IMG/VR virus record: IMGVR_UViG_3300021387_001709
Coordinates: 32,001-96,000 of that record
Strand: one strand, 5' to 3'
Length of the DNA stretch: 64,000 bases
Origin: a virus
Lineage: Duplodnaviria > Caudoviricetes
Positions within the stretch are counted from its first letter, which is position 1, and every line of letters begins with the position of its first letter. The translations under genes and the position numbers were made by a program. This document shows, piece by piece, positions 1 to 64,000 of the stretch. The notes under the pieces were generated by a model. The model saw only the letters and a program-made list of their open reading frames with translations. It ran no database searches and had not been told where the DNA came from.

Positions 1-1
1 A

Positions 2-130
2 TTGGACGAAATGATTTCTTGCTTCGACGCTATTAACAATAACATTCTAAACATCGACAATTCTGTTGATAAATACAAAGACCGTGCATTTGAGTTACTT
101 TCCAAACATTTTTGGAACTTGTGGGATTGA
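2..130 (+). CDS. Partial (3' end) hypothetical phage protein ending ...KHFWNLWD
   Basis: Open frame from window edge to TGA at 128-130, followed by RBS GAGGT for the next gene. Confidence 0.6.
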   Translation: MDEMISCFDAINNNILNIDNSVDKYKDRAFELLSKHFWNLWD

Positions 131-139
131 GGTAATTAT

Positions 140-352
140 ATGATTAACGTAAAAGATTTTGAAGGGTGGACACCCGAAATTGAACTGGCTTCTGACAGCA
201 ACAAAAATGGACGAGTTACACTGAGCGCATTGGTAGATTTAGATAATTCTAGTGTGGAATATGGTGTAGTCCATTATGTTAAGAACAAAAAGAAGTCGGT
301 TCATTTTAATTATTTAGACGCTGCTGTTAACTATTATAACAACAAACTTTGA
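140..352 (+). CDS. Hypothetical phage protein
   Basis: ORF with GAGGT RBS, tightly packed in the operon. Confidence 0.7.
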   Translation: MINVKDFEGWTPEIELASDSNKNGRVTLSALVDLDNSSVEYGVVHYVKNKKKSVHFNYLDAAVNYYNNKL

Positions 353-363
353 GGGGAAGAATT

Positions 364-2283
364 ATGACTACATATGCTGAAATGGTAGATTTAATTACCC
401 GAGCCAAAGAAGCGTATTATGGTTCTGGTGAGACAATCATGTCCGATCAGGAGTATGACAGACTTGTTGCCAGAGCAGAAAAGCTTGGTTACGTAGAGAC
501 CGTCGGTTCTGCTCCGATTGACGCTATTGAAAAAATTAAACACGAACATCCGATGTTGTCATTGGATAAAATTCACACTGTCAATGAGGTTAAATCATTC
601 CTTAAATATGACAGTGTGGCAATGTGGAAAGCGGACGGATTGACTTGCTCGGCTACCTACATTGACGGTAAACTTACACGACTTGAAACTCGCGGTAACG
701 GTACTGTTGGTAATGATATTATGCATCACGCAATGTCAATTGAAAATCTACCGATGACTATTAATAAGTCAGGAAAGTATGTAATTGACGGTGAGTGTGT
801 TATTTTATATCCGGATTTTGAGAAGATTAACTCTAAGATTATTGATAGTGAAAAATATAAAAATCCGAGAAATCTTGCAGCGGGGTCGCTTAATTTGCTA
901 GATGGTTCAATATCCGCAAAACGTCATCTTAAGTTCTTCGCCTGGGATGTTATTGAAGGCGGCGAGGGCGAACTCTTTGTGGATTTAGCCAAGGCTTATT
1001 CGTTGGGATTCGATATTGTTGATGCTACTTATCTTTATGCTAATAGTGACGCAGATCAGATTCAGAATGCTATCGATATGCTGAAGAAATCTGCTGAGGA
1101 TATGGGATTCCCGATTGATGGTATTGTGATTAAGTATGACGACTTAAATCTTAGAGATTCTCTTGGGGCAACGGCCCATCATCCACGAAATGCCCAAGCT
1201 CTGAAGTTTGCAGATGATTCATATCCTACTAAACTAATTTCTGTTGAGTGGCAAATTGGCAAGACTGCGCAGCTTACCCCCGTGGCTAATTTTGAGCCAG
1301 TGGAAATTGATGGTTCAGAAATTACTAAGGCCACGCTTCATAATATTACAATAATGAAACAGCTTGGCATTACTAACGGTTGTACTTGCTATATAAAGAA
1401 ACTCCACCAAGTAATCCCGGGTGTAGATTCAGTAGATGATGACGGCAACGGCGAAATTGAAATCCCCGAATTTTGTCCAATTTGTTCTGCCCCGACTCGC
1501 ATAGTCAAGGAGAATAAATCCGAAGTTCTTTATTGTACTAATGACGAATGCCCCGGAAAAACTCTCGGCAAATGGGTTACATTCGTGTCGAAAAAGGGTA
1601 TGGATATTGACGGACTTTCGGAGCAGACACTGGATAAATTGATTAACTTTGGCTACTTAACCAATATGTTTGAGAGCGTATATTCTCTTCATTTGTATAA
1701 GAACGAACTCTATAAGATTGACGGTTTCGGTAAGAAGTCAATCGACAATTTGTTAGCTGCAATCGAGTCAAGTAAGGAGTGCGACTTAGTTCACTTTATT
1801 ACCGCATTTTCAATCCCCGGAATCGGCGAAGGTCAGAGTAAACTACTGGCAAAATTCTTCAAGACATTCGATGCGTTCAGTAAAGCTTGTGACAACCAGT
1901 ATGATTTCTCAAATATCCCCGGCATCGGTCCGGTGCTTAGCCGAAACATTAATAAGTGGTGGATGCTGAACCATATGCAGATGATTGATATCGCCAACAT
2001 TGTATCGTTTATTGGCGATGATTTCATGAATAAGCCGGATGGGAATTATCCGCTGGTCGATGAAACATTTGTTGTTACCGGCTCTGTTCATCATTATAAA
2101 AATCGTGGTGAATTGCAGAAGGTTATTGAAGATCTCGGCGGTAAAGTGGTTGGTTCTGTTAGCAAAAACACCAGTTATCTGATTAACAATGATGCTACCA
2201 GTGATAGTAGCAAGAATAAAAAGGCTAAATCGCTCGGCATTCCGATTATTACCGAGGAAGAATTTTTGAAACTTATTAAATAA
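364..2283 (+). CDS. ligA: NAD-dependent DNA ligase
   Basis: HPMLSLDK, KADG adenylation motif, TRGNG, NPRNLAAGS, Zn finger (CPIC...C...C), HhH repeats, C-terminal BRCT (VVTGS...GGKV..SVSKNT); ATG at 364 after GAGGGG. Confidence 0.97.
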   Translation: MTTYAEMVDLITRAKEAYYGSGETIMSDQEYDRLVARAEKLGYVETVGSAPIDAIEKIKHEHPMLSLDKIHTVNEVKSFLKYDSVAMWKADGLTCSATYIDGKLTRLETRGNGTVGNDIMHHAMSIENLPMTINKSGKYVIDGECVILYPDFEKINSKIIDSEKYKNPRNLAAGSLNLLDGSISAKRHLKFFAWDVIEGGEGELFVDLAKAYSLGFDIVDATYLYANSDADQIQNAIDMLKKSAEDMGFPIDGIVIKYDDLNLRDSLGATAHHPRNAQALKFADDSYPTKLISVEWQIGKTAQLTPVANFEPVEIDGSEITKATLHNITIMKQLGITNGCTCYIKKLHQVIPGVDSVDDDGNGEIEIPEFCPICSAPTRIVKENKSEVLYCTNDECPGKTLGKWVTFVSKKGMDIDGLSEQTLDKLINFGYLTNMFESVYSLHLYKNELYKIDGFGKKSIDNLLAAIESSKECDLVHFITAFSIPGIGEGQSKLLAKFFKTFDAFSKACDNQYDFSNIPGIGPVLSRNINKWWMLNHMQMIDIANIVSFIGDDFMNKPDGNYPLVDETFVVTGSVHHYKNRGELQKVIEDLGGKVVGSVSKNTSYLINNDATSDSSKNKKAKSLGIPIITEEEFLKLIK

Positions 2284-2293
2284 GGAGGTAACG

Positions 2294-2611
2294 ATGAAAC
2301 CCGTAGATATTATTAATACAATAACCAATCTCGAAGCAGATGAGGTTAAAGAACTCGCTGATATTCGCGCTACTAAGAATATTGATGACGAAACATTTGA
2401 TAAACTATATGCTCGTACAAGATGGTACATTCAGCATTCGTTCGAAACAGGATGGAATACTTGTTGCGATTTCCTTCTGTCGTGGTTCGAAGATATAAAA
2501 GCCAATCTTGATAAAGAGGATAATCCCGGTCTTCTTACCCTAGATCAGCTCGTTCGAGCAATTCACAAGTTCAAGCTTGGTGACAATAACGACGAGGTGG
2601 ACGAAGAATGA
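2294..2611 (+). CDS. Hypothetical protein
   Basis: AAGGAGG RBS, operon packing. Confidence 0.75.
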   Translation: MKPVDIINTITNLEADEVKELADIRATKNIDDETFDKLYARTRWYIQHSFETGWNTCCDFLLSWFEDIKANLDKEDNPGLLTLDQLVRAIHKFKLGDNNDEVDEE

Positions 2612-2862
2612 GTTGGTGGACAGAAATAGGCGACGTCGTACAGTTTAATGAAAAACATGACTGGCGCGGAGTAATAGGAATAATCACTGAAATCAAACAG
2701 ATTGACGGCGGTGATATTAAATATAGAATTGGAGTGCCGATGCTGAACGGGGGAGTTGCTTATATTTACTCTCTCGGATCGGCTACTGAATTTGAATACA
2801 TCGGCAAAGCAGCATTGTGGGTGGACGGTAAGATTATAGGGGGTGACTGTAATGACGGTTGA
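2608..2862 (+). CDS. Hypothetical phage protein
   Basis: ATGA overlap with upstream gene, GAGGTG RBS. Confidence 0.7.
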   Translation: MSWWTEIGDVVQFNEKHDWRGVIGIITEIKQIDGGDIKYRIGVPMLNGGVAYIYSLGSATEFEYIGKAALWVDGKIIGGDCNDG

Positions 2863-3202
2863 TGTGACTTTTCATGGCAAATTATCTGTGAATGCCCCAG
2901 ACGAAAATATCGGTAAATCCCGAGCAGTCCAGATGTTATATGATAGGCTGAAAAATATCGATGGTTTTTCATATATTAGAACTGGTTTACCTACTTGCGA
3001 AGTAAGAATTTGCCGAGTCAATGATTGGGAAGGATTATATATCAATAATGAGATTGTCCTTCAGGATCATCATTTGGACGTTGGGGATGTACTTCATTGC
3101 TTGGAGAATTCCGGCAATATTAACTTCGTTAGTGAATGGTGCAACGAACAGCAAATTGAAGAACTTGGCGGATTCCCTCACTATTATACAGACTTGAAAT
3201 GA
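2852..3202 (+). CDS. Hypothetical protein
   Basis: ATG at 2852 after GGGGGTG; overlaps the upstream stop. Confidence 0.65.
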   Translation: MTVDVTFHGKLSVNAPDENIGKSRAVQMLYDRLKNIDGFSYIRTGLPTCEVRICRVNDWEGLYINNEIVLQDHHLDVGDVLHCLENSGNINFVSEWCNEQQIEELGGFPHYYTDLK

Positions 3203-3211
3203 GGTAAAACA

Positions 3212-3448
3212 ATGATTAAACTACAGATTCAATTTGATAAAGTTAATAAATTATGCGCTATCTGTGAAGCTGCTCCGTTTGATGTAGATATTGTTTGCGG
3301 AAAATACGTTGTCGATGGTACCAGTGCTATGGGAGTCGCTTCTTTAATCGGTAGAACGGTCGTGGTTAATCCAGTGGCGGTGGATGACCAACACCAGATA
3401 TTTGATTTTTATGATAAATTGACTTCGATTGGAGCGTATCAGGCATGA
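3212..3448 (+). CDS. HPr-family (PTS phosphocarrier-like) protein lacking His15
   Basis: FDVDIVCGKYVVDGTSAMGVASL resembles the HPr Ser46 signature (VDAKSIMG..L); 78 aa. Confidence 0.7.
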   Translation: MIKLQIQFDKVNKLCAICEAAPFDVDIVCGKYVVDGTSAMGVASLIGRTVVVNPVAVDDQHQIFDFYDKLTSIGAYQA

Positions 3449-4050
3449 GCAATTTTTTTAAATCGATTATGGCGGGAATTGCAATCGGCATCGGCGGATG
3501 GGCATTTCTCGCTTCAGATAACAAATTAGTGGGATCTATTCTTTTTTCTATTGGGCTACTACTGGTTTGCACTATGGGTTATAACCTATATACCGGCAAA
3601 ATCTGTAAAGCATTTACAATCGGTGGTCCCAAATTTATTTTATTCCCGTGGATGCTGCTGGGAAATTTCTTCGGCACATTTATTGTGGCAATGCTGACCA
3701 GGGCAGGGCGTCCACTTCTGATAGATAAGGCAGCTGCTGTTTGCTCAGCGAAATTATCTGAGGGACTTGCGGTCATTCCTTTGGCAATTATGTGTAATGT
3801 AATGATTTATTATGCGGTTACAAGCTACGGTGAAAATCCCCATCAACTCGGCAAATATCTGGGGATTATCTTAGGCGTAACAATATTTGTATTCTGCGGC
3901 TTCGAGCATTGTGTGGCTAATGCCTACTACTTTTTTGTTGCCGGTTTCTCCATGGAGCATATACCATTCTTGATACTGAATGTTCTCGGCAATACAATTG
4001 GGGGAATCGTTATATATAGATTAGACACTTTATCAAAGATTAATTATTAA
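3445..4050 (+). CDS. Formate/nitrite transporter (FNT) family protein
   Basis: Hydrophobic multi-TM protein with LYTG, GNFFG, CN and FEHCVAN, GNTIGG motifs. Confidence 0.9.
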   Translation: MSNFFKSIMAGIAIGIGGWAFLASDNKLVGSILFSIGLLLVCTMGYNLYTGKICKAFTIGGPKFILFPWMLLGNFFGTFIVAMLTRAGRPLLIDKAAAVCSAKLSEGLAVIPLAIMCNVMIYYAVTSYGENPHQLGKYLGIILGVTIFVFCGFEHCVANAYYFFVAGFSMEHIPFLILNVLGNTIGGIVIYRLDTLSKINY

Positions 4051-4064
4051 AGGAGTAAGTAACT

Positions 4065-4298
4065 ATGAAGATTTTTAACATCAAAAACATTGAAGGCTTT
4101 TTCAATGTGGTCGATAAGTGCAAAGGCCAGGTTCATGTGGTGTCCCCGGAGGGCGATGATATTGTACTGACCAGTAAGCTGAGTAGGGTTGTTTTTGCGG
4201 TTATTAATGAGGAACAGATTAATAATCTGAATCTGGAACTCAAGTGTGAGAACCCCGAAGATACAATGCTGTTTATGGATTTCTTAGCGAGAGGATAA
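4065..4298 (+). CDS. Small HPr-like-fold protein (Lachnospiraceae-type family)
   Basis: MKI.NIK.IEGFF.VVD.CKG.V..VS.EGD...L.SKLS pattern; AAGGAG RBS. Confidence 0.55.
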   Translation: MKIFNIKNIEGFFNVVDKCKGQVHVVSPEGDDIVLTSKLSRVVFAVINEEQINNLNLELKCENPEDTMLFMDFLARG

Positions 4299-4300
4299 TT

Positions 4301-4717
4301 ATGAGCGAGTATTATGTTAATGAAGAAAAAGGTACTGTTGTAAGTGTTTATGATTCGGGTGACTTGGGATTAAGTGATTTTGCTAAGAAAGTAGGAAAAC
4401 ATGTTCATGGTCCGAGGATTTATCGCAATATTATTGCGGATATTATTAACTCCAATATCTTTCCGATTTATCCGCAGTATATTCGCGGCGTCGCCAAACT
4501 TGGTGAGAATGATTCCTGGGATGAAACCAAAGGTAAGAAAATCGCCGATCAGAAAGTTGCACTGAAGAAGAATGATCGCATTGTTAAACAGGCGATTCTG
4601 GTTAAGAAGCACTTACTCAATATTGTTAAGGAACTTGATGTGATTATCAGTAAGTACTCTGAGAAGTGTGCAGCTATTGAAGAGGACTTTGATAGATACT
4701 ATGTGAAGGGGGAATGA
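4301..4717 (+). CDS. Hypothetical phage protein
   Basis: ORF in operon; GVAK...D.WDE.KGK.IA motif common in phage proteins. Confidence 0.75.
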   Translation: MSEYYVNEEKGTVVSVYDSGDLGLSDFAKKVGKHVHGPRIYRNIIADIINSNIFPIYPQYIRGVAKLGENDSWDETKGKKIADQKVALKKNDRIVKQAILVKKHLLNIVKELDVIISKYSEKCAAIEEDFDRYYVKGE

Positions 4718-4926
4718 TGATGGAAGTGATACTGTATAGTACTCATTGTCCAAAATGTAATATTTTAGAGAAAAAATTAGACATGGGGAATATTAAATAT
4801 ACGATAATTACCGATGCGGATGTGATGATTGAGAAAGGATTTAAATCTGCTCCAATTCTGGAGGTTGACGGAGTAGTAAAGACATTTAAAGAAGCTATTG
4901 ACTGGCTTGAGGAACTGGAGGATTGA
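4714..4926 (+). CDS. Glutaredoxin/NrdH-like redoxin
   Basis: LYSTHCPKC (CxxC), SAPILEVDG; directly upstream of nrdD. Confidence 0.85.
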   Translation: MMMEVILYSTHCPKCNILEKKLDMGNIKYTIITDADVMIEKGFKSAPILEVDGVVKTFKEAIDWLEELED

Positions 4927-4932
4927 TGCTTT

Positions 4933-6909
4933 ATGGATATTCAGCTGAAATTAACTAAAGATTTTGAAAGATACTTAAATGAACTCAAGAATAAATATGG
5001 CGAAGATTTCGAATATATTAACGGTATTCATCCTAGCCAGTTAGACTTCTCTGAGTTCATTGATAATTTCGTGGATAAGGGTACTTTGGCTGATGCCAGT
5101 ATTGATCCGAATGCTAACGCCAACAATCGAGACATCCGTAGTTTTATGACAGAAAAGGCTAAAAGTGAAGATAAACTCTTTGGACTAAATAAAATATTCT
5201 CTACTATGAAGAAACAGTGGGGATTAAGAACCGCAAAACAGTGGTTCGAGCAAGAATTTAGTAAAGGGTTTTATCTGAATGATAGCACAACGGCATCGTA
5301 TTTCCCATATTGTTGGGCGAATGATTTGACAAGATTAGCTACTGAGGGATTATTCTTTTTGAATAACTACAACAACCAATCCCCAAAGCATTTAACGACA
5401 TTTGTAGACGATTTAATTGAATTTGTTTCCTTCTTGTCAAATAGACAGTCCGGCGCTGTTGGTTTGCCAAATGTCCTTATTTGGGCATGGTGGTTCTGGA
5501 AGAAAGACGTTGAAACTGGATACTTTATTAAAGACCCAGATTATTATCTCAGACAGCAATTCCAGAAGATTGTGTACCGTCTCAATCAACCGTTTTTAAG
5601 AATCGACCAGAGCAGTTTCACTAACGTATCAATTTTCGATAGACCGTATCTTGAGGGCATTTTCGGCGGTGTTGAATTTCCGGATGGAACATTTGCTATT
5701 GACCATGTCGAAGATTTAATAGAATGTCAGAAAGCATTCATGGAAGTTGTTGCCGAAATTAGGAGAGAACAGAATATGTTTACATACCCGGTTCTTACGT
5801 ACTCTCTTCTTAAGCGTAATGATTTTAAAGACGGCGAAATCGAAGAAATGATTAAAACAAGAAATTGGGATATTTTTGTCGATAAAGATTTTGCCAGATG
5901 GTGTTCAGATCATAATGTGGAATGGAATGATTCTAATTTCTTCTGTAGCGATAATGTTGGAGTATTGAGTAATTGTTGTAGGCTTCTCTCTGATACTACT
6001 AAGCTTGATGCATTTATCAATTCCATTGGTGGCACTGCTCTTTCCGTTGGGTCTTGTCGAGTTAGCACAATTAATCTTGTTAGAATTGCTTATGAGAGCG
6101 AGTTTGATAAGAAGAAATATATGAGAATTCTTAGACAGAGAGTTCTGCTTGATTGTAAAGCGCTGTATTCAATGAGACATATCCTTAAGAGAAACATCGA
6201 AAAAGGGTTACTTCCCAATTATCAGGATGGAGCTGTTGAACTTAGTAAACAGTTTTGTACAATCGGCGGAATCGGAATGTACGAAGTTATGGATTTATTT
6301 GGATTAATTAATACGGATGAATTCGGCTGTAAGTCCTACTCTGATGAAGCGGTAGAATTCGCTACGAAAATCCTCGATACAATGAATGAAGTCAAGGATA
6401 ATTTTGAGTGTGACTTTACGTTCAACATTGAAATGATTCCCGCTGAGAACTGCGCTGGGGTTATTTGTCAGGCAGATAATTTAATATATGAGCAGGACAA
6501 GTATTTCATTTATTCTAATCAGTGGATTCCGCTCATGGAGAAATGTACAATCCAGGAAAAATGTAGACTTGGTTCTTTGTTTGATGAAAAATGTGGTGGT
6601 GGATGTATTGCTCACATCAACGTCGAAAACAGATTTGCCAATAATGACGCAGCATGGGATATGCTGAATTATGTTGCAGCTATGGGAGTCATTTATTTTG
6701 CATTCACCACAAAAATTAGTGTTTGTAAGAATAAACATGCTTTTATTAGTGAGAATAAATGCCCTCAGTGTGGTGAACCTATTTCTGATACTTATGCCAG
6801 AGTTGTTGGTTTCTATGTCCCGATTAGTAGTTATCAGAAAATCAGAAAACGTGAATTTGACAAACGCCGTTGGATGAATGTCTTAAGCAACGATGGTATT
6901 ATGCAATGA
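4933..6909 (+). CDS. nrdD: Anaerobic (class III) ribonucleoside-triphosphate reductase, no ATP cone
   Basis: PYC, SNCCRL, IPAEN, C-terminal Zn site (C..H...CPQCG) and glycyl-radical motif RVVGFY. Confidence 0.95.
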   Translation: MDIQLKLTKDFERYLNELKNKYGEDFEYINGIHPSQLDFSEFIDNFVDKGTLADASIDPNANANNRDIRSFMTEKAKSEDKLFGLNKIFSTMKKQWGLRTAKQWFEQEFSKGFYLNDSTTASYFPYCWANDLTRLATEGLFFLNNYNNQSPKHLTTFVDDLIEFVSFLSNRQSGAVGLPNVLIWAWWFWKKDVETGYFIKDPDYYLRQQFQKIVYRLNQPFLRIDQSSFTNVSIFDRPYLEGIFGGVEFPDGTFAIDHVEDLIECQKAFMEVVAEIRREQNMFTYPVLTYSLLKRNDFKDGEIEEMIKTRNWDIFVDKDFARWCSDHNVEWNDSNFFCSDNVGVLSNCCRLLSDTTKLDAFINSIGGTALSVGSCRVSTINLVRIAYESEFDKKKYMRILRQRVLLDCKALYSMRHILKRNIEKGLLPNYQDGAVELSKQFCTIGGIGMYEVMDLFGLINTDEFGCKSYSDEAVEFATKILDTMNEVKDNFECDFTFNIEMIPAENCAGVICQADNLIYEQDKYFIYSNQWIPLMEKCTIQEKCRLGSLFDEKCGGGCIAHINVENRFANNDAAWDMLNYVAAMGVIYFAFTTKISVCKNKHAFISENKCPQCGEPISDTYARVVGFYVPISSYQKIRKREFDKRRWMNVLSNDGIMQ

Positions 6910-7388
6910 TAGATACAATTATTTTAAAAGGTATTATTGATGAGGACTTTGTTAACTACAGAGTCCCATCAATGGTACTTATGTTTCCAAAGTGTTCTTT
7001 TAAGTGTGGCACAAACTTTTGCCAAAACTCATCTTTAGTTAAAGCAGAAAATATTGAAGTCCAATTAAGCAGACTTTTTGAAAGATACATAAATAACCCA
7101 ATAACAAATAGTGTTGTATTACAAGGACTGGAACCATTCGATTCATGGGATGAGTTATTCTCACTGATTAAATATTTTAGGAATAATGATTGTAACGACG
7201 ATATTGTTATTTATACGGGCTATAACAAGTCTGAAATATTGGACATGGTGAATGATTTAAGTGTATTCCACAATTTAATTATTAAATATGGAAGATACAT
7301 TCCAAATCAAAAATCACATTTTGATGACATACTTGGAGTGAGATTAGCGTCAGATAACCAGTATGCAGAAAGGTTAGATAATGACTAA
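6906..7388 (+). CDS. nrdG: Class III RNR activase (radical SAM)
   Basis: C-x3-C-x4-CQN cluster, GLEPF, IYTGY, ASDNQY; ATGA overlap with nrdD. Confidence 0.9.
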   Translation: MIDTIILKGIIDEDFVNYRVPSMVLMFPKCSFKCGTNFCQNSSLVKAENIEVQLSRLFERYINNPITNSVVLQGLEPFDSWDELFSLIKYFRNNDCNDDIVIYTGYNKSEILDMVNDLSVFHNLIIKYGRYIPNQKSHFDDILGVRLASDNQYAERLDND

Positions 7389-7653
7389 AGGTGACATTTA
7401 TTATTACGCTAGAATTCACCCGGCTACCGGAATCTACGAAGTGGATGAACTCTGCATTCGCACTGTGGAGGATACCTACTTCGTAGGTACTGAAAAAAGG
7501 ACAAAGCAAGCGTTCCTATTTAACTATGATGAATTAGAAGAGACCGTCTTTTCGGACAGAACAAAAGCTCTTGCTCTAGTCAAAGCTGCGGAAGCCGAAT
7601 TCAAAGATAAGAAGAAATTTACTGTTGATTATGATGAGGGAGAAACTATATGA
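7381..7653 (+). CDS. Hypothetical phage protein
   Basis: ORF in operon. Confidence 0.75.
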   Translation: MTKGDIYYYARIHPATGIYEVDELCIRTVEDTYFVGTEKRTKQAFLFNYDELEETVFSDRTKALALVKAAEAEFKDKKKFTVDYDEGETI

Positions 7654-8159
7654 AAGTAGTTGGAAATTTTTTAAAGGTAAGTTTTGACCAATTTGTTAAA
7701 GATTGGGAAGATACATTCAATGTATCCGATAAAAATTATATAGCCGATATATATGAAAGTATTAAACTTCCGAAAAGAAGCACTGCTGGAAGTGCCGGTT
7801 ATGATTTTGTTTCACCGTTGCATTTTTGTTTGGAACCTGAGGACGAAATTAAGATTCCAACCGGTATCAGAGTAGAGATTAATAAACCCGGTTGGACACT
7901 GATGCTGTTTCCGAGATCTGGGCTGGGATTTAAATATCATTTAAAATTCGCGAACACGATTCCGGTAATAGATGGTGATTACGCTTACTCAGATAATGAG
8001 GGCCATATATTCATTAAGATTCGTAATGAAGGTTCCAAAACTATGGTTGTTGAAGCAGGTGACAAAATCGTCCAAGGGGTATTTCTTAAATTCGGCATTA
8101 CATCCGATGATAATGTCACAGCAACCAGAAATGGTGGTTTTGGTAGCACGGGGAGGTAA
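7650..8159 (+). CDS. dut: Trimeric dUTPase
   Basis: Motifs SAGYDF, PRSGLG, VIDGDY, IVQG, RNGGFGSTG. Confidence 0.95.
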   Translation: MKVVGNFLKVSFDQFVKDWEDTFNVSDKNYIADIYESIKLPKRSTAGSAGYDFVSPLHFCLEPEDEIKIPTGIRVEINKPGWTLMLFPRSGLGFKYHLKFANTIPVIDGDYAYSDNEGHIFIKIRNEGSKTMVVEAGDKIVQGVFLKFGITSDDNVTATRNGGFGSTGR

Positions 8160-8160
8160 C

Positions 8161-8649
8161 ATGAAGATTATTAAACAGAATGGCGATAATAAATCTTCGC
8201 CTATTTCATTTCCTATTAAAGTAACTTGCGAACACTGCGGATCAATCATCGAATTGGAGAGTGAAGACGATTTACACGAGGGATATCTTGGAATGATGTA
8301 TTTTAAATGTCCTTGCTGTGAGAAAGAGGCTTGTGTTGACCACCCGGACCTTGATAAAAAAGTAACAATTGATAATCTGAATTTCCCGGATAATTTCTGG
8401 CATTTTGATTCCACCGACGGTGAGACGGTTCATGTACAAGACAAGGAAGTAACCGACTTTATTAAAGAAGCGATTCTTAAGTTACGAAAAAATAGATTTG
8501 ATGACGACTATGGTGATATGTTTTACACCGGTACCGGAGATACGCTAGTTTATGTTAAACGTTATCCAGGAGACGAAGAATACATGGTTGTCGTAGCACA
8601 GAATTACTATCAGACTGAGATCCCGTTCGAATTAGAAGATTATGCATAA
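8161..8649 (+). CDS. Zn-ribbon-containing hypothetical protein
   Basis: ATG at 8161 after GGAGG; CEHC...CPCC. Confidence 0.7.
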   Translation: MKIIKQNGDNKSSPISFPIKVTCEHCGSIIELESEDDLHEGYLGMMYFKCPCCEKEACVDHPDLDKKVTIDNLNFPDNFWHFDSTDGETVHVQDKEVTDFIKEAILKLRKNRFDDDYGDMFYTGTGDTLVYVKRYPGDEEYMVVVAQNYYQTEIPFELEDYA

Positions 8650-9151
8650 GAGTATTTTTATTATTAATGGTCCGGCAACCGCCGGTAAAGATACATTTGT
8701 TAGTATGGTAAGTTCAATCGTGCCTACCATAAACTACTCATCCGTCCAGGTAGTGAAGGAAGCTGCTACACTGCTTGGATGGGCGGGCGGTAAATCCGAA
8801 AAAGATAGGAAATTTCTTTCCGATATAAAATTTTTATGTTCGGAATATTCAGACACTCCATACAAATCTATGGAGAAAAAGATATATGATTTTTTAGATG
8901 ACGATATCCATGAAATGCTATTCCTTCATATTAGAGAACGCGCTGAAATCGAGCGCATGGTAAAAGAATATCCAATGATTAGAACCATACTGGTCACCAG
9001 AAGCGGAGTTGCCCCAATCACGAGTAATTCCGCAGATGCTCAAGTATATGATTGGAGTTACGATTATGTCATTGATAATTCCGGAACACTAGGCGATTTA
9101 AAGTCAGTAGCCGTGAATTTTGTAAATGATATTAATAAGGAAGTGATGTAA
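8642..9151 (+). CDS. P-loop nucleotide kinase (dNMP/adenylate kinase-like)
   Basis: INGPATAGKDT Walker A, HIRE, YDYVIDNSG. Confidence 0.8.
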   Translation: MHKSIFIINGPATAGKDTFVSMVSSIVPTINYSSVQVVKEAATLLGWAGGKSEKDRKFLSDIKFLCSEYSDTPYKSMEKKIYDFLDDDIHEMLFLHIRERAEIERMVKEYPMIRTILVTRSGVAPITSNSADAQVYDWSYDYVIDNSGTLGDLKSVAVNFVNDINKEVM

Positions 9152-9180
9152 CCATAGGTAGCGGTAACGAAGATGAGATA

Positions 9181-10383
9181 TTGCGCTTGCTTGCATCTGA
9201 TGCTACTATAGATACATCATATATCCAATCTCAGATTGATGAGATGAATAGAAGAAAGATGTATCTAAGCAATCACAAGTATGCAATTACGCAAAACAAA
9301 GATGGGAAGTGGTACACGTATTTGCCCGATCCCGTTAAGGGCAGAAAATTATATAAAAGAAGTTCGAGAAAAGAATTGGAAGATATTATAGTAGAATGCT
9401 ATAAAAATCTGGAGTCGCTAGGCTCAACGTTCGAAGAAGTGTATTTTCAGTGGAGAGAATATAAAGACAAGATGGTGTCCGATAATACGGCTGTCAGATA
9501 TGATACTGATTATGCCAGATGTCTGGAAGGTACGGACTTTGTGCATACGCCAATTTCGGTTATTACCGAAGATGACATATTGGTATTTATAAAACAGCAA
9601 ATAGAACGCCTAAAGTTACCGAAGAAAGCAGCCAAGATGTTATTCGGTTACATTCACAACACTTTGTTGTTCGCTTGCCGCCACAAGATGATTGACGAAG
9701 ATGTTATGAGGTTTATGAAACCTGGAGAATTTTATGAGTATTGTACTGTATCTAAACGATCACAAAAAGCCCAAACTATCAGCGATGAGGATAATGCCAA
9801 ACTTCAGGCACTGCTGAAGGATGACATACAAAACAATCCGACTTATATCCCTCCATATGCCGTGGTATTATCTTCGCTAACCGGAATGAGGGTCGGTGAA
9901 CTGGCAGCGTTAACTTGGGACTGCGTGTTTGAAGATCGTTTATTAATTAACAAATCAGAGAAGTATAATCGCAAGACCAAGACCTACTCCATTGAAGGTA
10001 CTAAGAATGGCAAATCTAGGGTATTTCCAATGACAAAAGAAATAAAAGAACTTCTTTATAACCTCAAGAAGGTCGAAACTGCCAATGGGTTCTTGAGTGA
10101 ATTTGTATTCTCGGGAGAATCCGGACGAATTCATACAAATGTAATAAGTAGCTGCATTAAGAACAAATGCCGGACTTTAGGTATTACAGAACGAGGAATC
10201 CACGCATACCGTAAAACACTGAACTCCAAAATGAGATGTAGCGGTGTCTCGGCAACGGTTGCGGCGAGTTTACTCGGTCACTCACCAGAAGTCAACGAGC
10301 AGTATTACACGTATGATGTGGCGGACTTCTCGACCAAAACAAGTATCATTTCCGAACTAAATAAGAAGGTTATGGGGGAATAA
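9181..10383 (+). CDS. int: Tyrosine integrase
   Basis: TGMRVGELAAL, TKNGK, HAYRKT, LLGHS, YY catalytic motifs; exact start uncertain (TTG 9181 or ATG 9244). Confidence 0.95.
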   Translation: MRLLASDATIDTSYIQSQIDEMNRRKMYLSNHKYAITQNKDGKWYTYLPDPVKGRKLYKRSSRKELEDIIVECYKNLESLGSTFEEVYFQWREYKDKMVSDNTAVRYDTDYARCLEGTDFVHTPISVITEDDILVFIKQQIERLKLPKKAAKMLFGYIHNTLLFACRHKMIDEDVMRFMKPGEFYEYCTVSKRSQKAQTISDEDNAKLQALLKDDIQNNPTYIPPYAVVLSSLTGMRVGELAALTWDCVFEDRLLINKSEKYNRKTKTYSIEGTKNGKSRVFPMTKEIKELLYNLKKVETANGFLSEFVFSGESGRIHTNVISSCIKNKCRTLGITERGIHAYRKTLNSKMRCSGVSATVAASLLGHSPEVNEQYYTYDVADFSTKTSIISELNKKVMGE

Positions 10384-10407
10384 CGGGAATTATTTTTCCC
10401 CCATTTT
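10373..10407 (+). terminator. Possible intrinsic terminator after the integrase
   Basis: TGGGGGAA...TTCCCCCA stem followed by TTTT. Confidence 0.45.
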
Positions 10408-10448
10408 ACCCCAAATTTTGTTACCTTTTGTTACCTGAAAGGTTTCGC

Positions 10449-10477
10449 TTGACAACTATCAAAAAAAGTGCTATTAT
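10449..10477 (+). promoter_or_regulatory. Sigma70/SigA promoter aimed into the tRNA fragment
   Basis: TTGACA-17 nt-TATTAT with extended -10 TG. Confidence 0.8.
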
Positions 10478-10523
10478 GCAAAATGTCCAAAGCCCAGTAA
10501 ATACAAGGGTTTGAGGAATATTT

Positions 10524-10569
10524 CGGGGTATGGCGTAGCTTGGTAGCGCGCTCGGCTGGGGGCCGAGAG
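10524..10569 (+). tRNA. 5' fragment of tRNA-Pro(GGG) (att core; no T-arm or 3' acceptor)
   Basis: CGGGGTA-TG-GCGT AGCTTGGTA GCGC-G-CTCGG CTGGGGG CCGAG-AG: acceptor 5' strand, D arm, anticodon arm, then divergence (no GTTCRA). Confidence 0.85.
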
Positions 10570-10733
10570 TCCTTCCCGAAACAGTTTCAAAAACGCTCAA
10601 ACCTCAGTAAAATCAAGGGCTGGCGCTCATTTTTGATACGGCACAAATTTGTTACATTTGTTACCTCGCTTCAGAAAGGCAAGAATTGGATATATGATGA
10701 AAGTTGTTTGTGCAATCTGTACAAACAAATCGT

Positions 10734-10765
10734 AAAAAAAGGGGACACCGATTTGGTATCCCCTT
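10734..10765 (-). terminator. Intrinsic terminator ending the late (- strand) operon
   Basis: AAGGGGACACC...GGTATCCCCTT stem with A7 run (U-tract on the - strand). Confidence 0.75.
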
Positions 10766-10776
10766 AAATTATTTAG

Positions 10777-10947
10777 TTACATGTTGTTATCTTGTTGCGA
10801 TTTGTCATTATTTTGTCCAATTACGGGTAATTCCCATACCCTCATTTCTTGGAATTCAATTATCTTCTTTAAGTCCGGGATTTCCGGAGTCGATTTCGTT
10901 GCTCTTTGGATTTTGCCCCAGTTGAGCAGCAGTCTCCATTTATCCAT
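10777..10947 (-). CDS. Small hypothetical protein (56 aa)
   Basis: ATG overlapping the holin end; open to TAA just before the terminator. Confidence 0.35.
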   Translation of the reverse strand: MDKWRLLLNWGKIQRATKSTPEIPDLKKIIEFQEMRVWELPVIGQNNDKSQQDNNM

Positions 10948-11380
10948 TAGCTTCACCGGGGCTTGTAATTACCTGAGTAGAAGCAATAACTTCCTCAGTA
11001 GTCTCCGGTTTATTGTTCTCTTTAACAATCTTTCTCAGCGTTTTAAGGCTTTCATTGATTTGTTCATCAATAAAAGCTATTATTTCTTCCTGGTTTATAG
11101 CCCTCGAAAGCACTGGGTACTTTTCGTATATAGTCTGTATAGTCTATGCGCGCTTCACCGCCCCGGCTTCGTTCCACTGGTCAAAGTCAATCTCTGCCTG
11201 AGTAATCATTCTCAGCATAGTCTCTCTAATTTGCTTCTTAGCAATCTCAATTTTCTCCTCGTCTGATTTGCCGAGAAATGCTTTTACCTTTTGGATGATT
11301 CCGATAATCAGTCCAATATAGACCAATATCTCAACATAATGTTCATTAATAAATCGTAAGAAATTCTCTAATCCTTTCAT
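10940..11380 (-). CDS. Putative holin (LL-H-like), TAG=Gln
   Basis: N-terminal TM, AE..F...G.VKRA(Q) motif; reads through TAG at 11144 to TAA at 10940; AAGGAGG RBS. Confidence 0.7.
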
Positions 11381-11395
11381 ACATTATCCTCCTTA

Positions 11396-11647
11396 TTATC
11401 CTACTCCCGGTGGTAATTCATCATTTGTACCGTCATAGTTATTTTTTATTTTTGTTCCTTTAATATAGCCCAATATCCCAAATTCACCCAGTCCCGCTGC
11501 AAATACTGCGGCTATTAAAGAACTTGGTTCCATTAATCCACGCTCGACAATATCCAATATTCGAAGTGTGAATAAAATAAGCAGAATTGCAACCAGAATT
11601 ACCATCACATTCGAAAACTTAATTTTCTTCTTAATCTTATTAAACAC
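11396..11647 (-). CDS. Two-TM membrane protein (holin/lysis accessory)
   Basis: Two hydrophobic helices; lysis-cassette position. Confidence 0.6.
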   Translation of the reverse strand: MFNKIKKKIKFSNVMVILVAILLILFTLRILDIVERGLMEPSSLIAAVFAAGLGEFGILGYIKGTKIKNNYDGTNDELPPGVG

Positions 11648-11660
11648 TCACATCACTTCC

Positions 11661-12230
11661 TTATACTGGGAATCCATCGCGCATCCCCTCTTCATATTTT
11701 TCATTTATTAATTTCATAGCCATTGTTACGCGACCATTCTCCATTCCATTTTCTTGAAGTAATCCCTCATAAGATGAATAAACGTCCTCAATATGGTTAT
11801 ATGCTTCTATATCATATTTTCTGCCGTTTCTTACAGCATTTGCGAAATCTAATATATTCCATCTGATACTTTCTATCTCACGCTTATTATCTTCAAATTC
11901 TTTCTTTGTAATTTGTTCTTGTAATTTGTTAATAGCTTCCATTACTTGTGTCTAAGAATCTTCCATCCGCTAATTAAACTATTTGCGAGCTTCGCGAAAT
12001 TCTGCTTGTGCTTCTTTCATCTGATCCATTTCGTCCTTTAAACACGCTATATTTTCTTTCATTAAACGCCGTGATCTCATTGTTTTCGTCTCTATGCCCG
12101 TAATTTCTTGAATTTTCTTGACCAGCATATATACTGCCACCCCAACGGATGCAAGAACGACTAGAGAAATTACTAACGCACGTAAATCCAAGGATAGCGC
12201 ATATTCTAACATTTCAGCTTGTTCGGGCAT
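11661..12230 (-). CDS. Membrane-anchored coiled-coil lysis-cassette protein, TAG=Gln
   Basis: Joins track ORFs 11979-12239 and 11661-11942 in one frame through 3 TAGs; N-terminal TM; RW.ILDFAN...NG.V motif. Confidence 0.7.
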
Positions 12231-12245
12231 TAGTCTCACCTCCTC

Positions 12246-13874
12246 TCAACTAACTCTAGCAATATACTACGCAGCTACAAAACCATAAATATGTGAATTA
12301 ACACATATGTACAGCCATTCTGAACCATCGAGAGCAGTGACCTTATCACAAACCTCGACCTCATATCCTTTTTCTAACTGAGGCCATGCCACAATATTAG
12401 CATAAGAATACCCCGGACCAGACCTCACGTTAAGATTATTATCAATTGATTTACCGATGTACTGGACGGTTTTGGTGACAGTATATGTTCCATCGGCTCG
12501 CTGTTTGTTAATTGTCGGAGTTGTTGCAGCCGAAATTGGTTTAGCCGAAGTTGGTTTCGGTGAAGTTGGTTTGGTTGTTGTAGAAGTAGCTTGTTTCGCA
12601 TCGCTTCTTTCTTTAACTAGCTAATTAATTTTCTTCAGCGTTTTAGCACCGACAACACCATCAGCTTCAAGATTATATTTCTTCTGGAACTCAACAACGG
12701 CATTGTAAGTACGTTCGCCAAATTCGCCGTCTTCATCGAGGTGAGCATTCATCAGCCAGTTAAGCTTTTTCTGTATATTCTTAACCGCATCGCCGACATC
12801 TCCATACTGAATGTCGGAAGAAGATGTTGACGCGGTAGTTGTCGCGGTACCATTCCCGACGTATCGAAGTACTGCATTCCACGGATAGTTCCGGTAATCA
12901 CGAATGAGGATTTCTCGCCCGGTTTGATCGCCGGGTTGTCCGCCGGTTGCTTTTCCGAGTTCATTCACACTGGCTTCGACTTCTTTGCCGGCTCCGCAAT
13001 ACATAGCGACATGATGTACATGGTTAAGAAGAACATCTCCGCGCTACATACCGTTCCCCGTATTGAGATTGACGGTGCCGGTAACATCCTTAAAACCGTA
13101 CTTGATAAATGCCTAGTACATGTCGCCGGTATATGTAGCGCCACCTTTGGATTTGACCGGTACTCCGGCTTGCTCCCAGGCGGTAATCGTTAAGCTCGAA
13201 CAATCGTAATCCCCGCGCTCATTCCAACGATATGCCTGATCGTAACCGTGAGACGCATCTTTTGCTACTTTCTCCATAAATGAGATTGCTGATTCAATAA
13301 TTGCAGCTACATTGGAAGAACTCGATTGAGTAGTAGTTGTTGCGGATACGGGAGTTTCGGTATTCGCTGGTTTGCTAATATAGCCAAAAGCATCTGTATA
13401 TCCCGAAGCTCCATCCGGAAAACAAAAGAATGTCCAAGACGAACCATAGACATTCTTTACTTTGGTAACATCTTTTTTATACTTACTCCGATCTGTTGGA
13501 GTAAAACTAACTCCATTGTTGCTTGCACTTGCGATGTCTGATAAACAATCATATTCGTCCACGTAGGACGGGAGACTACGATTACCGTTGAGAATAACGT
13601 CCCTCACCGCATTAATTACAGACTGCGGAGCATAATTACCATTGATATACGGTTTATTAAATGATTCCGTTCCATACCAACCGGATTTCACCGTACAATC
13701 AAATGGGTTACTGTATTTCTTAGTTTGATACCGTTCATAATAGTTCAGCATATGTGACGCACATGCTCTTACTCCGGCATCATTGGAACCCTACTCGCGG
13801 TAACATATATTTGCCAGACCGCGAATTTGGGATTCTGTAAGGTTATATGATTTTCCTTTGTAAACTTCTGACAT
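12246..13874 (-). CDS. Modular endolysin: Hydrolase_2/SleB-like + NlpC/P60 + PG_binding_1 + SH3b (542 aa), TAG=Gln
   Basis: LANICYRE(Q)G...A.HMLN; GYDQ..R...DYDCSS...HVAMY; DGEFG..T..AV..FQK...L.ADGVVG..T; LNVRSGPG; one frame with ~5 TAGs, ends TGA. Confidence 0.88.
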
Positions 13875-13891
13875 TGGTTATCACCTACCTT

Positions 13892-16800
13892 TTAATTATC
13901 TGGAATCTGTCCAATATTTAATAAATATATACCGGGAGTACCACCGCTACTTGTTACTTTTACGCTCGTGGATGTTACAGTAATTGTCAAATTTGGGGCT
14001 TTCACTAAAGTGCTGCATGACTAATCATCCGGTCTTATAATAAATAACCCTCTGGCATTGCTATCGACGTTAGAAGCACCATGAGAACATATTAACAAAT
14101 AAACATTAGGAGAACTAATAGATGCAGCCGTATTAATTTTAAGCTTGGTGAAAAATGGAACATACCTTGAATCATGATTATGACTTGAAGATGCATAATT
14201 GCTATGAGTATGTCCCGCCGTGGCAAAATAAGAATCTGCTTTATATGCCGCCGAATTAAGTCCATGTACTTTAACAGATTTTCCGGCAATTGTAATATAT
14301 CCGTTGGTGTCTGATTCGACTACACTTATAGCATGTTTATGATCTCCTCTGGCATAATTAGGAGAACTCCCCGCAGATCCGCTTGTCCCAATAGCTTGTG
14401 GGATAGAAGTATATGGATCTATTATAGTGCCACCTCCACTACTACTACTATTCATAGCCTTCTCTAAGCATTGCCCCAAATTATATAATTTAACACCTGA
14501 ACTTGTTTCAGAGTGTGCTTTTACGTATACTCTGGTGGAAGTAGGGCTTGTTAATAAACACGCACTTGCCGATGTTCCATAACGTATCCAATTATTTAAG
14601 CTTGAATCTGATGAATCGCTTGGAATGTCATATTCCATAGCGCTTTTTACTGAAACAGCCGTGGCCGTTGCAGTTGACGATGATGAGTCTTGATATGTAA
14701 CGTTATAACCTCTGCTATAATTATCTAGTCTTATATTTCCACTTGTACTAATATCTGAACTAACCCTCAAGAAACCATTCATCCTAATATCTCCGGATCC
14801 GCTGGAGTCATAAATCTCTAATAACTCTTTGTTAGTTGATCCGCTCCTTACAATAAAACTATATGTTTCTATAGACACCGAATCAGCGATATTATAATCC
14901 CCACTTGGGTTCATTGTGCCATGTATTCGTATATTTTTTGCATATAACTCAGCTAAATTAGTGCCGCCATCTACCGGAACTCTTTCGAAACGCACTCCCA
15001 GTTCCGGACGAGGGTCTTTCCAATAAAACGTATCATTATTCAAATTTGCGAATATCATCCCAAAACCAACAGCTCTATGATTTGTCACAGAACCAGTAGA
15101 TTTATTTGCTCCGGCTCTAATAATTTCAAAATCTTCGCCGATTGTAGCCCCATCGTCAATCGGATCACCATGAATTTTATAACTCCTATAAGCTTTAAAA
15201 TCTTTTGCATATGCGGTACCCATATACGTCTAACCGCCGGCTGTTACGCCGAATCCCGGGCCAATGGCAAATCTTAAATTGCTCTGACTTTCGCCCCCTA
15301 TTTCACGGGCAAATACGGTTGAAGATAACCGTATATCTCCATAGGCCGGAGTAGAAGACGGGTTCTTATCCCCAGTAAATATCGAGTCGCCATCAATGGT
15401 AAACCCTCCAATTTTACCGCCGGTAGCTTTAATACTAGTGGTATATAAATCACCGCTTGTTGTAACGCCAAAAGTACTTCCGGCAGTTATTGCCCAGCCA
15501 CTGATAGATTCAGAACCGGCAATCCTCGCACTGCCTGCTGACCCATTCGGAATTAAATACACACCGCCGCTCGCTCCGAATGTACCTTTATATAAACTAG
15601 TAGAATTAATCATCCAGCCGCCAATATTACCGCCTGTTGCCTAGAGAGCGTGAGCGTAGACAACGCCCGTATTGCTTACTGCAAAATTATCGCCTATAGC
15701 AAATCTTAGCCCGGTGGTATTAGATGAGTCACCCGACAATTTTCTCGAAAAATCGTTCGTAGATAATGCCACAGCGCCGGAAGTAACTGCCCCAACAGCA
15801 GATCCACTGTAAATAGCAGTGCTATTGATTGTAAATCCGCCGATTTTACCACCCGTAGCGGTAATAGTTCCCTAGATATTAGCGGAATCAGCGTATAGCG
15901 CACCGTTAGTAGTAACTCCAAAACTGTCCCCTGCGGTAATAGCCCAACCACTAATACTACCTGAGCCGGCGATAGAAGCGGTACTTGATGAACCTCCGGG
16001 GATTAAGAATATACCGCTACTACCGAGTACCGCAGTGTTTCCACTATATAATTTGTCAGATGCGATTATCCAGTTACCAATTTTCCCCGCCGTGGAATAT
16101 ACTCTACCTACGTTATCTACGCCAAAGCTGTCATCTATAGCAATAGTCCATGTATTACCGGTACTGCCCCCGATTGTGACGTCCGCTTTACGATAACCGG
16201 TAGGACTCAAAATCATACTGTTAGTTTGTGCCAAATCTTTATACTTGATGTAGTTACCGGTTATATCCCAACCGGCAATTTTTCCGTAAGTTACATATAA
16301 ACCGCCATCAATATTAACGCCAAAAGTATTGCGAGAAGTAATTACCCATCCCGATTTATTAGCCGCAGAACCGCCAATAGCAGCCTGTCCGTTGTTAGCC
16401 ATGGTGCTGCCGGAGCCGCCTGGGATAAGAAATACACTCCCATTATCTGGGTCTGCAAAATTACCTTTTGATAAATGGCTGGCTGATATTTCCCAGCCTC
16501 CTATTATCCCTGCATCGGCAACGATATAACCTTCAAGCCACGCATTACCTTTAGTATAGAAGCCCCATTGATAATTTAATGTAGTATCAGTTCCGGTGGT
16601 TTTATTCCTATATTTTAGATTTCCAAGGTTACCCATTCTGGCAACGGGGTTCGCATCAGTACCGCCATAAACATCAACGTAAGATAATCTATTTTCTCCA
16701 TAAGAAGTCAATACTAAACCAATAGGGTATAAATAATCCCCGGATTTTACCTTATATAGCATTATGGCAAAATCTTTTAATTCGGCAGCCGGATATGTCA

Positions 16801-17557
16801 CACCCTAAGTCAATCTGTTTGCGTTGGCAATTATTGCAGTGATTTGCATTGTATGAGTAGATAAGTTGACTTTTGTCATTGTACCGTCACTTGCACCCAA
16901 CACACATGTGTCAATTGCCCCGCTAAGTTTAACTTTAGAACCGTTTCTCCAATTAGCACCTCCGGCAGTCCAATAATCCTAAACCGTAGAAGACCCGGTG
17001 GTATCTTTGATATTCGGATCGTATACGGTTAAAGTGACAGTAGTCCCACTTATACTAATAATAGTTACTGTGGTTTCTGTGCCACCGTAAACCGTGGGAG
17101 CCACCAATAATGTCCCTCCGAGATTCTAGATTGTCATGTGCTCGGCAACAGTAGACCATCGAAGACCACCAATAATATCTACATCTCCATCTATCCGTAC
17201 TTTATCTCCGAAATTGGAGGTGCTGTTTACTACAAGCTACCTCAACGTTGTCGTACCGGAAGTGACATCTAAGTTCGGATAAATTTTGAGAACTCCGGAC
17301 GAACTTTCGTAAATTTGGCTTGTAATAGCTGATTTGGTCGTATCATAATGAAAATTAATAGTGTGATTCGGGCTTTTTATGTCTAGGTTATATTTTATAT
17401 CAACTTCACCATTAAACGTCGAACCCCCAGACACGGTTAATGTTTCCGCCGCCAAATCGCTCATTGTCGTAGTTCCGCCGACTTCAATATCTGAAAAGTA
17501 CGCTTTTTGCAAAAAACGCGAAGCACCGTTAACAACTAAATTCTTTAAAATAGCCAT
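13892..17557 (-). CDS. Large tail fibre/spike protein (1221 aa), TAG=Gln
   Basis: Track ORFs 17237-17557, 15872-16801, 15230-15613 and 14021-15223 share one frame and end at TAG; repeated GG.IGGW.I...FGV...G.LY modules; ends TAA. Confidence 0.8.
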
Positions 17558-17590
17558 ATAATCCCCCTTTCTCCTTTAGGAGAGGGGAAA

Positions 17591-18091
17591 TTATTCCCGC
17601 TCTCCAAGAATTGCGTCAATCATATTAAGCGTATCGAAGCCGACGCTTTCATCGATAGAATCAATATACTCATCGATATTGATACCATTATATTCATAGG
17701 TGTTCTGCTCTTTAAGGATGTCCTCTATTTTAGAATTAAATTCCTTAATCACGTTCTGGTACTCCTCAAGATACTCTTCTTTAACCTGAAGACCATCTTT
17801 CATAATTTCATTTCCGTCATCATCAACCACAGGATTACCTGAGTCGTCAAGTTCCGGGATTAATGTTTTGTCTGCATGAGTCTCGTCAAAGTATACATCA
17901 CGAATTTTCTGAAGTTCTCCTTCTCTAAACTCCTCATATGATTTAACATCATCTCTCATTTTTTCGATGGCACGTTTCAGATTCCACTTAATTTTGAGCG
18001 GAAGTTTGTCCATAGTTTCTTTATCATTAATAAGCTGATTATAAAATGCTACACAGTTGACGGCCTCAAGTACATACAAATTCTTCTTCAT
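17591..18091 (-). CDS. Hypothetical acidic protein (tail-fibre associated)
   Basis: AAGGAGA RBS, intact ORF with no TAG. Confidence 0.75.
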   Translation of the reverse strand: MKKNLYVLEAVNCVAFYNQLINDKETMDKLPLKIKWNLKRAIEKMRDDVKSYEEFREGELQKIRDVYFDETHADKTLIPELDDSGNPVVDDDGNEIMKDGLQVKEEYLEEYQNVIKEFNSKIEDILKEQNTYEYNGINIDEYIDSIDESVGFDTLNMIDAILGERE

Positions 18092-18181
18092 AATATTATT
18101 CTCCTTTTCTTCATAAATCTACATTCAAATTAATAAATATACACTGCTTATGCATAATTATACATAAACCATGTTTTGTCT

Positions 18182-19042
18182 TTATTCAGTTGCATCATCG
18201 TCTCCATAGACGATATTCATAAATTCATCGATAGCAGCACTACCGTCACCGCCGCCTTGCCCTGGAGTAGTTCCGATGTGCGGAAGATTTGCGATTGCCG
18301 CGCTATAAAGTTCGGTATATTTTTCGCTAGTCGCAGAATCAAAATCCATAGCAAAAGAATAACCAGCAACTTCATCCTTGGTAGTAGCACCGGTAATCAA
18401 TTCTTTTACCAGAGTAAGTCGGATATTGTTAGCGTTAACAAACTGCTGCATAGCAAGATATACCTTCATAAAATCATCAACCGAGTAGTTAACTCCGTTA
18501 TATGGTACGGTCGTGATTTCTCCGTCGCTGGAGATAATCACATTGTACAGATTCATAATAGCCATCTGGGCATCTGGACTCATTGAAAACAGTTTGCTTC
18601 CGTCCGATAATTCTATGTGTGTGCCAATTGTAATAGTATCAAGATAATCAGCATCAGCACGTTTAAGATAGTAGTTCTTAACCTCGGTAAGTGTCATGGT
18701 GTCGGGATCGACTACCGGATTGAGCTGGCGACTAATTCGTTCAACTTCTTCAACGATGTTAGCTTTTGTCAGAGTGACCGCCATAGTCTCGGCAAATTTG
18801 CCTTCGCTTTCGACAAATGTGCGTCCTAGGTAAGTAATTTGGTCAAAACCCGTAAAACAGGTGTACGTAGCTGCAGGTATTCCTTGATTTAAAATATCCA
18901 ATGAAATGATGTTTTCAAAGGCTGTCTTGACTGTTTCGAAATCGGAACTCTGGACATATAATGTGAGGTCGTTCCTAAATATATTTGCGTCCCAACGGGC
19001 CAGTCTAAATATTGTATCATTAACCTTGACTGTAATAATCAT
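18182..19042 (-). CDS. Hypothetical protein (DUF4376-like tail assembly region)
   Basis: Start MIITVKVND just after the upstream stop; FSMS.DAQ..I motif. Confidence 0.65.
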   Translation of the reverse strand: MIITVKVNDTIFRLARWDANIFRNDLTLYVQSSDFETVKTAFENIISLDILNQGIPAATYTCFTGFDQITYLGRTFVESEGKFAETMAVTLTKANIVEEVERISRQLNPVVDPDTMTLTEVKNYYLKRADADYLDTITIGTHIELSDGSKLFSMSPDAQMAIMNLYNVIISSDGEITTVPYNGVNYSVDDFMKVYLAMQQFVNANNIRLTLVKELITGATTKDEVAGYSFAMDFDSATSEKYTELYSAAIANLPHIGTTPGQGGGDGSAAIDEFMNIVYGDDDATE

Positions 19043-19043
19043 A

Positions 19044-19712
19044 TTATTCCACCACCTTCCAGCCGGCTGGATATGCTGCCGGACTCCATACGTTGTTGTC
19101 AATAAGTGACTCATAAACTGTGCCCTCATAAGTTACCTTGTCACCGGTCATATACGGATTTCCGGCATCCGGCTGTGTCCACTCGGGAATTTCTTCAGTC
19201 GGTTCCGGAGTTGGTTCTGGTTCAGGTTCAGGAGTTGGTTCAGGTTCCGGAGTTGGCTCGTCGCCGCCCTCATCCTCGCTATCAACGACCTCGAAGTAGT
19301 TACCGACTAATGAAGCAGCAGTAGCATAAAGCGGTTGACCGCTGTCTCGGATACACAAATAGAGGATTCCGTCCTCGGTATAATAAAGATCCTTGTACAC
19401 CGTAAGATTTTCATTGTACGGAATCGGGTCATCAATAGCACCGCTATGGATTTCATCAATACGTTCCCACAGAGAAGCAGTAGCAGTGGACGGTTCCCAA
19501 CCGGTCTGAGAAGTATGCGCCTGACGGCACTTCCACAGTTCTACCTCATCCGCCGGCTTATAGCTTACACGCTTACCGACTTCATATGAGGTATCGGGTT
19601 TCCAGCGTTCCACAAATGTTGCCACAGACAATGCTGTCTGATCATCAAGAGTTTCAGTTACATATTCGAGAAGCTTGCGAAGCTCTCTCGCTTTATCCGT
19701 AATATTACTCAT
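19044..19712 (-). CDS. Carbohydrate-binding (CBM5/12, ChiA1-BD-like) repeat protein
   Basis: WKPDTSY..G..V.Y...WKCRQAHTSQ..WEP and WTQP...YM.GDKV.Y.G.VYESLIDNNVWSP..YP.GW modules; PE/PT linker. Confidence 0.85.
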   Translation of the reverse strand: MSNITDKARELRKLLEYVTETLDDQTALSVATFVERWKPDTSYEVGKRVSYKPADEVELWKCRQAHTSQTGWEPSTATASLWERIDEIHSGAIDDPIPYNENLTVYKDLYYTEDGILYLCIRDSGQPLYATAASLVGNYFEVVDSEDEGGDEPTPEPEPTPEPEPEPTPEPTEEIPEWTQPDAGNPYMTGDKVTYEGTVYESLIDNNVWSPAAYPAGWKVVE

Positions 19713-19726
19713 AGTTATTTCCCTCC

Positions 19727-19888
19727 TTAATCTCCATCTTTAAGATTATCTTTAATTTCTGTTAGAATTGCCTAGATGGCTTCTTTAATTTCCAGGTTTT
19801 CAGCTTTGAGATTGTCAATTTCACCATCTATATATTGTTTTGTTCTCTAAAGAGATGTCTGTAATTGATCTAATGTTGCAATTGCCAT
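19727..19888 (-). CDS. Small coiled-coil protein (53 aa), TAG=Gln
   Basis: AAGGTGA RBS, 2 in-frame TAGs, fills the intergenic gap. Confidence 0.55.
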
Positions 19889-19905
19889 TATTACTCACCT
19901 TCCTC

Positions 19906-21363
19906 TCATGAGAACACCTGGTTTAACATTGCAGTCACGGCGGCATTAGTTGCTATATCAGCAGCCGTAACATAATCAGATAAGTCAAGTTTAGTGTCCC
20001 CAATTTTCTCAAATGCACTTCCGGTATAAATAAATTCATAGTATATATTAGTAGTTTCTGCCATTTCATTCGATAAACTATTTGCCGGCTTTGGCACTAA
20101 GTAAATGACTCCGAGTTCACCGGTTAACGTTGGAACATATGTAGTTGTGTTATATTCGCCAGTGCCGCACACATGATAACGAGTACTGACAAGATTATCT
20201 ATTGCAGAACTGATCGCAGCATCTACTCCAAGCATAGATTGGATAGCGGATTTAGCTTCATCGGTATATTGACCTACGGCATTAGAAGAGGATGATTGTG
20301 TTGTATCTCCAGCAGCTTTGGCTAACCCATAAAATGTCGCAGAATGTTCGATAGACGGAGTAATTGGTTTATAATTATTTGTGCCTTGTTTGGCATGAGT
20401 GGTTAATGCCGGATCAGTTCTTAATAATCCATCATTACCAACTACAATGCCTCCGTCAGCATTTGATTTAACAACACCTAGTACAGAAGCAGTGGCCAAT
20501 GGTATATTCGCAACCCTATTCTCAAGAATAGACGTCCCATTAATCTGAATATTATCAACCTTCCTGGCTTCTCCAAATTCCCAGGAAGTTACTTTGCCGT
20601 TGGAAATCGTCTTTGGCATCATAGCTTTGCCAACATCCTCAGCGGTAGCAGTTCCATACTGGAGAACGGCTTCTTTAGTTGCTAATCTATTGGTAAGTTC
20701 AGAAGTAGTAGCATAATTGCTGTCATTGGTCAATTGACTATTTTTGGTCGGAATACTTGCTTCGAGAGTATCAAGTTCTCCGTCTACATACTGTTTGGTA
20801 GTATAGTCACTGTCATTAGTTAGTTGACTGGTTTTGGTCGGGATTGCCGATTCAACTCCGGAAATCTCATCATCAACATAACCTTTGGTTGTGTAGTCAC
20901 TATCATTAGTTAATTCACTCGTTTTAGTCGGAATAGTGCCGGAAAGTTCATCAAGCGCTTGAGTCATCTCTTGGGCGAGTTGATTATCTGCGTCATCAAA
21001 TTCTTGTCTGATTACAGTAGCAGTTTGAGATAGCGACTGGTTAACCTCGGCAATCGCATCACCGGTTGCTTTGGCATCGGCGGATTGCCCAGTGTTCTTC
21101 AGAGTAGCATCAACAAGTGGAATAGCAATGTTGACGCTCTTTTGGTCAATAGCTTGCGCATTGCCATTGACCCGAATTGATTCTATCAAATTCTCCTAGG
21201 CGCCGGACTCGATTGATTCCAATTTCACCACGTCGGCATCAGAATAGTTGTTATCGGACAATGACTTCCCGGGTTCTTTGTCAACCTTGGTGGCTAATTT
21301 CTCCTTCATGTAGGCAACCAGAGTACGGACTCCGTCCAAAGAAAGAAATTCTGGTTTTGCCAT
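19906..21363 (-). CDS. Fibre-like structural protein (485 aa), TAG=Gln
   Basis: KVDKEPGKSLSDNNY...KLESIESGA(Q)ENLIESIRVNG fibre motif; 3x IPTK.S.LTNDS.Y repeats. Confidence 0.75.
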
Positions 21364-21382
21364 AATGTATCACCTTCCTTTC

Positions 21383-21706
21383 TTATTCGTTATTTAATAA
21401 ATCGTTGAGCTCCTCCTGGCTGATCTCGTCAGTCGGTAGCATAAATAATTCCTTTAGTTCGCCGGTTAATTCTATACCGTTGAGGGTTGGGAGATTAGTC
21501 AATAGTTCATAGTCGATTGTGTTGAGATCAATTAAATCTGTCCATGTGTCCTCATCTAAATATTTCCAGCGGAGCATAGTGCCATCGATTGATAGCTCAA
21601 CGGGGATACCGCGTAATGTTGCATTGCTGAGCAGCCCAGTAAGCGGTCTTGGAGAGGAGAGAGTACCACTTAACCCCATTGTTTGATTACTAGGCATCAC
21701 GGCCAC
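21383..21706 (-). CDS. Hypothetical structural-region protein
   Basis: AGGAGG RBS; DY..L.NLPTLNG.EL.G motif. Confidence 0.65.
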   Translation of the reverse strand: MAVMPSNQTMGLSGTLSSPRPLTGLLSNATLRGIPVELSIDGTMLRWKYLDEDTWTDLIDLNTIDYELLTNLPTLNGIELTGELKELFMLPTDEISQEELNDLLNNE

Positions 21707-22050
21707 CTCCTCTTATCGCCAACCTGAGGCGTAATAATAAACTTAGTAGGCGGAATGACAGTATCCACTTTCCCATTGTTAAGCACCACCTCAACATCAT
21801 AAAAATATGAAATATTTGGATCAAAATCTGTTTCTTCTGGTAATAGTCTTAATTCCAACGTATCTGTCGGAATTTCCTTCATAACAAGCGGTTCTTCTTC
21901 GTCGTCTGTACTTGTCTTAAGCGAAAATCTGATATAATCTCCAGGGTCTGGCTAATAAATATTGCCATCGGCATCGGTCAACTCAAGCGTTGTCCAGAGA
22001 CTATCACCGCGAGTACAACTAATCACGTTTTTCTTTATCCAACTACTCAT
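21697..22050 (-). CDS. BppU-like Ig-fold baseplate protein, TAG=Gln
   Basis: I.CTRGDS...Y(Q)P.PGD.IRF..K...IPTDTL.L.L.PE.T...Y.YDV....G.VDT.I; GGAGGTG RBS. Confidence 0.7.
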
Positions 22051-22099
22051 ACATTAATCACCTCCATAAATCAAATAAGTCGGCTACCGAAAATATCAT

Positions 22100-22337
22100 A
22101 TCTTCGGCAACTGACATCATAATTCTTAGCTTTTTTGTTGAAGTCTGGCTTTCGTATTTGTTATCCATTTATCCTAAGATTCTTCACTCCACTCGTTGAA
22201 ATTTTTTGGAATTTTTGGCTTTTCCTCATGCGCTTACCAAATCCGCGAAATGATAATTCTGTTATTTGTTTCCAAATATCCAACATATTATCCATTACTT
22301 CGAACTTGGTTTCTTTTCTGTCTTTCTTTAAAATCAT
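22100..22337 (-). pseudogene. avd: Truncated, frameshifted Avd-like (DGR accessory) gene
   Basis: MILKKDRKETKFEVMDN...ITELSFRGFGK resembles the Avd N-terminus; AAGGAG RBS; plausible continuation in another frame (KPKIPKNFNEWSEES), then lost. Confidence 0.55.
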
Positions 22338-22357
22338 TATTTCTCCTTTTTCTCCCT

Positions 22358-22375
22358 CCACCCCTAAAGGGGTGG
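22358..22375. promoter_or_regulatory. GC hairpin just downstream of the DGR variable region
   Basis: CCACCCC-TAAA-GGGGTGG, 2 nt after the target gene stop. Confidence 0.65.
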
Positions 22376-22377
22376 GA

Positions 22378-23460
22378 TTATCCGATTAGTAGGAAGCGGG
22401 GCCGAACGCCAAAAGCGTAAGCTGAACCGTTGAAGTCGGCGCGACAGGAGTAGCCGACATGAGCCACGCCGACCGCCGAGCTAACCGAACGGAGCCACCA
22501 ATAGGCCCTAGTATTAGCAAAATCCCTTTGGAGAGCAAAAATCGCAAACTGGAACTTGTCAATTCCTACCTCATATCCGACATTTTGCCAATTATTTCCT
22601 CTTCCCCATATTTGTTGACCATAAACTTGAGTCTCATTCGGCAAATCGCAGATTGACTTGCAAGTTAGGCTCGTCTAATCGTTATCGGCGAACCACGCCC
22701 ATCCACTAGCTAACCCCGATTCGGTATCTGACGATGGATTATAACATAATATAGGCAACGGTTTTACATGGGAAGAACCAAAAGCATTGATCACTATAGT
22801 ATTTGCTGCCTTCATTATTACAGTCCTCATACGACTGTATTTATATCCACCCGCAGTTGTATGAGTGTTTGGCTCTTCCATGGTGGCATTCCACTTAAAA
22901 GCAGTAGCACCTTCCTAAAAAGAAACCGTAACCCCGGCATTAGCAGTATTGATAAAAGTCAGCGTGTCGCTAGTTCCATACAAAACCGTTCCCTCCGGGA
23001 TATTCATGTTGGATCTGGGCATCATAACAAGATGATGCACATTAAAATCTATGTCTCCACATCTAATATAATAATCAAAATCTACAATAGCATAACTATT
23101 AGCCCCAACTGTTATATAATCACCAAGGAATAAGTCCTCAAAAAGTGAATACCCATTAGTACCATTAATACGTTTCCATAATGAACCGTCAGTAAGATAG
23201 CTCGTAATATCTTTTCCGCGGTATACACTATTATGCCAACCTGCTAATGCTCCGGGCGTTCTCTCATTAAGATCGGACAATGCCGCCTAAACAGATTGCG
23301 TAGCTCCCGCTAAAGTAGAAGATGCGTATTGTTCAATTATTGCCTTTGCAAGAAGATTATAATTAATCTTCTATAGCGTAGAATCATTTTTACTGATAAA
23401 AACACTGTCTGCCGCTGTAATAGCAGAAGCAGACGGTTTTGTATTTATATTTATTCCCAT
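22378..23460 (-). CDS. DGR-target-type receptor-binding protein (DUF6273/CLec-like C-terminus, 360 aa), TAG=Gln
   Basis: Three track ORFs share one frame; HNSVYRGKD, DLFLGDY, GGY..S.MR; C-terminal YWWLRS...GVRPRFLL. Confidence 0.8.
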
Positions 23461-23487
23461 ATTTTATCACCTCAATAAAATAACCAT

Positions 23488-23790
23488 TTAATCGTATAAA
23501 TAATCCTTTGTGGAATCAATACCAATTTTGTCAGCAATTGCGGCGCATAAGTCGGTAAAACTAATACGATGAATCGCAGTACCGTCACTAACAATTACCG
23601 TCCATGTATCGGAAATGGACGTTGCGGTTGATACGGTGTTAATATCTTTTGCTCCATTGATTTCCGCATAAATTGGCTGGGCGAATCTAGCCGCCCCGGT
23701 CACCATCATATTCCCGGCATTAAGTTCTGTCGTCTATACAGAATCAGCCACAAGATTATTTAGCCGAACTGTTGTATTTGTATCTGCCAT
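23488..23790 (-). CDS. Hypothetical structural protein, TAG=Gln
   Basis: GGAGAG RBS; 1 TAG; LNNLV...VTGAARF resembles the N-terminus of the 17557 fibre. Confidence 0.65.
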
Positions 23791-23821
23791 TAATTATCTC
23801 CTCCAATAATGGCAATATATA

Positions 23822-24052
23822 TTACCATTCAATAAATCCATTCCCCATAATTGTTCCATTATTACCAATAGAGAAAATATCAAACCCCTCATAAAATCCA
23901 TGAGATAGATTATAGCCATCCATGTAACTGTCTAAAAGAGTTTCGCCGCCCTCGTCCAGAAGAGATACATTATTTTCATCCACTAATAAATATAATGAAC
24001 TTGAAATTGCAGGAGTGGCATGAACCACTCCCGTCTTATAAAAACTAGCCAT
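23822..24052 (-). CDS. Hypothetical protein
   Basis: AAGGAGG RBS, intact ORF. Confidence 0.65.
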   Translation of the reverse strand: MASFYKTGVVHATPAISSSLYLLVDENNVSLLDEGGETLLDSYMDGYNLSHGFYEGFDIFSIGNNGTIMGNGFIEW

Positions 24053-24062
24053 AGAATCCTCC

Positions 24063-25832
24063 TTATTCCTATAATTCGCCCTAGGTTAGAAGAGTTCCGT
24101 TGTTACTCAGACTGATGGGGGTATGATAGAGAGACTAAATATCTTCCAGAGAAAGAGCGGTGTTATATATTCTAAAATCCGACATTTGGCAATCACAATT
24201 TTGAAGTGTCTTTCCTATGACGTAATAATAATCCATAGAATTACTATCTGTAATTGTGTTAGTATACACAGATTTTCCATTCTAATACATTGTAATCATT
24301 CCTTTATTATAAGTAAAAGCATAATGTGTCCATTCACCTATGGAGTATGTCCAATTATAGTGATCGAACGGATACGTCGATCCTCCCTATCTAATAGTTA
24401 ATGTCATTATATCAGCCGTGGTTGCACTAATCGTAGCAGCTATACTATATGTTCCTTGTGCAGCATCTAAAGCTTTAGTATTCTATAGAAGGAACATTCC
24501 TTCCCATTTCTTTCGCCACGTATTAAATTTTCCCCACCAGGCAATCGTAAATTCATTGCTTAAGTGGATGGTGGAAGTATTATTAATAATATATGATGAA
24601 CCATCAAATGAGGAACTTGTAAAATATCGCGGTGTATCTCCAGATGTGGAGATAGTACCAACTTTAGTAGCGTTATTCCCAAAACCACTCACATCATAAA
24701 CTACGTTTGAATCCAACCCCATAGCGGAATACAACGAATCAGTGGTAGCAGGGGTCCAAGGAGTCAACTTATCTCCAACTTCCAACTTCGGATGCGAAAC
24801 CTTCACCGTCCCAGATTTAACGCCTTGAATATAAATACCAACCAAGTGATTTGCGGGCATCGTACCTAGCAAAGTTACTGTCTTACTCACGATTCCATGA
24901 AATGATCCAGTGAATGCCTCACAAACATTCGCTCCATTACTTAACGTTTCACCAGCCCACGCCCCAACATATTGACTGCCTCCGGCTGTCTTTGCAAATC
25001 CGTCAATTTCCATCCCGACTCTACGGTATGAAGCAGTAGCATTCTCATTCCATACCACATTATCCGCATCTACTCGGCACGAAGCAGTTACAACAGTTCC
25101 TTCTGGCAGAGATGAAGTGGTTCGCATTTTTGTATTTGAGCCTGTGGTAATGGATACGTTAGAGTTATTAACGTAGTTATCTGCGCCAAAGCCTTCTCTT
25201 GACAGCGGATAATGAAGTACCAACCCTTTAGATATCTCCTTAATTTCGCGAGGAGAGAGAGCGGTATCATAAAAACGGAAATCATTAATGCTACAGTCTG
25301 CACGCTAAAGATTGTTTTCCCGGGAACAAAGCATACAATAAGTATATGTATCTCCCAAAAAAGTAGGGACATTGCTATCAGTATATAACAATTCGCCATT
25401 CTTATACCATTTAAGAGTGTTTGTTTTATCTAACACAATAGCGATATGTGCCCATTCTCCTAATGCCGGAATATAATTGTATTTATCATATATCTATTTT
25501 TTAGACTCATTGATGTAATCATAAATATGGAATCCGATTGTGTTAGCGTTTGAATAACACATACCCACATATTCATTATTGCCATTAGAAAATGCAAATA
25601 CCCTATTCCAAGCTCCATTAAATGAGTTAACTTTAAGCCAAAGAGCTATACAAAATTCACTATTGATTGTAATTGAACTATTTAAATTAATAGAACCATT
25701 ACCACCACCGTTGTAACATTTTCCGACTTTCCCATTTTCCCACGTTCCGCCTCCAACCAATTGAGGCGAGACATTAAGCGATCCTTGGTTTTCGACATTA
25801 CCATTTAATGGAAGCCATAACTATAGTGCCAT
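24063..25832 (-). CDS. Concanavalin A-like lectin/LamG domain protein (589 aa), TAG=Gln
   Basis: MAL(Q)LWLPLNG...NQG; W.HIA; INDFRFYD.ALS..EIKEISKGLVLHYPL; MSDFRIY.T.LS; one frame, ends TAA. Confidence 0.85.
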
Positions 25833-26026
25833 ATATCATCCGCCTCCTCCCAATTATATTTATTTTTCATTGTTATCAGTTCCTTTATTAAAACATTGGT
25901 CTTTTGCTGCAAATATTTATAGCTGAATATAAAAATCTGCAGCAAATTTTGTACTCAGCTACAAACGAAATAATTTTATAACCCAGTAAATACAAGGATT
26001 ATATGCTTACGCAATATTCTCTGTTC

Positions 26027-26560
26027 TCACTTATTTTTATAGTAATCTGCCCATTTGCTATCGATAAAATAACAAGCTATATCCCTCTTTATATCCGTAC
26101 CACGGAAGAATATAAATGGGTTAACTACAAAACATTTTTTCATCTTATTAGGATCACGGTCGGACTATATGTCAATCTTTTTAATAATCTCTTTGTTAAT
26201 AAGAGAAAGTATAGTTTTACGAAAGCCACCATATTCCTCGTCTAGGATTTCACTCATTGTTTTTATATCTAATATTTTCCCATCACATCGGAGAACTCCG
26301 TCTTTATATGAAATAAATGGTATAAGCCCCATAACGACAGAATTCTCTCGCGTAGATAATTCCCGATGTAACTCTACTAAAGGGTTTACAAACATTTTAA
26401 CGAACCCCTCCTTTTTATTAAAATTAATAATATATTCTTCGGCATATTCGCTTGGGGTTGAATTTACAACTTTGTCACCAGTATATAAATCTTTTATTAT
26501 TTCGCCGTTTAAATCAACAATGTATCCAACCTTTTCTCTATTATCATCTGTATGACTCAT
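26027..26560 (-). CDS. RepL-like winged-helix protein (177 aa), TAG=Gln
   Basis: FVKMF, HTH-like segment, C-terminal FVVNPFIFFRG after the TAG at 26165; AAGGAGG RBS. Confidence 0.65.
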
Positions 26561-26577
26561 CTGAATTCCTCCTTATC

Positions 26578-26757
26578 TTACTATCTATATTCTTTCATAG
26601 CTTGTCTAAGATTAGGAGAGTCTTTGAATATGAAAACATTTTTTCCCGTTTGGGTACCATTTTCTCTATCCATAGCGATGAGTACAAAACCTTTTGTCAT
26701 TAATGTCCCAGCCAGTCTCTGGCTGTGAATTACAATAGTTTTTGTTTCATCAATCAT
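26578..26757 (-). CDS. DUF5659-like small protein
   Basis: IHSQRLAG.LM.KGFVLI....NVFIFKDS..L..AM.EY; ends TAG-TAA. Confidence 0.7.
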
Positions 26758-26778
26758 TTATTATTTTCCTTTCTATAC

Positions 26779-29700
26779 TTAATTAAATACGAAATCCAAA
26801 CAGCCCAGTGTTTTGTTCATTACGAGCTTAACAGTGTTAGCAGCGTCAGTAGTCCCCGAGCCAATCGTAAGACTTCCAGGAACAGCCGTATTACCGGCAG
26901 CATCCAGTAACGTCATTTCGTGAACAACTGCATTTGACGTATTATATTGCCTAGCCTTAATCTATTCGCCAGAGCCGCCATCGTCGCCTGTGGCAATCTC
27001 TAAAACAGTATCTGTTTCACCCGTTCCGAGCACACGAATCCATCCTTCGTCATTTCGAGTAGCCGGATTAGAAAATGCTACTCCGTCGGCGAATAATCCG
27101 CCGCGAGGAGCAGTTGATATCTCAGTAACTTTACCTCCGGTAACTGTCATTTTGGTTGTTGATAAATAATAAGTTCCCGTAACCGCCCCGGTAAACGTTG
27201 CCCCACTAAGTTTAGCATAAGTAGAACTGATGGTATTCCCATCCCCATCTTGCGTAGCCTTAGTAGCAGTACCGGCAACGTTGGCAACCGTTAACGTATT
27301 GGTAGACGGATTATATTTGAAATCATCGTCATAGTTTCTATAAGTTTCTGCCGTACTGTCGGAGAACCATACGTGACGATCGGCATTAGTAGTACCAGCA
27401 ACTCCGGAAACGCTAGATGCGGTAGTTGCAGTGGTGGCATTCCCAGATATACTTATTCCCCATGTGCCGGACGCACCGGTACCATCTTTTTTAACGGTGT
27501 AAGAAGTATAATTATCGGAATCTATCATTGTTTTCCATGCAGTGGTATTATCCAATGCTTTCGCACTAAAGCTTCTATAATAAATATATCCATTAGAAGA
27601 AAAACCAATCTATGAATCATAATTTCCACCATGTCTATTTATTGTGATAATAGCATTTGAATTATCAGTTCTAGCAAATATACCAGTCGGATTACTAACG
27701 TTATAACTAAATCGTATTTTACCATCCCCAGGATGAGTAATCATAGCTGGGTCAGCTTCAAGAGTACCAGTAAACAATTTTGTTGTCGTCGCAATACTCC
27801 ATCCAGCCTACGAACTCGCCGACCCAGTAGTATCTCCGGTTAATGTAACCGATTGATTAGACGCAAACTTCGTTGCAGTTCCGGCATTACCAGTCACGCT
27901 AGTAATATTCGGTAATGTCAATGTAGTAGTACCTTTCGTCGTAATATGACCGTAAGCATCATATGTTACCGTCGGAATATTAAAGCTACCACCATTTGTA
28001 AGCGTTCCGGTAGCTGTTCCCGACGCAGTTCCGGCAGTAATCGCCGAGTTTGCGTGTTTAACGGTTGCAATACCTGTAGATTTATCAAGTGTAACAGATA
28101 TACCGTTTGAACCGACAATGTTGTTAGCTTCGATTGTACCGCCTGATGTTACGGTGATACTGTCAAGTTTGGATTTATCCTCCGGACTCATCCAACCCTA
28201 GGCTGATGTTGTAGCATTATCGGCAATTTCCGCAATCGACCAGCTGACATTACCAGACCAATCTATTGCTTTCGCCGTTTTTCCCACTGTAATAGTACGC
28301 GAATTTAATTTTCCGCTAAACGTCGTCGCCGTTACAGTTCCCGGAAAACTGGTATTACCGGAAGAATTTAAAAGATACGCTTCTCGGGCAACCGCACTAC
28401 TTGTATTATATTGTCTTACAACAATTGCTTCATTTGAGTCGTCTCCGACGGCTATTTCCAAAAATCCGCTGTTCGCGGTCTCTTCAACATGTCTTATCCA
28501 ACCTGAATCATTATTTGTATTCCCATTATAAGGATCTGCAAACGCAATACCATTGGAATAAATACGCGTTCCTCTTTTGCTTCCATTATATTTTAATTCA
28601 GTTGGCATACCGCTGGTTAATGAAAGCCTATTGTAATTTCCTCCAGCCGCGGAGTTCCCTTGCACCCAAATACCGCCGGATTGGGATATGAGTTCTCCCG
28701 TCATCGTTCCGCCGGACAACTTCAAATATGTGGAATTAATTGTATTACCATCGCCATCCTAGGTTGCTTTTGTTGCACTCCCGGCAGAATTGGCATAATT
28801 GACAGATTTATTAGCATCAGCAGTATTATCAACGTTGCTAAGTCCAAGTGTAGTCTTTACATTAGCCGCACTAATTGCCCTCAGTTCATATCCATCCCAA
28901 GCCGCGAACCACGGAGTCGCAGTCCAATTTGCTGTTAATCCAGATTTAGAATATGCGAATGTGGTAGCAGTACCATTACCACTATCAAATACCTTGGTTG
29001 ACCCACCGGTGATATTGCCGGTTAAATCCCCGTACAATCCATTGGTAAATCTTCCGGCACCCGTGACAACAAGATTCCCGGCGTTAAGTTCAACCGTATT
29101 AATAGTGTCGAAGTCATTATTATCGAGCTTGCGGTAAGTAGTTTTAATGGCATTTCCATCCGCATCATTAATCGCCGATCCCGCAGTAATAGAAGACTAA
29201 TTTACCCAAGTTGGAGCAGCATTCCCATTACTCTTAAGAAGTTGTCCGGAAGTCCCGGCAGTAATCTGGGATAATGCATTAGTGGCAGAAGCATAAACGA
29301 TTCCCCATTGTGTCCAGCTGGTTTTGCCAGTTCCACCGTAACCGACGCCAATTGTGCCGACAGTTACCGCAGCACTGCCGTCAAACGACTGACCATTAAT
29401 AGATAATGCGTTAGTAACCTTCTTAGCGACATTAGCGGTAGCATTAAGAGTACCGGTTACTGTAAGATTACCATTAACAATGCCGCCGGTAGTAGATATA
29501 TATTGTCCTTCAACGTCGCCGATTGCAGCATAACGTTTATTCAGCGGTTGACCCTGCTCATATATATTACCCTCATTATCCACTTGGAAAAAGTATGTCC
29601 ATTCCGAGTCCATAGTCGGTATATCATTTCCGGTATATTTTCGTCCGTAGAAAAAAGATTTGTTATATGTCGTCACTGCACTGTCAGTAGAGGATCTTGC

Positions 29701-32310
29701 ACTAAAATCAGTCGGAATTTTCATACCTACATCATAATAAGTGTTGGTAGAAGTATCTTTATAATATGTGGATTCTCCGCTATACTCAGCAGTACTCGTA
29801 TATTTTCGCGTTTGGATTGCATTATCATTAATTTGCCAATTTCCTGTTTGAAGATATGGGTTACCAGTTCCGACAAGAGCCGCATGGGTACCGATATTAT
29901 AATCTTCAACTTGCTCAATGCTCCAGTAAGAAGAACCTTCGCCGAATCGACCTGCCGTTCCGTATACCGTTCCGTTAAACCATGCACCGGGCTAAACAGT
30001 CGTACCTTGAGGAGCAACCTAGATAACGCCAAAATTCGGTGTCCAAAAGTTACCGTTTGTTAAATCCAGGAACGTCCCGTTCAGTGAATATGGAGAACTT
30101 AGATTAGATGATGCTCTATAGTTGTTAGACATAATGGCATCAGTAGCAAGTTGATTGGATGTAATCGTATTTGTGGCTATCCAGCCGCCCTAAATCGTCG
30201 TAGTATCCGACACCGCTCCGTCTGTCCATTTTTTAATCATGCTCAATGCGTTGGTTAAGCTTGTTCCGTTATTACCTACCCAATTTACAACTCCATACGC
30301 ATAACCATATGCATTATCCAATGTAGTTATTACTTCATATGGTGACTTTGGGGGATTGTATAATCTGGCATCGACCATCGCCCCCTCGGAATGCGGTTCA
30401 ACAAATTGCCCAATTACAATGTCTCTATTCTCAATCCATGACCAAGTATTGGCTACAGTCGGAGTCGGCGTTTCTCCATATTTCCAGCCGGAATCATACC
30501 AGACCAAATAAAGATCGCCGGATGTAGCCGTGACCGACGGCAATCTCAACACTAAATAAATTGTTTTATAGTACGGACATATTGTATTTGGGTCAATCAT
30601 CTTTTTGGCAACGGTAATTTTTCGCCCTTTATAATAAATATAGCCGTCAACATCGGCTGGTTCATTGTCTTCATTAAAACCGTGGATATAGCATTCTCCA
30701 TTATTAAATGTGGAAAATGCCGAATAATTTATCTTCATTGCCAAACCCTGGTCGGCTTTATCGTTGGCCAAAGTTGCGGACGCACTCGCAGAATTAGCTG
30801 TTGTTTCAATCGTATCTATCCTGGATTGTGTGGTAGTATCTAACATATTGAAAGTAACATTGCCGATAAGATCGACTTTGCTTGCCTAAATCGTTGCGTC
30901 TTCTTTAGATAAATTAATTTTGGAGATGATTTCATCAGCGCCGACTTTTGAGGCAACCGACAACGAAATACTGTCTGTTGTTTGTTTAATTTCGGTTTTT
31001 GCAGTATTTACCACATCATCCGCATATTTTTCCAAATCGCGCGGATTGATAGCATATTCAGAAGCCGTGGTAGCTTTTTCTACCATTGCATAGCCGTCAT
31101 CAAAATGACGATATGACACTCTCAAATATTTGACCCCTTCGGGGATAGTAATTTTATATGTTAGATGTTCTTGACCGTCAGCAGTAGTTTCAACTCCCGA
31201 ACCGGATGTCTTTCCATACTTACCAACTCGTCCGCCAACCGGTGTTCCGGTATTGTTACTATAGTATTGATATGCCAGCCACGATTCACCATCATCGGTT
31301 GTCGGAGTTGCCCATGACTGAATAACATATGACTCACCTTCTTTAACGGGAATAAATTGTGATGTGCGTTCATTCGTCGTTGGGTTCGGCGCGACAACCG
31401 CACCGGAACTGGCATGAATATATCCCGGCGCTTCATCCGCAATCACATATAGGTTATTGCCGCCGATTTTAATGTTATTAATTACCTTATCAACATCACT
31501 GAGTTTTGCATATGTGGAAGTAACTGTCTGTTGGAAAGAATCAGCAGTTTGCTTATTTTGTGTTACAGTATTCTGCAGCGTTTTAAATTCTTCTCCGTCA
31601 GCCTTTGTAGATAATTCAGATGATATGTCGGAAACTGTCGAAGTGATTCCGGTAATATCCTACTCAGTTTGGCTAACGCGACTTCTTATGTCGGCACCTG
31701 TCGTACCGTCATATGCATTGATAGAAGAGTTAATGTCGTCCTGCCAGATTTTTTGCGTTATCTTTTTGTTAACTTCATCCGCCAGATTAATCAAACCGCT
31801 AATCGTAGAACGATGAACAGCATCGGAATATGTCACGTTTCCGTCGGTCAATGTAATTTCATACCTTCCCCATAGATATTTACCGCTGGGAATTTCGTCG
31901 GGTTCGTCATATGACCATGAGCCGCCAGCGACCGCAGTGGGAGAGGAGGACAGATACCATTGCTCCTTATATGTGGTGACCCCAACACCTCGTTCGCCGG
32001 GAGCGCCGTCAACTCCGGAACGACTTACATTATAAATAATCGCAAATTTCCCGTCGCTGTATACAGTGCGAGTTCTTGTCCAGAGCCATTCGCCGTCGGC
32101 AACATTAGGCAATTCAGTGCTCCAATTTCCCTGCGTGAGGACAATTCCATTAATGTCGGTAATAACATTGCCGTCTTTATCGGTAAACGGCGCCCCAGGA
32201 GGTATTGTACCGCTAGAAGAAACGGCATATTCAACTATTGTCTCAGCTACTGAATTTCCGTCCTATACATCAATCACTGACGTTGAACTCATTGCTAATA
32301 TTTTAGGCAT
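26779..32310 (-). CDS. Very large tail fibre/adhesin (1843 aa), TAG=Gln
   Basis: Eight track ORFs in one frame, each ending at TAG; WLWTRT, IKQTTDSISL.V, IGG.NL, GNA.TATK repeats; C-terminus LDFVFN-TAA. Confidence 0.82.
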
Positions 32311-32367
32311 TATTTGTCACCTCCTTCATAATAATCATTTTTTTCATCCATATGCCCCCTAAGCCGA

Positions 32368-34851
32368 TTATTCCATTTCGCTCACTTCACAGAAGAACTG
32401 CATGCGACCGTTAATAATTGACGGATCTACATACTACGCTCTCCCTGTTTTCCATGGGGTAGATGAATCTAACATATCGCCTTTATTATCTACTCGATAA
32501 TATGAATATACATATGTATCATTATCAACCGTAGTTGCGTTAATCCATTCGGAGCCGGTATATTTTTTCAATACACAACTTTTTTTAGTTCTGTCAAGAT
32601 GATAATAGTAATCACCGACTACCGGACTCGAAGGCGGTGTATCCGTAAACGTTGTAGTTTTGATTGGATCTACTTCAGTCCCATTTCTATATACCCTTGT
32701 ATAAATAGCGCCAAAACCCTGGCTATTTTTAAATTCGGCAATTGTCGCTCTCGTAACCGCACTGATCGGGTCGGTAACATCATCAATGGTACGATAATCA
32801 CTATATGTTTTACCTTTGTAAGTCGCCTCACATTTGAGCCACATTTGATCAGTCACCATCTGGGGGGTAATTGTTATCGAACTACCGGTCTGCCCGGAAA
32901 TTGTCGTATACTGTCCACCTTTAAATTCCTTCCACACAAACGTCGCACTCTGTGTTACATCATCCATACCGGAGTTAACGATAGCAGTAATAGTAGTACT
33001 TTTGCCTTCTTCAACATTGCCGCCGTCATCACTCATTAATCGTAATAACACGGCATTAACTCCGTTTGGTGCTTGTTTACTTTTAGTCCAGGTATATTTA
33101 TAATCTACGTGCTTTGTAAGCGCCGTTAATCCAATGGTAATATCGCCGGTCATCATTGTGGCAGATCCAAATGTTGCACCGGATGCTATAGTCAACACTA
33201 ACATTCCGTCAGCGGCTTCCGTACCCTATGAATTGGTTTTTACCGACACACCTATCGGAAGAGTGTCAACCGATGCAGCAACGGGTACCCTGGTAATTCC
33301 CTTATACGCATAAAATGGGATACTAACATCACGAGAAGCCAACGCAGCCCCCTCTGTGTCACACGGTATAACATCCGAGTAATTACCGAGTCCCATACTA
33401 AGACCGTCAGTTCCGTCTTGTCCGTCTTCGCCGGTTGCACCATCTCTCGTAATAACAACCGACTGGGTGTCGAGTTCCTATGTAGTTCCGTCTGACGCAT
33501 AAAGCACACAGCGAATAACTAAAACGTTTTCATCTGAAGGGGTGTATATTGTGGAGTTTTCATTAGATTTACTGGTATACTTCGTAGTAAACGTAGTGCC
33601 ATCAGTTGATTCACTAATAATAAAACGTCCGCTATAATTACTCCTTACCAATGCATTGCCGACTTTTGTGTACGCATTAAATGTAACCGCCGACGGGGTA
33701 TATTCCTTGGCTTCGCTCAAATTGAGAGAGTAAGAATTAGGCTCAACCTCATAAATTACTGCGTCTTTACCGTCCTGACCGGAGTACTGTTTAGAAATGG
33801 TAAATCGTTTTGTCAACGGAGAATAACCGGTTCTTGTACAGTTAAAGTCAGCATAAGAACTGTCGCCGGTAAGTCCGCTCGGTGTAAAAATATGTGTGGA
33901 TGCATCATATGTGCCCTCCAGACCCGTACCAGGTGTTACGTTAATAGTCCAATTTGACGTTGTTTCGGTTCCACCCTCATAAATGTGGATTTCGGTCTGA
34001 GAACCCGCCCAAGAGCGAATAGAGCCGTCAGAATTAGCCGATAAAACATGGTTTTCATTGCTAAGAACAGCAGCTACCGTAGCATTACCGGCAGCACCGT
34101 CTTCAATCTTGACAATTTGCGCCAAATCAAAAACCGTAGGGTCATTGGTCGTAACTTTAATAATTGCCGTCTTGCCATTAATCCAAATATCCTATTCATC
34201 GTGACGAACGGTTAACGTACTCTCTGTAATAGACGGATTATTGGTATTCGGGAATGCCGCAAATGTCCCGTCTGATTTTTTATATTGCCACTAACTTATT
34301 TGACAATTTGAGAAATCTGCCGTCAAAGTAATAACTCCGGAGCCTACTATTTTTTTACCGGTATCATACAAAAACGCATTTTCTCCTGTGATTGTTACTG
34401 TTTTTAATTCAGAAGCCATCTTTACGAGAGAATAAGTGAGTGATGCCTCTGCTTCAATCGGAATTCCGGTATCCGGGTCTCTATAAACAACTTTGCAAAC
34501 ATATGTGAGCTATCCACCGGATGCGGAAGATAACTTATTAGCTTTAACCGTAAGAACCCCACCGCTGACCGTCTCCCCTGTCGTTAATGCGGTAGCATCT
34601 CCTGTTCCTTCTCTTCGTGTAAATGTAATCGTTAGTCCTGTCGCATTAAGCGCAAGATTCTGGCCGTTATATGATATAACGGGCGTTATCTTTAAGTTAG
34701 TTGATGCCCAATTAGGTGAATATGTTCCGCCATTCTAGTTGGGATCATAGATAACACTGTTAGGCAAATTACTAGTGCAATAAAAATTAAGACTGCCGAC
34801 ATCAGTAATGTCACTTACGCTCACGCTTGAAAAAGCTTGCACCTTAGCCAT
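32368..34851 (-). CDS. Ig-like multi-domain tail/baseplate protein (827 aa), TAG=Gln
   Basis: AAGGAGG RBS; frame continuous through TAGs; LSNENH, DG.DG.D linkers. Confidence 0.78.
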
Positions 34852-34868
34852 ATTTTATATCCCTCCTT

Positions 34869-37800
34869 TTAATTCGATGTCACCGTGATATCTTCATACT
34901 CGAACGTACACTAAAAATCAGCATTCACTTTTACATCGTTTGCCGTAATAGTAATGGTTTTTGTCCCGATACTATGCCGAATGTTCCAATAAGTGTCCGC
35001 GTCGTTATCACGGCTTGTTCTTGTCCAAGTAAAACATGACGCATCATACTCATCTGTTACGTCAACATTATTTTTTAATAATACAGCAATTAATTGTATG
35101 TCTCCTCCAAAAATATTGGTTCCATTTGGAGTCTCTATAAACAAGCTATAAATAGCTTTATTTTCTAAATCCTATCGCAATGTAGTAAGAGCATTGGACG
35201 TGCCATTTTTAAACTCTGTATAGTCAACGCCAAAACTTCCTCCTCCGGTAGTAATCTATTCTATAGATACCGTATCTCCCTATTTCATAACATTAAAACT
35301 AAGTTTATTTTCAGAAATTGTATTATCATGAATCATATTATTCACAATCAAACCGTCTGCAACCGCATCAGCCGTAATTCCACTAGGTTCAATAATCGTA
35401 GCACCATTTTCATTCCTCAATACCAAACTCGGTTGCCCGTTGGTCGCATATCCAAGCTGTACACCAACGTAATCATTCCCCTAGGAGTCTGTTCCAAGAA
35501 TCTGTAATGCCTACCCGTTCATAACCATTTTTCCATTCTCAGATATAATCCTCATCTGATCGCTAACCGTAATATCGCCGGCTGCGAGATCACCAACCGT
35601 GATTTTTCCGGCAACAGCATCATAAATATAAGCATCGGTAATTGTACTGGTAGCAGCAGTGGAAGAGAGTGCTTGCAAACTTCTGATAAATGCATTGCCG
35701 ACATATTCCGTCTCAATGTTTGCCACATCAATAGTAGCAAGTTTTGCCTTAAGGTCTTCCACCCGAATTTCGGACGCTACGACCAATGTACTTTGTAAAT
35801 ACTCAATAAAAGCGGTGTCAGCGGTCAGTCGTTCTACGTCAGCTTCCGTGGCTGATAATAGAGCAGTAATAACGACATCTGCATTTATTTGATGTGCCTC
35901 AATGTACGGAGCTATTAATTGTGCAAATTCTGCATAATCACCGGTTATTTGGCTAACGTCAATAGATGCAGCAGAAATGCTGTTTGATACCAGATTATTA
36001 ATGGTAGCTTCTCCGGCTTCAAGAATATTAGCCGATAACTGGTCAAAATCACCGCTCTGTGCTTGCAATAGCTTTGTAACTATTGTATCGCTTTCGAGAT
36101 ACTTTGTAATTACCTCGTCAAAATGCCCGGATTCTGCGTTAAGCAATACGGTAGTAATAGATTCGGCACTTAATCGACCTGAAAACAATTCATCAAATTG
36201 TGCCTATGTTCCGGTTATATGATCGACCTATACGTTTGTATTCCCCATATAAGTAGATATTAAATTATTAACTTCTGTGGTATTTGTTCCACCAACCACG
36301 GACATCGCCTAACTTCTTACAGCATTAGTAAATAATCCCGACCTAGTCATCCATGTGAGCAAGTTCGTCGCGTATTCTTCATCACTCTTGGAGGCGCCGG
36401 TTCCCAGTGAAATGCTATTCTTTTGTCCTCTATTATTTTCATCGTCTATTATTTGAGTAAAATCATTACGCCCGCTCTTAGAAGTTATCATAGATGAAAA
36501 CGTAAGCTATAAATTCTCATCTACTTCACATGGGTTGTATTCTATTTCAATTATTCTCAGTTTAACACTGTAGTCATCACGGATTCCTAGCCTAATAAAT
36601 CGCATTAGTCTAAGGTCTTCATTCCAGTCCGCAAATTCCGGAATACGGAGAAGATTATCCAACTCCACCGTAAACTGATATTGAGGTCTGGACACCTCAG
36701 ATAATTTACTCATTGCATCTTCATATAACTCAAGCTGACGGTCTATCATCGTTGAGGTATCATCTAATGACGTCGAAAAAATATTAGAGTTTGTATAGTC
36801 GGTGTCTATGAACAACGTTTTAATATAATTTATTTCGTCTTCGGTAAATCCTATCTCATTGTCATATATATCAACAGCTGTCTCAAGTGCAGCTCCTTTA
36901 TTATAATAATTAATATAATCCTCGGCTGTTTTAAGAAGACGCTGTTCTTCCTTGATTTCATTCTCCAAATATGCCTTACGTTGCTTCATTTGCTAAATCA
37001 TTTCCTAAATATGGAGATAGTCATTACGTCCCTAAATATTATATGCTGTTTCATTTGCATAGTTAGTTTTTTCTGCTGCGGTCATCTAATCCCATGGTTT
37101 GGCAAAATGATTAAGAGCCGGGAGCTTATCTAGTTCATAATTCTTCAGCTTGCCTTCAAGTTCATATAAACCATAGAGTTCCCAGTTTTCTTCGCTTTCC
37201 TGACCATAACGAATTTTCTGATCGTTTGGAAGATTTTCATTAAGCATCGCCTGCTTTATATACGGAATAATGTATGTGACAATTTCCATATAAGTATAAT
37301 AACCACCCTAATTGGCTGCTTTAAGTAATTCCAAATATTTTTGATGATCAACCTCTCCGTCATCTGTTTTATAAGGAATATATTCTCCGTCTTTATCATA
37401 CATTTCTTCCGGTTCCCTAGTGTCTACGGATGTTTGCAAAACAGCCAGTTTTGCTTCATTTAATTTAAGGTGTTCTTGCAGTGCTTCCATGCTCATATTA
37501 TCCCATTGTTTCCAATATGTATCGTCACTCGGAACATGGTATTGTAATTCGTCTATAATTGCGGCCTGTTTTGCAGCCTATTTATGCCATTCAATCAAAC
37601 TCGGTTTCCGATAATATTCCCTGAATGCTAACCACTTATTAATTTTATCAATCAGACTTTGGTCCATGTATGGCTCTGCCATAAAATATGATAGATCAAA
37701 ACATTGATCGTCACCAAAATTGACAATAGTAGTAGTCAGATCATTTTCGCCGCGAACACGAAACCTCGTATAAACACTGTCTTCATCTACTGATATATCT

Positions 37801-38513
37801 ACATTTTTTGCAAGATTTCGGTATCCAATAAATATATTAGTATCAAAATCGAGGTTCTCTTTTCCGTATGCGTTAACTGTTCGATTAAGATAATCAAAAA
37901 TGAATATCAATCCCAGTCTGGGAGCAACAGTGTTGGTCATTATTGAATATATATTTGCATTATCAACTTCAATGATGGGGATTTGCATTTTATAAAGACC
38001 ACGGTCAATATGTCCAATGCTCCAATATGGCAATTTAGTCAACATTAAGTGAAGAAATGACAATTCCGGATTATCGGGATTATAGAACGTAACAAACTCC
38101 TTCGCTACTCCTAGGTCATTTATGTTGTCAGTTGCCAACATTTCCAGACTGTCTTCTTTTCCACAGTTTATTTTTAACCCTATCCAATCTTTTTGTTCAA
38201 ATTCTTTTTCAAGTGAGTAAGCCTACACTTCTTTATATTCATAATTTCCATCGTTATGAACTGTCGGCTCCTACATTTGGAAAAAACCGATACCCTCAAG
38301 TAATAAATACATATATATCTTAAGGTCTTCGTATCCATTTGATTCAATTAATTCTCCGTCTATAGATAAATAACGATCTACATTAAAAGTCAACTCATCG
38401 TAATCTTTCACATACTGATGGAAGTCAACAGAATTAGTTTGCAAACCGTTAAGAACTGTTCTGATTTTTAAATCCGGAGTACATAAATATATTTTTTTAA
38501 CGTCCTAAATCAT
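34869..38513 (-). CDS. Tail-tip/baseplate hub (Tal-like) protein (1214 aa), TAG=Gln
   Basis: Seven track ORFs share the frame; follows Dit; AYSLE.E, YTRFRVRG, LSEVSRPQY.F, LRII.IEY. Confidence 0.8.
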
Positions 38514-39361
38514 ACTAACCAGCCTCCGGCAATTTTAACAGGAGAGTCATACTCTAATTTTATACTGATGTTCCCATGTACGTTTATTAAATTTCTGCCC
38601 GGTTTAAACCTAAGCCAATAAATGTTGCCGACGTCACTCCAGCCAAGCTCTCTAAAATGAAGAGTACCGACCTAATCACTTGCAATACAATGCTTACAAT
38701 CGAATGAATATTTAATATGACGAGAAGTGGTCACCTTCATAGTATTATTGCTGTCCGTGGCATTAGCAATCCTAAAAGATGGATTGCTTGACAAATCAGA
38801 ACAGTAAACGACAAACTTCGGATATACCCATTCTTCCAATTCGTCAGATTTACAATCAACCGTAAAACTCCAATCCGGAAGTCCGTCCGTATCGTCTACG
38901 GCTCCGTCCGGCGGAGGAGTGAGTTCCATTGCATAATGCTCATACGCATATGACCCATTTACGGAAAATGTAAAATCCATTGCATAAAATCCGTTGTCAG
39001 TAGGATACCACTGCGTTGTCGTGAATTTTCCATAGTATTTATATCGAACGTTGCCATCACAATCCGTAATCTAAATTGGCAATGAAAATTTTGGTGAAGT
39101 CAACCATCTCTCGACAGCAATCTGTTCATCATATGTAAACTCCGTCATATCTGACTTGACAAGTGAATAGACAAACTCAAGATGCTCGGCAATTGTCCCA
39201 TATTCATTTACAAACGGACGACTAATTGTAGGTTCTCCGCCAATAAGAGACCTTGTAACACCCTATACATTTGTAACTCCGCTCTCCGTGGAACATAATA
39301 ACAGCTCCGATGACGGCAAAATGGTTGCAGTTGAATTACCATTATAAATAAAACCGGCCAT
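38510..39361 (-). CDS. Distal tail protein (Dit-like, 283 aa), TAG=Gln
   Basis: Directly after TMP; F.YNG, ERWLTSPK, YWLRFKPG.N; ATGA coupling to the next gene. Confidence 0.78.
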
Positions 39362-39381
39362 ATTTCCCCTCCTTTCTTTAT

Positions 39382-39413
39382 AAAAAGAGAGGCCGTCATT
39401 ATAACGACCTCTC
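39382..39413 (-). terminator. Possible terminator/hairpin after TMP
   Basis: GAGAGGCCGT...ACGACCTCTC imperfect stem with U-tract on the - strand. Confidence 0.5.
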
Positions 39414-39419
39414 GGTTAA

Positions 39420-42400
39420 TCAGTGTCCTGCCTTGCGCATATCTTTGCTCATTTCTTTTGTAGTATAGTTATATATATTCTTTTTAAATGAGGCATTGCT
39501 CATCAATCCCTTTGCTATTTCTTCAAGCTGCGGAATAATGGATTGATCGGCATTACCGTCTATTTTTATTAAGTTATCATAATGTATATTAATACTCTGA
39601 TTGGTATTATGACTAACATTGTACTCTGGTACTTGGAAATTCGGTGTTTGGACCGGAACCATACCGGATTTTGCCATTTCCATAAGGTTAGCCGTAAGAT
39701 CTGCAGGAATTACTCCGTCACCGGCTTTTAATGGCATAAGCATTACGCCGCGACGTGTAACTATTGCCTCTGAACCATTTTCATTAATCCTATGCAAACC
39801 CGGTTTTGCGTTCTTTGTTCCTTTTGCGTACCCATCTTCAAGTATCTCTTCTACCGGGGCCTCTCTAAGCACAAACCCTTTTCGGAATATATCTCTGATA
39901 TCCCCAACATCTTCCCGGATTTTCTGAGCTTGATTCTGGATATTGTTTTGGTATGCATATTCTTCCTTGGAAAGATTATCGTCATAATGAGGGACATAAC
40001 TGGTTATACCGCCGGGTCTTCTGAGTTCATTGTACTCGAGATTCTTCCCTTTTGTCCACCCAGTTTGAATATTGATAGCATCCGCTACCTAATCAATTTC
40101 TTCCATTCCTAATTGCCCCGCATAAGCGTCTGGATGGAATGATTTAATATAAGCATTGAATGAGTTATCAACATTTTCTAACTGAGAAGAAAGATTGTTT
40201 ACGGAGTCTTTTACAAGTTCTATAGCATCGTCGAGGTTAACAGCCAGATCTTTTACATATTTTTCGAAGTTCTCCTAAAGCTATGTTTGAAGATCTGTTA
40301 ATCCTTCAACTCGAAGATTGACTATGTGTTCTTTTACAGTATCGTCAAGTTCTTCTTGCATTTCCGCACGTTGTGCTTCGAGACGTGCCTTTTGAGCGCG
40401 ACTCTCGGCATCAGTTAGGCCATTTAGTGCGCGGATTTGCTGCTCGATAAGCTATACATCTTTATTTTGTTTTCGTAGTTTCTTATCATAATCATAAAGC
40501 TCTTTGCGTTTATTCAACTCGTTCTTTCTGGCATCAATTAGCTTGTTAATATAAGTAATTTCTGTTTGATACCTGTCGGTTATGTTCTTAATAATGGTTT
40601 GTCTTTGCGATGCTAAAGTAGCCAATACATCTCTGCCTTGCGCCTCGAGTTCATTTTTACGCTTCGTATATTCTTCAAGGCTGTATGACTCATCAGACCC
40701 AAACAAATCATTATTCTATCTTATTGCGGCGGCTATATAAGTATATTCGTCTTGCGCTTCCTTATAAGCGCGTAAATCCATGGCGTATTTATCAATTCCA
40801 AGCTGAGTAAACACACCGTCGGTTGTATACATCATATCTGGGCTGATTAATCCCTTGAATTGCTCTGTTGCTTTATGCAGCGTTGCGAACTGATTAATTA
40901 CATTATCAATTGCCTTGAAGTAGACGTCCTCACGAAGTGCGTCCTATACTTCTCCGATATCTATCTCTAAATCGACTATCTCTTTGCTCGTATTGTTAAT
41001 TTCTGTCTGCATTTTCTTCCATTCTTCGCTGCCTTCAATGATTCTACCGGATGATACTGCATTGGCTAATTCGTCGGTAAGTGCTCGCCTCTGATTATAT
41101 AATGCAGAGCGCATGTCTTTTATTTGCTGAATCTCTTCGCCATAGCTATCTACAACTCGCTGAGCATCCGATCCTTTATTTATCTTCATAACCGGCTTAT
41201 TTTTTGTAGAAGTATTAAAAGTAACACCTCTAAGCATACCTTTTTCGCGGTTAACTGTGTTTCCGGCGTATCCACGTTCCTACCACAATTTACGAGTTTG
41301 AGTTGTTATACTTCTAAGCCCATCAATATAATCTATTGTAGCTTCATACCAGTTTTTAATATTCTCAAATCTTTCTTGCGCAATCTTTTGTTCTCGTTCG
41401 GCTGTTTCAAGTGCAGCTTGATTGAGTTCTTCTTTCATTTTGGACTCTTGATCTTTTGCCTGAGTGAGGGCAGTAGTAACATTTTCTAATGATACCACAC
41501 TATTATTCCACAATGCGGCTACATGAGCCAACGCATTAGAAACTTTTGTCGGGTCTATCTTTTGCCCTTTTTTCATAGCTTCATCAATGATAGCTTTTTC
41601 GGCTTTTGTTGCGGCTTGGTACGCTTTGTCGCTCTTGATACTCTTTGCCCTATCAGTCTATGCTTTCTGAAGTTTTGCACGTTGTGCTTCGAACTCATCG
41701 GTGACACTTTCTTGTTCTCGTAATGCTTTTAATCGTTCCTATAGCTATTTCTTCATTTGTTTTAATTCTTCTTCTAGGTATTTATTCTGGGTTCTAAATG
41801 TCGGCACTTTTGAGTCCGCCGAAGCATCCGCGTCCATAAGAACTTTTGCCTAATCAGAAATTCTCTGTTGTTCTGTTGCCACTGCCTTTTTATCAATCTC
41901 ATTTTGCTTTTTAGCACTTTCCCAATTAGACCTTGCATTATTCTATGCCGCTTTTGCCGCAGCTTGTTTGGCAATTTTATTATTATAATCATTTACCAGA
42001 TCTTTAAAATGATTACCCATCCAACTTTGATGTTCAATACGTTTACCCTGCGATATTAATTTAAGAACCCAGTTTTTATCCTTTGCCTTTACATTGTTCT
42101 TGTTCATGAATTGCTTAATATTATTAATGGATGTCTTGGTCATCGATTGACGTTTTTCATAGTCGGATTTTTTTGTTTCATATGTATTCCATCTGGTGCT
42201 TCTCGCAGTCGCGGATTTATTTTCGACTTTCTTTTTCTCCGCGACACCCGTTGCAAGATCTATCATTCGTTGTGCCGACGCAATGCCGGATCTGCCGCTG
42301 GATATCGCACTTGTTATTCCGGTGATAGTATTAATTCTATTTTCAACTTTCTCTAATGCCTGCTCAAGCTTTTCGGTCGGTAGCTGAATAATCTGGTCTT

Positions 42401-45400
42401 GTAGTTCTCGCATTGTATTTGCTAATTCTTGAATTGCAGTATTTGCTTCACGAGCTTTATTAATATAATCAAGGTAAGCCCGTGCGCCTTCAACAAGTGC
42501 GGCATCGTCCGGATTAGTTGTATCAATAATATCAAGGTTATACTCTCCGGCCAATAATTTTTCTCTATTGAATTTAGTCCAAATATTTGCAGTCTTTTTA
42601 TTTCCGTCTTTATCGGCATAAGAGTAATTAGTTGCCAATTGCTCTGCGAAATTTGCATATGTTGTAGCGGCGTGAGAGTTAGCTTTAATTTCATCCTAAA
42701 TAGCTGTAATTTCTTTGCGGAGAAGTTTTCCTTTAGTTACTTTATTTACGTAGTCGGTAATCTTATCGGCAAAATATTTTGTTTTGTCCGCGAAATACTG
42801 AAGGCGAATTTCCACATAATCAAAGATTTCCTATGAAAACTGCGGTTTATCTTCCTCTTGCGGTTTTTCATCTCCGCCGGTGCCTGCGTTTCCGCCACCG
42901 GTGCTTGCTGTTTGAGTACCGCTACCAACGTTTACGTTGTTGTTATTTCCGCTAACACTAACTCCGGATTGTCCACCACCGCCGCCGGTCCATGTAAATG
43001 TTCCACCGCCTCCGGGAAAGGCATTCGTTAATTTAGATAATCTGTCAATTGTCCCATAAGCATAACCTCTGGCAGAACCAATAACTTTACCAATTCCGCC
43101 GTTCATACCGCTGAGTATTGCCCTAAGCTATGAATTGTTGAAAATTATATCTCCGGATTTTAACTGCATAAAATGAGCGCCGCCAGGAATAATACTGAAT
43201 TTACCGTCTCGTACTAATCCCTCCGGACCAATTTCTCCTACTAAAGCAGTTTGATCTTCTTTTAGCGCAATATCTCCCTTTGCATGAGAATCATATTCTT
43301 CATCTTTCAGAATACCTTTATCCGTTATCGTCCCTTTTGCAAATGTCTTTGATATATTATTTAAAGTTCCGGTTGCTCTGGCAACTGATTGAACAGTACC
43401 GGTAGCACCAGATTTAGTTTTCCCGCCGCCTCCTGACTAGACCGTATTAACATGGATTGTTGCTGTCATGGCATTGATTCTCGACACAGCGGCATGAGCA
43501 GCAAGCAATGCATTGCCGGTTGCAGCACCGACATGTATCATTGGATTTAATCCTTCAATAGTATTTGCAGCAGAACGAGCAGCAAGAATAGCATTTCCGG
43601 TCGCAGCTTCTACATGCATTGTCGGAGTCATTCCGTCAATTGTACTCTTTGCTCTGTTAGCGGAAGCAATCGCTTTGTCTGTTTTTGCTTCGACTTTCAT
43701 TTCCGGTTTCATGGAATCTATTTCTTCTTTTACCGAATCAACCTAATCCAACGCCTCTTCTGGATTAACTTTAATATCAATTGGATCGGTGTCTCTGATA
43801 CCATCAATTGCAGTTTTTAACGATTCAATCTATGAGGTAGCGCTATCAATATTTAATTTGACTGGAATATTAGATGCTTCAGCTTTTAATGCATTAAGAG
43901 CAGTGGTAGCAGCATTGGTATCAAGTGACGCTGACGTGGAGGATGTCTACTTATTGCCACCACTAAGAAAATTAGAAACAGCACTAATTGCGCCTCCCAC
44001 GGCGTTTTTAGCTTTCTGAATTACTTCAACTATAGTAACTTTTTTTGTCGCTGGTTTCTCCGCCTCCGCTTGAACTTCATCCTAACCAGTAGCTTCAAGT
44101 TTAACTTCCTTTGTGTACTCCTCGCCATTAATCGCAGCACTAACAGCTTCATTAATCCCCTAGAGAGAACCCTCATCTAATCTTACGGGCATAGATATTT
44201 CTTTTCCGTCGAGAGAATCTATCATTGCTTCGGCGGTTTCAACATCAGATGTATCTATATTTAGAGTGGCATCAAGAGTTCCATCATTCATCGATTGCTA
44301 TAATTCTTCTAATGAACCTCCGTCTTCAAGATACTGTTCTATTGCAACTCGCACGTTATACTCCTACTGGGTCTTTGCTTCAAGCTATTCAAGCTATGCG
44401 AGTGCTTCTTGACCGCCTTCTTCTTCAACATTTATTTGAGCCTTCATCTAGTCTATTTCAGCTAATTTATTCGAAAGTTCGTCCACGCTCATTGTCGCAG
44501 CATCAAATTGAGTTGCTCCCTCAAATTGAGTACCTTTAAATAATGCCTCCACCTTATCGGTAGCAACAGTAGCACTATCGCTAAATTGATTCATACTGTC
44601 GATTGCTCCGGCAAAATCAATTACGCCTAAAGCGGCGAGGATGTTCACCAACTATTCGCCCTAAGCAGAAGATAAGTTTGCTTCTTTAGCAATACCCTCA
44701 AGGGCATCCTCAGCAGCTTCGAGTCCCTTAACATTATAGTCTCCATCTCCCAGCTTAATCTATTTGAGTTCATCATACGATATCCCTTTAAGAGCGTCCG
44801 CATATTCCATAACCGCATCTTTTGCGTTCTGAATTTTAGTTTTGCCTGCTTCAAATGCGGAGAACTCAGCGGTGTGTGGGTCTATTCCAAATGCTTCAGC
44901 GCCAAGAGGAGACTCCCACGAACCAATTTTACCCTCGAGGTCTTTCATAGCGGCATTATAAGATGCTTCATCAACCTCGAAGTCAGCATTTACTTTAATT
45001 CCATAATCATCGGCTAAATCTTGTGCCTCACGGAGAAAACGATTTGCGCTTGCTTCGTCACCGCGCTCCATTGCATCATCATAATATGATTTAAGGTCTG
45101 CAATACTACTCTTGAGATTCTTAAGGTTGCTTACGTATTCCTATGCTTGTCCTCGCTAGAAATTTTGAGTAGCTGTCTGTACGGCATTCAGCTATCCTTG
45201 ATACTGATCAATGACATCCTACTGAATCGCCAAATCATCGGCGCTTGCGCCTTCACGCTTCATTTCGGCATATTTAAGCTATGCATTGGTAAGCTCATTA
45301 GTCCATTTCTATGTCTGAAGTTGAGCGTCTTCCATGGAGGAAACGAACGCACCCATTCCGCCATATTCTTCGGCTTTGCCAAACATGTCACGGAACCATT

Positions 45401-48400
45401 CTTCGCCAGCTCCAAATTGATGGGCGGCCTTGGCTAAATCAGTAAAGTTCATTACCAGACCTTGGGTACCGTCTTCATAAGTTTCAAGAGTAGCCATACC
45501 GGCACTCTGTAAATCCATCATGAATTTATGTACGCCCTGGATATCATCGGTCATATATTTAGAGAATTTATCATAGTTCTGTTTGAATCGCGTCGGGTCG
45601 GATAAGCCCCATTCGTCAAAATAAGCGGCACGAGTTTTGTAATCGTCCGTGCCAATCAGACCTTTATCCCACATTTCTTTTGCTTCTTTGAGATAATTCA
45701 TTGCCTTGTCATAATTTGCACCTTGATTCACGGTTTGATCCGCAAGTGCAATTTGACCATGCTGTGAGAACTGCTCCATAAGCTACTGGTATGCGGCAAA
45801 TACTTGCGATTGTTGTTGCTGAAGATCTGCAAGGTCTTGTTTCAGCTTGTTAATACCAGCAGTATTTATATCACCGCTTGCATTTTCCATGCGATTAAGT
45901 GCTTCGGTAGTTTGATTGATTTTTGTTGTTAAATCATTGTTAGATAATTCATACTCTTGTTGCGCGAGACGCTGTAACTCAACAACATTAGCTTTAACAC
46001 CGTCAGTTGTATTATAGAATACACTGGATAAATCAGCAGAAGAGCCTAAATCACTGAATGCGGTAGATATTGCTTTGATTGTATCCGGAGTTATACCGGT
46101 GGGAGTAGCCATTTCTGAGAATGCGGACTGGATAGCAGAAGAGAGGTCTTGCGCTTGAGTAAGTAATAAATTACGAGCCTGATCATCATAACCATATGCG
46201 TCAGCAAGTGCTTGCACCATGGATGATTCGTTTTGGCGGATTTGATTAAGTGTATCTTGGTATTCTTGTTTGTTATTTCTAAGCGCAGGAAGTTGATTCC
46301 TCAATTCTCTGTTTTGGTCTGATAAATTCTTTGCTTGCTGTCTGGATAAAGTCGCAAGATTTTTGTATTCTTTTTCGTTAGCTTTGATACCTTTCGCCTA
46401 GTTTACGGTAATTTCATCATTAATTGCAGAAGCTTGGTCTTGGATGTTTGTCATCTAATTTTGTAATACATTAAGATGAGATTCTGCTTCATTGTACATT
46501 GGGGAAGTGTATTTCTGGAGACCGGATATAACTTCTTCAGCATCTAAGGCTTCCTAGTACATGCTTGCTGACTACTCAAGATCATATATATCTGATTTTG
46601 GATTTCCATATCTTTGAGCAAGATCAAGGGCGTCAGACATAATAGATTCCTAAATTCCAATCTGTTCTTTTGCATTATTCGCCTATAACTTTGCAAGATT
46701 ATGAGAAATATATTCTCCTCTGTTTTCAATATCGGTGCGTTCTTTTTGTAACTAATCTCCGTTAGCTTTGGAAGTGGCATAATCCGTTTTTAGATTATTT
46801 AAATCTGTTTGCGCATTTTCTTTTCTGGTTTCTATCATTTCTGTTTCCGTGCTTGAAATATTTGCCAGAGCCTCTCTATAATCAGCTAATGCTTTATCAT
46901 ATGCTACCTAATCACGTCTATCAGCCGCTTTATTCATCCTTCCAAGTGCGGTATTAGCCTTATCGTGATATGCCTAAATATCTGATTCATATAATGGCAT
47001 GACACTATTATTAAGTTCTTCCTCAGTTAAACGTTCGCCTTTTGCTTGACGGTTCTCATTTCTTGCATTTATTAAGTTTCGCTTTTGTTCATTTTTCTCT
47101 AAAACGGCTTCGGCTTCACGGTCTTTAATAATCAAATCCCATTCAATCTTTTTATGATTATACTCAGCTAAAATTTGCTATAATGTTGATTCTGCCGTAA
47201 TCGTACCATCAAGCGTCAATTCCCAAAGAACATTATAATTAAGTTCTTCGCCGTTCTATGAGAGAGCAGTTAATACATCATTATATTTCTATTCATTAAG
47301 ATGAGAACCTGTCTAATCTGTATATGAAAACGTTTCTTTTAAACTGTTTTTTGCTGTTTCGGCAGAAACAGAAAGGTTGTCATAAGATTCAATTAAATTA
47401 TCAATATATGCCTGTGATGCTCTTGCAGCTTCCGGTGTGAGAGGCCCTTTATCAGCCTATACTTTTTTAAACTCTTTGATATATTCCGATAACTATTTAA
47501 CCGCAGCGTTATTAATGCCTTCAAATGAAAAATCATCCATACTTGGCATAGCATCTTGCAAATTTTTCATTTCTTCTGCTGTAAGTTTACCGTTTTCACG
47601 GTAAGACTCTAGTGCATTATTCAGTGATGATAAATTAGATTCATACTGTGATGCACTTTTTGAAAAATCTTCGTCATTGAGAATATCCGCAAGAGTACCA
47701 GTTCCAGCTTCTTCTTTAATCTAGGATAACTGGTTCAAATATTCTCTGAGGGATTCAATTGTATTGCCAACAAAATTAAAGTTTTGATTGTTCATCGCTG
47801 TCTGGGCAATTCTTTGTTCTTTTTGCGTTAAACTCTGTATATCATCCCAAGATATCTTGCTTTTGCCTTGTTTATAGACATTTTTACCATTAGCATCTTG
47901 AGTTACCTCGCCGCCAAGTCTTTCGAATATAGCAGCCCGAGTGTCAGTAGCATTCCAATGAGTATTACCATTTTCATCTTCGTCTTCGTACTTATATCCA
48001 AGAGATACAAGAATCCATTGTTTTATTTTATAATCTTCTGTACCTTCTCCACCCGGAAAAATTTCATTAAGAGTTTCATTTATCTATTGTCGCATTTCCT
48101 CATTTGTAGCGTTGTCAAAATCAAAATCAAATATTTTTTGCATATCTATAGTGTCAACGTCACCGTTTTGCAAAGATCTTTCTATTGGGGCTATAATTCT
48201 ATTTTTTAATTTTTCATCAAAATTATCTCCGCCACCTAACTAGTCAAATAATGCGTCATAATTAAAATCTATACTATTTAACATAGTTTCGATTCCAGAT
48301 TGTATTTGCTCTGGCATACGTAAATAAGCTGGATCCGTCTCTAACATATCCATAAAATTAGGTAAAAATTTTGAAATCCAATTACTCTATTTACTCTTAT

Positions 48401-51400
48401 TTAACGCATCTACTGTACTCTAAGTAGCGTTTATTCTATCAGCTAAATCATTCTAAAAAGCAGTATAAACATCTTGTACCTTAGAAATATTATCTTTATT
48501 TACCTCAATCACGCCGGTGACATCATATATTTTTGAATATTCCAGACCGGCTTCTTCCATCATAGAAATAAAGGCATTTTCCGCATCTTCTTGCCCTTTA
48601 AAATTAAAAATATTTCCTTCTCTCTGTCTCCCGGTTTCTATCGGCTACTAAGCCTAAGTTAAAAGCCGCTTATATGTATCTATAGCATTCTATTGTTCTT
48701 GTATTTCCTCGTCTAAAGTTTTATTGGTTTCTTCTATATTCCCAATAATATCCGGCATTCTTTCTTTTAATGCGTTTGCGTTCATTCTGTTTTGTGCTTC
48801 AATTAAAGCGTTTAAACTATCCGTAGCTTGCTAAGCATTCTTACCTAAATCAACTAACGATTGCCCACTATCCGTTACACCGGTTTTTAAGGACGGAAAT
48901 GTATCGGCAAGCTATTGATTAATGGCTAAAAATTCCTCATAGTCATCAGTGGAAAGAGAAAGATTTTTAATTTGATTCCCATTCATATAAACTCCACTAC
49001 GGAGCTCATTATATCTATCTTTTGCTTTCGTACCAACTTTATTAATATTGTCTGTTTGTTCCCTTATCTCTCTAGACTCAGTAAGAGCCTCTTCTCCCTT
49101 TTTAATTTTATTTTCTCTTTCGTGAATTTTATTATCAATTATATTAAATAAGCCAGAAACAACCCCAGTAACAAGCATAGACAACCCAGCTGTGGCGGCA
49201 AAAGATGCAATGCTTGTAACGGCATTCCCTAAAAACCCTCCAACACCACCGAGAAGTGTAGTACTTTTTCCTATTTTTGATATCATTTCCGTAACACTGG
49301 CAGTTTCTACGTTTAATCCTCTCATATTAGTAAGTAAATCGCGGACGTCTTCTGTAGCATTTTTTAATGATCCACCTAGCGGAGAAACCGTATCCCAACC
49401 AATCGCGTCCTTAAATAAAACGTCCTAAGAACCCGTTGGGATTAGCGTTTGTAAATACTTTATAGCATCTTTTCCTCTTTGAGAATTGGCCGTAAAAATA
49501 CTTCTAAAAGCCGTGGCAATACTCCCAGACGCATCGTAACCATTAGTGAATTTTGTCATCTAATCTTTTATAATTCTTCCAAATTCCCAGTCTCCCATAC
49601 CGTTTTTACGGAACAATCCGTTTCCGGTAAACTGAAGGAATCCACCGATTCCGGCTCCGAGAATTCCGCTAAGTCCGCCGAATGCGTCTACTAATTGCGT
49701 AACCACTTCAACTGCGGAAGTGCCGAGATCAATGATATCTTTAAGCCATTCGCTGTCAATTGTTACTGTTGCTAATTGTTGTAATCTATTTTGAAGCTAT
49801 GCCATTTTCCCTTCTACAGAATCTAACTATGCATTAAGTTCGTTTTGTGCCGACCCTTGTGAGTTCATTAGGGAGTCTTGATAGACGCTCTTTAAGAGTT
49901 CAGGGTTACTGAGCAGCGAGGATGCTGCAGCCGCCCTTGTTTTCGGAATATTGCACAAATTACGCAACAATTTGTGATTATATTTTGGTTAATTTATACA
50001 GTCAAAATATAACTCTTACACTTTCGCGTAAGTCTAGACCATTTTTTAACCCACGACTTAACGTTTGGGTCACACCTTTTCGAACACCATTTGCGATTGT
50101 GTTCTACTCCTAAAGATTCAGATATTCAGGATTTCCACCTTTATTTTATAACTAATATGTATAATAGCATTAGTATTTCTGAATCCCAACACGGGGATGG
50201 TCGTTGAACCTTTACCCTCGACTTAACTGTTTGTATGGTGTACAAATAACGTTAGGGTACTTGGATGCGAATTAGCCACGTATCTTTAAATTATTATCCT
50301 CTCATAATCTGATTTCTCAATTATTGTAGTATAAAGCTTTAGGCATTCAACGCATTTAAATGTGTTCTATAAATATGTTTCCATATTTTCAGGCAAAATT
50401 TACCTCAATTATGTTAAACATGGTTCACAACACCATGTGATTCGTAATAAACGAATCTCTTACACTTTCATGCAAGTTCTGACCATTTCTTCACCCTCAG
50501 CATCATCTGTTAGGGGCATACCTTTTTGGTGTACCATAAGTTTGTACCCTACGATTATTCATAATCTGGTCGATGAACGTTCACCAATGTATAATACAAA
50601 ATATACATACAGGTGCTTCGATGCAAGAACAGCCAATCTTTATGTTATAAAACCATCATAATATATTTTCATTATTATTGTGGTATAAAGCTCTAAGGCA
50701 TTACCTGCAATTAGATATGTTCTTTATATATATTTCTATATATTGTGGCAAGCCGTTTGCCACCGTTTCAAGTAATAGCGACTATCTATTGGTGCCCAGT
50801 TTCTTATCTTCCTCGCCGATTTCCTTAAATACTTCGGCGATACCGAGCATACGCTCATAAGTTGTTTTGTAAGTACCGTCATCATTAAGTATATCAAAAC
50901 CTTTATATCCGTTTGATTGCACTTTTGTCGCGTCAAGAATCGTCTGTCGCAGCTTCGATTGTGTAGTAATTAAACCATCGATTTCTTCGCCGGCTTCTTG
51001 CATATCCTCAACAGATGTTCCACTCAATCTCAGTGAGATTGTCTTAAGGGATTGACCAACCGTGAGAGGATCTTGAAGCACGGCGTTAGCAGCAGTAGTA
51101 AGAGCTACAGCTTCGTCAAATGAATCGCCTGTAACTTGTAATGTACCAGCAGATTTCTGAAGTGACTCAGCTAACTCTGACGTACTGATTGCGTAGTTAT
51201 TCAAGCTGTTACTTTCGGATAATTATTATCCTACTGACCATTTAATAAATGGCGCATAGTCGTTTCCGGCTATGTCTATGCCTTCATTTATTCGCATAGT
51301 TCAGACTGTATATTACATCCCTCACCAAATAGGAGAGTAGGATGGATAGCTTCAATACATATGTTACCATATATATCCCGCAGTCGTTACGGTACAACGA

Positions 51401-54400
51401 AATAGACATCGTCTTACCTCGGTATCACCCTCTGTGGGCTTCTACCGATATAGCTATCTATAGTTGTATTTACTACAACCTAACATATTACTATGTTATT
51501 AGGCAAAATCTACCTATATAATTTAACTTGTCGATGATTTCCGATTTGTCAAGATCTTTATACGCTTGGCTCATTGCAACAAGAGATTCTGTTGCCGCAT
51601 TAATATCCTAAAATTCAGATATGTTAAGCAAAATACTTGACTGCTCCGCACTTTTTTGTGCTTGTTCAAATGATTCACCAAGCCTTAACCAGTCAGCGGT
51701 ACTTTCTTGGATTTGCTTAGATGTTGTTCCGACACGATCGGCAGCCTCAAAACTTCCATGTTGCGCGAAATCTTTAAGAACACTAAGTGGTTCATCAGAC
51801 ACTTTTCGCATTTCCGTAAGAGCAGTATCAAGTTCTCTAACGATATTAACGCCTTGTTTAGCAATATTGATCACTTCATACAAATCTGCGTATGTAAGTA
51901 AATATCTCGCCATTCCCTTGAACGAACCTTTAAGGGTCTCTCCAAATGATTTACCGACATCGCCGGCTTCTGTCGCCTGGGTTTTTATCCGCTCGAATGC
52001 AGCAGCGATTTCGTTAAGATTACCGTCGGACACACCATTTATTGCGTCTTGAAGGTTTTGAATTTGTGGGAAGTATTCGGTAGCAGCAGAATTTTTGTAC
52101 ATCCATTCTTCCATACGACGTTTAAGTGTGGCGGCGTCTTTTTCATCGGCGAGAGAGTAGTACCCACCACCTGCGCGTTGAACAGCTTCATTCAATCTAC
52201 CTCTAAAAGATAATACCTAATCCTAAATTTGATTACGTCTATCAGGCGAAGCTTTTTCATATTCTTCAGATGTTTTAACCAAATTTTCAAATTCATCATT
52301 TAAATCTTGTAAAACCTTAACTCCATCTTCGTTCCAATTACCTTTGCCTAATTTTTGGAGTACTTCGCCCATTTCTTCGAGAGTATCAGTAAATGCGGAC
52401 GTAGATGCGTTGCTCATAGCACTATCGAATTGCTACATTAGCTATTTTAATGAGTCTGATGCCTCACCCTATGCCAAAGCAAAAAGACCGGTTTTTTTAA
52501 TCGCATCATCATAAAAGTTACTATATCTATTTAAAAAAGCCTACTCCGAGTAATCTAACATCTGACCATTCGACTACTTCTATTTTATTTGCGCATAGCG
52601 TTCCGCGTATTTAATAAGTGTTTGATATCCACGCTCAACATTTTCAAATTCATAATTCTCATTATCATTAAATGCAGACATTCCTGATTTTAAAACGTCC
52701 ACATCTTCCATTTTTTGTCTATAATCATCAAGTATTGAATCGGGAACTGTCCAAGTCCCACCTTGATTTAGTTTATTAAGCGTAGCATATGCGTCCTCCG
52801 CCCCCTAGCGAAGTTTTTCCATAGTATCTACGGCTCGTTGAAGTTGATTGGCGTTAATCTCTCCAAGGTTATATAAATCCTACGCATTGGACGCTCGCTC
52901 AGCAGCGTCATGGTATTTCTGTATCTTATCCATTTGTTTGCTTGTAAATTTAGCTTCTTGCTAAACGATAGCCTTGGTTAAATCCTCCTAGGATTTCTAA
53001 GACCCTTCCTTTGACACATTATATTTATCTAAAGCCGAAGACGCCTACTCCTCCGTGATTTTCGCCTCGTTTCTCATTTCAATTATCTTTTGTTTGGCCG
53101 TATCCGCGGCTTTTCCCGCATCCTCCAATACTTTAACAATAGCCCTTTCTTGATCACCGGAAACAGCTTGTCCTTTTGCCTAGTCTGTTAACATTTTATT
53201 AAACTAATTTCGGGCTTCAATCGCGTCTTCAATAATTTTTACTTGCTAATTATACTCCTTCATATTCTCATCGGCTTCTTTTTTATCTTGCGCGGCTTTT
53301 ATCGCATCTCTGGATTTTGCACTACCGCCACTTTCAGCTTTTTCTAAATCATTAATGGCTTTGTTATATTGATCTTCTGTAATATCGTCTTTAATTTGAC
53401 CAAGTTTTTCCCTAACGTTGACCGCTTTTTCAAGTGCCTATTCTAATCGCTACACAGCTTCAGCCCATTCATTTGTTTTTTTTATTTCAGGATCGGTCTC
53501 TGATTTTGCAATGAGTTTATTCATTTCTGTTTGTGCTTTAAACAACTCATCAATTATTTTCGTTTGTTCTTTATAAGTTGCGTCAACATCATCAGTTTTC
53601 GCCTTCTATTTAGCTCCTTCTAACTTCGCTTCAGAATCGGTAATCTTTTTTATTCCCGTGGCCATAACTTTATTAGCGTCAATATATTGCTACTCAGTTA
53701 TAGCTCCTTGTTTTCGAAGTTCATTCAAGGTTTTGTTTGATTGTATAAGATTGTCTGTAGCTTTTTTTTCTCGTTCTATCGCTAACGTCATCTAATCGTT
53801 GGAAACAAATTTGCCAGCTTCTTGATCAGCTTTAAGCTTATTAAGTTCCGATACGGCATCTCCGTATTCACGAATGGCTTGCATTGCTTCTTTATATTGG
53901 TTTTTAACATTTTGGTCAAATTCGTCTTGTTGCGCTTTGCCCTATGCCTCATAACGCTTACGCCCCATATTATATTCGGTGTTACGCGCTTTTTGGTATT
54001 GCTATTCTCCCATAGCAATTGCCATAGCATCTGATAATTGTTCTTTATATTCTGCATCTACGTCCTTAAAACGTTGCTGAATAGATCTTAACTTATTATT
54101 AAATTCTTCTAGGTCTTTAGATTTAAGATCGGAACCGATATTATCTTCAAGATTACGCAGTTCACTTTCTAATCCTAAAGTATCTGCATTAGACTTCTAC
54201 ATCTTACGCATAGTACTATGTATATCAGTAACTAATTTATCTTTGGCAGCTGTTATGCTATATGGGTTAAACTGAGTGTTTGCTTTCTAATCTTTTATAG
54301 ATTGTTGTGCTTTTCTTTTATATTCATTAATTGCGACGCCTAATTCTTCCTTAATAGTCTTAGGCATTTCTTTCCCAGCATATGCGTCAAAATAATCCGC

Positions 54401-57400
54401 AAATATTTTATCATACATTTCTTTAAGAGCTGTTTTATCCGAATCCGCCAAATCAACTCCCGCATTATCGACATATTTCGCCTTTATATTATTAAGGTTT
54501 CCTCTTTGTCTGGCTATAAGAGCGTCAGTATTTTCAATAGACTTATTTCGCTTTTCATTTTGTCTAAATTCTCTTTCTTCATCTTGTTGTTTAAATTTTG
54601 CATCAAGAATTTTTTTGCTCTCCATTACTCTTGATTCAAAATCATTGACCTAATCTGAACCAGGCAAATACCCCGCACTTTTATAGTACCCATACAATTC
54701 ATCATTCATTCTACTATAGACATCATAATATAACCCTAACTGAGTCTCTAATCCATCGGTATTTTTTCCTTGCTCTCTGGCGACTTTTATATCATGGTCT
54801 AGAGTAAAAACTTTATTCGCAATTTTTATTACTTGGTCTTCGAGTGTTTTATAATTTGTAGAAGTAGTAGTGGATTCAAATTCATTACCGTCTTCGTCGC
54901 GCATTATTCTGGTAGTTTCTTTTTCGCCATAGCCCAATCTTCTAGTATACGATGTCCTTTCGCCATCAACTTTTGTTTCTCCAGTATATACACCTTTTCG
55001 ATCATCAGAAGTATCACCTTGCTGAGTTACCTCAGATATAGCATCTGAATTTCTCTTAGCAGCTTTACCTTCATTATCAAGACCTTTTGTCGCTTTCTTT
55101 GTGGCATCGGCGGTTTCTTCGCCAGACTCGGCAACTTTTCGGTTAGCTTCTTCAAATTTCTTCTTTTTTATTTCAGAAACCTCGGCGGCTTCACCTTCGT
55201 TCGTTATCTCCCTGGTGGCGTCCCGAAGCGGTTTAGTTCCATCGGTTGTGTTTTTCGTAATTTTTGCCGAAGACTCAGATAATAATTCATTTAAATGTTG
55301 TTGATCATCAGCTGATTTTTTAATATAACTTAGAAAATCATCTTTGCTAGATGGGGGATTGGATAAATATTCGTAAAGCTATGACAATGCACCCTGTGTA
55401 TTAGTAGAAGTATCAAAGATATGTCCAAAAGACTCATTTATCTCTTCCAAAAATGATATTGCATCTGAACCTTTTTTAGTTGATAAAGTACCAATACCAA
55501 TAGTTCCAAGAATGTTGTTCCAGTTATCACCAAATTCTTCTCGGTCACCTTTAGAGATTCGTATTTTATTAGATGATACAAAACTTCTAATTTGTTTCCA
55601 TAATTTCATATCACCCTATGATTCAATTACTCCGCTATCCCTAGAAAGAATATCAAACAGATTATCATAAGTTGGTATTTCACCGTTCGCGGTTTCAACC
55701 AAAAGATTTCGAACTTCATTTTTTAATTGTCCAAATATTTTAGTGGACTTTACACCAAATTCATCACGAATGGCAGACGCTACCCTAGTCGTTTCTTTTT
55801 CTAAGTTTTGTTCATCAATTATAATATCGTCTATAGGCGACTCACTTGGCATACTTTTATCCCACATATTAGATATTTCATTAAAAGTATATCCGAGTTC
55901 TTTTGCTTTAGAATTAAATTGATCTATCGCATCTGTAAACGGAAGATCTTTTTCCGTAACCTCAAATTCCAAATCGTCTACTATAGACTACAAACTTTTT
56001 GGGGCCAACTTGGTCATATTTTCAAATTTCTAATGCGGCAAAATATCCTCGCCATTTTGTGAAATTTTCTTCCAGGCCCCAGATATTTCATCAAAAGCAT
56101 ATCCAACCGACTCAGCAAATTTTCTAACAGCCTCTTCACCTTTAATAGACTCCTTGGTTATTTGATCTAAGAAAGCACCATATCCGTCCGGAAGTTCATC
56201 CTCCGCCATTCCCATAGCATCTAAAATAGGCTTTGTTCCCTCTGTGAATTTCAATATTTCACCATTTACACGACCATTTCTTTCACGTTCTGTTACAAGT
56301 TCTTCCTATCTTTGAGCTATATGAGATTTAAACTCGTCCATTGCCGCATCATATTCTTTTTGCCCAGTAGCAACGTCGGCTATTAACTGATTTACAAAAT
56401 CTTGATTTGCATCGGAATATCCCTCTATGGAACGGATATCTTTTCCGAAAGTAAGACGTTTGTCGTCTGGGATGACACCTTGTGAAACTGGAGTTTCATT
56501 TTGCCGCATCTTTTTTTGATATTCTTGAAGAGAAAATTCAAAATGTTTATAATAATCATCTTTATTAAATGCATCGTCAAGATATGGTTTATGACCAATT
56601 ATGTCCTAAACAAAATTTTCATCTATATTTCCATCTTGCATATCTGCAATTATTTTAGAAATATCTCCATCTTTTAATTCTTTAAGTAAATCAACATATT
56701 TTTGAAAATTATCAATACTCCATTTATCGCTTAATGTTTTCTATAGTACTTCTAGTTCATTTTCTGGCAAATTTAATGAACTAAACATTTCGCGAATTTC
56801 ATTAGACGACTTTTCAAATGCATCGTTAATTGAATTTCCAGCGATATCAGCGTTCTATGGAATCTCAACACCAAAAATATCACAAATCTACTTTAATAAA
56901 CTTTCAAAGTTTTGACCTACCGTTACATTTAACAAATCACTCTAAATCTATTTTATTTTTTGCGCAGCGTCAATTGTCTTTGTAATCTATTCGCCAGCCT
57001 ATCCAGGTTTTAAAGATAATTTATTTACTGTGATAGTTTCTTGATTAACTCCTTCTCCAAGATTTATTAATTTATTTACCAAATCAACGGTATTTTGCGC
57101 ACCAGCATTAATCTAATCGAACTGTGTATTAAAAATTTTAGATAACGAATCGGACGGAGAAGAATTACTTGTAAATCTTAATGTAGCTATCTTTGTTAAT
57201 ATTCCATATAACTATTCATATCTCACAGTATTCTAATTAATATCGGTATCCGATGAAATCGGACTTCCATCGGAATCTCCAGCTTTATGGTTTTCATTAT
57301 CTATAGCATCGGCCGCCTCTTCAATCTTTTCCGCCGTTTCTTTCCCAGATTCAGCAACCTTTTCTTTATTAACTTTTGCGAATTCTTCTTTATATGGGAT

Positions 57401-59875
57401 TGCCTCTTTGGCGGACTCGCCCTCAGTTTTTATTGCGTTTGCGCCTTCCTAAAGAGAAGAGAAGTCAATAGAAGAGATAGTAGATTTGAACGTCGCAATA
57501 GATTTATTTAACTCATCAAAATTACTAGTAATGCTTTCCCAATTAATACTTGATAATATAGAATCATTACCACCTAAACTAAAAGCATTCTATATAGCCT
57601 CCCCCATTTTTTCGGCGTTCTCAGCAACTTTTTGCATTGTTTCATTAAGTTGCTCAAGAAATGATGGCGCTTTTGCGTCTTTCGGAAGAAGCCCCTTTGA
57701 CAATACACTATGCAAATTGCCTATTGCATCTGTAAATAATTGGATTTGTTGTGTGTATTCTTTTACGGAATCGGGTTGCCCAATTTCATCATCGGCTTTT
57801 ATTTTGGTCTGACTCAACGTTTCAAGTAGCTGGTCTTTTAACTTCTGTTTATCTTCAGGAGACTTTGTAATTTCGGCCTTTTCACGAATTCTTTTACTTA
57901 TATATTTGAAATCCGTTGCTGGAAAATTCAATTCCAACATTTGATCCCAAAATAAGTTTTCCCCTTTTCCGACACTTTCAGCGGTTCTCTATATAGAAGA
58001 GATGAATGCCATTATTTGTTTAATTTGGGTCTTTGAGTCAGGTAAAAGTTTAATTCTATCTGGATTAAACTATTCAACGAACTCCTAAACATTAGGGAAC
58101 GCTTCCAAAAACCCGGAACTTCTTGGTGACTATGCCATAATATTTGCTAAAAGCTATATGTCACTAACATCTCCACCAAGCATACCTTCATCTTTTAATG
58201 ATAATTTATATTTGTTTACGACGTCTAATATATTTTTATATGCCGCCTAATATCTTTCTGCCTAATTTAACCATTCTGTTTCTATATTTGCCTCAATTGC
58301 CGCGTCCGCTACATCGTCTTTAACATGCACATTAAACTATTGTTCTTTTCTTGATGTGGTTCTCGAAAAATCCCACATTTCTCTATTAAGTTGTAATAAA
58401 GATTTCTGATTATTTCTAGCTTTTTGGTTAGTGCCTTCTCCAAATCTACCTATGGCATCAGATACCTGATTAACCACGGACAACAAAGACTAAAACTAAC
58501 TAATTAACGGTTCTATTCCAGCGTCGGTATCTATTCGACCAAATGCAGAACTAATATTTGTTATTTCCGTATTTAAATTTTCTAGTATATTAATCAACTA
58601 TTGAATGTTTTCCGTATTCCAAGACGTGGAATCGCCACTCGTAGCATGAATTTCTGAAGACATCTTTTCTTTTTTTTTATTAATATTTTCTATATGTTCC
58701 TCGGTATCATTTAAAGCCTATTCTGTTTCATCTATATTTGGCACTTTTATTTTTGAAAAATCAAAATCATTAATAGCCTATTTAATATCATTAAGTGCAT
58801 TTTTAAGTTCATTTAATGCGTTTGTTGCGGAAGTTATCTGTCGCTCATCAATTTTAAATGTTAGTCCATTACCATCTTCTCCGAGAGCCTCCAAGGACTA
58901 CGAAACTTTATCTATAATATTTTGAAATTTCTAAAACGTTCCGTCATCTTGAAACGCTTTCTTAATTTTGCCAATAGAATCGGCTACGCCGGATTCGGTC
59001 TCACCCTCAACTCTATCAGCCATCTGTTTGGATGCCTCTAACTCCCTCTCAAGTTCTGCTCGCTGCTATTTTAATGATTTAACCTAGGCCTTATTTATTT
59101 CATCTGGATTTCTTCCAAGATTCTATAAATTTTTATTTCTAACGTCAACCAGTCTAGCCTATATGTCTTTATAGTTTTCAAAAATACCGGAATCTTTAAT
59201 TATTCTGTTATCTGGGTTTAAAGCAGTTCTTAATTTTTTAGTAATATCAAATATTATTTGAGAAAAATCTTTATCGTCAAACCCTATTAACTAACTCAAG
59301 TCTCCGCCTTGACCAAGATATTTAAATAAATTATCAATATAACCACGTAAATCACTTGCATTTTCCTTAGAAAATAACCCGTCCAATCGAACATTTGATG
59401 TAGCAAGCTATTTTATCTTTTTATACCCTTGACTATTAGAATCGAGTAAATCTCTTTGTATTTTTCTAAAATTATTTTTTGCCTAGTTAGCATTTTTAAT
59501 TTGTTGATTTATATTATCAATATCAAAACCGATTACTTCCTCTGGTCTAACAGTCGTTTTCCCAGCTATTTGATTAACGGTTTTCCCAACGTTTTCTAAA
59601 TTGCTCTATACTTCTCGAAGAGAATTACTAAGCTCATCCATCCCCGCAACGTTTAAACCAAATAAATCTTCACCGTTCTGTCCTTTATACATCTTTGTCA
59701 CATTTTTAATTGCGGATTCAATATCTTTAATTGAGTCTAATATTTTTGATATATCTATATCTGCATTAAATTTAATTGGTTTTTTAGCTCTTCTTTCCAA
59801 TTCATCTATTTTTTTAGTGCCACTATCATCAACTTCAACTTTCAACGGCACAATCACGGTTTCGGTTTCTTTCAT
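39420..59875 (-). CDS. Giant tape-measure protein (~6,444 aa), exons 59875-51512, 51201-50759, 50405-50402, 49943-39420; TAG=Gln
   Basis: Ten track ORFs in exon 1 and twelve in exon 4 share one frame each; TP901-type core (ELDTALTEMRKVS, IIDKLNYIG|NNYAIST, LKTISLRL, VA|G|KTRA); C-terminal HAKG/YAKG motifs; upstream of Dit/Tal. Confidence 0.85.
49944..50401 (-). ncRNA. Group I intron 3 of TMP (458 nt, no ORF)
   Basis: 5' exon ends in U; IGS TTTTGCCTG; P7 pair GACCAT (near 50197) / ATGGTC (near 50040); terminal G before AAA ACA AGG. Confidence 0.85.
50402..50405 (-). other. 4-nt micro-exon AGGT of TMP
   Basis: Restores GTG GC|A GGT|AAA = V-A-G-K and the frame; flanked by the omega-G of intron 2 and the IGS-bearing start of intron 3. 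Confidence 0.75.
50406..50758 (-). ncRNA. Group I intron 2 of TMP (353 nt, no ORF)
   Basis: P1 GTGGC/GCCAC; AATTGCAGGTAA P element; TCATCGACCAG (R) and AAGAAATGGTCAG (S); terminal G. Confidence 0.8.
51202..51511 (-). ncRNA. Group I intron 1 of TMP (310 nt, no ORF)
   Basis: Exon ends TAGGT pairing IGS GCCTA; CGTAACGACTG (R) and AATATACAGTCTG (S); terminal G; splicing gives KLNYIG-NNYAIS. Confidence 0.88.
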
Positions 59876-59889
59876 TATTACTCACCCCC

Positions 59890-60327
59890 TTATAAAATTC
59901 CATTTATATATTCAACAATTAAATCACTAATAGGCGTGGATGTTGGTACATTTGCAAATGACCATCCACCAGCACCATTAGGTCTCGGTCCCCCATGAAC
60001 ACCATAATTAACGGCTTTATCAAACGCATGTCCAGAATCCCCTGAGTAAGTTGTACCCCATGGTGCCTCCCAAGAATTTACTCCCACCGTTCCAGAAGTA
60101 AAAGTATATACCAAATCACATCCTTCTATCCCGTGCCATCTTTCTTCCGGCTCTACTTCTGCAAAACTATCAAAACCAAAAACACGATCATAACTACCTG
60201 GGCCACCAGAACCGTACCATTCTGCCACAGCACCGCCAATAGCAGCAGGGATTTCTTCTTTTATTTTGTTTACCTATTCTTCGAGCGCAAGTTTTATTAT
60301 CTAATCCGGTATAATATTTTTATTCAT
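59890..60327 (-). CDS. Hypothetical tail-region protein (145 aa), TAG=Gln
   Basis: ATG at 60327 with AGGTG RBS, 2 TAGs upstream of the track ORF; G.HGG motif. Confidence 0.65.
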
Positions 60328-60377
60328 AAATTGCACACCTACCTTAACGGTATATAATTATACCGCTCATGTTATTA

Positions 60378-60893
60378 TCAATTAAACGTGTTATCTAATA
60401 TTGCATTCAATTTATCTAAATCTATTTTTTCAAAAATAGGATATAGTGTAGCTCCGATTAATTCCCCAAATCGTTCTACTTGTTTCTTAATAAAACTATG
60501 CGACTCATATTCGTTTGTTATCACATCGTTACACTTCATATTAAGAATAATTTTGAACTCATTTAAATCTTTTTCATCAATCATAGACACAATATCATCA
60601 AGCGCCATAGATGCGTCTAATTTATTATATTCATTAAGCCCATCCTTAAAATTAATATCAATATCCGTATACATATCTACAATACTTAAAAATGTAAACA
60701 TATGTTTTGCGGTAGAATTAACTTTAAAATTCCCATTCTCATCATAATAAGAATTATTAATAATTATCTGAGATCGAACATCTTTCTCCTCAAGAGGGAT
60801 ATAAGATTTTACAATATGTTCTTTAATAAATATAAGACGTTTGTCTGTTTCTTCAAAATTATCATATAATTCCATAAATTCATCAAATTTCAT
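60378..60893 (-). CDS. Hypothetical protein (possible tail assembly chaperone)
   Basis: MKFDEF start after AAGGAGA; no TAG; AT-rich. Confidence 0.65.
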   Translation of the reverse strand: MKFDEFMELYDNFEETDKRLIFIKEHIVKSYIPLEEKDVRSQIIINNSYYDENGNFKVNSTAKHMFTFLSIVDMYTDIDINFKDGLNEYNKLDASMALDDIVSMIDEKDLNEFKIILNMKCNDVITNEYESHSFIKKQVERFGELIGATLYPIFEKIDLDKLNAILDNTFN

Positions 60894-60960
60894 AATCTTT
60901 CTCCTTATAATCCAATCTATATAAACTCGTAATTTATCATTACAAATAATTTTCATATCA

Positions 60961-61001
60961 AAAAATGGGGTTAGAGAAAAAATAACATTTTCTCTAACCC
61001 C
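60961..61001 (-). terminator. Intrinsic terminator
   Basis: Perfect 14-bp stem GGGGTTAGAGAAAA/TTTTCTCTAACCCC with U-tract on the - strand. Confidence 0.75.
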
Positions 61002-61096
61002 TATATAATCAAAATACAAAGCACCGTATTATACAATTCTATAATTATAATTGTGGCAAACCATCGATATTATGTTTTCTTAATTAATATTCATTT

Positions 61097-61537
61097 TTAC
61101 TGATTATTTTCAATCTGTCCGATAAGCTATTCTATAGCGTATCTGTCTTTTTCGTCCTGCGCCTCATTCATTAAATTCTCTAATTTCTGAACCATATGTT
61201 CTTTGGCATCGCCTCTGCTATAACCGGGACGGTAATTTCCGCCTCGATAACCGCCGTTTCTACCGCCGCGATAGCTGTTTCCACCGTTGTTATAATAATA
61301 CATTGGTCTTCTCTGAGAATAACCGCCGCCATTACGGTTATATCCGCTTGCCAAAGAATAATCATCATCCGGTGCCGTATATCCATTCTCTTCGAACATC
61401 TCGATTGTGCCACAATCTTTCAGAATATCTACAAGTTCTCCGAGAATTTTTACCGTATTCATGTCGAGTTTTCCTTGACGAGAAATCTCGTCAATCTCGC
61501 AATAAATCATATCTTTGATATTATCAAATTCCTACAT
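61097..61537 (-). CDS. Conserved phage protein with RG/YG-rich region (146 aa), TAG=Gln
   Basis: GAGG RBS; ATG-TAG start (M-Q); GYSRGD motif; reads through 61127 to TAA. Confidence 0.75.
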
Positions 61538-61549
61538 TACCTTCCCTCC

Positions 61550-62020
61550 TCATCGCGTAACATTCAAATCCGGGCGAGAAAAAATAATATTAGCGTTCTA
61601 CACTAAAATAGGCTGATCACTAATATTTTTAACCGATACCGTTTCGCAGCATCCTCGCCATACAGGTACATTAACTGCTCTAGATATATTAAAAAATTCT
61701 TCTACGGCTGCCGGGGTTGCCGACATTATTGAAGAAGCTATAGTAGATCCATCAATTTGAATTGCAACGGATATTTGCCCAGGAGTTCCGCCTGTAGGTA
61801 CGGCAATATTACATCCAAAATCAACTAAATAATTTGCCGCATTTGCTCTGTTGCAACAACATCCGCGCCAACTATTAGGGATATATCCACTTAAAAGAAA
61901 ACTTCCCGTATCATCCCTATGTCGTACTAATCCGCGAGTACAAGGAACGGGCGCTTCTGTAAAGATAATTGTTTCTCCAGGATTTACAGTCTACTGGAGA
62001 GCTGCACTATACTCAGCCAT
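61550..62020 (-). CDS. Cys-rich beta-sandwich protein (BclA-CTD/C1q-like, 156 aa), TAG=Gln
   Basis: MAEY....QTV.PG..I.F...PC..G.VRHR..G.F.L; Y.V.FG.NIA; GCC..VSV.N....I.V(Q)NAN. Confidence 0.7.
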
Positions 62021-62058
62021 AAATAATTCCCCCTTACAACTAAACAATTAATTATTAA

Positions 62059-62820
62059 TTAGTTACCGCATCCACATCCGTAGTTATTCCCACAATTACA
62101 GCCAAACGGCTGAGGAACTACGTATGCGGGGATGGGTGAGGGAGCAAGGTATCTTTCAAGTGCTGCCGTCTGCGCTTCATTGTTAGCAAGAATAGCCGCT
62201 GTCTGCGCATCCTGCGAACCTTTAAGATTAGCGAGATTGAGCTGAGTCTGGAGATTTGCGTTCTGTGTTTTGAGTGCTTCAATTTCTTGCTGGCAAAGTT
62301 TGTCCTGAATGGACTGGATTCCACCATTAATGGTATTAAGAAGTGCGTTAGTATTAGCAGTGTTCATTGCCATAATGTCACGAACTCCGTCATTTACAGA
62401 CTGACGATCTGCGCATGCTTCGGATGCAATCTGAGCACCGAGATTGGCTACGGCCAACTAATTATTGCAACAACACTGCTACTGATTCATAGCGATAGTG
62501 TTCATCTGATTTGTAATACTTGCAAGGGTATTTGCACGAGAAATTTCCGCATTACCGAAACCGGTAGTGACGGCAGAAGTAAGACCATTCAGACTATTCA
62601 TAACAGCCATCTGGTCAAATCCGGTCTGAAGCTGTTCCTATGTTGCGTATCCGCCGGACGCACAGCCGTTATTTCCAAATCCATTTCCCCAGCCGTTATT
62701 AGCAAAGAGAAGAAGAATCAGTAACCACCAAGCACCGTTATTATTTCCACCAAAACCATCATTGTTGTTTCCAACTACTGCTGCGAGATCTGCAGCGCTG
62801 AATCCTTCACCATTGAGCAT
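62059..62820 (-). CDS. Conserved phage protein with Gly/Asn-rich TM N-terminus, CCC motif and coiled coil (253 aa), TAG=Gln
   Basis: AAGGAGG RBS; SAADLAAV, GAWWLLILLLF..GWG, GFDQ, QQCCC, P.PAY.V..P.GC; joins two track ORFs. Confidence 0.8.
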
Positions 62821-63004
62821 TGTAGCATTCCTCCTTTGGATAAAATTATTAATTAGTTGTAATATTAAAATACTCCATCCATTTAATCCTTTTAACCCAA
62901 ACATAATATCATTAAGAAACAATTAAGCCTTGCCACATATTGGTAATTTTATATAACGTTTTAAAGAATATATATAATTAATGCTTTGTATTCCAATTAT
63001 CAAG

Positions 63005-63286
63005 TTACTGTTGCTACATGTTTGTAGCAATCTGCTGGGCATAATTTAGTTCATTCGCCCTTCCATTATTCATCAAATATTTACAAATCATCTCCGGATT
63101 ATTCCGAAACTGTTGTAAATCATTGTACTGTTGCCGGTTGATTTTACCATTATTCAACATTATATCTAAAATAACTCCCGGATTTCTGCTCACCTAAGCA
63201 AACTGATTTAATATATTACCGGAATTATTCTAAGGCTGACGACTCGGCATATATCCACCAAATCTATTAAATAAACTATTAGCCAT
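63005..63286 (-). CDS. Gln/Asn-rich small protein (93 aa), TAG=Gln
   Basis: TAATG coupling; NP...L..ML.NG.I..QQY motif. Confidence 0.7.
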
Positions 63287-63855
63287 TATTTATTCCCCTT
63301 CCTATAATTAGAATTAGAATTGGAATTATTCTATGGTTTACCAAAACTGGTTATTCTATCTTCAATACCGGTAACCTACTTGTCAAGATTACTAAGCTGA
63401 TTATTCACCTAGGTCAACTAATCTTTGGTAACAAAATCCTAAAAAGATTCCAATTGTTTAGTGATAGAAGAGAGCTGTGTAGTAATATCATCCAGCTATT
63501 GCTTTGTCACATACTCCGGAGTTTCTACGTCTTTTTCAGAATTGTCAACGCCTCTTTCAGTGTAATCCAATACAGTAATCTGTGGTTTCCCCATTTGATC
63601 TATGTATTTGATATAAACAACTTTTTCATCCTCGTCCCACAAAGCCACAGGAATTCCGGGCTACAGATTATTATATCCGTCGGCAGCGGTTCTGCCTTTA
63701 ACCCATATCATGTTTCCGATCTGCGGCTGCTGTTGATAAACCGGATTAGTCATTGTCTGCGGAACTTGATAATACTGTTGCCAATTCCTCTGAGGGTAAG
63801 GCTATTGATAATTATTCTACTGATAACCATTCTAAAATCCATTAAAAGCATCCAT
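63286..63855 (-). CDS. Gln-rich conserved phage protein (189 aa), TAG=Gln
   Basis: AAGGAGG RBS; Q/Y/P-rich N-terminus mixing CAA/CAG/TAG; IWVKG...LWD.....YIK..D..G.P....LDY. Confidence 0.75.
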
Positions 63856-63858
63856 AGA

Positions 63859-64000
63859 TTATTCCTCCTTCTACCAATAATATGTTACAATTTCGTCGGA
63901 ACTATCCCAGCTATCGTATATGCTGCCCATGTCTACCGCAACGGCATGAGTTCCGGTAGCTACAATATAATGTCCGTCAGAATGTTCCTATGCGAACTGT
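63859..64000 (-). CDS. Partial (3' end) conserved phage protein, possibly peptidase-like
   Basis: ...FA(Q)EH.DGHYIVATGTHAVAV..G.IYDSWDS..E.V.YYW(Q)KEE-TAA. Confidence 0.65.

Follow-up and report, generated by a model that had tools for sequence, protein, structure and literature searches.

Evidence that TAG is read as glutamine in one contiguous late arm of a large tailed phage genome

The window analysed in this study comprises 64,000 nt (record positions 32,001-96,000) of the IMG/VR record IMGVR_UViG_3300021387_001709 (Duplodnaviria; Caudoviricetes). The genome, about 190 kb in size and 98% complete, belongs to a tailed phage, probably with a Lachnospiraceae-type Firmicutes host. Two gene arms converge within the window (Table 1). 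On the plus strand, ORFs are identical under table 11 and with TAG as a sense codon, no genuine in-frame TAG is present, and the integrase-family gene shows a third-position substitution bias of 20/15/85. The NrdD protein encoded there is an anaerobic ribonucleotide reductase. The palindrome separating the arms is probably a bidirectional terminator, and the sign of the GC skew flips at window 10-12 kb. For the 3′-most gene of the minus-strand arm (10940-11380), a third-position substitution bias of 41/29/68 was obtained, compared to 52/25/42 for the plus-strand ORF overlapping it.

Table 1. Features of the analysed window, numbered from its first nucleotide
Feature	Position	Strand	Remarks
Standard-code arm (contrast region)	349..10383	+	NAD-dependent DNA ligase, formate/nitrite-transporter-like, NrdD, tyrosine-recombinase-family gene (Pfam matches)
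27-nt palindrome between the converging arms	10739..10765	.	Self-match on opposite strand in relative G001
In-window part of late arm, TAG = Gln (code 15) supported	10940..64000	-	29 genes; 227 in-frame TAG/16,437 codons
Endolysin: NlpC/P60, endolysin-like domain, PG_binding_1	12246..13874	-	542 aa, 5 TAG
Laminin_G_3 (lectin-fold) virion protein	24063..25832	-	589 aa, 9 TAG; holds MAL*LWLPLNG
Tail fibre or host-specificity protein	26779..32310	-	1843 aa, 12 TAG; tblastn
Tail protein, phrog_3267	32368..34851	-	827 aa, 7 TAG
Minor tail protein, phrog_6211	34869..38513	-	1214 aa, 19 TAG; family used for Gln inference
Tape-measure, last exon	39420..49943	-	phrog_4211; TGA stop at 39420-39422
Group I intron 3	49944..50401	-	458 nt; RF00028 34.1 bits, E 1.9e-6, under gathering score
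Micro-exon (AGGT) between introns 2 and 3	50402..50405	-	4 nt
Group I intron 2	50406..50758	-	353 nt; RF00028 40.8 bits, E 1.8e-8
Tape-measure exon 2, conserved core-like segment	50759..51201	-
Group I intron 1	51202..51511	-	310 nt; RF00028 19 bits, E 0.06
Tape-measure exon 1	51512..59875	-	2788 codons
Small Q-rich protein	63286..63855	-	189 aa, 10 TAG; top TAG density in window

Genes for virion, tail and lysis proteins make up the recoded set. In tblastn, the tail fibre or host-specificity gene matched genes for tail fibres and tail lysins in phages of Streptococcus and Enterococcus. Most complex is the tape-measure gene, which after splicing of three group I introns comprises 6,444 codons, 137 of them TAG. 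Two giant ORFs seen here were rejected as separate genes since both are exons of this one gene, and the TAA at 51488, apparently ending the gene of a 2795-aa ORF, lies inside intron 1. The allele of the relative G001 runs continuously across the intron 1 site, where the junction is in frame, and it also lacks intron 3. As G001 reads through the equivalent bases and the spliced frame is open, four nucleotides between introns 2 and 3 were assigned as a micro-exon. The junction of the last exon was placed with this intron-less allele, and the 5′ boundary of intron 2 was set by the reading frame only.

Throughout the late arm on the minus strand, TAG acts as a sense codon. When TAG is translated, the cover of window positions 10777-64000 by ORFs of at least 100 aa rises from 46.5% under table 11 to 92.9%, compared to 55.0% with TGA and 66.1% with TAA as sense. 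The longest minus-strand ORF of this interval under table 11 has 427 aa; with TAG as sense, minus-strand ORFs of 3516, 2795, 1843, 1221 and 1214 aa appear, and portal, tail, tape-measure and endolysin genes regain their full length. Over the whole arm we counted 282 in-frame TAG in 22,929 codons (12.3 per 1000), and neither TAA nor TGA occurs inside the 53 late ORFs. The gain under table 15 had been named as a check by the initial annotation, made from the sequence alone, which had also noticed that minus-strand ORFs end at TAG and then resume. An end at TAG is seen for 20 of the 33 table-11 ORFs of at least 150 aa in the arm, and a Shine-Dalgarno-like motif precedes only 23 of 219 resumption starts after a TAG vs 20 of 29 recoded-ORF starts. 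Its view that real genes end at TAA or TGA followed by a ribosome-binding site is generally correct (TAA 20 and TGA 9 in the 29 window genes) and fails at the intron-split tape-measure gene. As it anticipated, standard annotation breaks up about 53 kb of the window.

The comparative evidence supports glutamine as the meaning of TAG in the late arm. In codon alignments with G001 (80-90% identical), changed TAG codons pair with CAA or CAG in 100 of 233 cases, followed by Glu (23) and Lys (17), and log-likelihoods calculated by residue (Gln -604, Glu -974, Lys -996) place Gln ahead by about 370 units. CAA, at two mutations from TAG, occurs as its partner as often as CAG at one mutation, which speaks for selection on the amino acid rather than for plain mutational proximity. 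Gln is again the top partner in two more distant relatives, and thus at three evolutionary distances; in a standard-code Blautia-associated tail module (34% identity), too distant to be used alone, it is one of several top partners. A Codetta-like profile test, with columns from pairwise BLASTP against 111 homologues of less than 55% identity, assigned 46 of 46 control sense codons correctly and TAG to Gln. Here Gln was the sole residue with a positive score (+3.6; Glu -5.6, Lys -13), its modest height being due to the location of TAG mostly at variable positions. At TAG codon 81 of the phrog_6211 protein, Gln is found in 110 of 112 homologues with less than 60% identity. Gln counts in general may be slightly inflated by those database homologues that had been translated with TAG=Q. 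According to their records, the genes of the relatives translate with TAG=Q only. The Blautia-associated homologue, which also has Gln at this position, is open under table 11.

The initial proposal of TAG as Gln is supported by ORF cover, alignment partners and profile test. The motifs it quoted with TAG at the star (MAL*LWLPLNG, ESGA*EN and V*NAN) were found on the minus strand at 25832-25800, 21210-21190 and 61603-61589, respectively, and in the Q-rich tract of the gene at 63286-63855 TAG is indeed mixed with CAA and CAG. Within the window, 30% of all Gln codons of the arm are TAG.

Recoding is confined to the late arm. A genome-wide map limits it to the minus strand between genome positions 42.9 and 118.6 kb, a contiguous stretch of about 76 kb. 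The limits first given for it (10777-64000) did not hold, as recoding begins at about window position 10940 and overshoots the window end by about 22.6 kb. At 118.6 kb a sharp border separates standard from recoded genes on the same strand. Adjoining minus-strand standard-code genes have no TAG in 4,010 codons, and elsewhere N-terminal or spurious cases only were observed. Of the 76 long ORFs beyond the arm, 50 end in TAA, 24 in TGA and 2 in TAG, the last two probably being spurious antisense ORFs. The flanks contain replication and nucleotide-metabolism genes without sense TAG, and both integrase-family genes are free of TAG.

A candidate tRNA(CUA) gene of 73 nt (71% G+C) is present at genome c112928-113000, in an intergenic gap 16.9 kb past the window and inside the recoded arm. 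It was called by ARAGORN at a lowered threshold only and, owing to non-standard D and T loops, receives no score from the Rfam tRNA model. Its anticodon loop is canonical and its acceptor end is of Gln type (weak 1-72 pair, G73). The gene is identical in the relative G002, and its anticodon arm is common to 13 other tRNA(CUA) genes of viral contigs, many of them with tRNA-Gln-like ends. At the same site a tRNA(CUA) of another kind is encoded in G001; with its group I intron taken out, ARAGORN detects it at the default threshold, and it has a long extra arm with a Gln-type UUCUGA loop. From these sequence features we infer that the tRNA(CUA) is the reader of TAG.

A whole-genome search with default ARAGORN and the Rfam tRNA model gave no CUA anticodon, detecting only tRNAs for Pro, Leu, Met, Gly and Gln(UUG) together with odd tRNA-like genes. 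Of the decoding components proposed at the outset as search targets, a tRNA(CUA) was recovered at the lowered threshold; searching the 98%-complete genome at E<=1 gave neither a release factor (PF00472) nor a GlnRS-type synthetase (PF00749), and positive controls worked. Other elements were considered and dropped as decoders. One at genome c118636-118732, upstream of tRNA-Pro(UGG) at the arm head, displays CUA in a 7-nt loop and was ruled out by A33, a pyrimidine at position 37, a G-U-rich acceptor stem and the lack of an Rfam score at E<=10; it is conserved, and pattern scans of viral and metagenome contigs returned the same relatives and one 7.7-kb contig. A 93-nt tRNA-like gene (genome 165018-165110, 41.8 bits) cannot decode, as its 'anticodon' loop has 4 nt and its D loop a 26-nt insert. 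When introns were permitted in ARAGORN, no tRNA interrupted by the group I intron-like element of the tRNA cluster (genome 163215-163331) emerged.

TAG-to-Gln recoding of late phage genes with enrichment in structural and lysis genes is already established (Borges et al., bioRxiv 10.1101/2021.08.26.457843), as the initial annotation had stated for gut phages. Code-15 gut clades comprise crAss-like, Lak, Jade, Sapphire, Agate, Garnet, Amethyst and Topaz phages (bioRxiv 10.1101/2021.08.26.457843), and for crAss-like phages there is metaproteomic proof (Peters et al., PMC9523058). The present phage is a further case of this type, and the principle is not new. As in the clades of Borges et al., TAG is restricted to structural and lysis genes, early genes are standard-compatible, integrase-family genes are TAG-free, and the phage has its own suppressor tRNA(CUA) and, as in most reported cases, no synthetase. 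Such a tRNA is typical, not obligatory, being present in about 40% of reported TAG-recoded genomes. In genome size (190 kb) and Firmicutes-type gene content, the phage is similar to the large clades that infect Firmicutes. Unlike these clades, with their several dispersed modules, our phage has one contiguous 76-kb recoded arm, and its suppressor, encoded within that arm, has unusual D and T loops. Jade, Lak and Agate phages have a code-change module of suppressor tRNA, aminoacyl-tRNA synthetase and release factor; our Pfam searches found neither RF2 nor a synthetase.

A comparable case from the human gut is Phassvirus phAss-1, with 136 kb, TAG in 41 ORFs and three suppressor tRNAs; like our phage, it encodes suppressor tRNA of its own and has characteristic phage genes recoded at TAG (PMC10607447). 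When 20 kb of the arm were compared with 50,697 phage records by megablast, no match was obtained, and no nucleotide similarity to Phassvirus was seen. The nearest portal proteins of cultured phages (about 27% identity over 93% of the protein) belong to large Firmicutes siphophages, namely Bacillus Tsamsa/Thrax/PBC2 type, Brevibacillus Sundance, SPbeta-like and Lactococcus 949-like phages. They share big genomes and very long tape-measure genes, use the standard code by their annotation and are only remotely related.

Taken as a whole, we consider a phage-driven code-15 late arm, served by the phage's own tRNA(CUA) and proposed to act as a timing lock on late proteins, the best and a very likely explanation. 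The flanking replication and nucleotide-metabolism genes could be translated by an unmodified host. The host's own Gln-charging route would presumably load the tRNA(CUA), which in its charged form may out-compete release factor 1. Full-length late proteins would then be made only after accumulation of this tRNA, and structural and lysis proteins would be timed in this way. Since TAG is almost never a terminator in the genome, such a switch could occur without harmful read-through.

Recoding could also be real and phage-driven and yet not act as a lysis or late-gene timer, which we regard as rather unlikely. It might be a by-product of suppressor gain in a TAG-poor genome, shield the phage from co-infecting elements or host defences, or benefit elements that rely on a code-switching helper. 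TAG is densest in the tape-measure gene (19-25 per 1000 codons) and the small Q-rich gene (53), with just 9 in the endolysin gene and none in some late genes, and the tRNA is encoded inside the recoded arm, not upstream in a standard-code 'code-change module'; these points suit a role other than timing. The sharp same-strand border and the TAG-free integrase-family genes, on the other hand, fit the proposed regulatory partition.

It is very improbable that TAG is sense but stands for some amino acid besides Gln, such as Glu, Lys, Tyr, Trp, Leu, Ser or pyrrolysine. Glu and Lys are the next partners of TAG, and both stay far behind Gln in the log-likelihoods and are negative in the profile test; Tyr, Trp, Leu and Ser codons at one mutation from TAG are rare partners in the G001 alignments. 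The tRNA(CUA), like tRNA-Pyl, lacks the usual D- and T-loop motifs. The extra arm of the G001 tRNA resembles class II tRNAs, but its loop is of Gln type and shows no Leu, Ser or Tyr feature. Equally hard to sustain is the view that the host by itself translates TAG as Gln and is merely matched by the arm, as the missing release factor and synthetase might suggest. In such a host, a TAG-free set of early and middle genes (0 in 4,010 codons vs 12.3 per 1000 in the arm) would be unexpected. The phage has its own tRNA(CUA), and the homologous tail module of the Blautia-associated contig uses table 11. We know of no code-15 bacterium. Standard-code hosts are also predicted by Borges et al. (bioRxiv 10.1101/2021.08.26.457843). 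Finally, the fragmented look of the arm under table 11 could be taken for decay, mis-assembly or pseudogenes with TAG as true stops, which is practically dismissed by frames broken by TAG and never by TAA or TGA, 91 TAG positions conserved in a relative with third-position bias of substitutions, the same TAG pattern in at least three independent contigs and the full-length portal, tail and lysin homologues that return with TAG as sense.

Within the reading of a phage-driven code-15 arm, the two cassettes compared, a small tRNA(CUA) with odd elbow loops here and an unrelated G001 tRNA(CUA) whose extra arm mimics the anticodon loop of a Gln tRNA and whose CUA loop is split by a group I intron, allow a more tentative suggestion, possible but on balance doubtful. 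The code switch of this lineage may be an exchangeable suppressor-tRNA cassette at a fixed late-arm site, with near-complete reassignment through a phage factor neutralising RF1. Even at 99% suppression per codon, only about a quarter of the tape-measure chains would be finished, which, like the negative searches for a phage release factor and synthetase, weighs against the main explanation. The 137 TAG in one gene would call for almost complete reassignment and therefore for such a factor. If this is true, TAG decoding in G001 would hinge on RNA splicing, with a group I intron removing itself from the tRNA.

Table 11 breaks up about 53 kb of the window and 76 kb of the genome, with loss of the tail, portal, capsid and lysis genes; the record calls for a table 15 annotation in which introns are considered. 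With our results, the known recoded phages gain a large siphophage of Firmicutes type whose recoded late arm is contiguous, and a single protein that needs 137 TAG codons to be read provides a demanding test of how complete reassignment has to be.

With the standard code (table 11), only a string of short ORFs, of at most 427 aa, is seen along the minus-strand arm. When TAG is taken as a sense codon, the frames merge to ORFs of 3516, 2795, 1843, 1221 and 1214 aa, containing 67, 70, 12, 8 and 19 TAG codons, respectively. As the initial annotation had anticipated for a comparison of tables 11 and 15, the part of window 10777-64000 covered by a greedy set of non-overlapping ORFs (≥100 aa) rises from 46.5% to 92.9% with TAG as sense, compared with 55.0% for TGA and 66.1% for TAA; in the plus-strand arm recoding brings no gain in cover. 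The 29 recoded genes of the window all terminate at TAA (20) or TGA (9), again in agreement with the initial annotation. A Shine-Dalgarno-like motif stands ahead of the first start codon in 20 of the 29; at 'resumption' starts after an in-frame TAG such motifs are found in only 23 of 219 cases. The peptide motifs with in-frame TAG were recovered as described, and the Q-rich gene is present. Because of these results on cover, motifs, gene ends and Shine-Dalgarno sequences, the recoding of TAG is confirmed far beyond chance.

The window corresponds to bases 32001-96000 of a virus record of 189,811 bp that is 98% complete according to CheckV. Past about 10.9 kb all real genes of the window lie on the minus strand, and the sign of the GC skew flips at this point. 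A genome-wide map of sense TAG on this strand shows that the late arm runs about 22.6 kb beyond the window end, where it includes the portal, more virion proteins and further late genes. The extent originally proposed, 10777-64000, thus needs adjustment at both ends: recoding is found throughout, the 3'-most gene lies at 10940-11380 and the arm continues past the window. This 3'-most gene shows third-position bias in its substitutions relative to a related phage, whereas an overlapping plus-strand ORF does not. Elsewhere in the genome in-frame TAG is restricted to small ORFs of doubtful status and to the first codons of ORFs that were over-extended. Long table-11 ORFs outside the late arm end in TAA (50), TGA (24) or TAG (2), and the latter two look like spurious antisense frames. 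From these counts and tallies, TAG is shunned as terminator genome-wide and its use as sense codon is limited to the late arm.

Two late-arm genes in the window are free of TAG. Since TAG makes up 30% of the Gln codons in the arm, its absence from the tail-fibre-like gene is unlikely by chance (~2%); this gene may have been acquired recently from a standard-code phage, or it may be required before the switch. At the meeting point of the two arms, just past the tyrosine-recombinase-family gene, a tRNA-Pro(GGG)-like fragment may represent an attachment-site remnant. A megablast search with 20 kb of the late arm detected no close relative of the phage in 50,697 deposited phage records. The portal shares about 27% identity with its counterparts in large siphophages of Bacillus and Brevibacillus, and homologues of the tail proteins carry names from Blautia and Lachnospiraceae.

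Features of the phage genome, in window or genome coordinates (c, complement)
Feature	Coordinates	Strand	Remarks
Plus-strand arm	window 1-10.4 kb	+	NAD-dependent DNA ligase, anaerobic ribonucleotide reductase, tyrosine-recombinase-family gene
Formate/nitrite transporter family gene	window 3445-4050	+	PF01226, E 6e-26; in early arm
Tyrosine-recombinase-family gene	window 9181-10383	+	integrase family
tRNA-Pro(GGG)-like fragment	window 10524-10579	+	56 nt, 5' two-thirds; Rfam tRNA, 20 bits, E 0.013
27-nt palindrome	window 10739-10765		between plus and minus arms
3'-most late-arm gene	window 10940-11380	-	
TAG-free tail-fibre-like gene	window 18182-19129	-	315 aa; 11 CAA/CAG
Tape-measure gene	window 39420-59875	-	three group I introns (310, 353, 458 nt); junctions 51512/51201, 50759/50405, 50402/49943
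TAG-free gene	window 60378-61019	-	213 aa
Q-rich gene	window 63286-63855	-	
Late arm	genome 42.9-118.6 kb	-	53 ORFs; 282 in-frame TAG in 22,929 codons
Next 16 minus-strand genes	genome 118.6-134 kb	-	exonuclease, PhoH-like, others; 0 in-frame TAG in 4,010 codons
Second integrase-family gene	genome 96,944-97,960		
tRNA(CUA) candidate	genome c112928-113000	-	73 nt
tRNA-like element beside tRNA-Pro(UGG)	genome c118636-118732	-	22.6 kb past window end; also contig loci L021 5590-5680 and L038 1-70
tRNA-like gene	genome 165018-165110	+	93 nt; Rfam 41.8 bits; tRNA cluster outside window
Further group I intron matches	genome c108430-108787, c125355-125606, c104639-104869, 163215-163331		67.3, 45.4, 36.1, 28.3 bits

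The assignment of TAG to Gln was assessed by codon alignment with the relative G001 (IMG/VR UViG 3300031867_000003, whole genome of 202 kb), whose late proteins are 80-90% identical; TAG was masked as X to avoid steering the alignment. Among 34,078 codon pairs, TAG is paired with TAG in 91 cases, and 100 of 233 changed TAG have a Gln codon as partner (window TAG to CAG 27 and CAA 19; TAG of G001 to CAA 27 and CAG 27), followed by Glu (23) and Lys (17). CAA turns up as often as CAG although it is two mutations away from TAG, and the other one-step neighbours TAT/TAC, TGG, TTG, TCG and AAG are rare. This pattern favours selection for the amino acid over an effect of mutational proximity. An empirical substitution matrix derived from the same alignments put Gln (log-likelihood -604) ahead of Glu (-974) and Lys (-996), and Gln was again the top partner in two other relatives (58% and 49% protein identity). 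Distant homologues were compared for the 1214-aa minor tail protein with its 19 TAG codons: Gln is the commonest residue at TAG columns (15% vs 3.7% background; 112 homologues <60% identity), with the minor caveat for the homologue tests that some database entries were translated with TAG as Gln. Codon 81 of this protein, a TAG, corresponds to Gln in 110 of the 112 homologues, among them a copy associated with Blautia that can be translated from its DNA with table 11. Log-odds were also computed in a Codetta-like test with 111 homologues (<55% identity), which assigned 46 of 46 sense codons correctly as control and scored Gln +3.6, Glu -5.6 and Lys -13.1; the value for Gln is modest because TAG is mainly found at variable positions. 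The reading of TAG as Gln, as originally proposed, is thus favoured by the changed pairs, the log-likelihoods and the Codetta-like test alike.

Standard tRNA finders applied to the whole genome yielded tRNAs for Pro(UGG), Leu(UAA), Met, Gly(UCC) and Gln(UUG), and none with a CUA anticodon. At lowered threshold, ARAGORN listed a tRNA(CUA) candidate in an intergenic gap amid the late genes. Of the three possible components that the initial annotation had named for the rest of the genome, only this one was located; a genome search revealed neither a release factor nor a GlnRS-type synthetase. The candidate has 71% G+C (genome ~40%), a 7-bp acceptor stem with A1-U72, discriminator G73 and a G-C-rich anticodon stem with the canonical loop CUCUAAC (U33, anticodon CUA, A37). 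Rfam gives no score because the GG and T-psi-C motifs normally present in the D and T loops are missing. The element is identical in a third relative, G002. A further 13 tRNA(CUA) genes of viral contigs share its anticodon arm, and many of them have ends like those of tRNA-Gln (U1/G73/CCA). By its sequence, it looks like a tRNA gene. GlnRS recognizes a weak 1-72 pair, G73 and U35, and with these identity elements glutaminylation by the host seems plausible. Many Firmicutes are devoid of GlnRS; in such a host, charging would be predicted to proceed via GluRS and GatCAB.

Another tRNA-like element, located exactly at the boundary of standard-code and recoded genes at the head of the late arm and immediately upstream of tRNA-Pro(UGG), was considered as reader of TAG and rejected (A33, pyrimidine 37, weak acceptor stem). 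It has a canonical T arm, GG in the D loop and CUA in the middle of a 7-nt loop, is preceded by a hydrophobic 31-codon mini-ORF and is near-invariant across four contigs, even where the adjacent tRNA-Pro differs. The 93-nt tRNA-like gene, kept in G001, combines a 26-nt hairpin insert in the D loop with a loop of only 4 nt at the anticodon position.

At the site syntenic with the tRNA(CUA) candidate, G001 (loci L006-L016) carries an unrelated 87-nt tRNA(CUA) (c165002-164680 of its record). It is split between U35 and A36 of the anticodon loop by a 231-nt group I intron with a P1 helix CUCU/GGAG, in which the splice site has the customary U-G pair. Its long extra arm ends in the loop UUCUGA, a copy of the tRNA-Gln(CUG) anticodon loop, and the spliced form is called by ARAGORN at default threshold. 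None of the papers searched mentions an intron-split suppressor tRNA.

Introns are also found in the tape-measure gene. The two giant ORFs are not separate genes; they and a 173-codon frame between them belong to one tape-measure family (phrog_4211). The frames are split by three group I intron matches (E 0.06, 1.8e-8 and 1.9e-6; all under the Rfam gathering score), with a micro-exon of 4 nt between introns 2 and 3. The tape-measure of G001 is continuous at the sites of inserts 1 and 3 and carries its own different intron insert 75 nt further on. Splicing gives a gene of 19,335 nt whose 6,444 codons form a single open frame; it includes 137 TAG and no internal TAA or TGA, and ends in TGA. With at least seven predicted group I copies, the phage appears unusually intron-rich.

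In the most likely mechanism, the unmodified host would translate early and middle genes, and late transcription would provide both the recoded mRNAs and tRNA(CUA). Once abundant and charged with Gln, this tRNA would allow TAG to be read through and structural and lysis proteins to be completed. Borges et al. (bioRxiv 10.1101/2021.08.26.457843) put forward this model, in which a suppressor tRNA times the late genes, and the absence of TAG from both integrase-family genes is consistent with it. TAG density does not peak in the endolysin but in the tape-measure gene and the small Q-rich protein, so timing may not be the selected function. RF1 would have to be overcome without an RF2 from the phage.

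As the initial annotation noted, TAG-to-Gln recoding of late genes is established in gut phages (Borges et al.; PMC9523058; PMC10607447). The present phage shows every defining feature among those tested, whereas the optional module of release factor and synthetase is missing. Its recoding is a new instance of an already-known phenomenon. Two things are more unusual: the possible exchange of tRNA cassettes, in which the suppressor of the relative is split by an intron, and a tape-measure gene that is very long and itself split by introns. At ~1.5 Å per residue this gene would predict a tail near 1 µm.

What the first reader, a model, noticed from the sequence alone, without database searches (positions are those of the whole stretch)
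49944..50758. Twin group I introns around a 4-nt micro-exon, with pairing that predicts ordered splicing
Seen: between TMP ...LLETV and KTRAAA... lie two complete group I cores (two R/S pairs, each with a P7 helix). They are separated by ...ATAATTG|AGGT|AAATTTTGCCTG. Joining GTG GC + AGGT + AAA ACA rebuilds V-A-G-K-T-R and the frame (443+4 = 447 nt). The intron 2 guide (GCTT) can form P10 with AGGT. The intron 3 guide GCCTG makes a 5-bp P1 with CAGGT, which exists only after intron 2 is removed; unspliced GAGGT gives 4 bp plus a G-G mismatch. Inference: intron 2 inserted inside intron 3's P1 target, creating a sequential ribozyme relay that gates an essential virion gene. I do not know of a described phage micro-exon this short.
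Basis: partly seen in the sequence, partly recalled or inferred. Interest (0 to 1): 0.92.

Follow-up and report, generated by a model that had tools for sequence, protein, structure and literature searches.

The report
Two phage introns, 4-base exon
A giant tail tape-measure gene of an uncultured, TAG-recoded phage is interrupted by two separate self-splicing group I introns only four bases apart; the four-base exon is real, a layout known from mitochondria but, as far as I could find, not described in phages.

Summary
Intron 2 is 50758..50406 (353 nt). The micro-exon AGGT is 50405..50402. Intron 3 is 50401..49944 (458 nt). Each intron gives a full-length RF00028 match (E 2.6e-8 and 2.8e-6), though both score below Rfam's cut-off.

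The 4-nt exon is supported by comparison:
- 77 of 80 related loci have no intron here and carry exactly six bases ([A/S]-G) between ET[IV] and K.
- One 99%-identical relative has intron 2 only.
- At least six lineages have an intron-3 homologue only.
- A second metagenomic variant carries both introns with the same AGGT.

Guide-sequence covariation shows that intron 3's P1 is five pairs, CNGGU/GCCNG. The predicted gain on removing intron 2 is only about 1.5 kcal/mol, so ordered splicing remains a hypothesis. The order in which the two introns arrived is unresolved. No RNA data could be obtained.

Intron 2 uses a C-G pair, not U-G, at its cleavage site. This is backed by compensatory changes in four lineages.

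Micro-exons of 1-3 nt between organellar introns are already known, so this is a new variant of a known kind.

The parts
51512..59875 (-). Exon 1 of the giant tape-measure-like gene (2788 codons, 69 in-frame TAG). Its end matches Pfam PhageMin_Tail profile positions 3-85.
51202..51511 (-). Intron 1 (310 nt, no ORF). The 5' exon ends ATAGGT, the guide is UUUUGCCUA, and the intron ends in G before AATAAC. It splits NYIG|NNYAIS, which is contiguous in relative L001. It is a paralogue of intron 3.
50759..51201 (-). Exon 2 (443 nt: 147 codons plus GC). It matches PhageMin_Tail profile positions 87-192 and ends ...LLLETV + GC.
50406..50758 (-). Intron 2 (353 nt, no ORF), a group I intron with RF00028 40.8 bits, E 2.6e-8. 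Its last base, G at 50406, is the omega-G.
50745..50763 (-). P1 hairpin of intron 2. GUGGC|AA (50763..50757) pairs with the guide UUGCCAC (50751..50745). The cleavage-site pair is C50759-G50749, not U-G. U50750, U50751, C50752 and G50753 can form a 4-bp P10 with the micro-exon.
50479..50577 (-). Intron 2 core: the two P7 strands (GACC within 50577..50566, GGUC within 50488..50479), with P3' and P8 between them.
50419..50476 (-). Intron 2 P9 (50476..50459), P9.1 (50457..50439) and P9.2 (50437..50419) hairpins. In variant L190 the P9.1 loop holds a 1578-nt ORF cassette.
50402..50405 (-). Micro-exon AGGT. It supplies the third base of the Ala codon and the whole Gly codon of V-A-G-K. It is the complete P10 partner of intron 2 and four of the five P1 partners of intron 3.
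49944..50401 (-). Intron 3 (458 nt, no ORF), a group I intron with RF00028 34.1 bits, E 2.8e-6. It has a canonical U-G at the 5' splice site and an omega-G at 49944.
50390..50399 (-). Guide of intron 3. UUUU can pair with the first bases (AAAA) of exon 4 as P10. GCCUG (50394..50390) pairs with AGGU, and G50390 pairs with C50759 only after intron 2 is removed.
50015..50208 (-). Intron 3 core: the P7 strands (GACC within 50208..50197, GGUC within 50044..50034), P3', P8 and P9 (50032..50015).
39420..49943 (-). Exon 4 (3507 codons plus stop, 67 in-frame TAG), starting KTRAAAASSLLSNP. The first 57 nt are only 54% identical to L001, although 18 of 19 residues agree.

Best explanation
Two independent, ORF-less group I introns from two different families sit 4 nt apart in the conserved PhageMin_Tail core of a 6444-codon, TAG-recoded tape-measure-like gene. 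Each intron has its own P1 guide, catalytic core and terminal G. Removing both joins GTGGC + AGGT + AAAACA and restores the conserved ...ETV-A-G-K-TR... reading frame.

The four exon bases are claimed by both ribozymes. They are the whole P10 partner of intron 2 and four of the five P1 partners of intron 3. The two introns therefore cannot use them at the same moment and must act one after the other, but either order gives the same mRNA. Intron 2 first is mildly favoured: it is transcribed first, and its removal adds a C-G pair to intron 3's P1. It is not required.

The layout arose because two mobile intron families, each also found with endonuclease-like ORFs in relatives, target neighbouring positions of the same conserved AGK motif.

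Shown: boundaries, homology, polymorphism, guide covariation. Inferred: that both introns self-splice, the sequential action, and the preferred order.
For: - Two complete RF00028 matches on the coding strand.
- Pfam PhageMin_Tail is split exactly at the intron boundaries.
- 77 of 80 IMG/VR relatives have exactly 6 nt ([A/S]-G) between V147 and K. 110 of 150 representative homologues read AGK there.
- L001 has 99% exon-2 identity and intron 2 at the same site, followed directly by AGGAAAAACG (VAGKTR), with no intron 3.
- Intron-3 homologues occur alone after GCAGGT or GCTGGT in L018, L089/L091, L112/L234, L245, L246 and L247, with a compensatory A-U to U-A change in L018.
- 30 of 150 representative clusters end in read-through of such an intron after AG.
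- Intron-2 homologues occur after the GC of the Ala codon in L019, L123 and L124, with guides that co-vary: GUGGC/GCCAC, UCGC/GCGA, UGGC/GCCA, CUUGC/GCAAG.
- L190, from a different assembly, carries intron 2 with a 1578-nt ORF cassette, then AGGT, then intron 3, and is 100% identical in the flanks.
Against:
- Both introns score below Rfam's gathering threshold.
- Intron 2 lacks the near-universal U-G wobble at its cleavage site, which in model ribozymes slows the reaction (my knowledge, not tested here).
- Self-splicing may need host or phage factors.
Confidence: 0.88

Rival explanations
1. Obligatory ordered relay. Intron 3 cannot react until intron 2 is removed, because only then is its 5-bp P1 complete. 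Intron 2, slowed by its C-G cleavage-site pair, would then gate production of the full-length tape-measure protein.
For: The C(-5)-G pair of intron 3's P1 is conserved or compensated in seven lineages and matches the target in paralogue intron 1. In the window that C lies across intron 2. The omega-G of intron 2 directly abuts intron 3's P1, so both cores cannot dock on it at once (sequence; inference).
Against: The predicted P1 hairpin is already -5.8 kcal/mol unspliced, against -7.3 after intron 2 removal, partly because UU/AA pairs flank the G-G mismatch. Intron 3 has the canonical U-G and could well be the faster of the two. If intron 3 goes first, the product is the same substrate that L001's intron 2 handles naturally. 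There is no sign of co-adaptation: intron 2's 3' end and intron 3's guide are the same as in genomes carrying only one of them.
Confidence: 0.2
2. The pair behaves as one composite (tandem twintron-like) unit, or exon skipping is the main outcome. The 5' splice site of intron 2 is joined to the 3' splice site of intron 3, dropping AGGT and giving a frameshifted N-terminal product of about 2950 residues.
For: Exon skipping by phage group I introns has been reported (Twort orf142, cited in PMC11878797; 47% skipping in a SIOphi gene, PMC11878797). Tandem group I modules that splice as a unit are known in fungal mitochondria (PMC12308204). The two introns share identical P7 strands and similar P9.
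Against: Skipping gives GTGGC+AAAACA, which is out of frame and stops after about 18 codons. The 3507-codon exon 4 is kept open, and the A-G spacing is invariant in homologues. The productive pathway must therefore keep AGGT. Skipping can only be a by-product.
Confidence: 0.07
3. Artefact or decay: a chimeric assembly, or a dead gene in which one or both introns no longer splice.
For: The genome is a metagenome-assembled record. Both introns score below the Rfam cut-off.
Against: The same junction (intron 2 end, AGGT, intron 3 start) is found in an independent contig that carries a different (ORF-bearing) form of intron 2. 19.3 kb of exon sequence stays open apart from TAG. Both introns keep P1, P7 and the terminal G.
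Confidence: 0.03

Closest known systems
Placozoan mitochondrial cox1: a single-nucleotide micro-exon between two group IB introns (Osigus et al. 2017, PMC5436844)
   Same: Two separate, complete group I introns flank a tiny exon that restores a conserved codon. It is explained by a second intron inserting next to a resident one. It had been missed before because the pair looked like one intron.
   Different: It is an organelle of an animal, not a phage. The exon is 1 nt, not 4 nt, and it was proven by RNA-seq. There the micro-exon is too short to carry a guide-pairing segment. Here it carries the full P10 of one intron and most of the P1 of the other.
Fungal mitochondrial mini-exons and tandem or side-by-side twintrons (3-nt mini-exon in Podospora cited in PMC8971849; cox3-640, cob-201 and rnl-576/577 in Ophiostoma, PMC12308204)
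   Same: Neighbouring mobile introns pile up at conserved sites and leave exons of 1-18 nt. Whether the modules splice in sequence or as a unit is the key question there as well.
   Different: Some of those tandems splice as one unit. Here excision as a unit would frameshift the gene. Those are organellar genes, often with LAGLIDADG or GIY-YIG ORFs. Here both introns lack ORFs.
Multi-intron phage genes: Twort orf142 (three group I introns, exon skipping; Landthaler and Shub 1999, from memory and as cited in PMC11878797), and Bastillevirinae polymerase, TerL and nrd genes (PMC11878797)
   Same: Several group I introns in one phage gene, including a structural gene. A 'small exon between two introns' was seen in phiNIT1, and exon skipping is documented.
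   Different: No 4-nt exon is reported in what I could read, and the size of the phiNIT1 small exon is not given in the text held. Those phages use the standard code. Here the gene is TAG-recoded, and the upstream intron uses a C-G pair at its cleavage site.
Rfam RF00028 (group I catalytic intron), phage-type members such as T4 td/nrdB/sunY (subgroup assignment is from memory and not tested)
   Same: Full-length alignment to the model. P1 with an internal guide, P3-P9 with a P7 helix, a terminal G, and insertion at a conserved coding site.
   Different: Scores of 40.8 and 34.1 bits are below the family's 50-bit cut-off. Both introns have large peripheral insertions. Intron 2 lacks the U-G wobble.

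Membership tests
Group I intron (RF00028): intron 2 | Conserved core P3-P9 with a P7 helix that aligns to the family model | tested here: inconclusive
   Full-length match to model positions 1-253 with E 2.6e-8, but 40.8 bits is below the curated 50-bit cut-off. A paralogue in L001 scores 70.1 bits, above the cut-off.
Group I intron (RF00028): intron 2 | P1 helix between the 5' exon end and an internal guide, with a U-G wobble at the cleavage site | tested here: not met
   P1 is present and co-varies in four lineages, but the cleavage-site pair is C-G in all of them. The paralogue at another site in L001 has the usual U-G. The helix is met; the wobble is not.
Group I intron (RF00028): intron 2 | Terminal G (omega-G) at the 3' splice site, and precise excision that restores the reading frame | tested here: met
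   The intron ends ...ATAATTG. L001 and L123 show the same site followed directly by NGG-AAA exon sequence. 77 of 80 intron-less relatives fix the junction.
Group I intron (RF00028): intron 3 | Conserved core aligning to the family model | tested here: inconclusive
   Full-length match with E 2.8e-6, but 34.1 bits is below the 50-bit cut-off. It aligns at 81% mean column identity with the L018 homologue, which scores 31.5 bits.
Group I intron (RF00028): intron 3 | P1 with a U-G wobble at the cleavage site, a terminal G, and precise excision | tested here: met
   AGGU pairs with GCCU with U-G at -1. There is a compensatory change in L018 and the terminal G is at 49944. The same site is occupied or empty in relatives.
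Group I intron: both introns | Guanosine-dependent self-splicing | not testable with these tools
Micro-exon flanked by two group I introns (placozoan cox1 type) | Two independent intron cores, and a tiny exon needed to restore a conserved codon and the frame | tested here: met
   Relatives carrying only one of the two introns prove that the introns are independent.
Micro-exon flanked by two group I introns (placozoan cox1 type) | Transcript evidence that the micro-exon is retained in the mRNA | not testable with these tools
Twintron (nested, or tandem spliced as one unit) | One intron interrupts the body of the other, or the pair is excised as a single unit | tested here: not met
   The introns lie side by side and each is complete. 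Excision as a unit would drop AGGT and frameshift the gene. The only overlap is that intron 2 sits between pairs 1 and 2 of the exon strand of intron 3's P1.

The most novel reading that the evidence does not exclude
The 4-nt exon acts as a switch shared by two ribozymes. Intron 2, slowed by its C-G cleavage-site pair, must leave first to complete intron 3's P1. The efficiency of this two-step relay, together with exon skipping, would set the ratio of the full-length 6444-residue tape-measure protein to truncated N-terminal products of about 2950 residues late in infection. That would be a ribozyme-timed control of a virion gene.
Probability: 0.12. Interest if true: 0.8.

Novelty: new variant of a known kind. 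Interest (0 to 1): 0.55.

Why it matters
- **Annotation.** Phage structural genes, here in a stop-codon-recoded gut or rumen-type phage, can hold side-by-side group I introns with exons too short for any gene caller or read aligner to see. Giant tape-measure genes of this clade will be mis-annotated unless this is known. About a fifth of the representative homologue clusters carry an intron at this same AG|K site.
- **A natural experiment.** Alleles with neither intron, one, the other or both are available. They allow a direct test of how two ribozymes share four nucleotides (P10 of one, P1 of the other) and whether order matters.
- **A side result on the cleavage site.** An intron family that keeps a C-G pair where the U-G wobble is thought to be near-universal, with compensatory changes, is a useful test case for what the wobble is really needed for.

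Tried and rejected
- **RNA evidence.** I did not try another route.
- **Default Rfam scan of the window.** It found nothing. The E-value mode was needed.
- **tblastn against deposited phages.** The only hit was a distant Brevibacillus phage TMP, with no help on the junction.
- **Guide-pattern scan of viral contigs.** It gave 23 loci. Only L103, L119 and L112 were true intron-3 relatives; the rest were chance matches.
- **Metagenome scan.** Four of the 120 matches passed my downstream-motif filter for an intron-3 relative, so the frequency of the double arrangement is not measured.
- **Alternative junctions considered and rejected.**
  - A 1-nt micro-exon (T) gives VAKTR, one residue short of all homologues.
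  - A 5' splice site after ACGGT (a U-G in a weak alternative register) gives ETVGK, also one residue short.
  - A one-base shift of intron 2's boundaries gives the same mRNA but loses the terminal G in both the window and L123.
- **Polarising the 57-nt divergent patch.** No sampled allele resembles either version.
- **Endonuclease ORF in the window's genome.** A search with the L190 intron-2 ORF found nothing.
- **Identity of the amino acid at TAG.** Alignment gave Q and E equally often. Q is assumed from known TAG-recoded phages and from TAG aligning with CAG in L002.
- **Size of the phiNIT1 'small exon'.** It was not found in the text or supplements held. The Twort paper is not held.

Full report
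**What is there.** The finding lies on the minus strand, inside a very large gene that is open only if TAG is read as a sense codon. With TAG=Q the frames 59875..51512 and 49943..39420 are open, with 69 and 67 in-frame TAG and no other stops. The genome is a 189.8-kb virus record rated 98% complete, and the window is bases 32001-96000 of it.
- The end of exon 1 matches Pfam PhageMin_Tail profile positions 3-85, and exon 2 matches positions 87-192. The gene is therefore a tape-measure-type tail protein split exactly at an intron.
- The joined exons total 6444 codons.

**The two ribozymes.** The default Rfam scan finds nothing. At the E-value threshold, three full-length RF00028 matches appear on the coding strand: 50768..50459 (40.8 bits, E 2.6e-8), 50411..50015 (34.1 bits, E 2.8e-6) and 51521..51285 (19 bits).
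- Each of the first two has its own P1, P3-P9 and a P7 helix (GACC/GGUC), and each ends in G.
  - exon 2 ends GTGGC at 50759
  - intron 2 is 50758..50406 (353 nt)
  - AGGT is 50405..50402
  - intron 3 is 50401..49944 (458 nt)
  - exon 4 starts AAAACAAGG at 49943

**Is the 4-nt exon real?** Comparative evidence is strong.
- Among 80 IMG/VR loci encoding relatives of exon 2, 77 have no intron here and carry exactly six bases between the residue aligned to V147 and the K. These read A-G in nearly all and S-G in three.
- Among 150 representatives of 50%-identity clusters, 110 read AGK at this point.
- GC + AGGT gives GCA GGT, which is A-G.
- A 1-nt exon, or a 5' splice site three bases upstream, would each lose one residue of this invariant spacing.
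- Excising both introns as one unit would shift the frame.

**Natural single-intron alleles.**
- L001 has 99% protein identity in exon 2, and its intron 2 is about 99% identical. It has intron 2 at the same position, followed directly by AGGAAAAACGCGT (V-A-G-K-T-R). It has no intron 3 and no intron 1, and it carries a different intron at LQVTG|DSF that scores 70 bits.
- Intron-3 homologues occur alone after GC[A/T]GGT in L018, L089/L091 (= L103/L119/L221/L240), L112/L234, L245, L246 and L247.
- 30 of the 150 representative proteins end about 20 residues after AG in a read-through that is the translation of such an intron's guide, P2 and P3.
- Intron-2 relatives sit after the GC of the Ala codon in L019, L123 and L124.
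- Both sites are therefore recurrent homing sites of two intron families.
- The double arrangement also occurs in L190, a contig from another assembly. There intron 2 carries a 1578-nt cassette in its P9.1 loop: an 85-codon ORF and a 454-codon ORF with five TAG that matches CapR and DUF2726. The junction ...AATTG|AGGT|AAATTTTGCC is identical. This argues against an assembly artefact.

**Pairings.** Intron 3's guide GCCUG pairs with CAGGU.
- L018 has CUGGU with GCCAG, a compensatory change at -4. All seven lineages keep C(-5)-G.
- The paralogue intron 1 has UAGGU with GCCUA.
- P1 of this family is thus five pairs. In the window, C(-5) is C50759, on the far side of intron 2.
- Intron 2's guide pairs as GUGGC/GCCAC in the window, UCGC/GCGA in L019, UGGC/GCCA in L123 and CUUGC/GCAAG in L124. 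The pair at the cleavage site is always C-G.
- The alternative one-base shift of intron 2's boundaries would lose the terminal G in both the window and L123.
- Intron 2's P10 is 5'-GCUU-3' with AGGU. It co-varies at the first position in L123 (UGGU with the matching A). P10 therefore spans exactly the micro-exon.

**Does pairing predict order?** Only weakly.
- ViennaRNA gives the P1 hairpin -5.8 kcal/mol in the unspliced context, where two U-A pairs flank the G-G mismatch. After intron 2 removal it gives -7.3 kcal/mol.
- If intron 2 goes first, it loses nothing, because its P10 lies wholly within AGGT.
- If intron 3 goes first, it lacks one of five pairs. Its product is the substrate that L001's intron 2 handles naturally.
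- The terminal G of intron 2 abuts intron 3's P1, and both guides want the same four bases. I infer that the two reactions are mutually exclusive at any one moment and hence sequential.
- Intron 2 has a head start in transcription. It also has a C-G cleavage pair, which in model ribozymes slows chemistry (my knowledge).
- I rate intron 2 first as a mild preference and an obligatory relay as unlikely (0.2).
- There is no co-adaptation. Intron 2's 3' end and intron 3's guide are the same as in single-intron genomes.

**History.**
- Intron 3's guide fits a contiguous exon. This shows only that the family evolved in alleles without intron 2.
- The closest relative has intron 2 alone. L190 and the window have both.
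- Between the window and L001, exon 2 is about 94% identical and intron 2 about 99%. The 57 nt just 3' of the intron 3 site are only 54% identical, although 18 of 19 residues agree. Identity then returns to 86-90%.
- This looks like a conversion tract tied to gain or loss of intron 3. I could not polarise it.

**Comparison with what is known.**
- Mini-exons of 3 nt and 1 nt between organellar introns are described (PMC8971849). They include a 1-nt exon between two group IB introns in placozoan cox1 that was proven by RNA-seq (PMC5436844).
- Tandem group I modules and 1-nt exons between group II introns are known in fungal mitochondria (PMC12308204).
- In phages, genes with several group I introns, a small exon between two introns, and exon skipping have been reported (PMC11878797, which also cites the Twort work).
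- My searches found no phage micro-exon of this size. This is absence in a limited library, not proof.

**Verdict.** The observation and the micro-exon are confirmed by comparison. The splicing itself, its order and any regulatory role remain untested. It is a new variant of a known kind.

Noticed in passing
window 50745-50763 (-); L019:7270-7300; L123:6150-6175; L124:478-500: The intron-2 family keeps a C-G pair, not the near-universal U-G wobble, at its 5' cleavage site. The guide changes in step with the exon in four lineages (GUGGC/GCCAC, UCGC/GCGA, UGGC/GCCA, CUUGC/GCAAG). A paralogue at another site in L001 has the normal U-G.
   Followed up: partly
window 49887-49943 (-) versus L001:3730-3786: The 57 nt immediately 3' of the intron 3 insertion site are only 54% identical to the closest relative, although 18 of 19 residues agree. 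The differences include Ser TCN/AGY and Arg AGG/CGT switches. Identity is 86-99% on both sides. This may be a co-conversion tract, or synonymous change that escapes a homing endonuclease. The direction is not resolved.
   Followed up: partly
L190:80-1657: A variant of intron 2 carries, in its P9.1 loop, an 85-codon ORF and a 454-codon ORF (CapR and DUF2726, a likely nuclease fold). The longer ORF is open only with five TAG read as sense, so the likely homing enzyme is itself recoded. Similar ORFs sit in the intron-2 relatives of L019 and L124. The window's genome has no homologue.
   Followed up: partly
window 51202-51511 (-); L001:2647-3000; L011-L013 near query residues 56-61: The roughly 150-codon PhageMin_Tail core is an intron hot spot. 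At least five different insertion sites are used among close relatives: G|N, TG|D, near residue 56-61, A^G and G|K. The subsets differ from genome to genome.
   Followed up: partly
whole genome G000 (tRNAs at 118555-165810): ARAGORN finds six tRNAs (Pro, Leu, Met, Ser, Gly, Gln-UUG) but no CUA-anticodon suppressor, although the tape-measure gene alone has 136 in-frame TAG. A weak RF00028 hit (163215-163331) lies beside the tRNA cluster, so an intron-containing or unusual suppressor tRNA may have been missed.
   Followed up: no
window 39420-59875 (-): The spliced tape-measure-like protein is 6444 residues, and homologues of 3000-5974 residues are common in this clade. Apart from the PhageMin_Tail core it has no confident Pfam match. 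Unspliced, half-spliced or exon-skipped RNAs would all stop within about 20 codons, giving N-terminal products of about 2950 residues.
   Followed up: no
L247:5378-6304; L234:1056-2204; L089: Most intron-3 relatives are 1.4-1.6 kb and carry an ORF of 308-382 codons with only faint Pfam signals (RAP, E 0.006). The window and L018 hold ORF-less forms of about 450 nt.
   Followed up: partly
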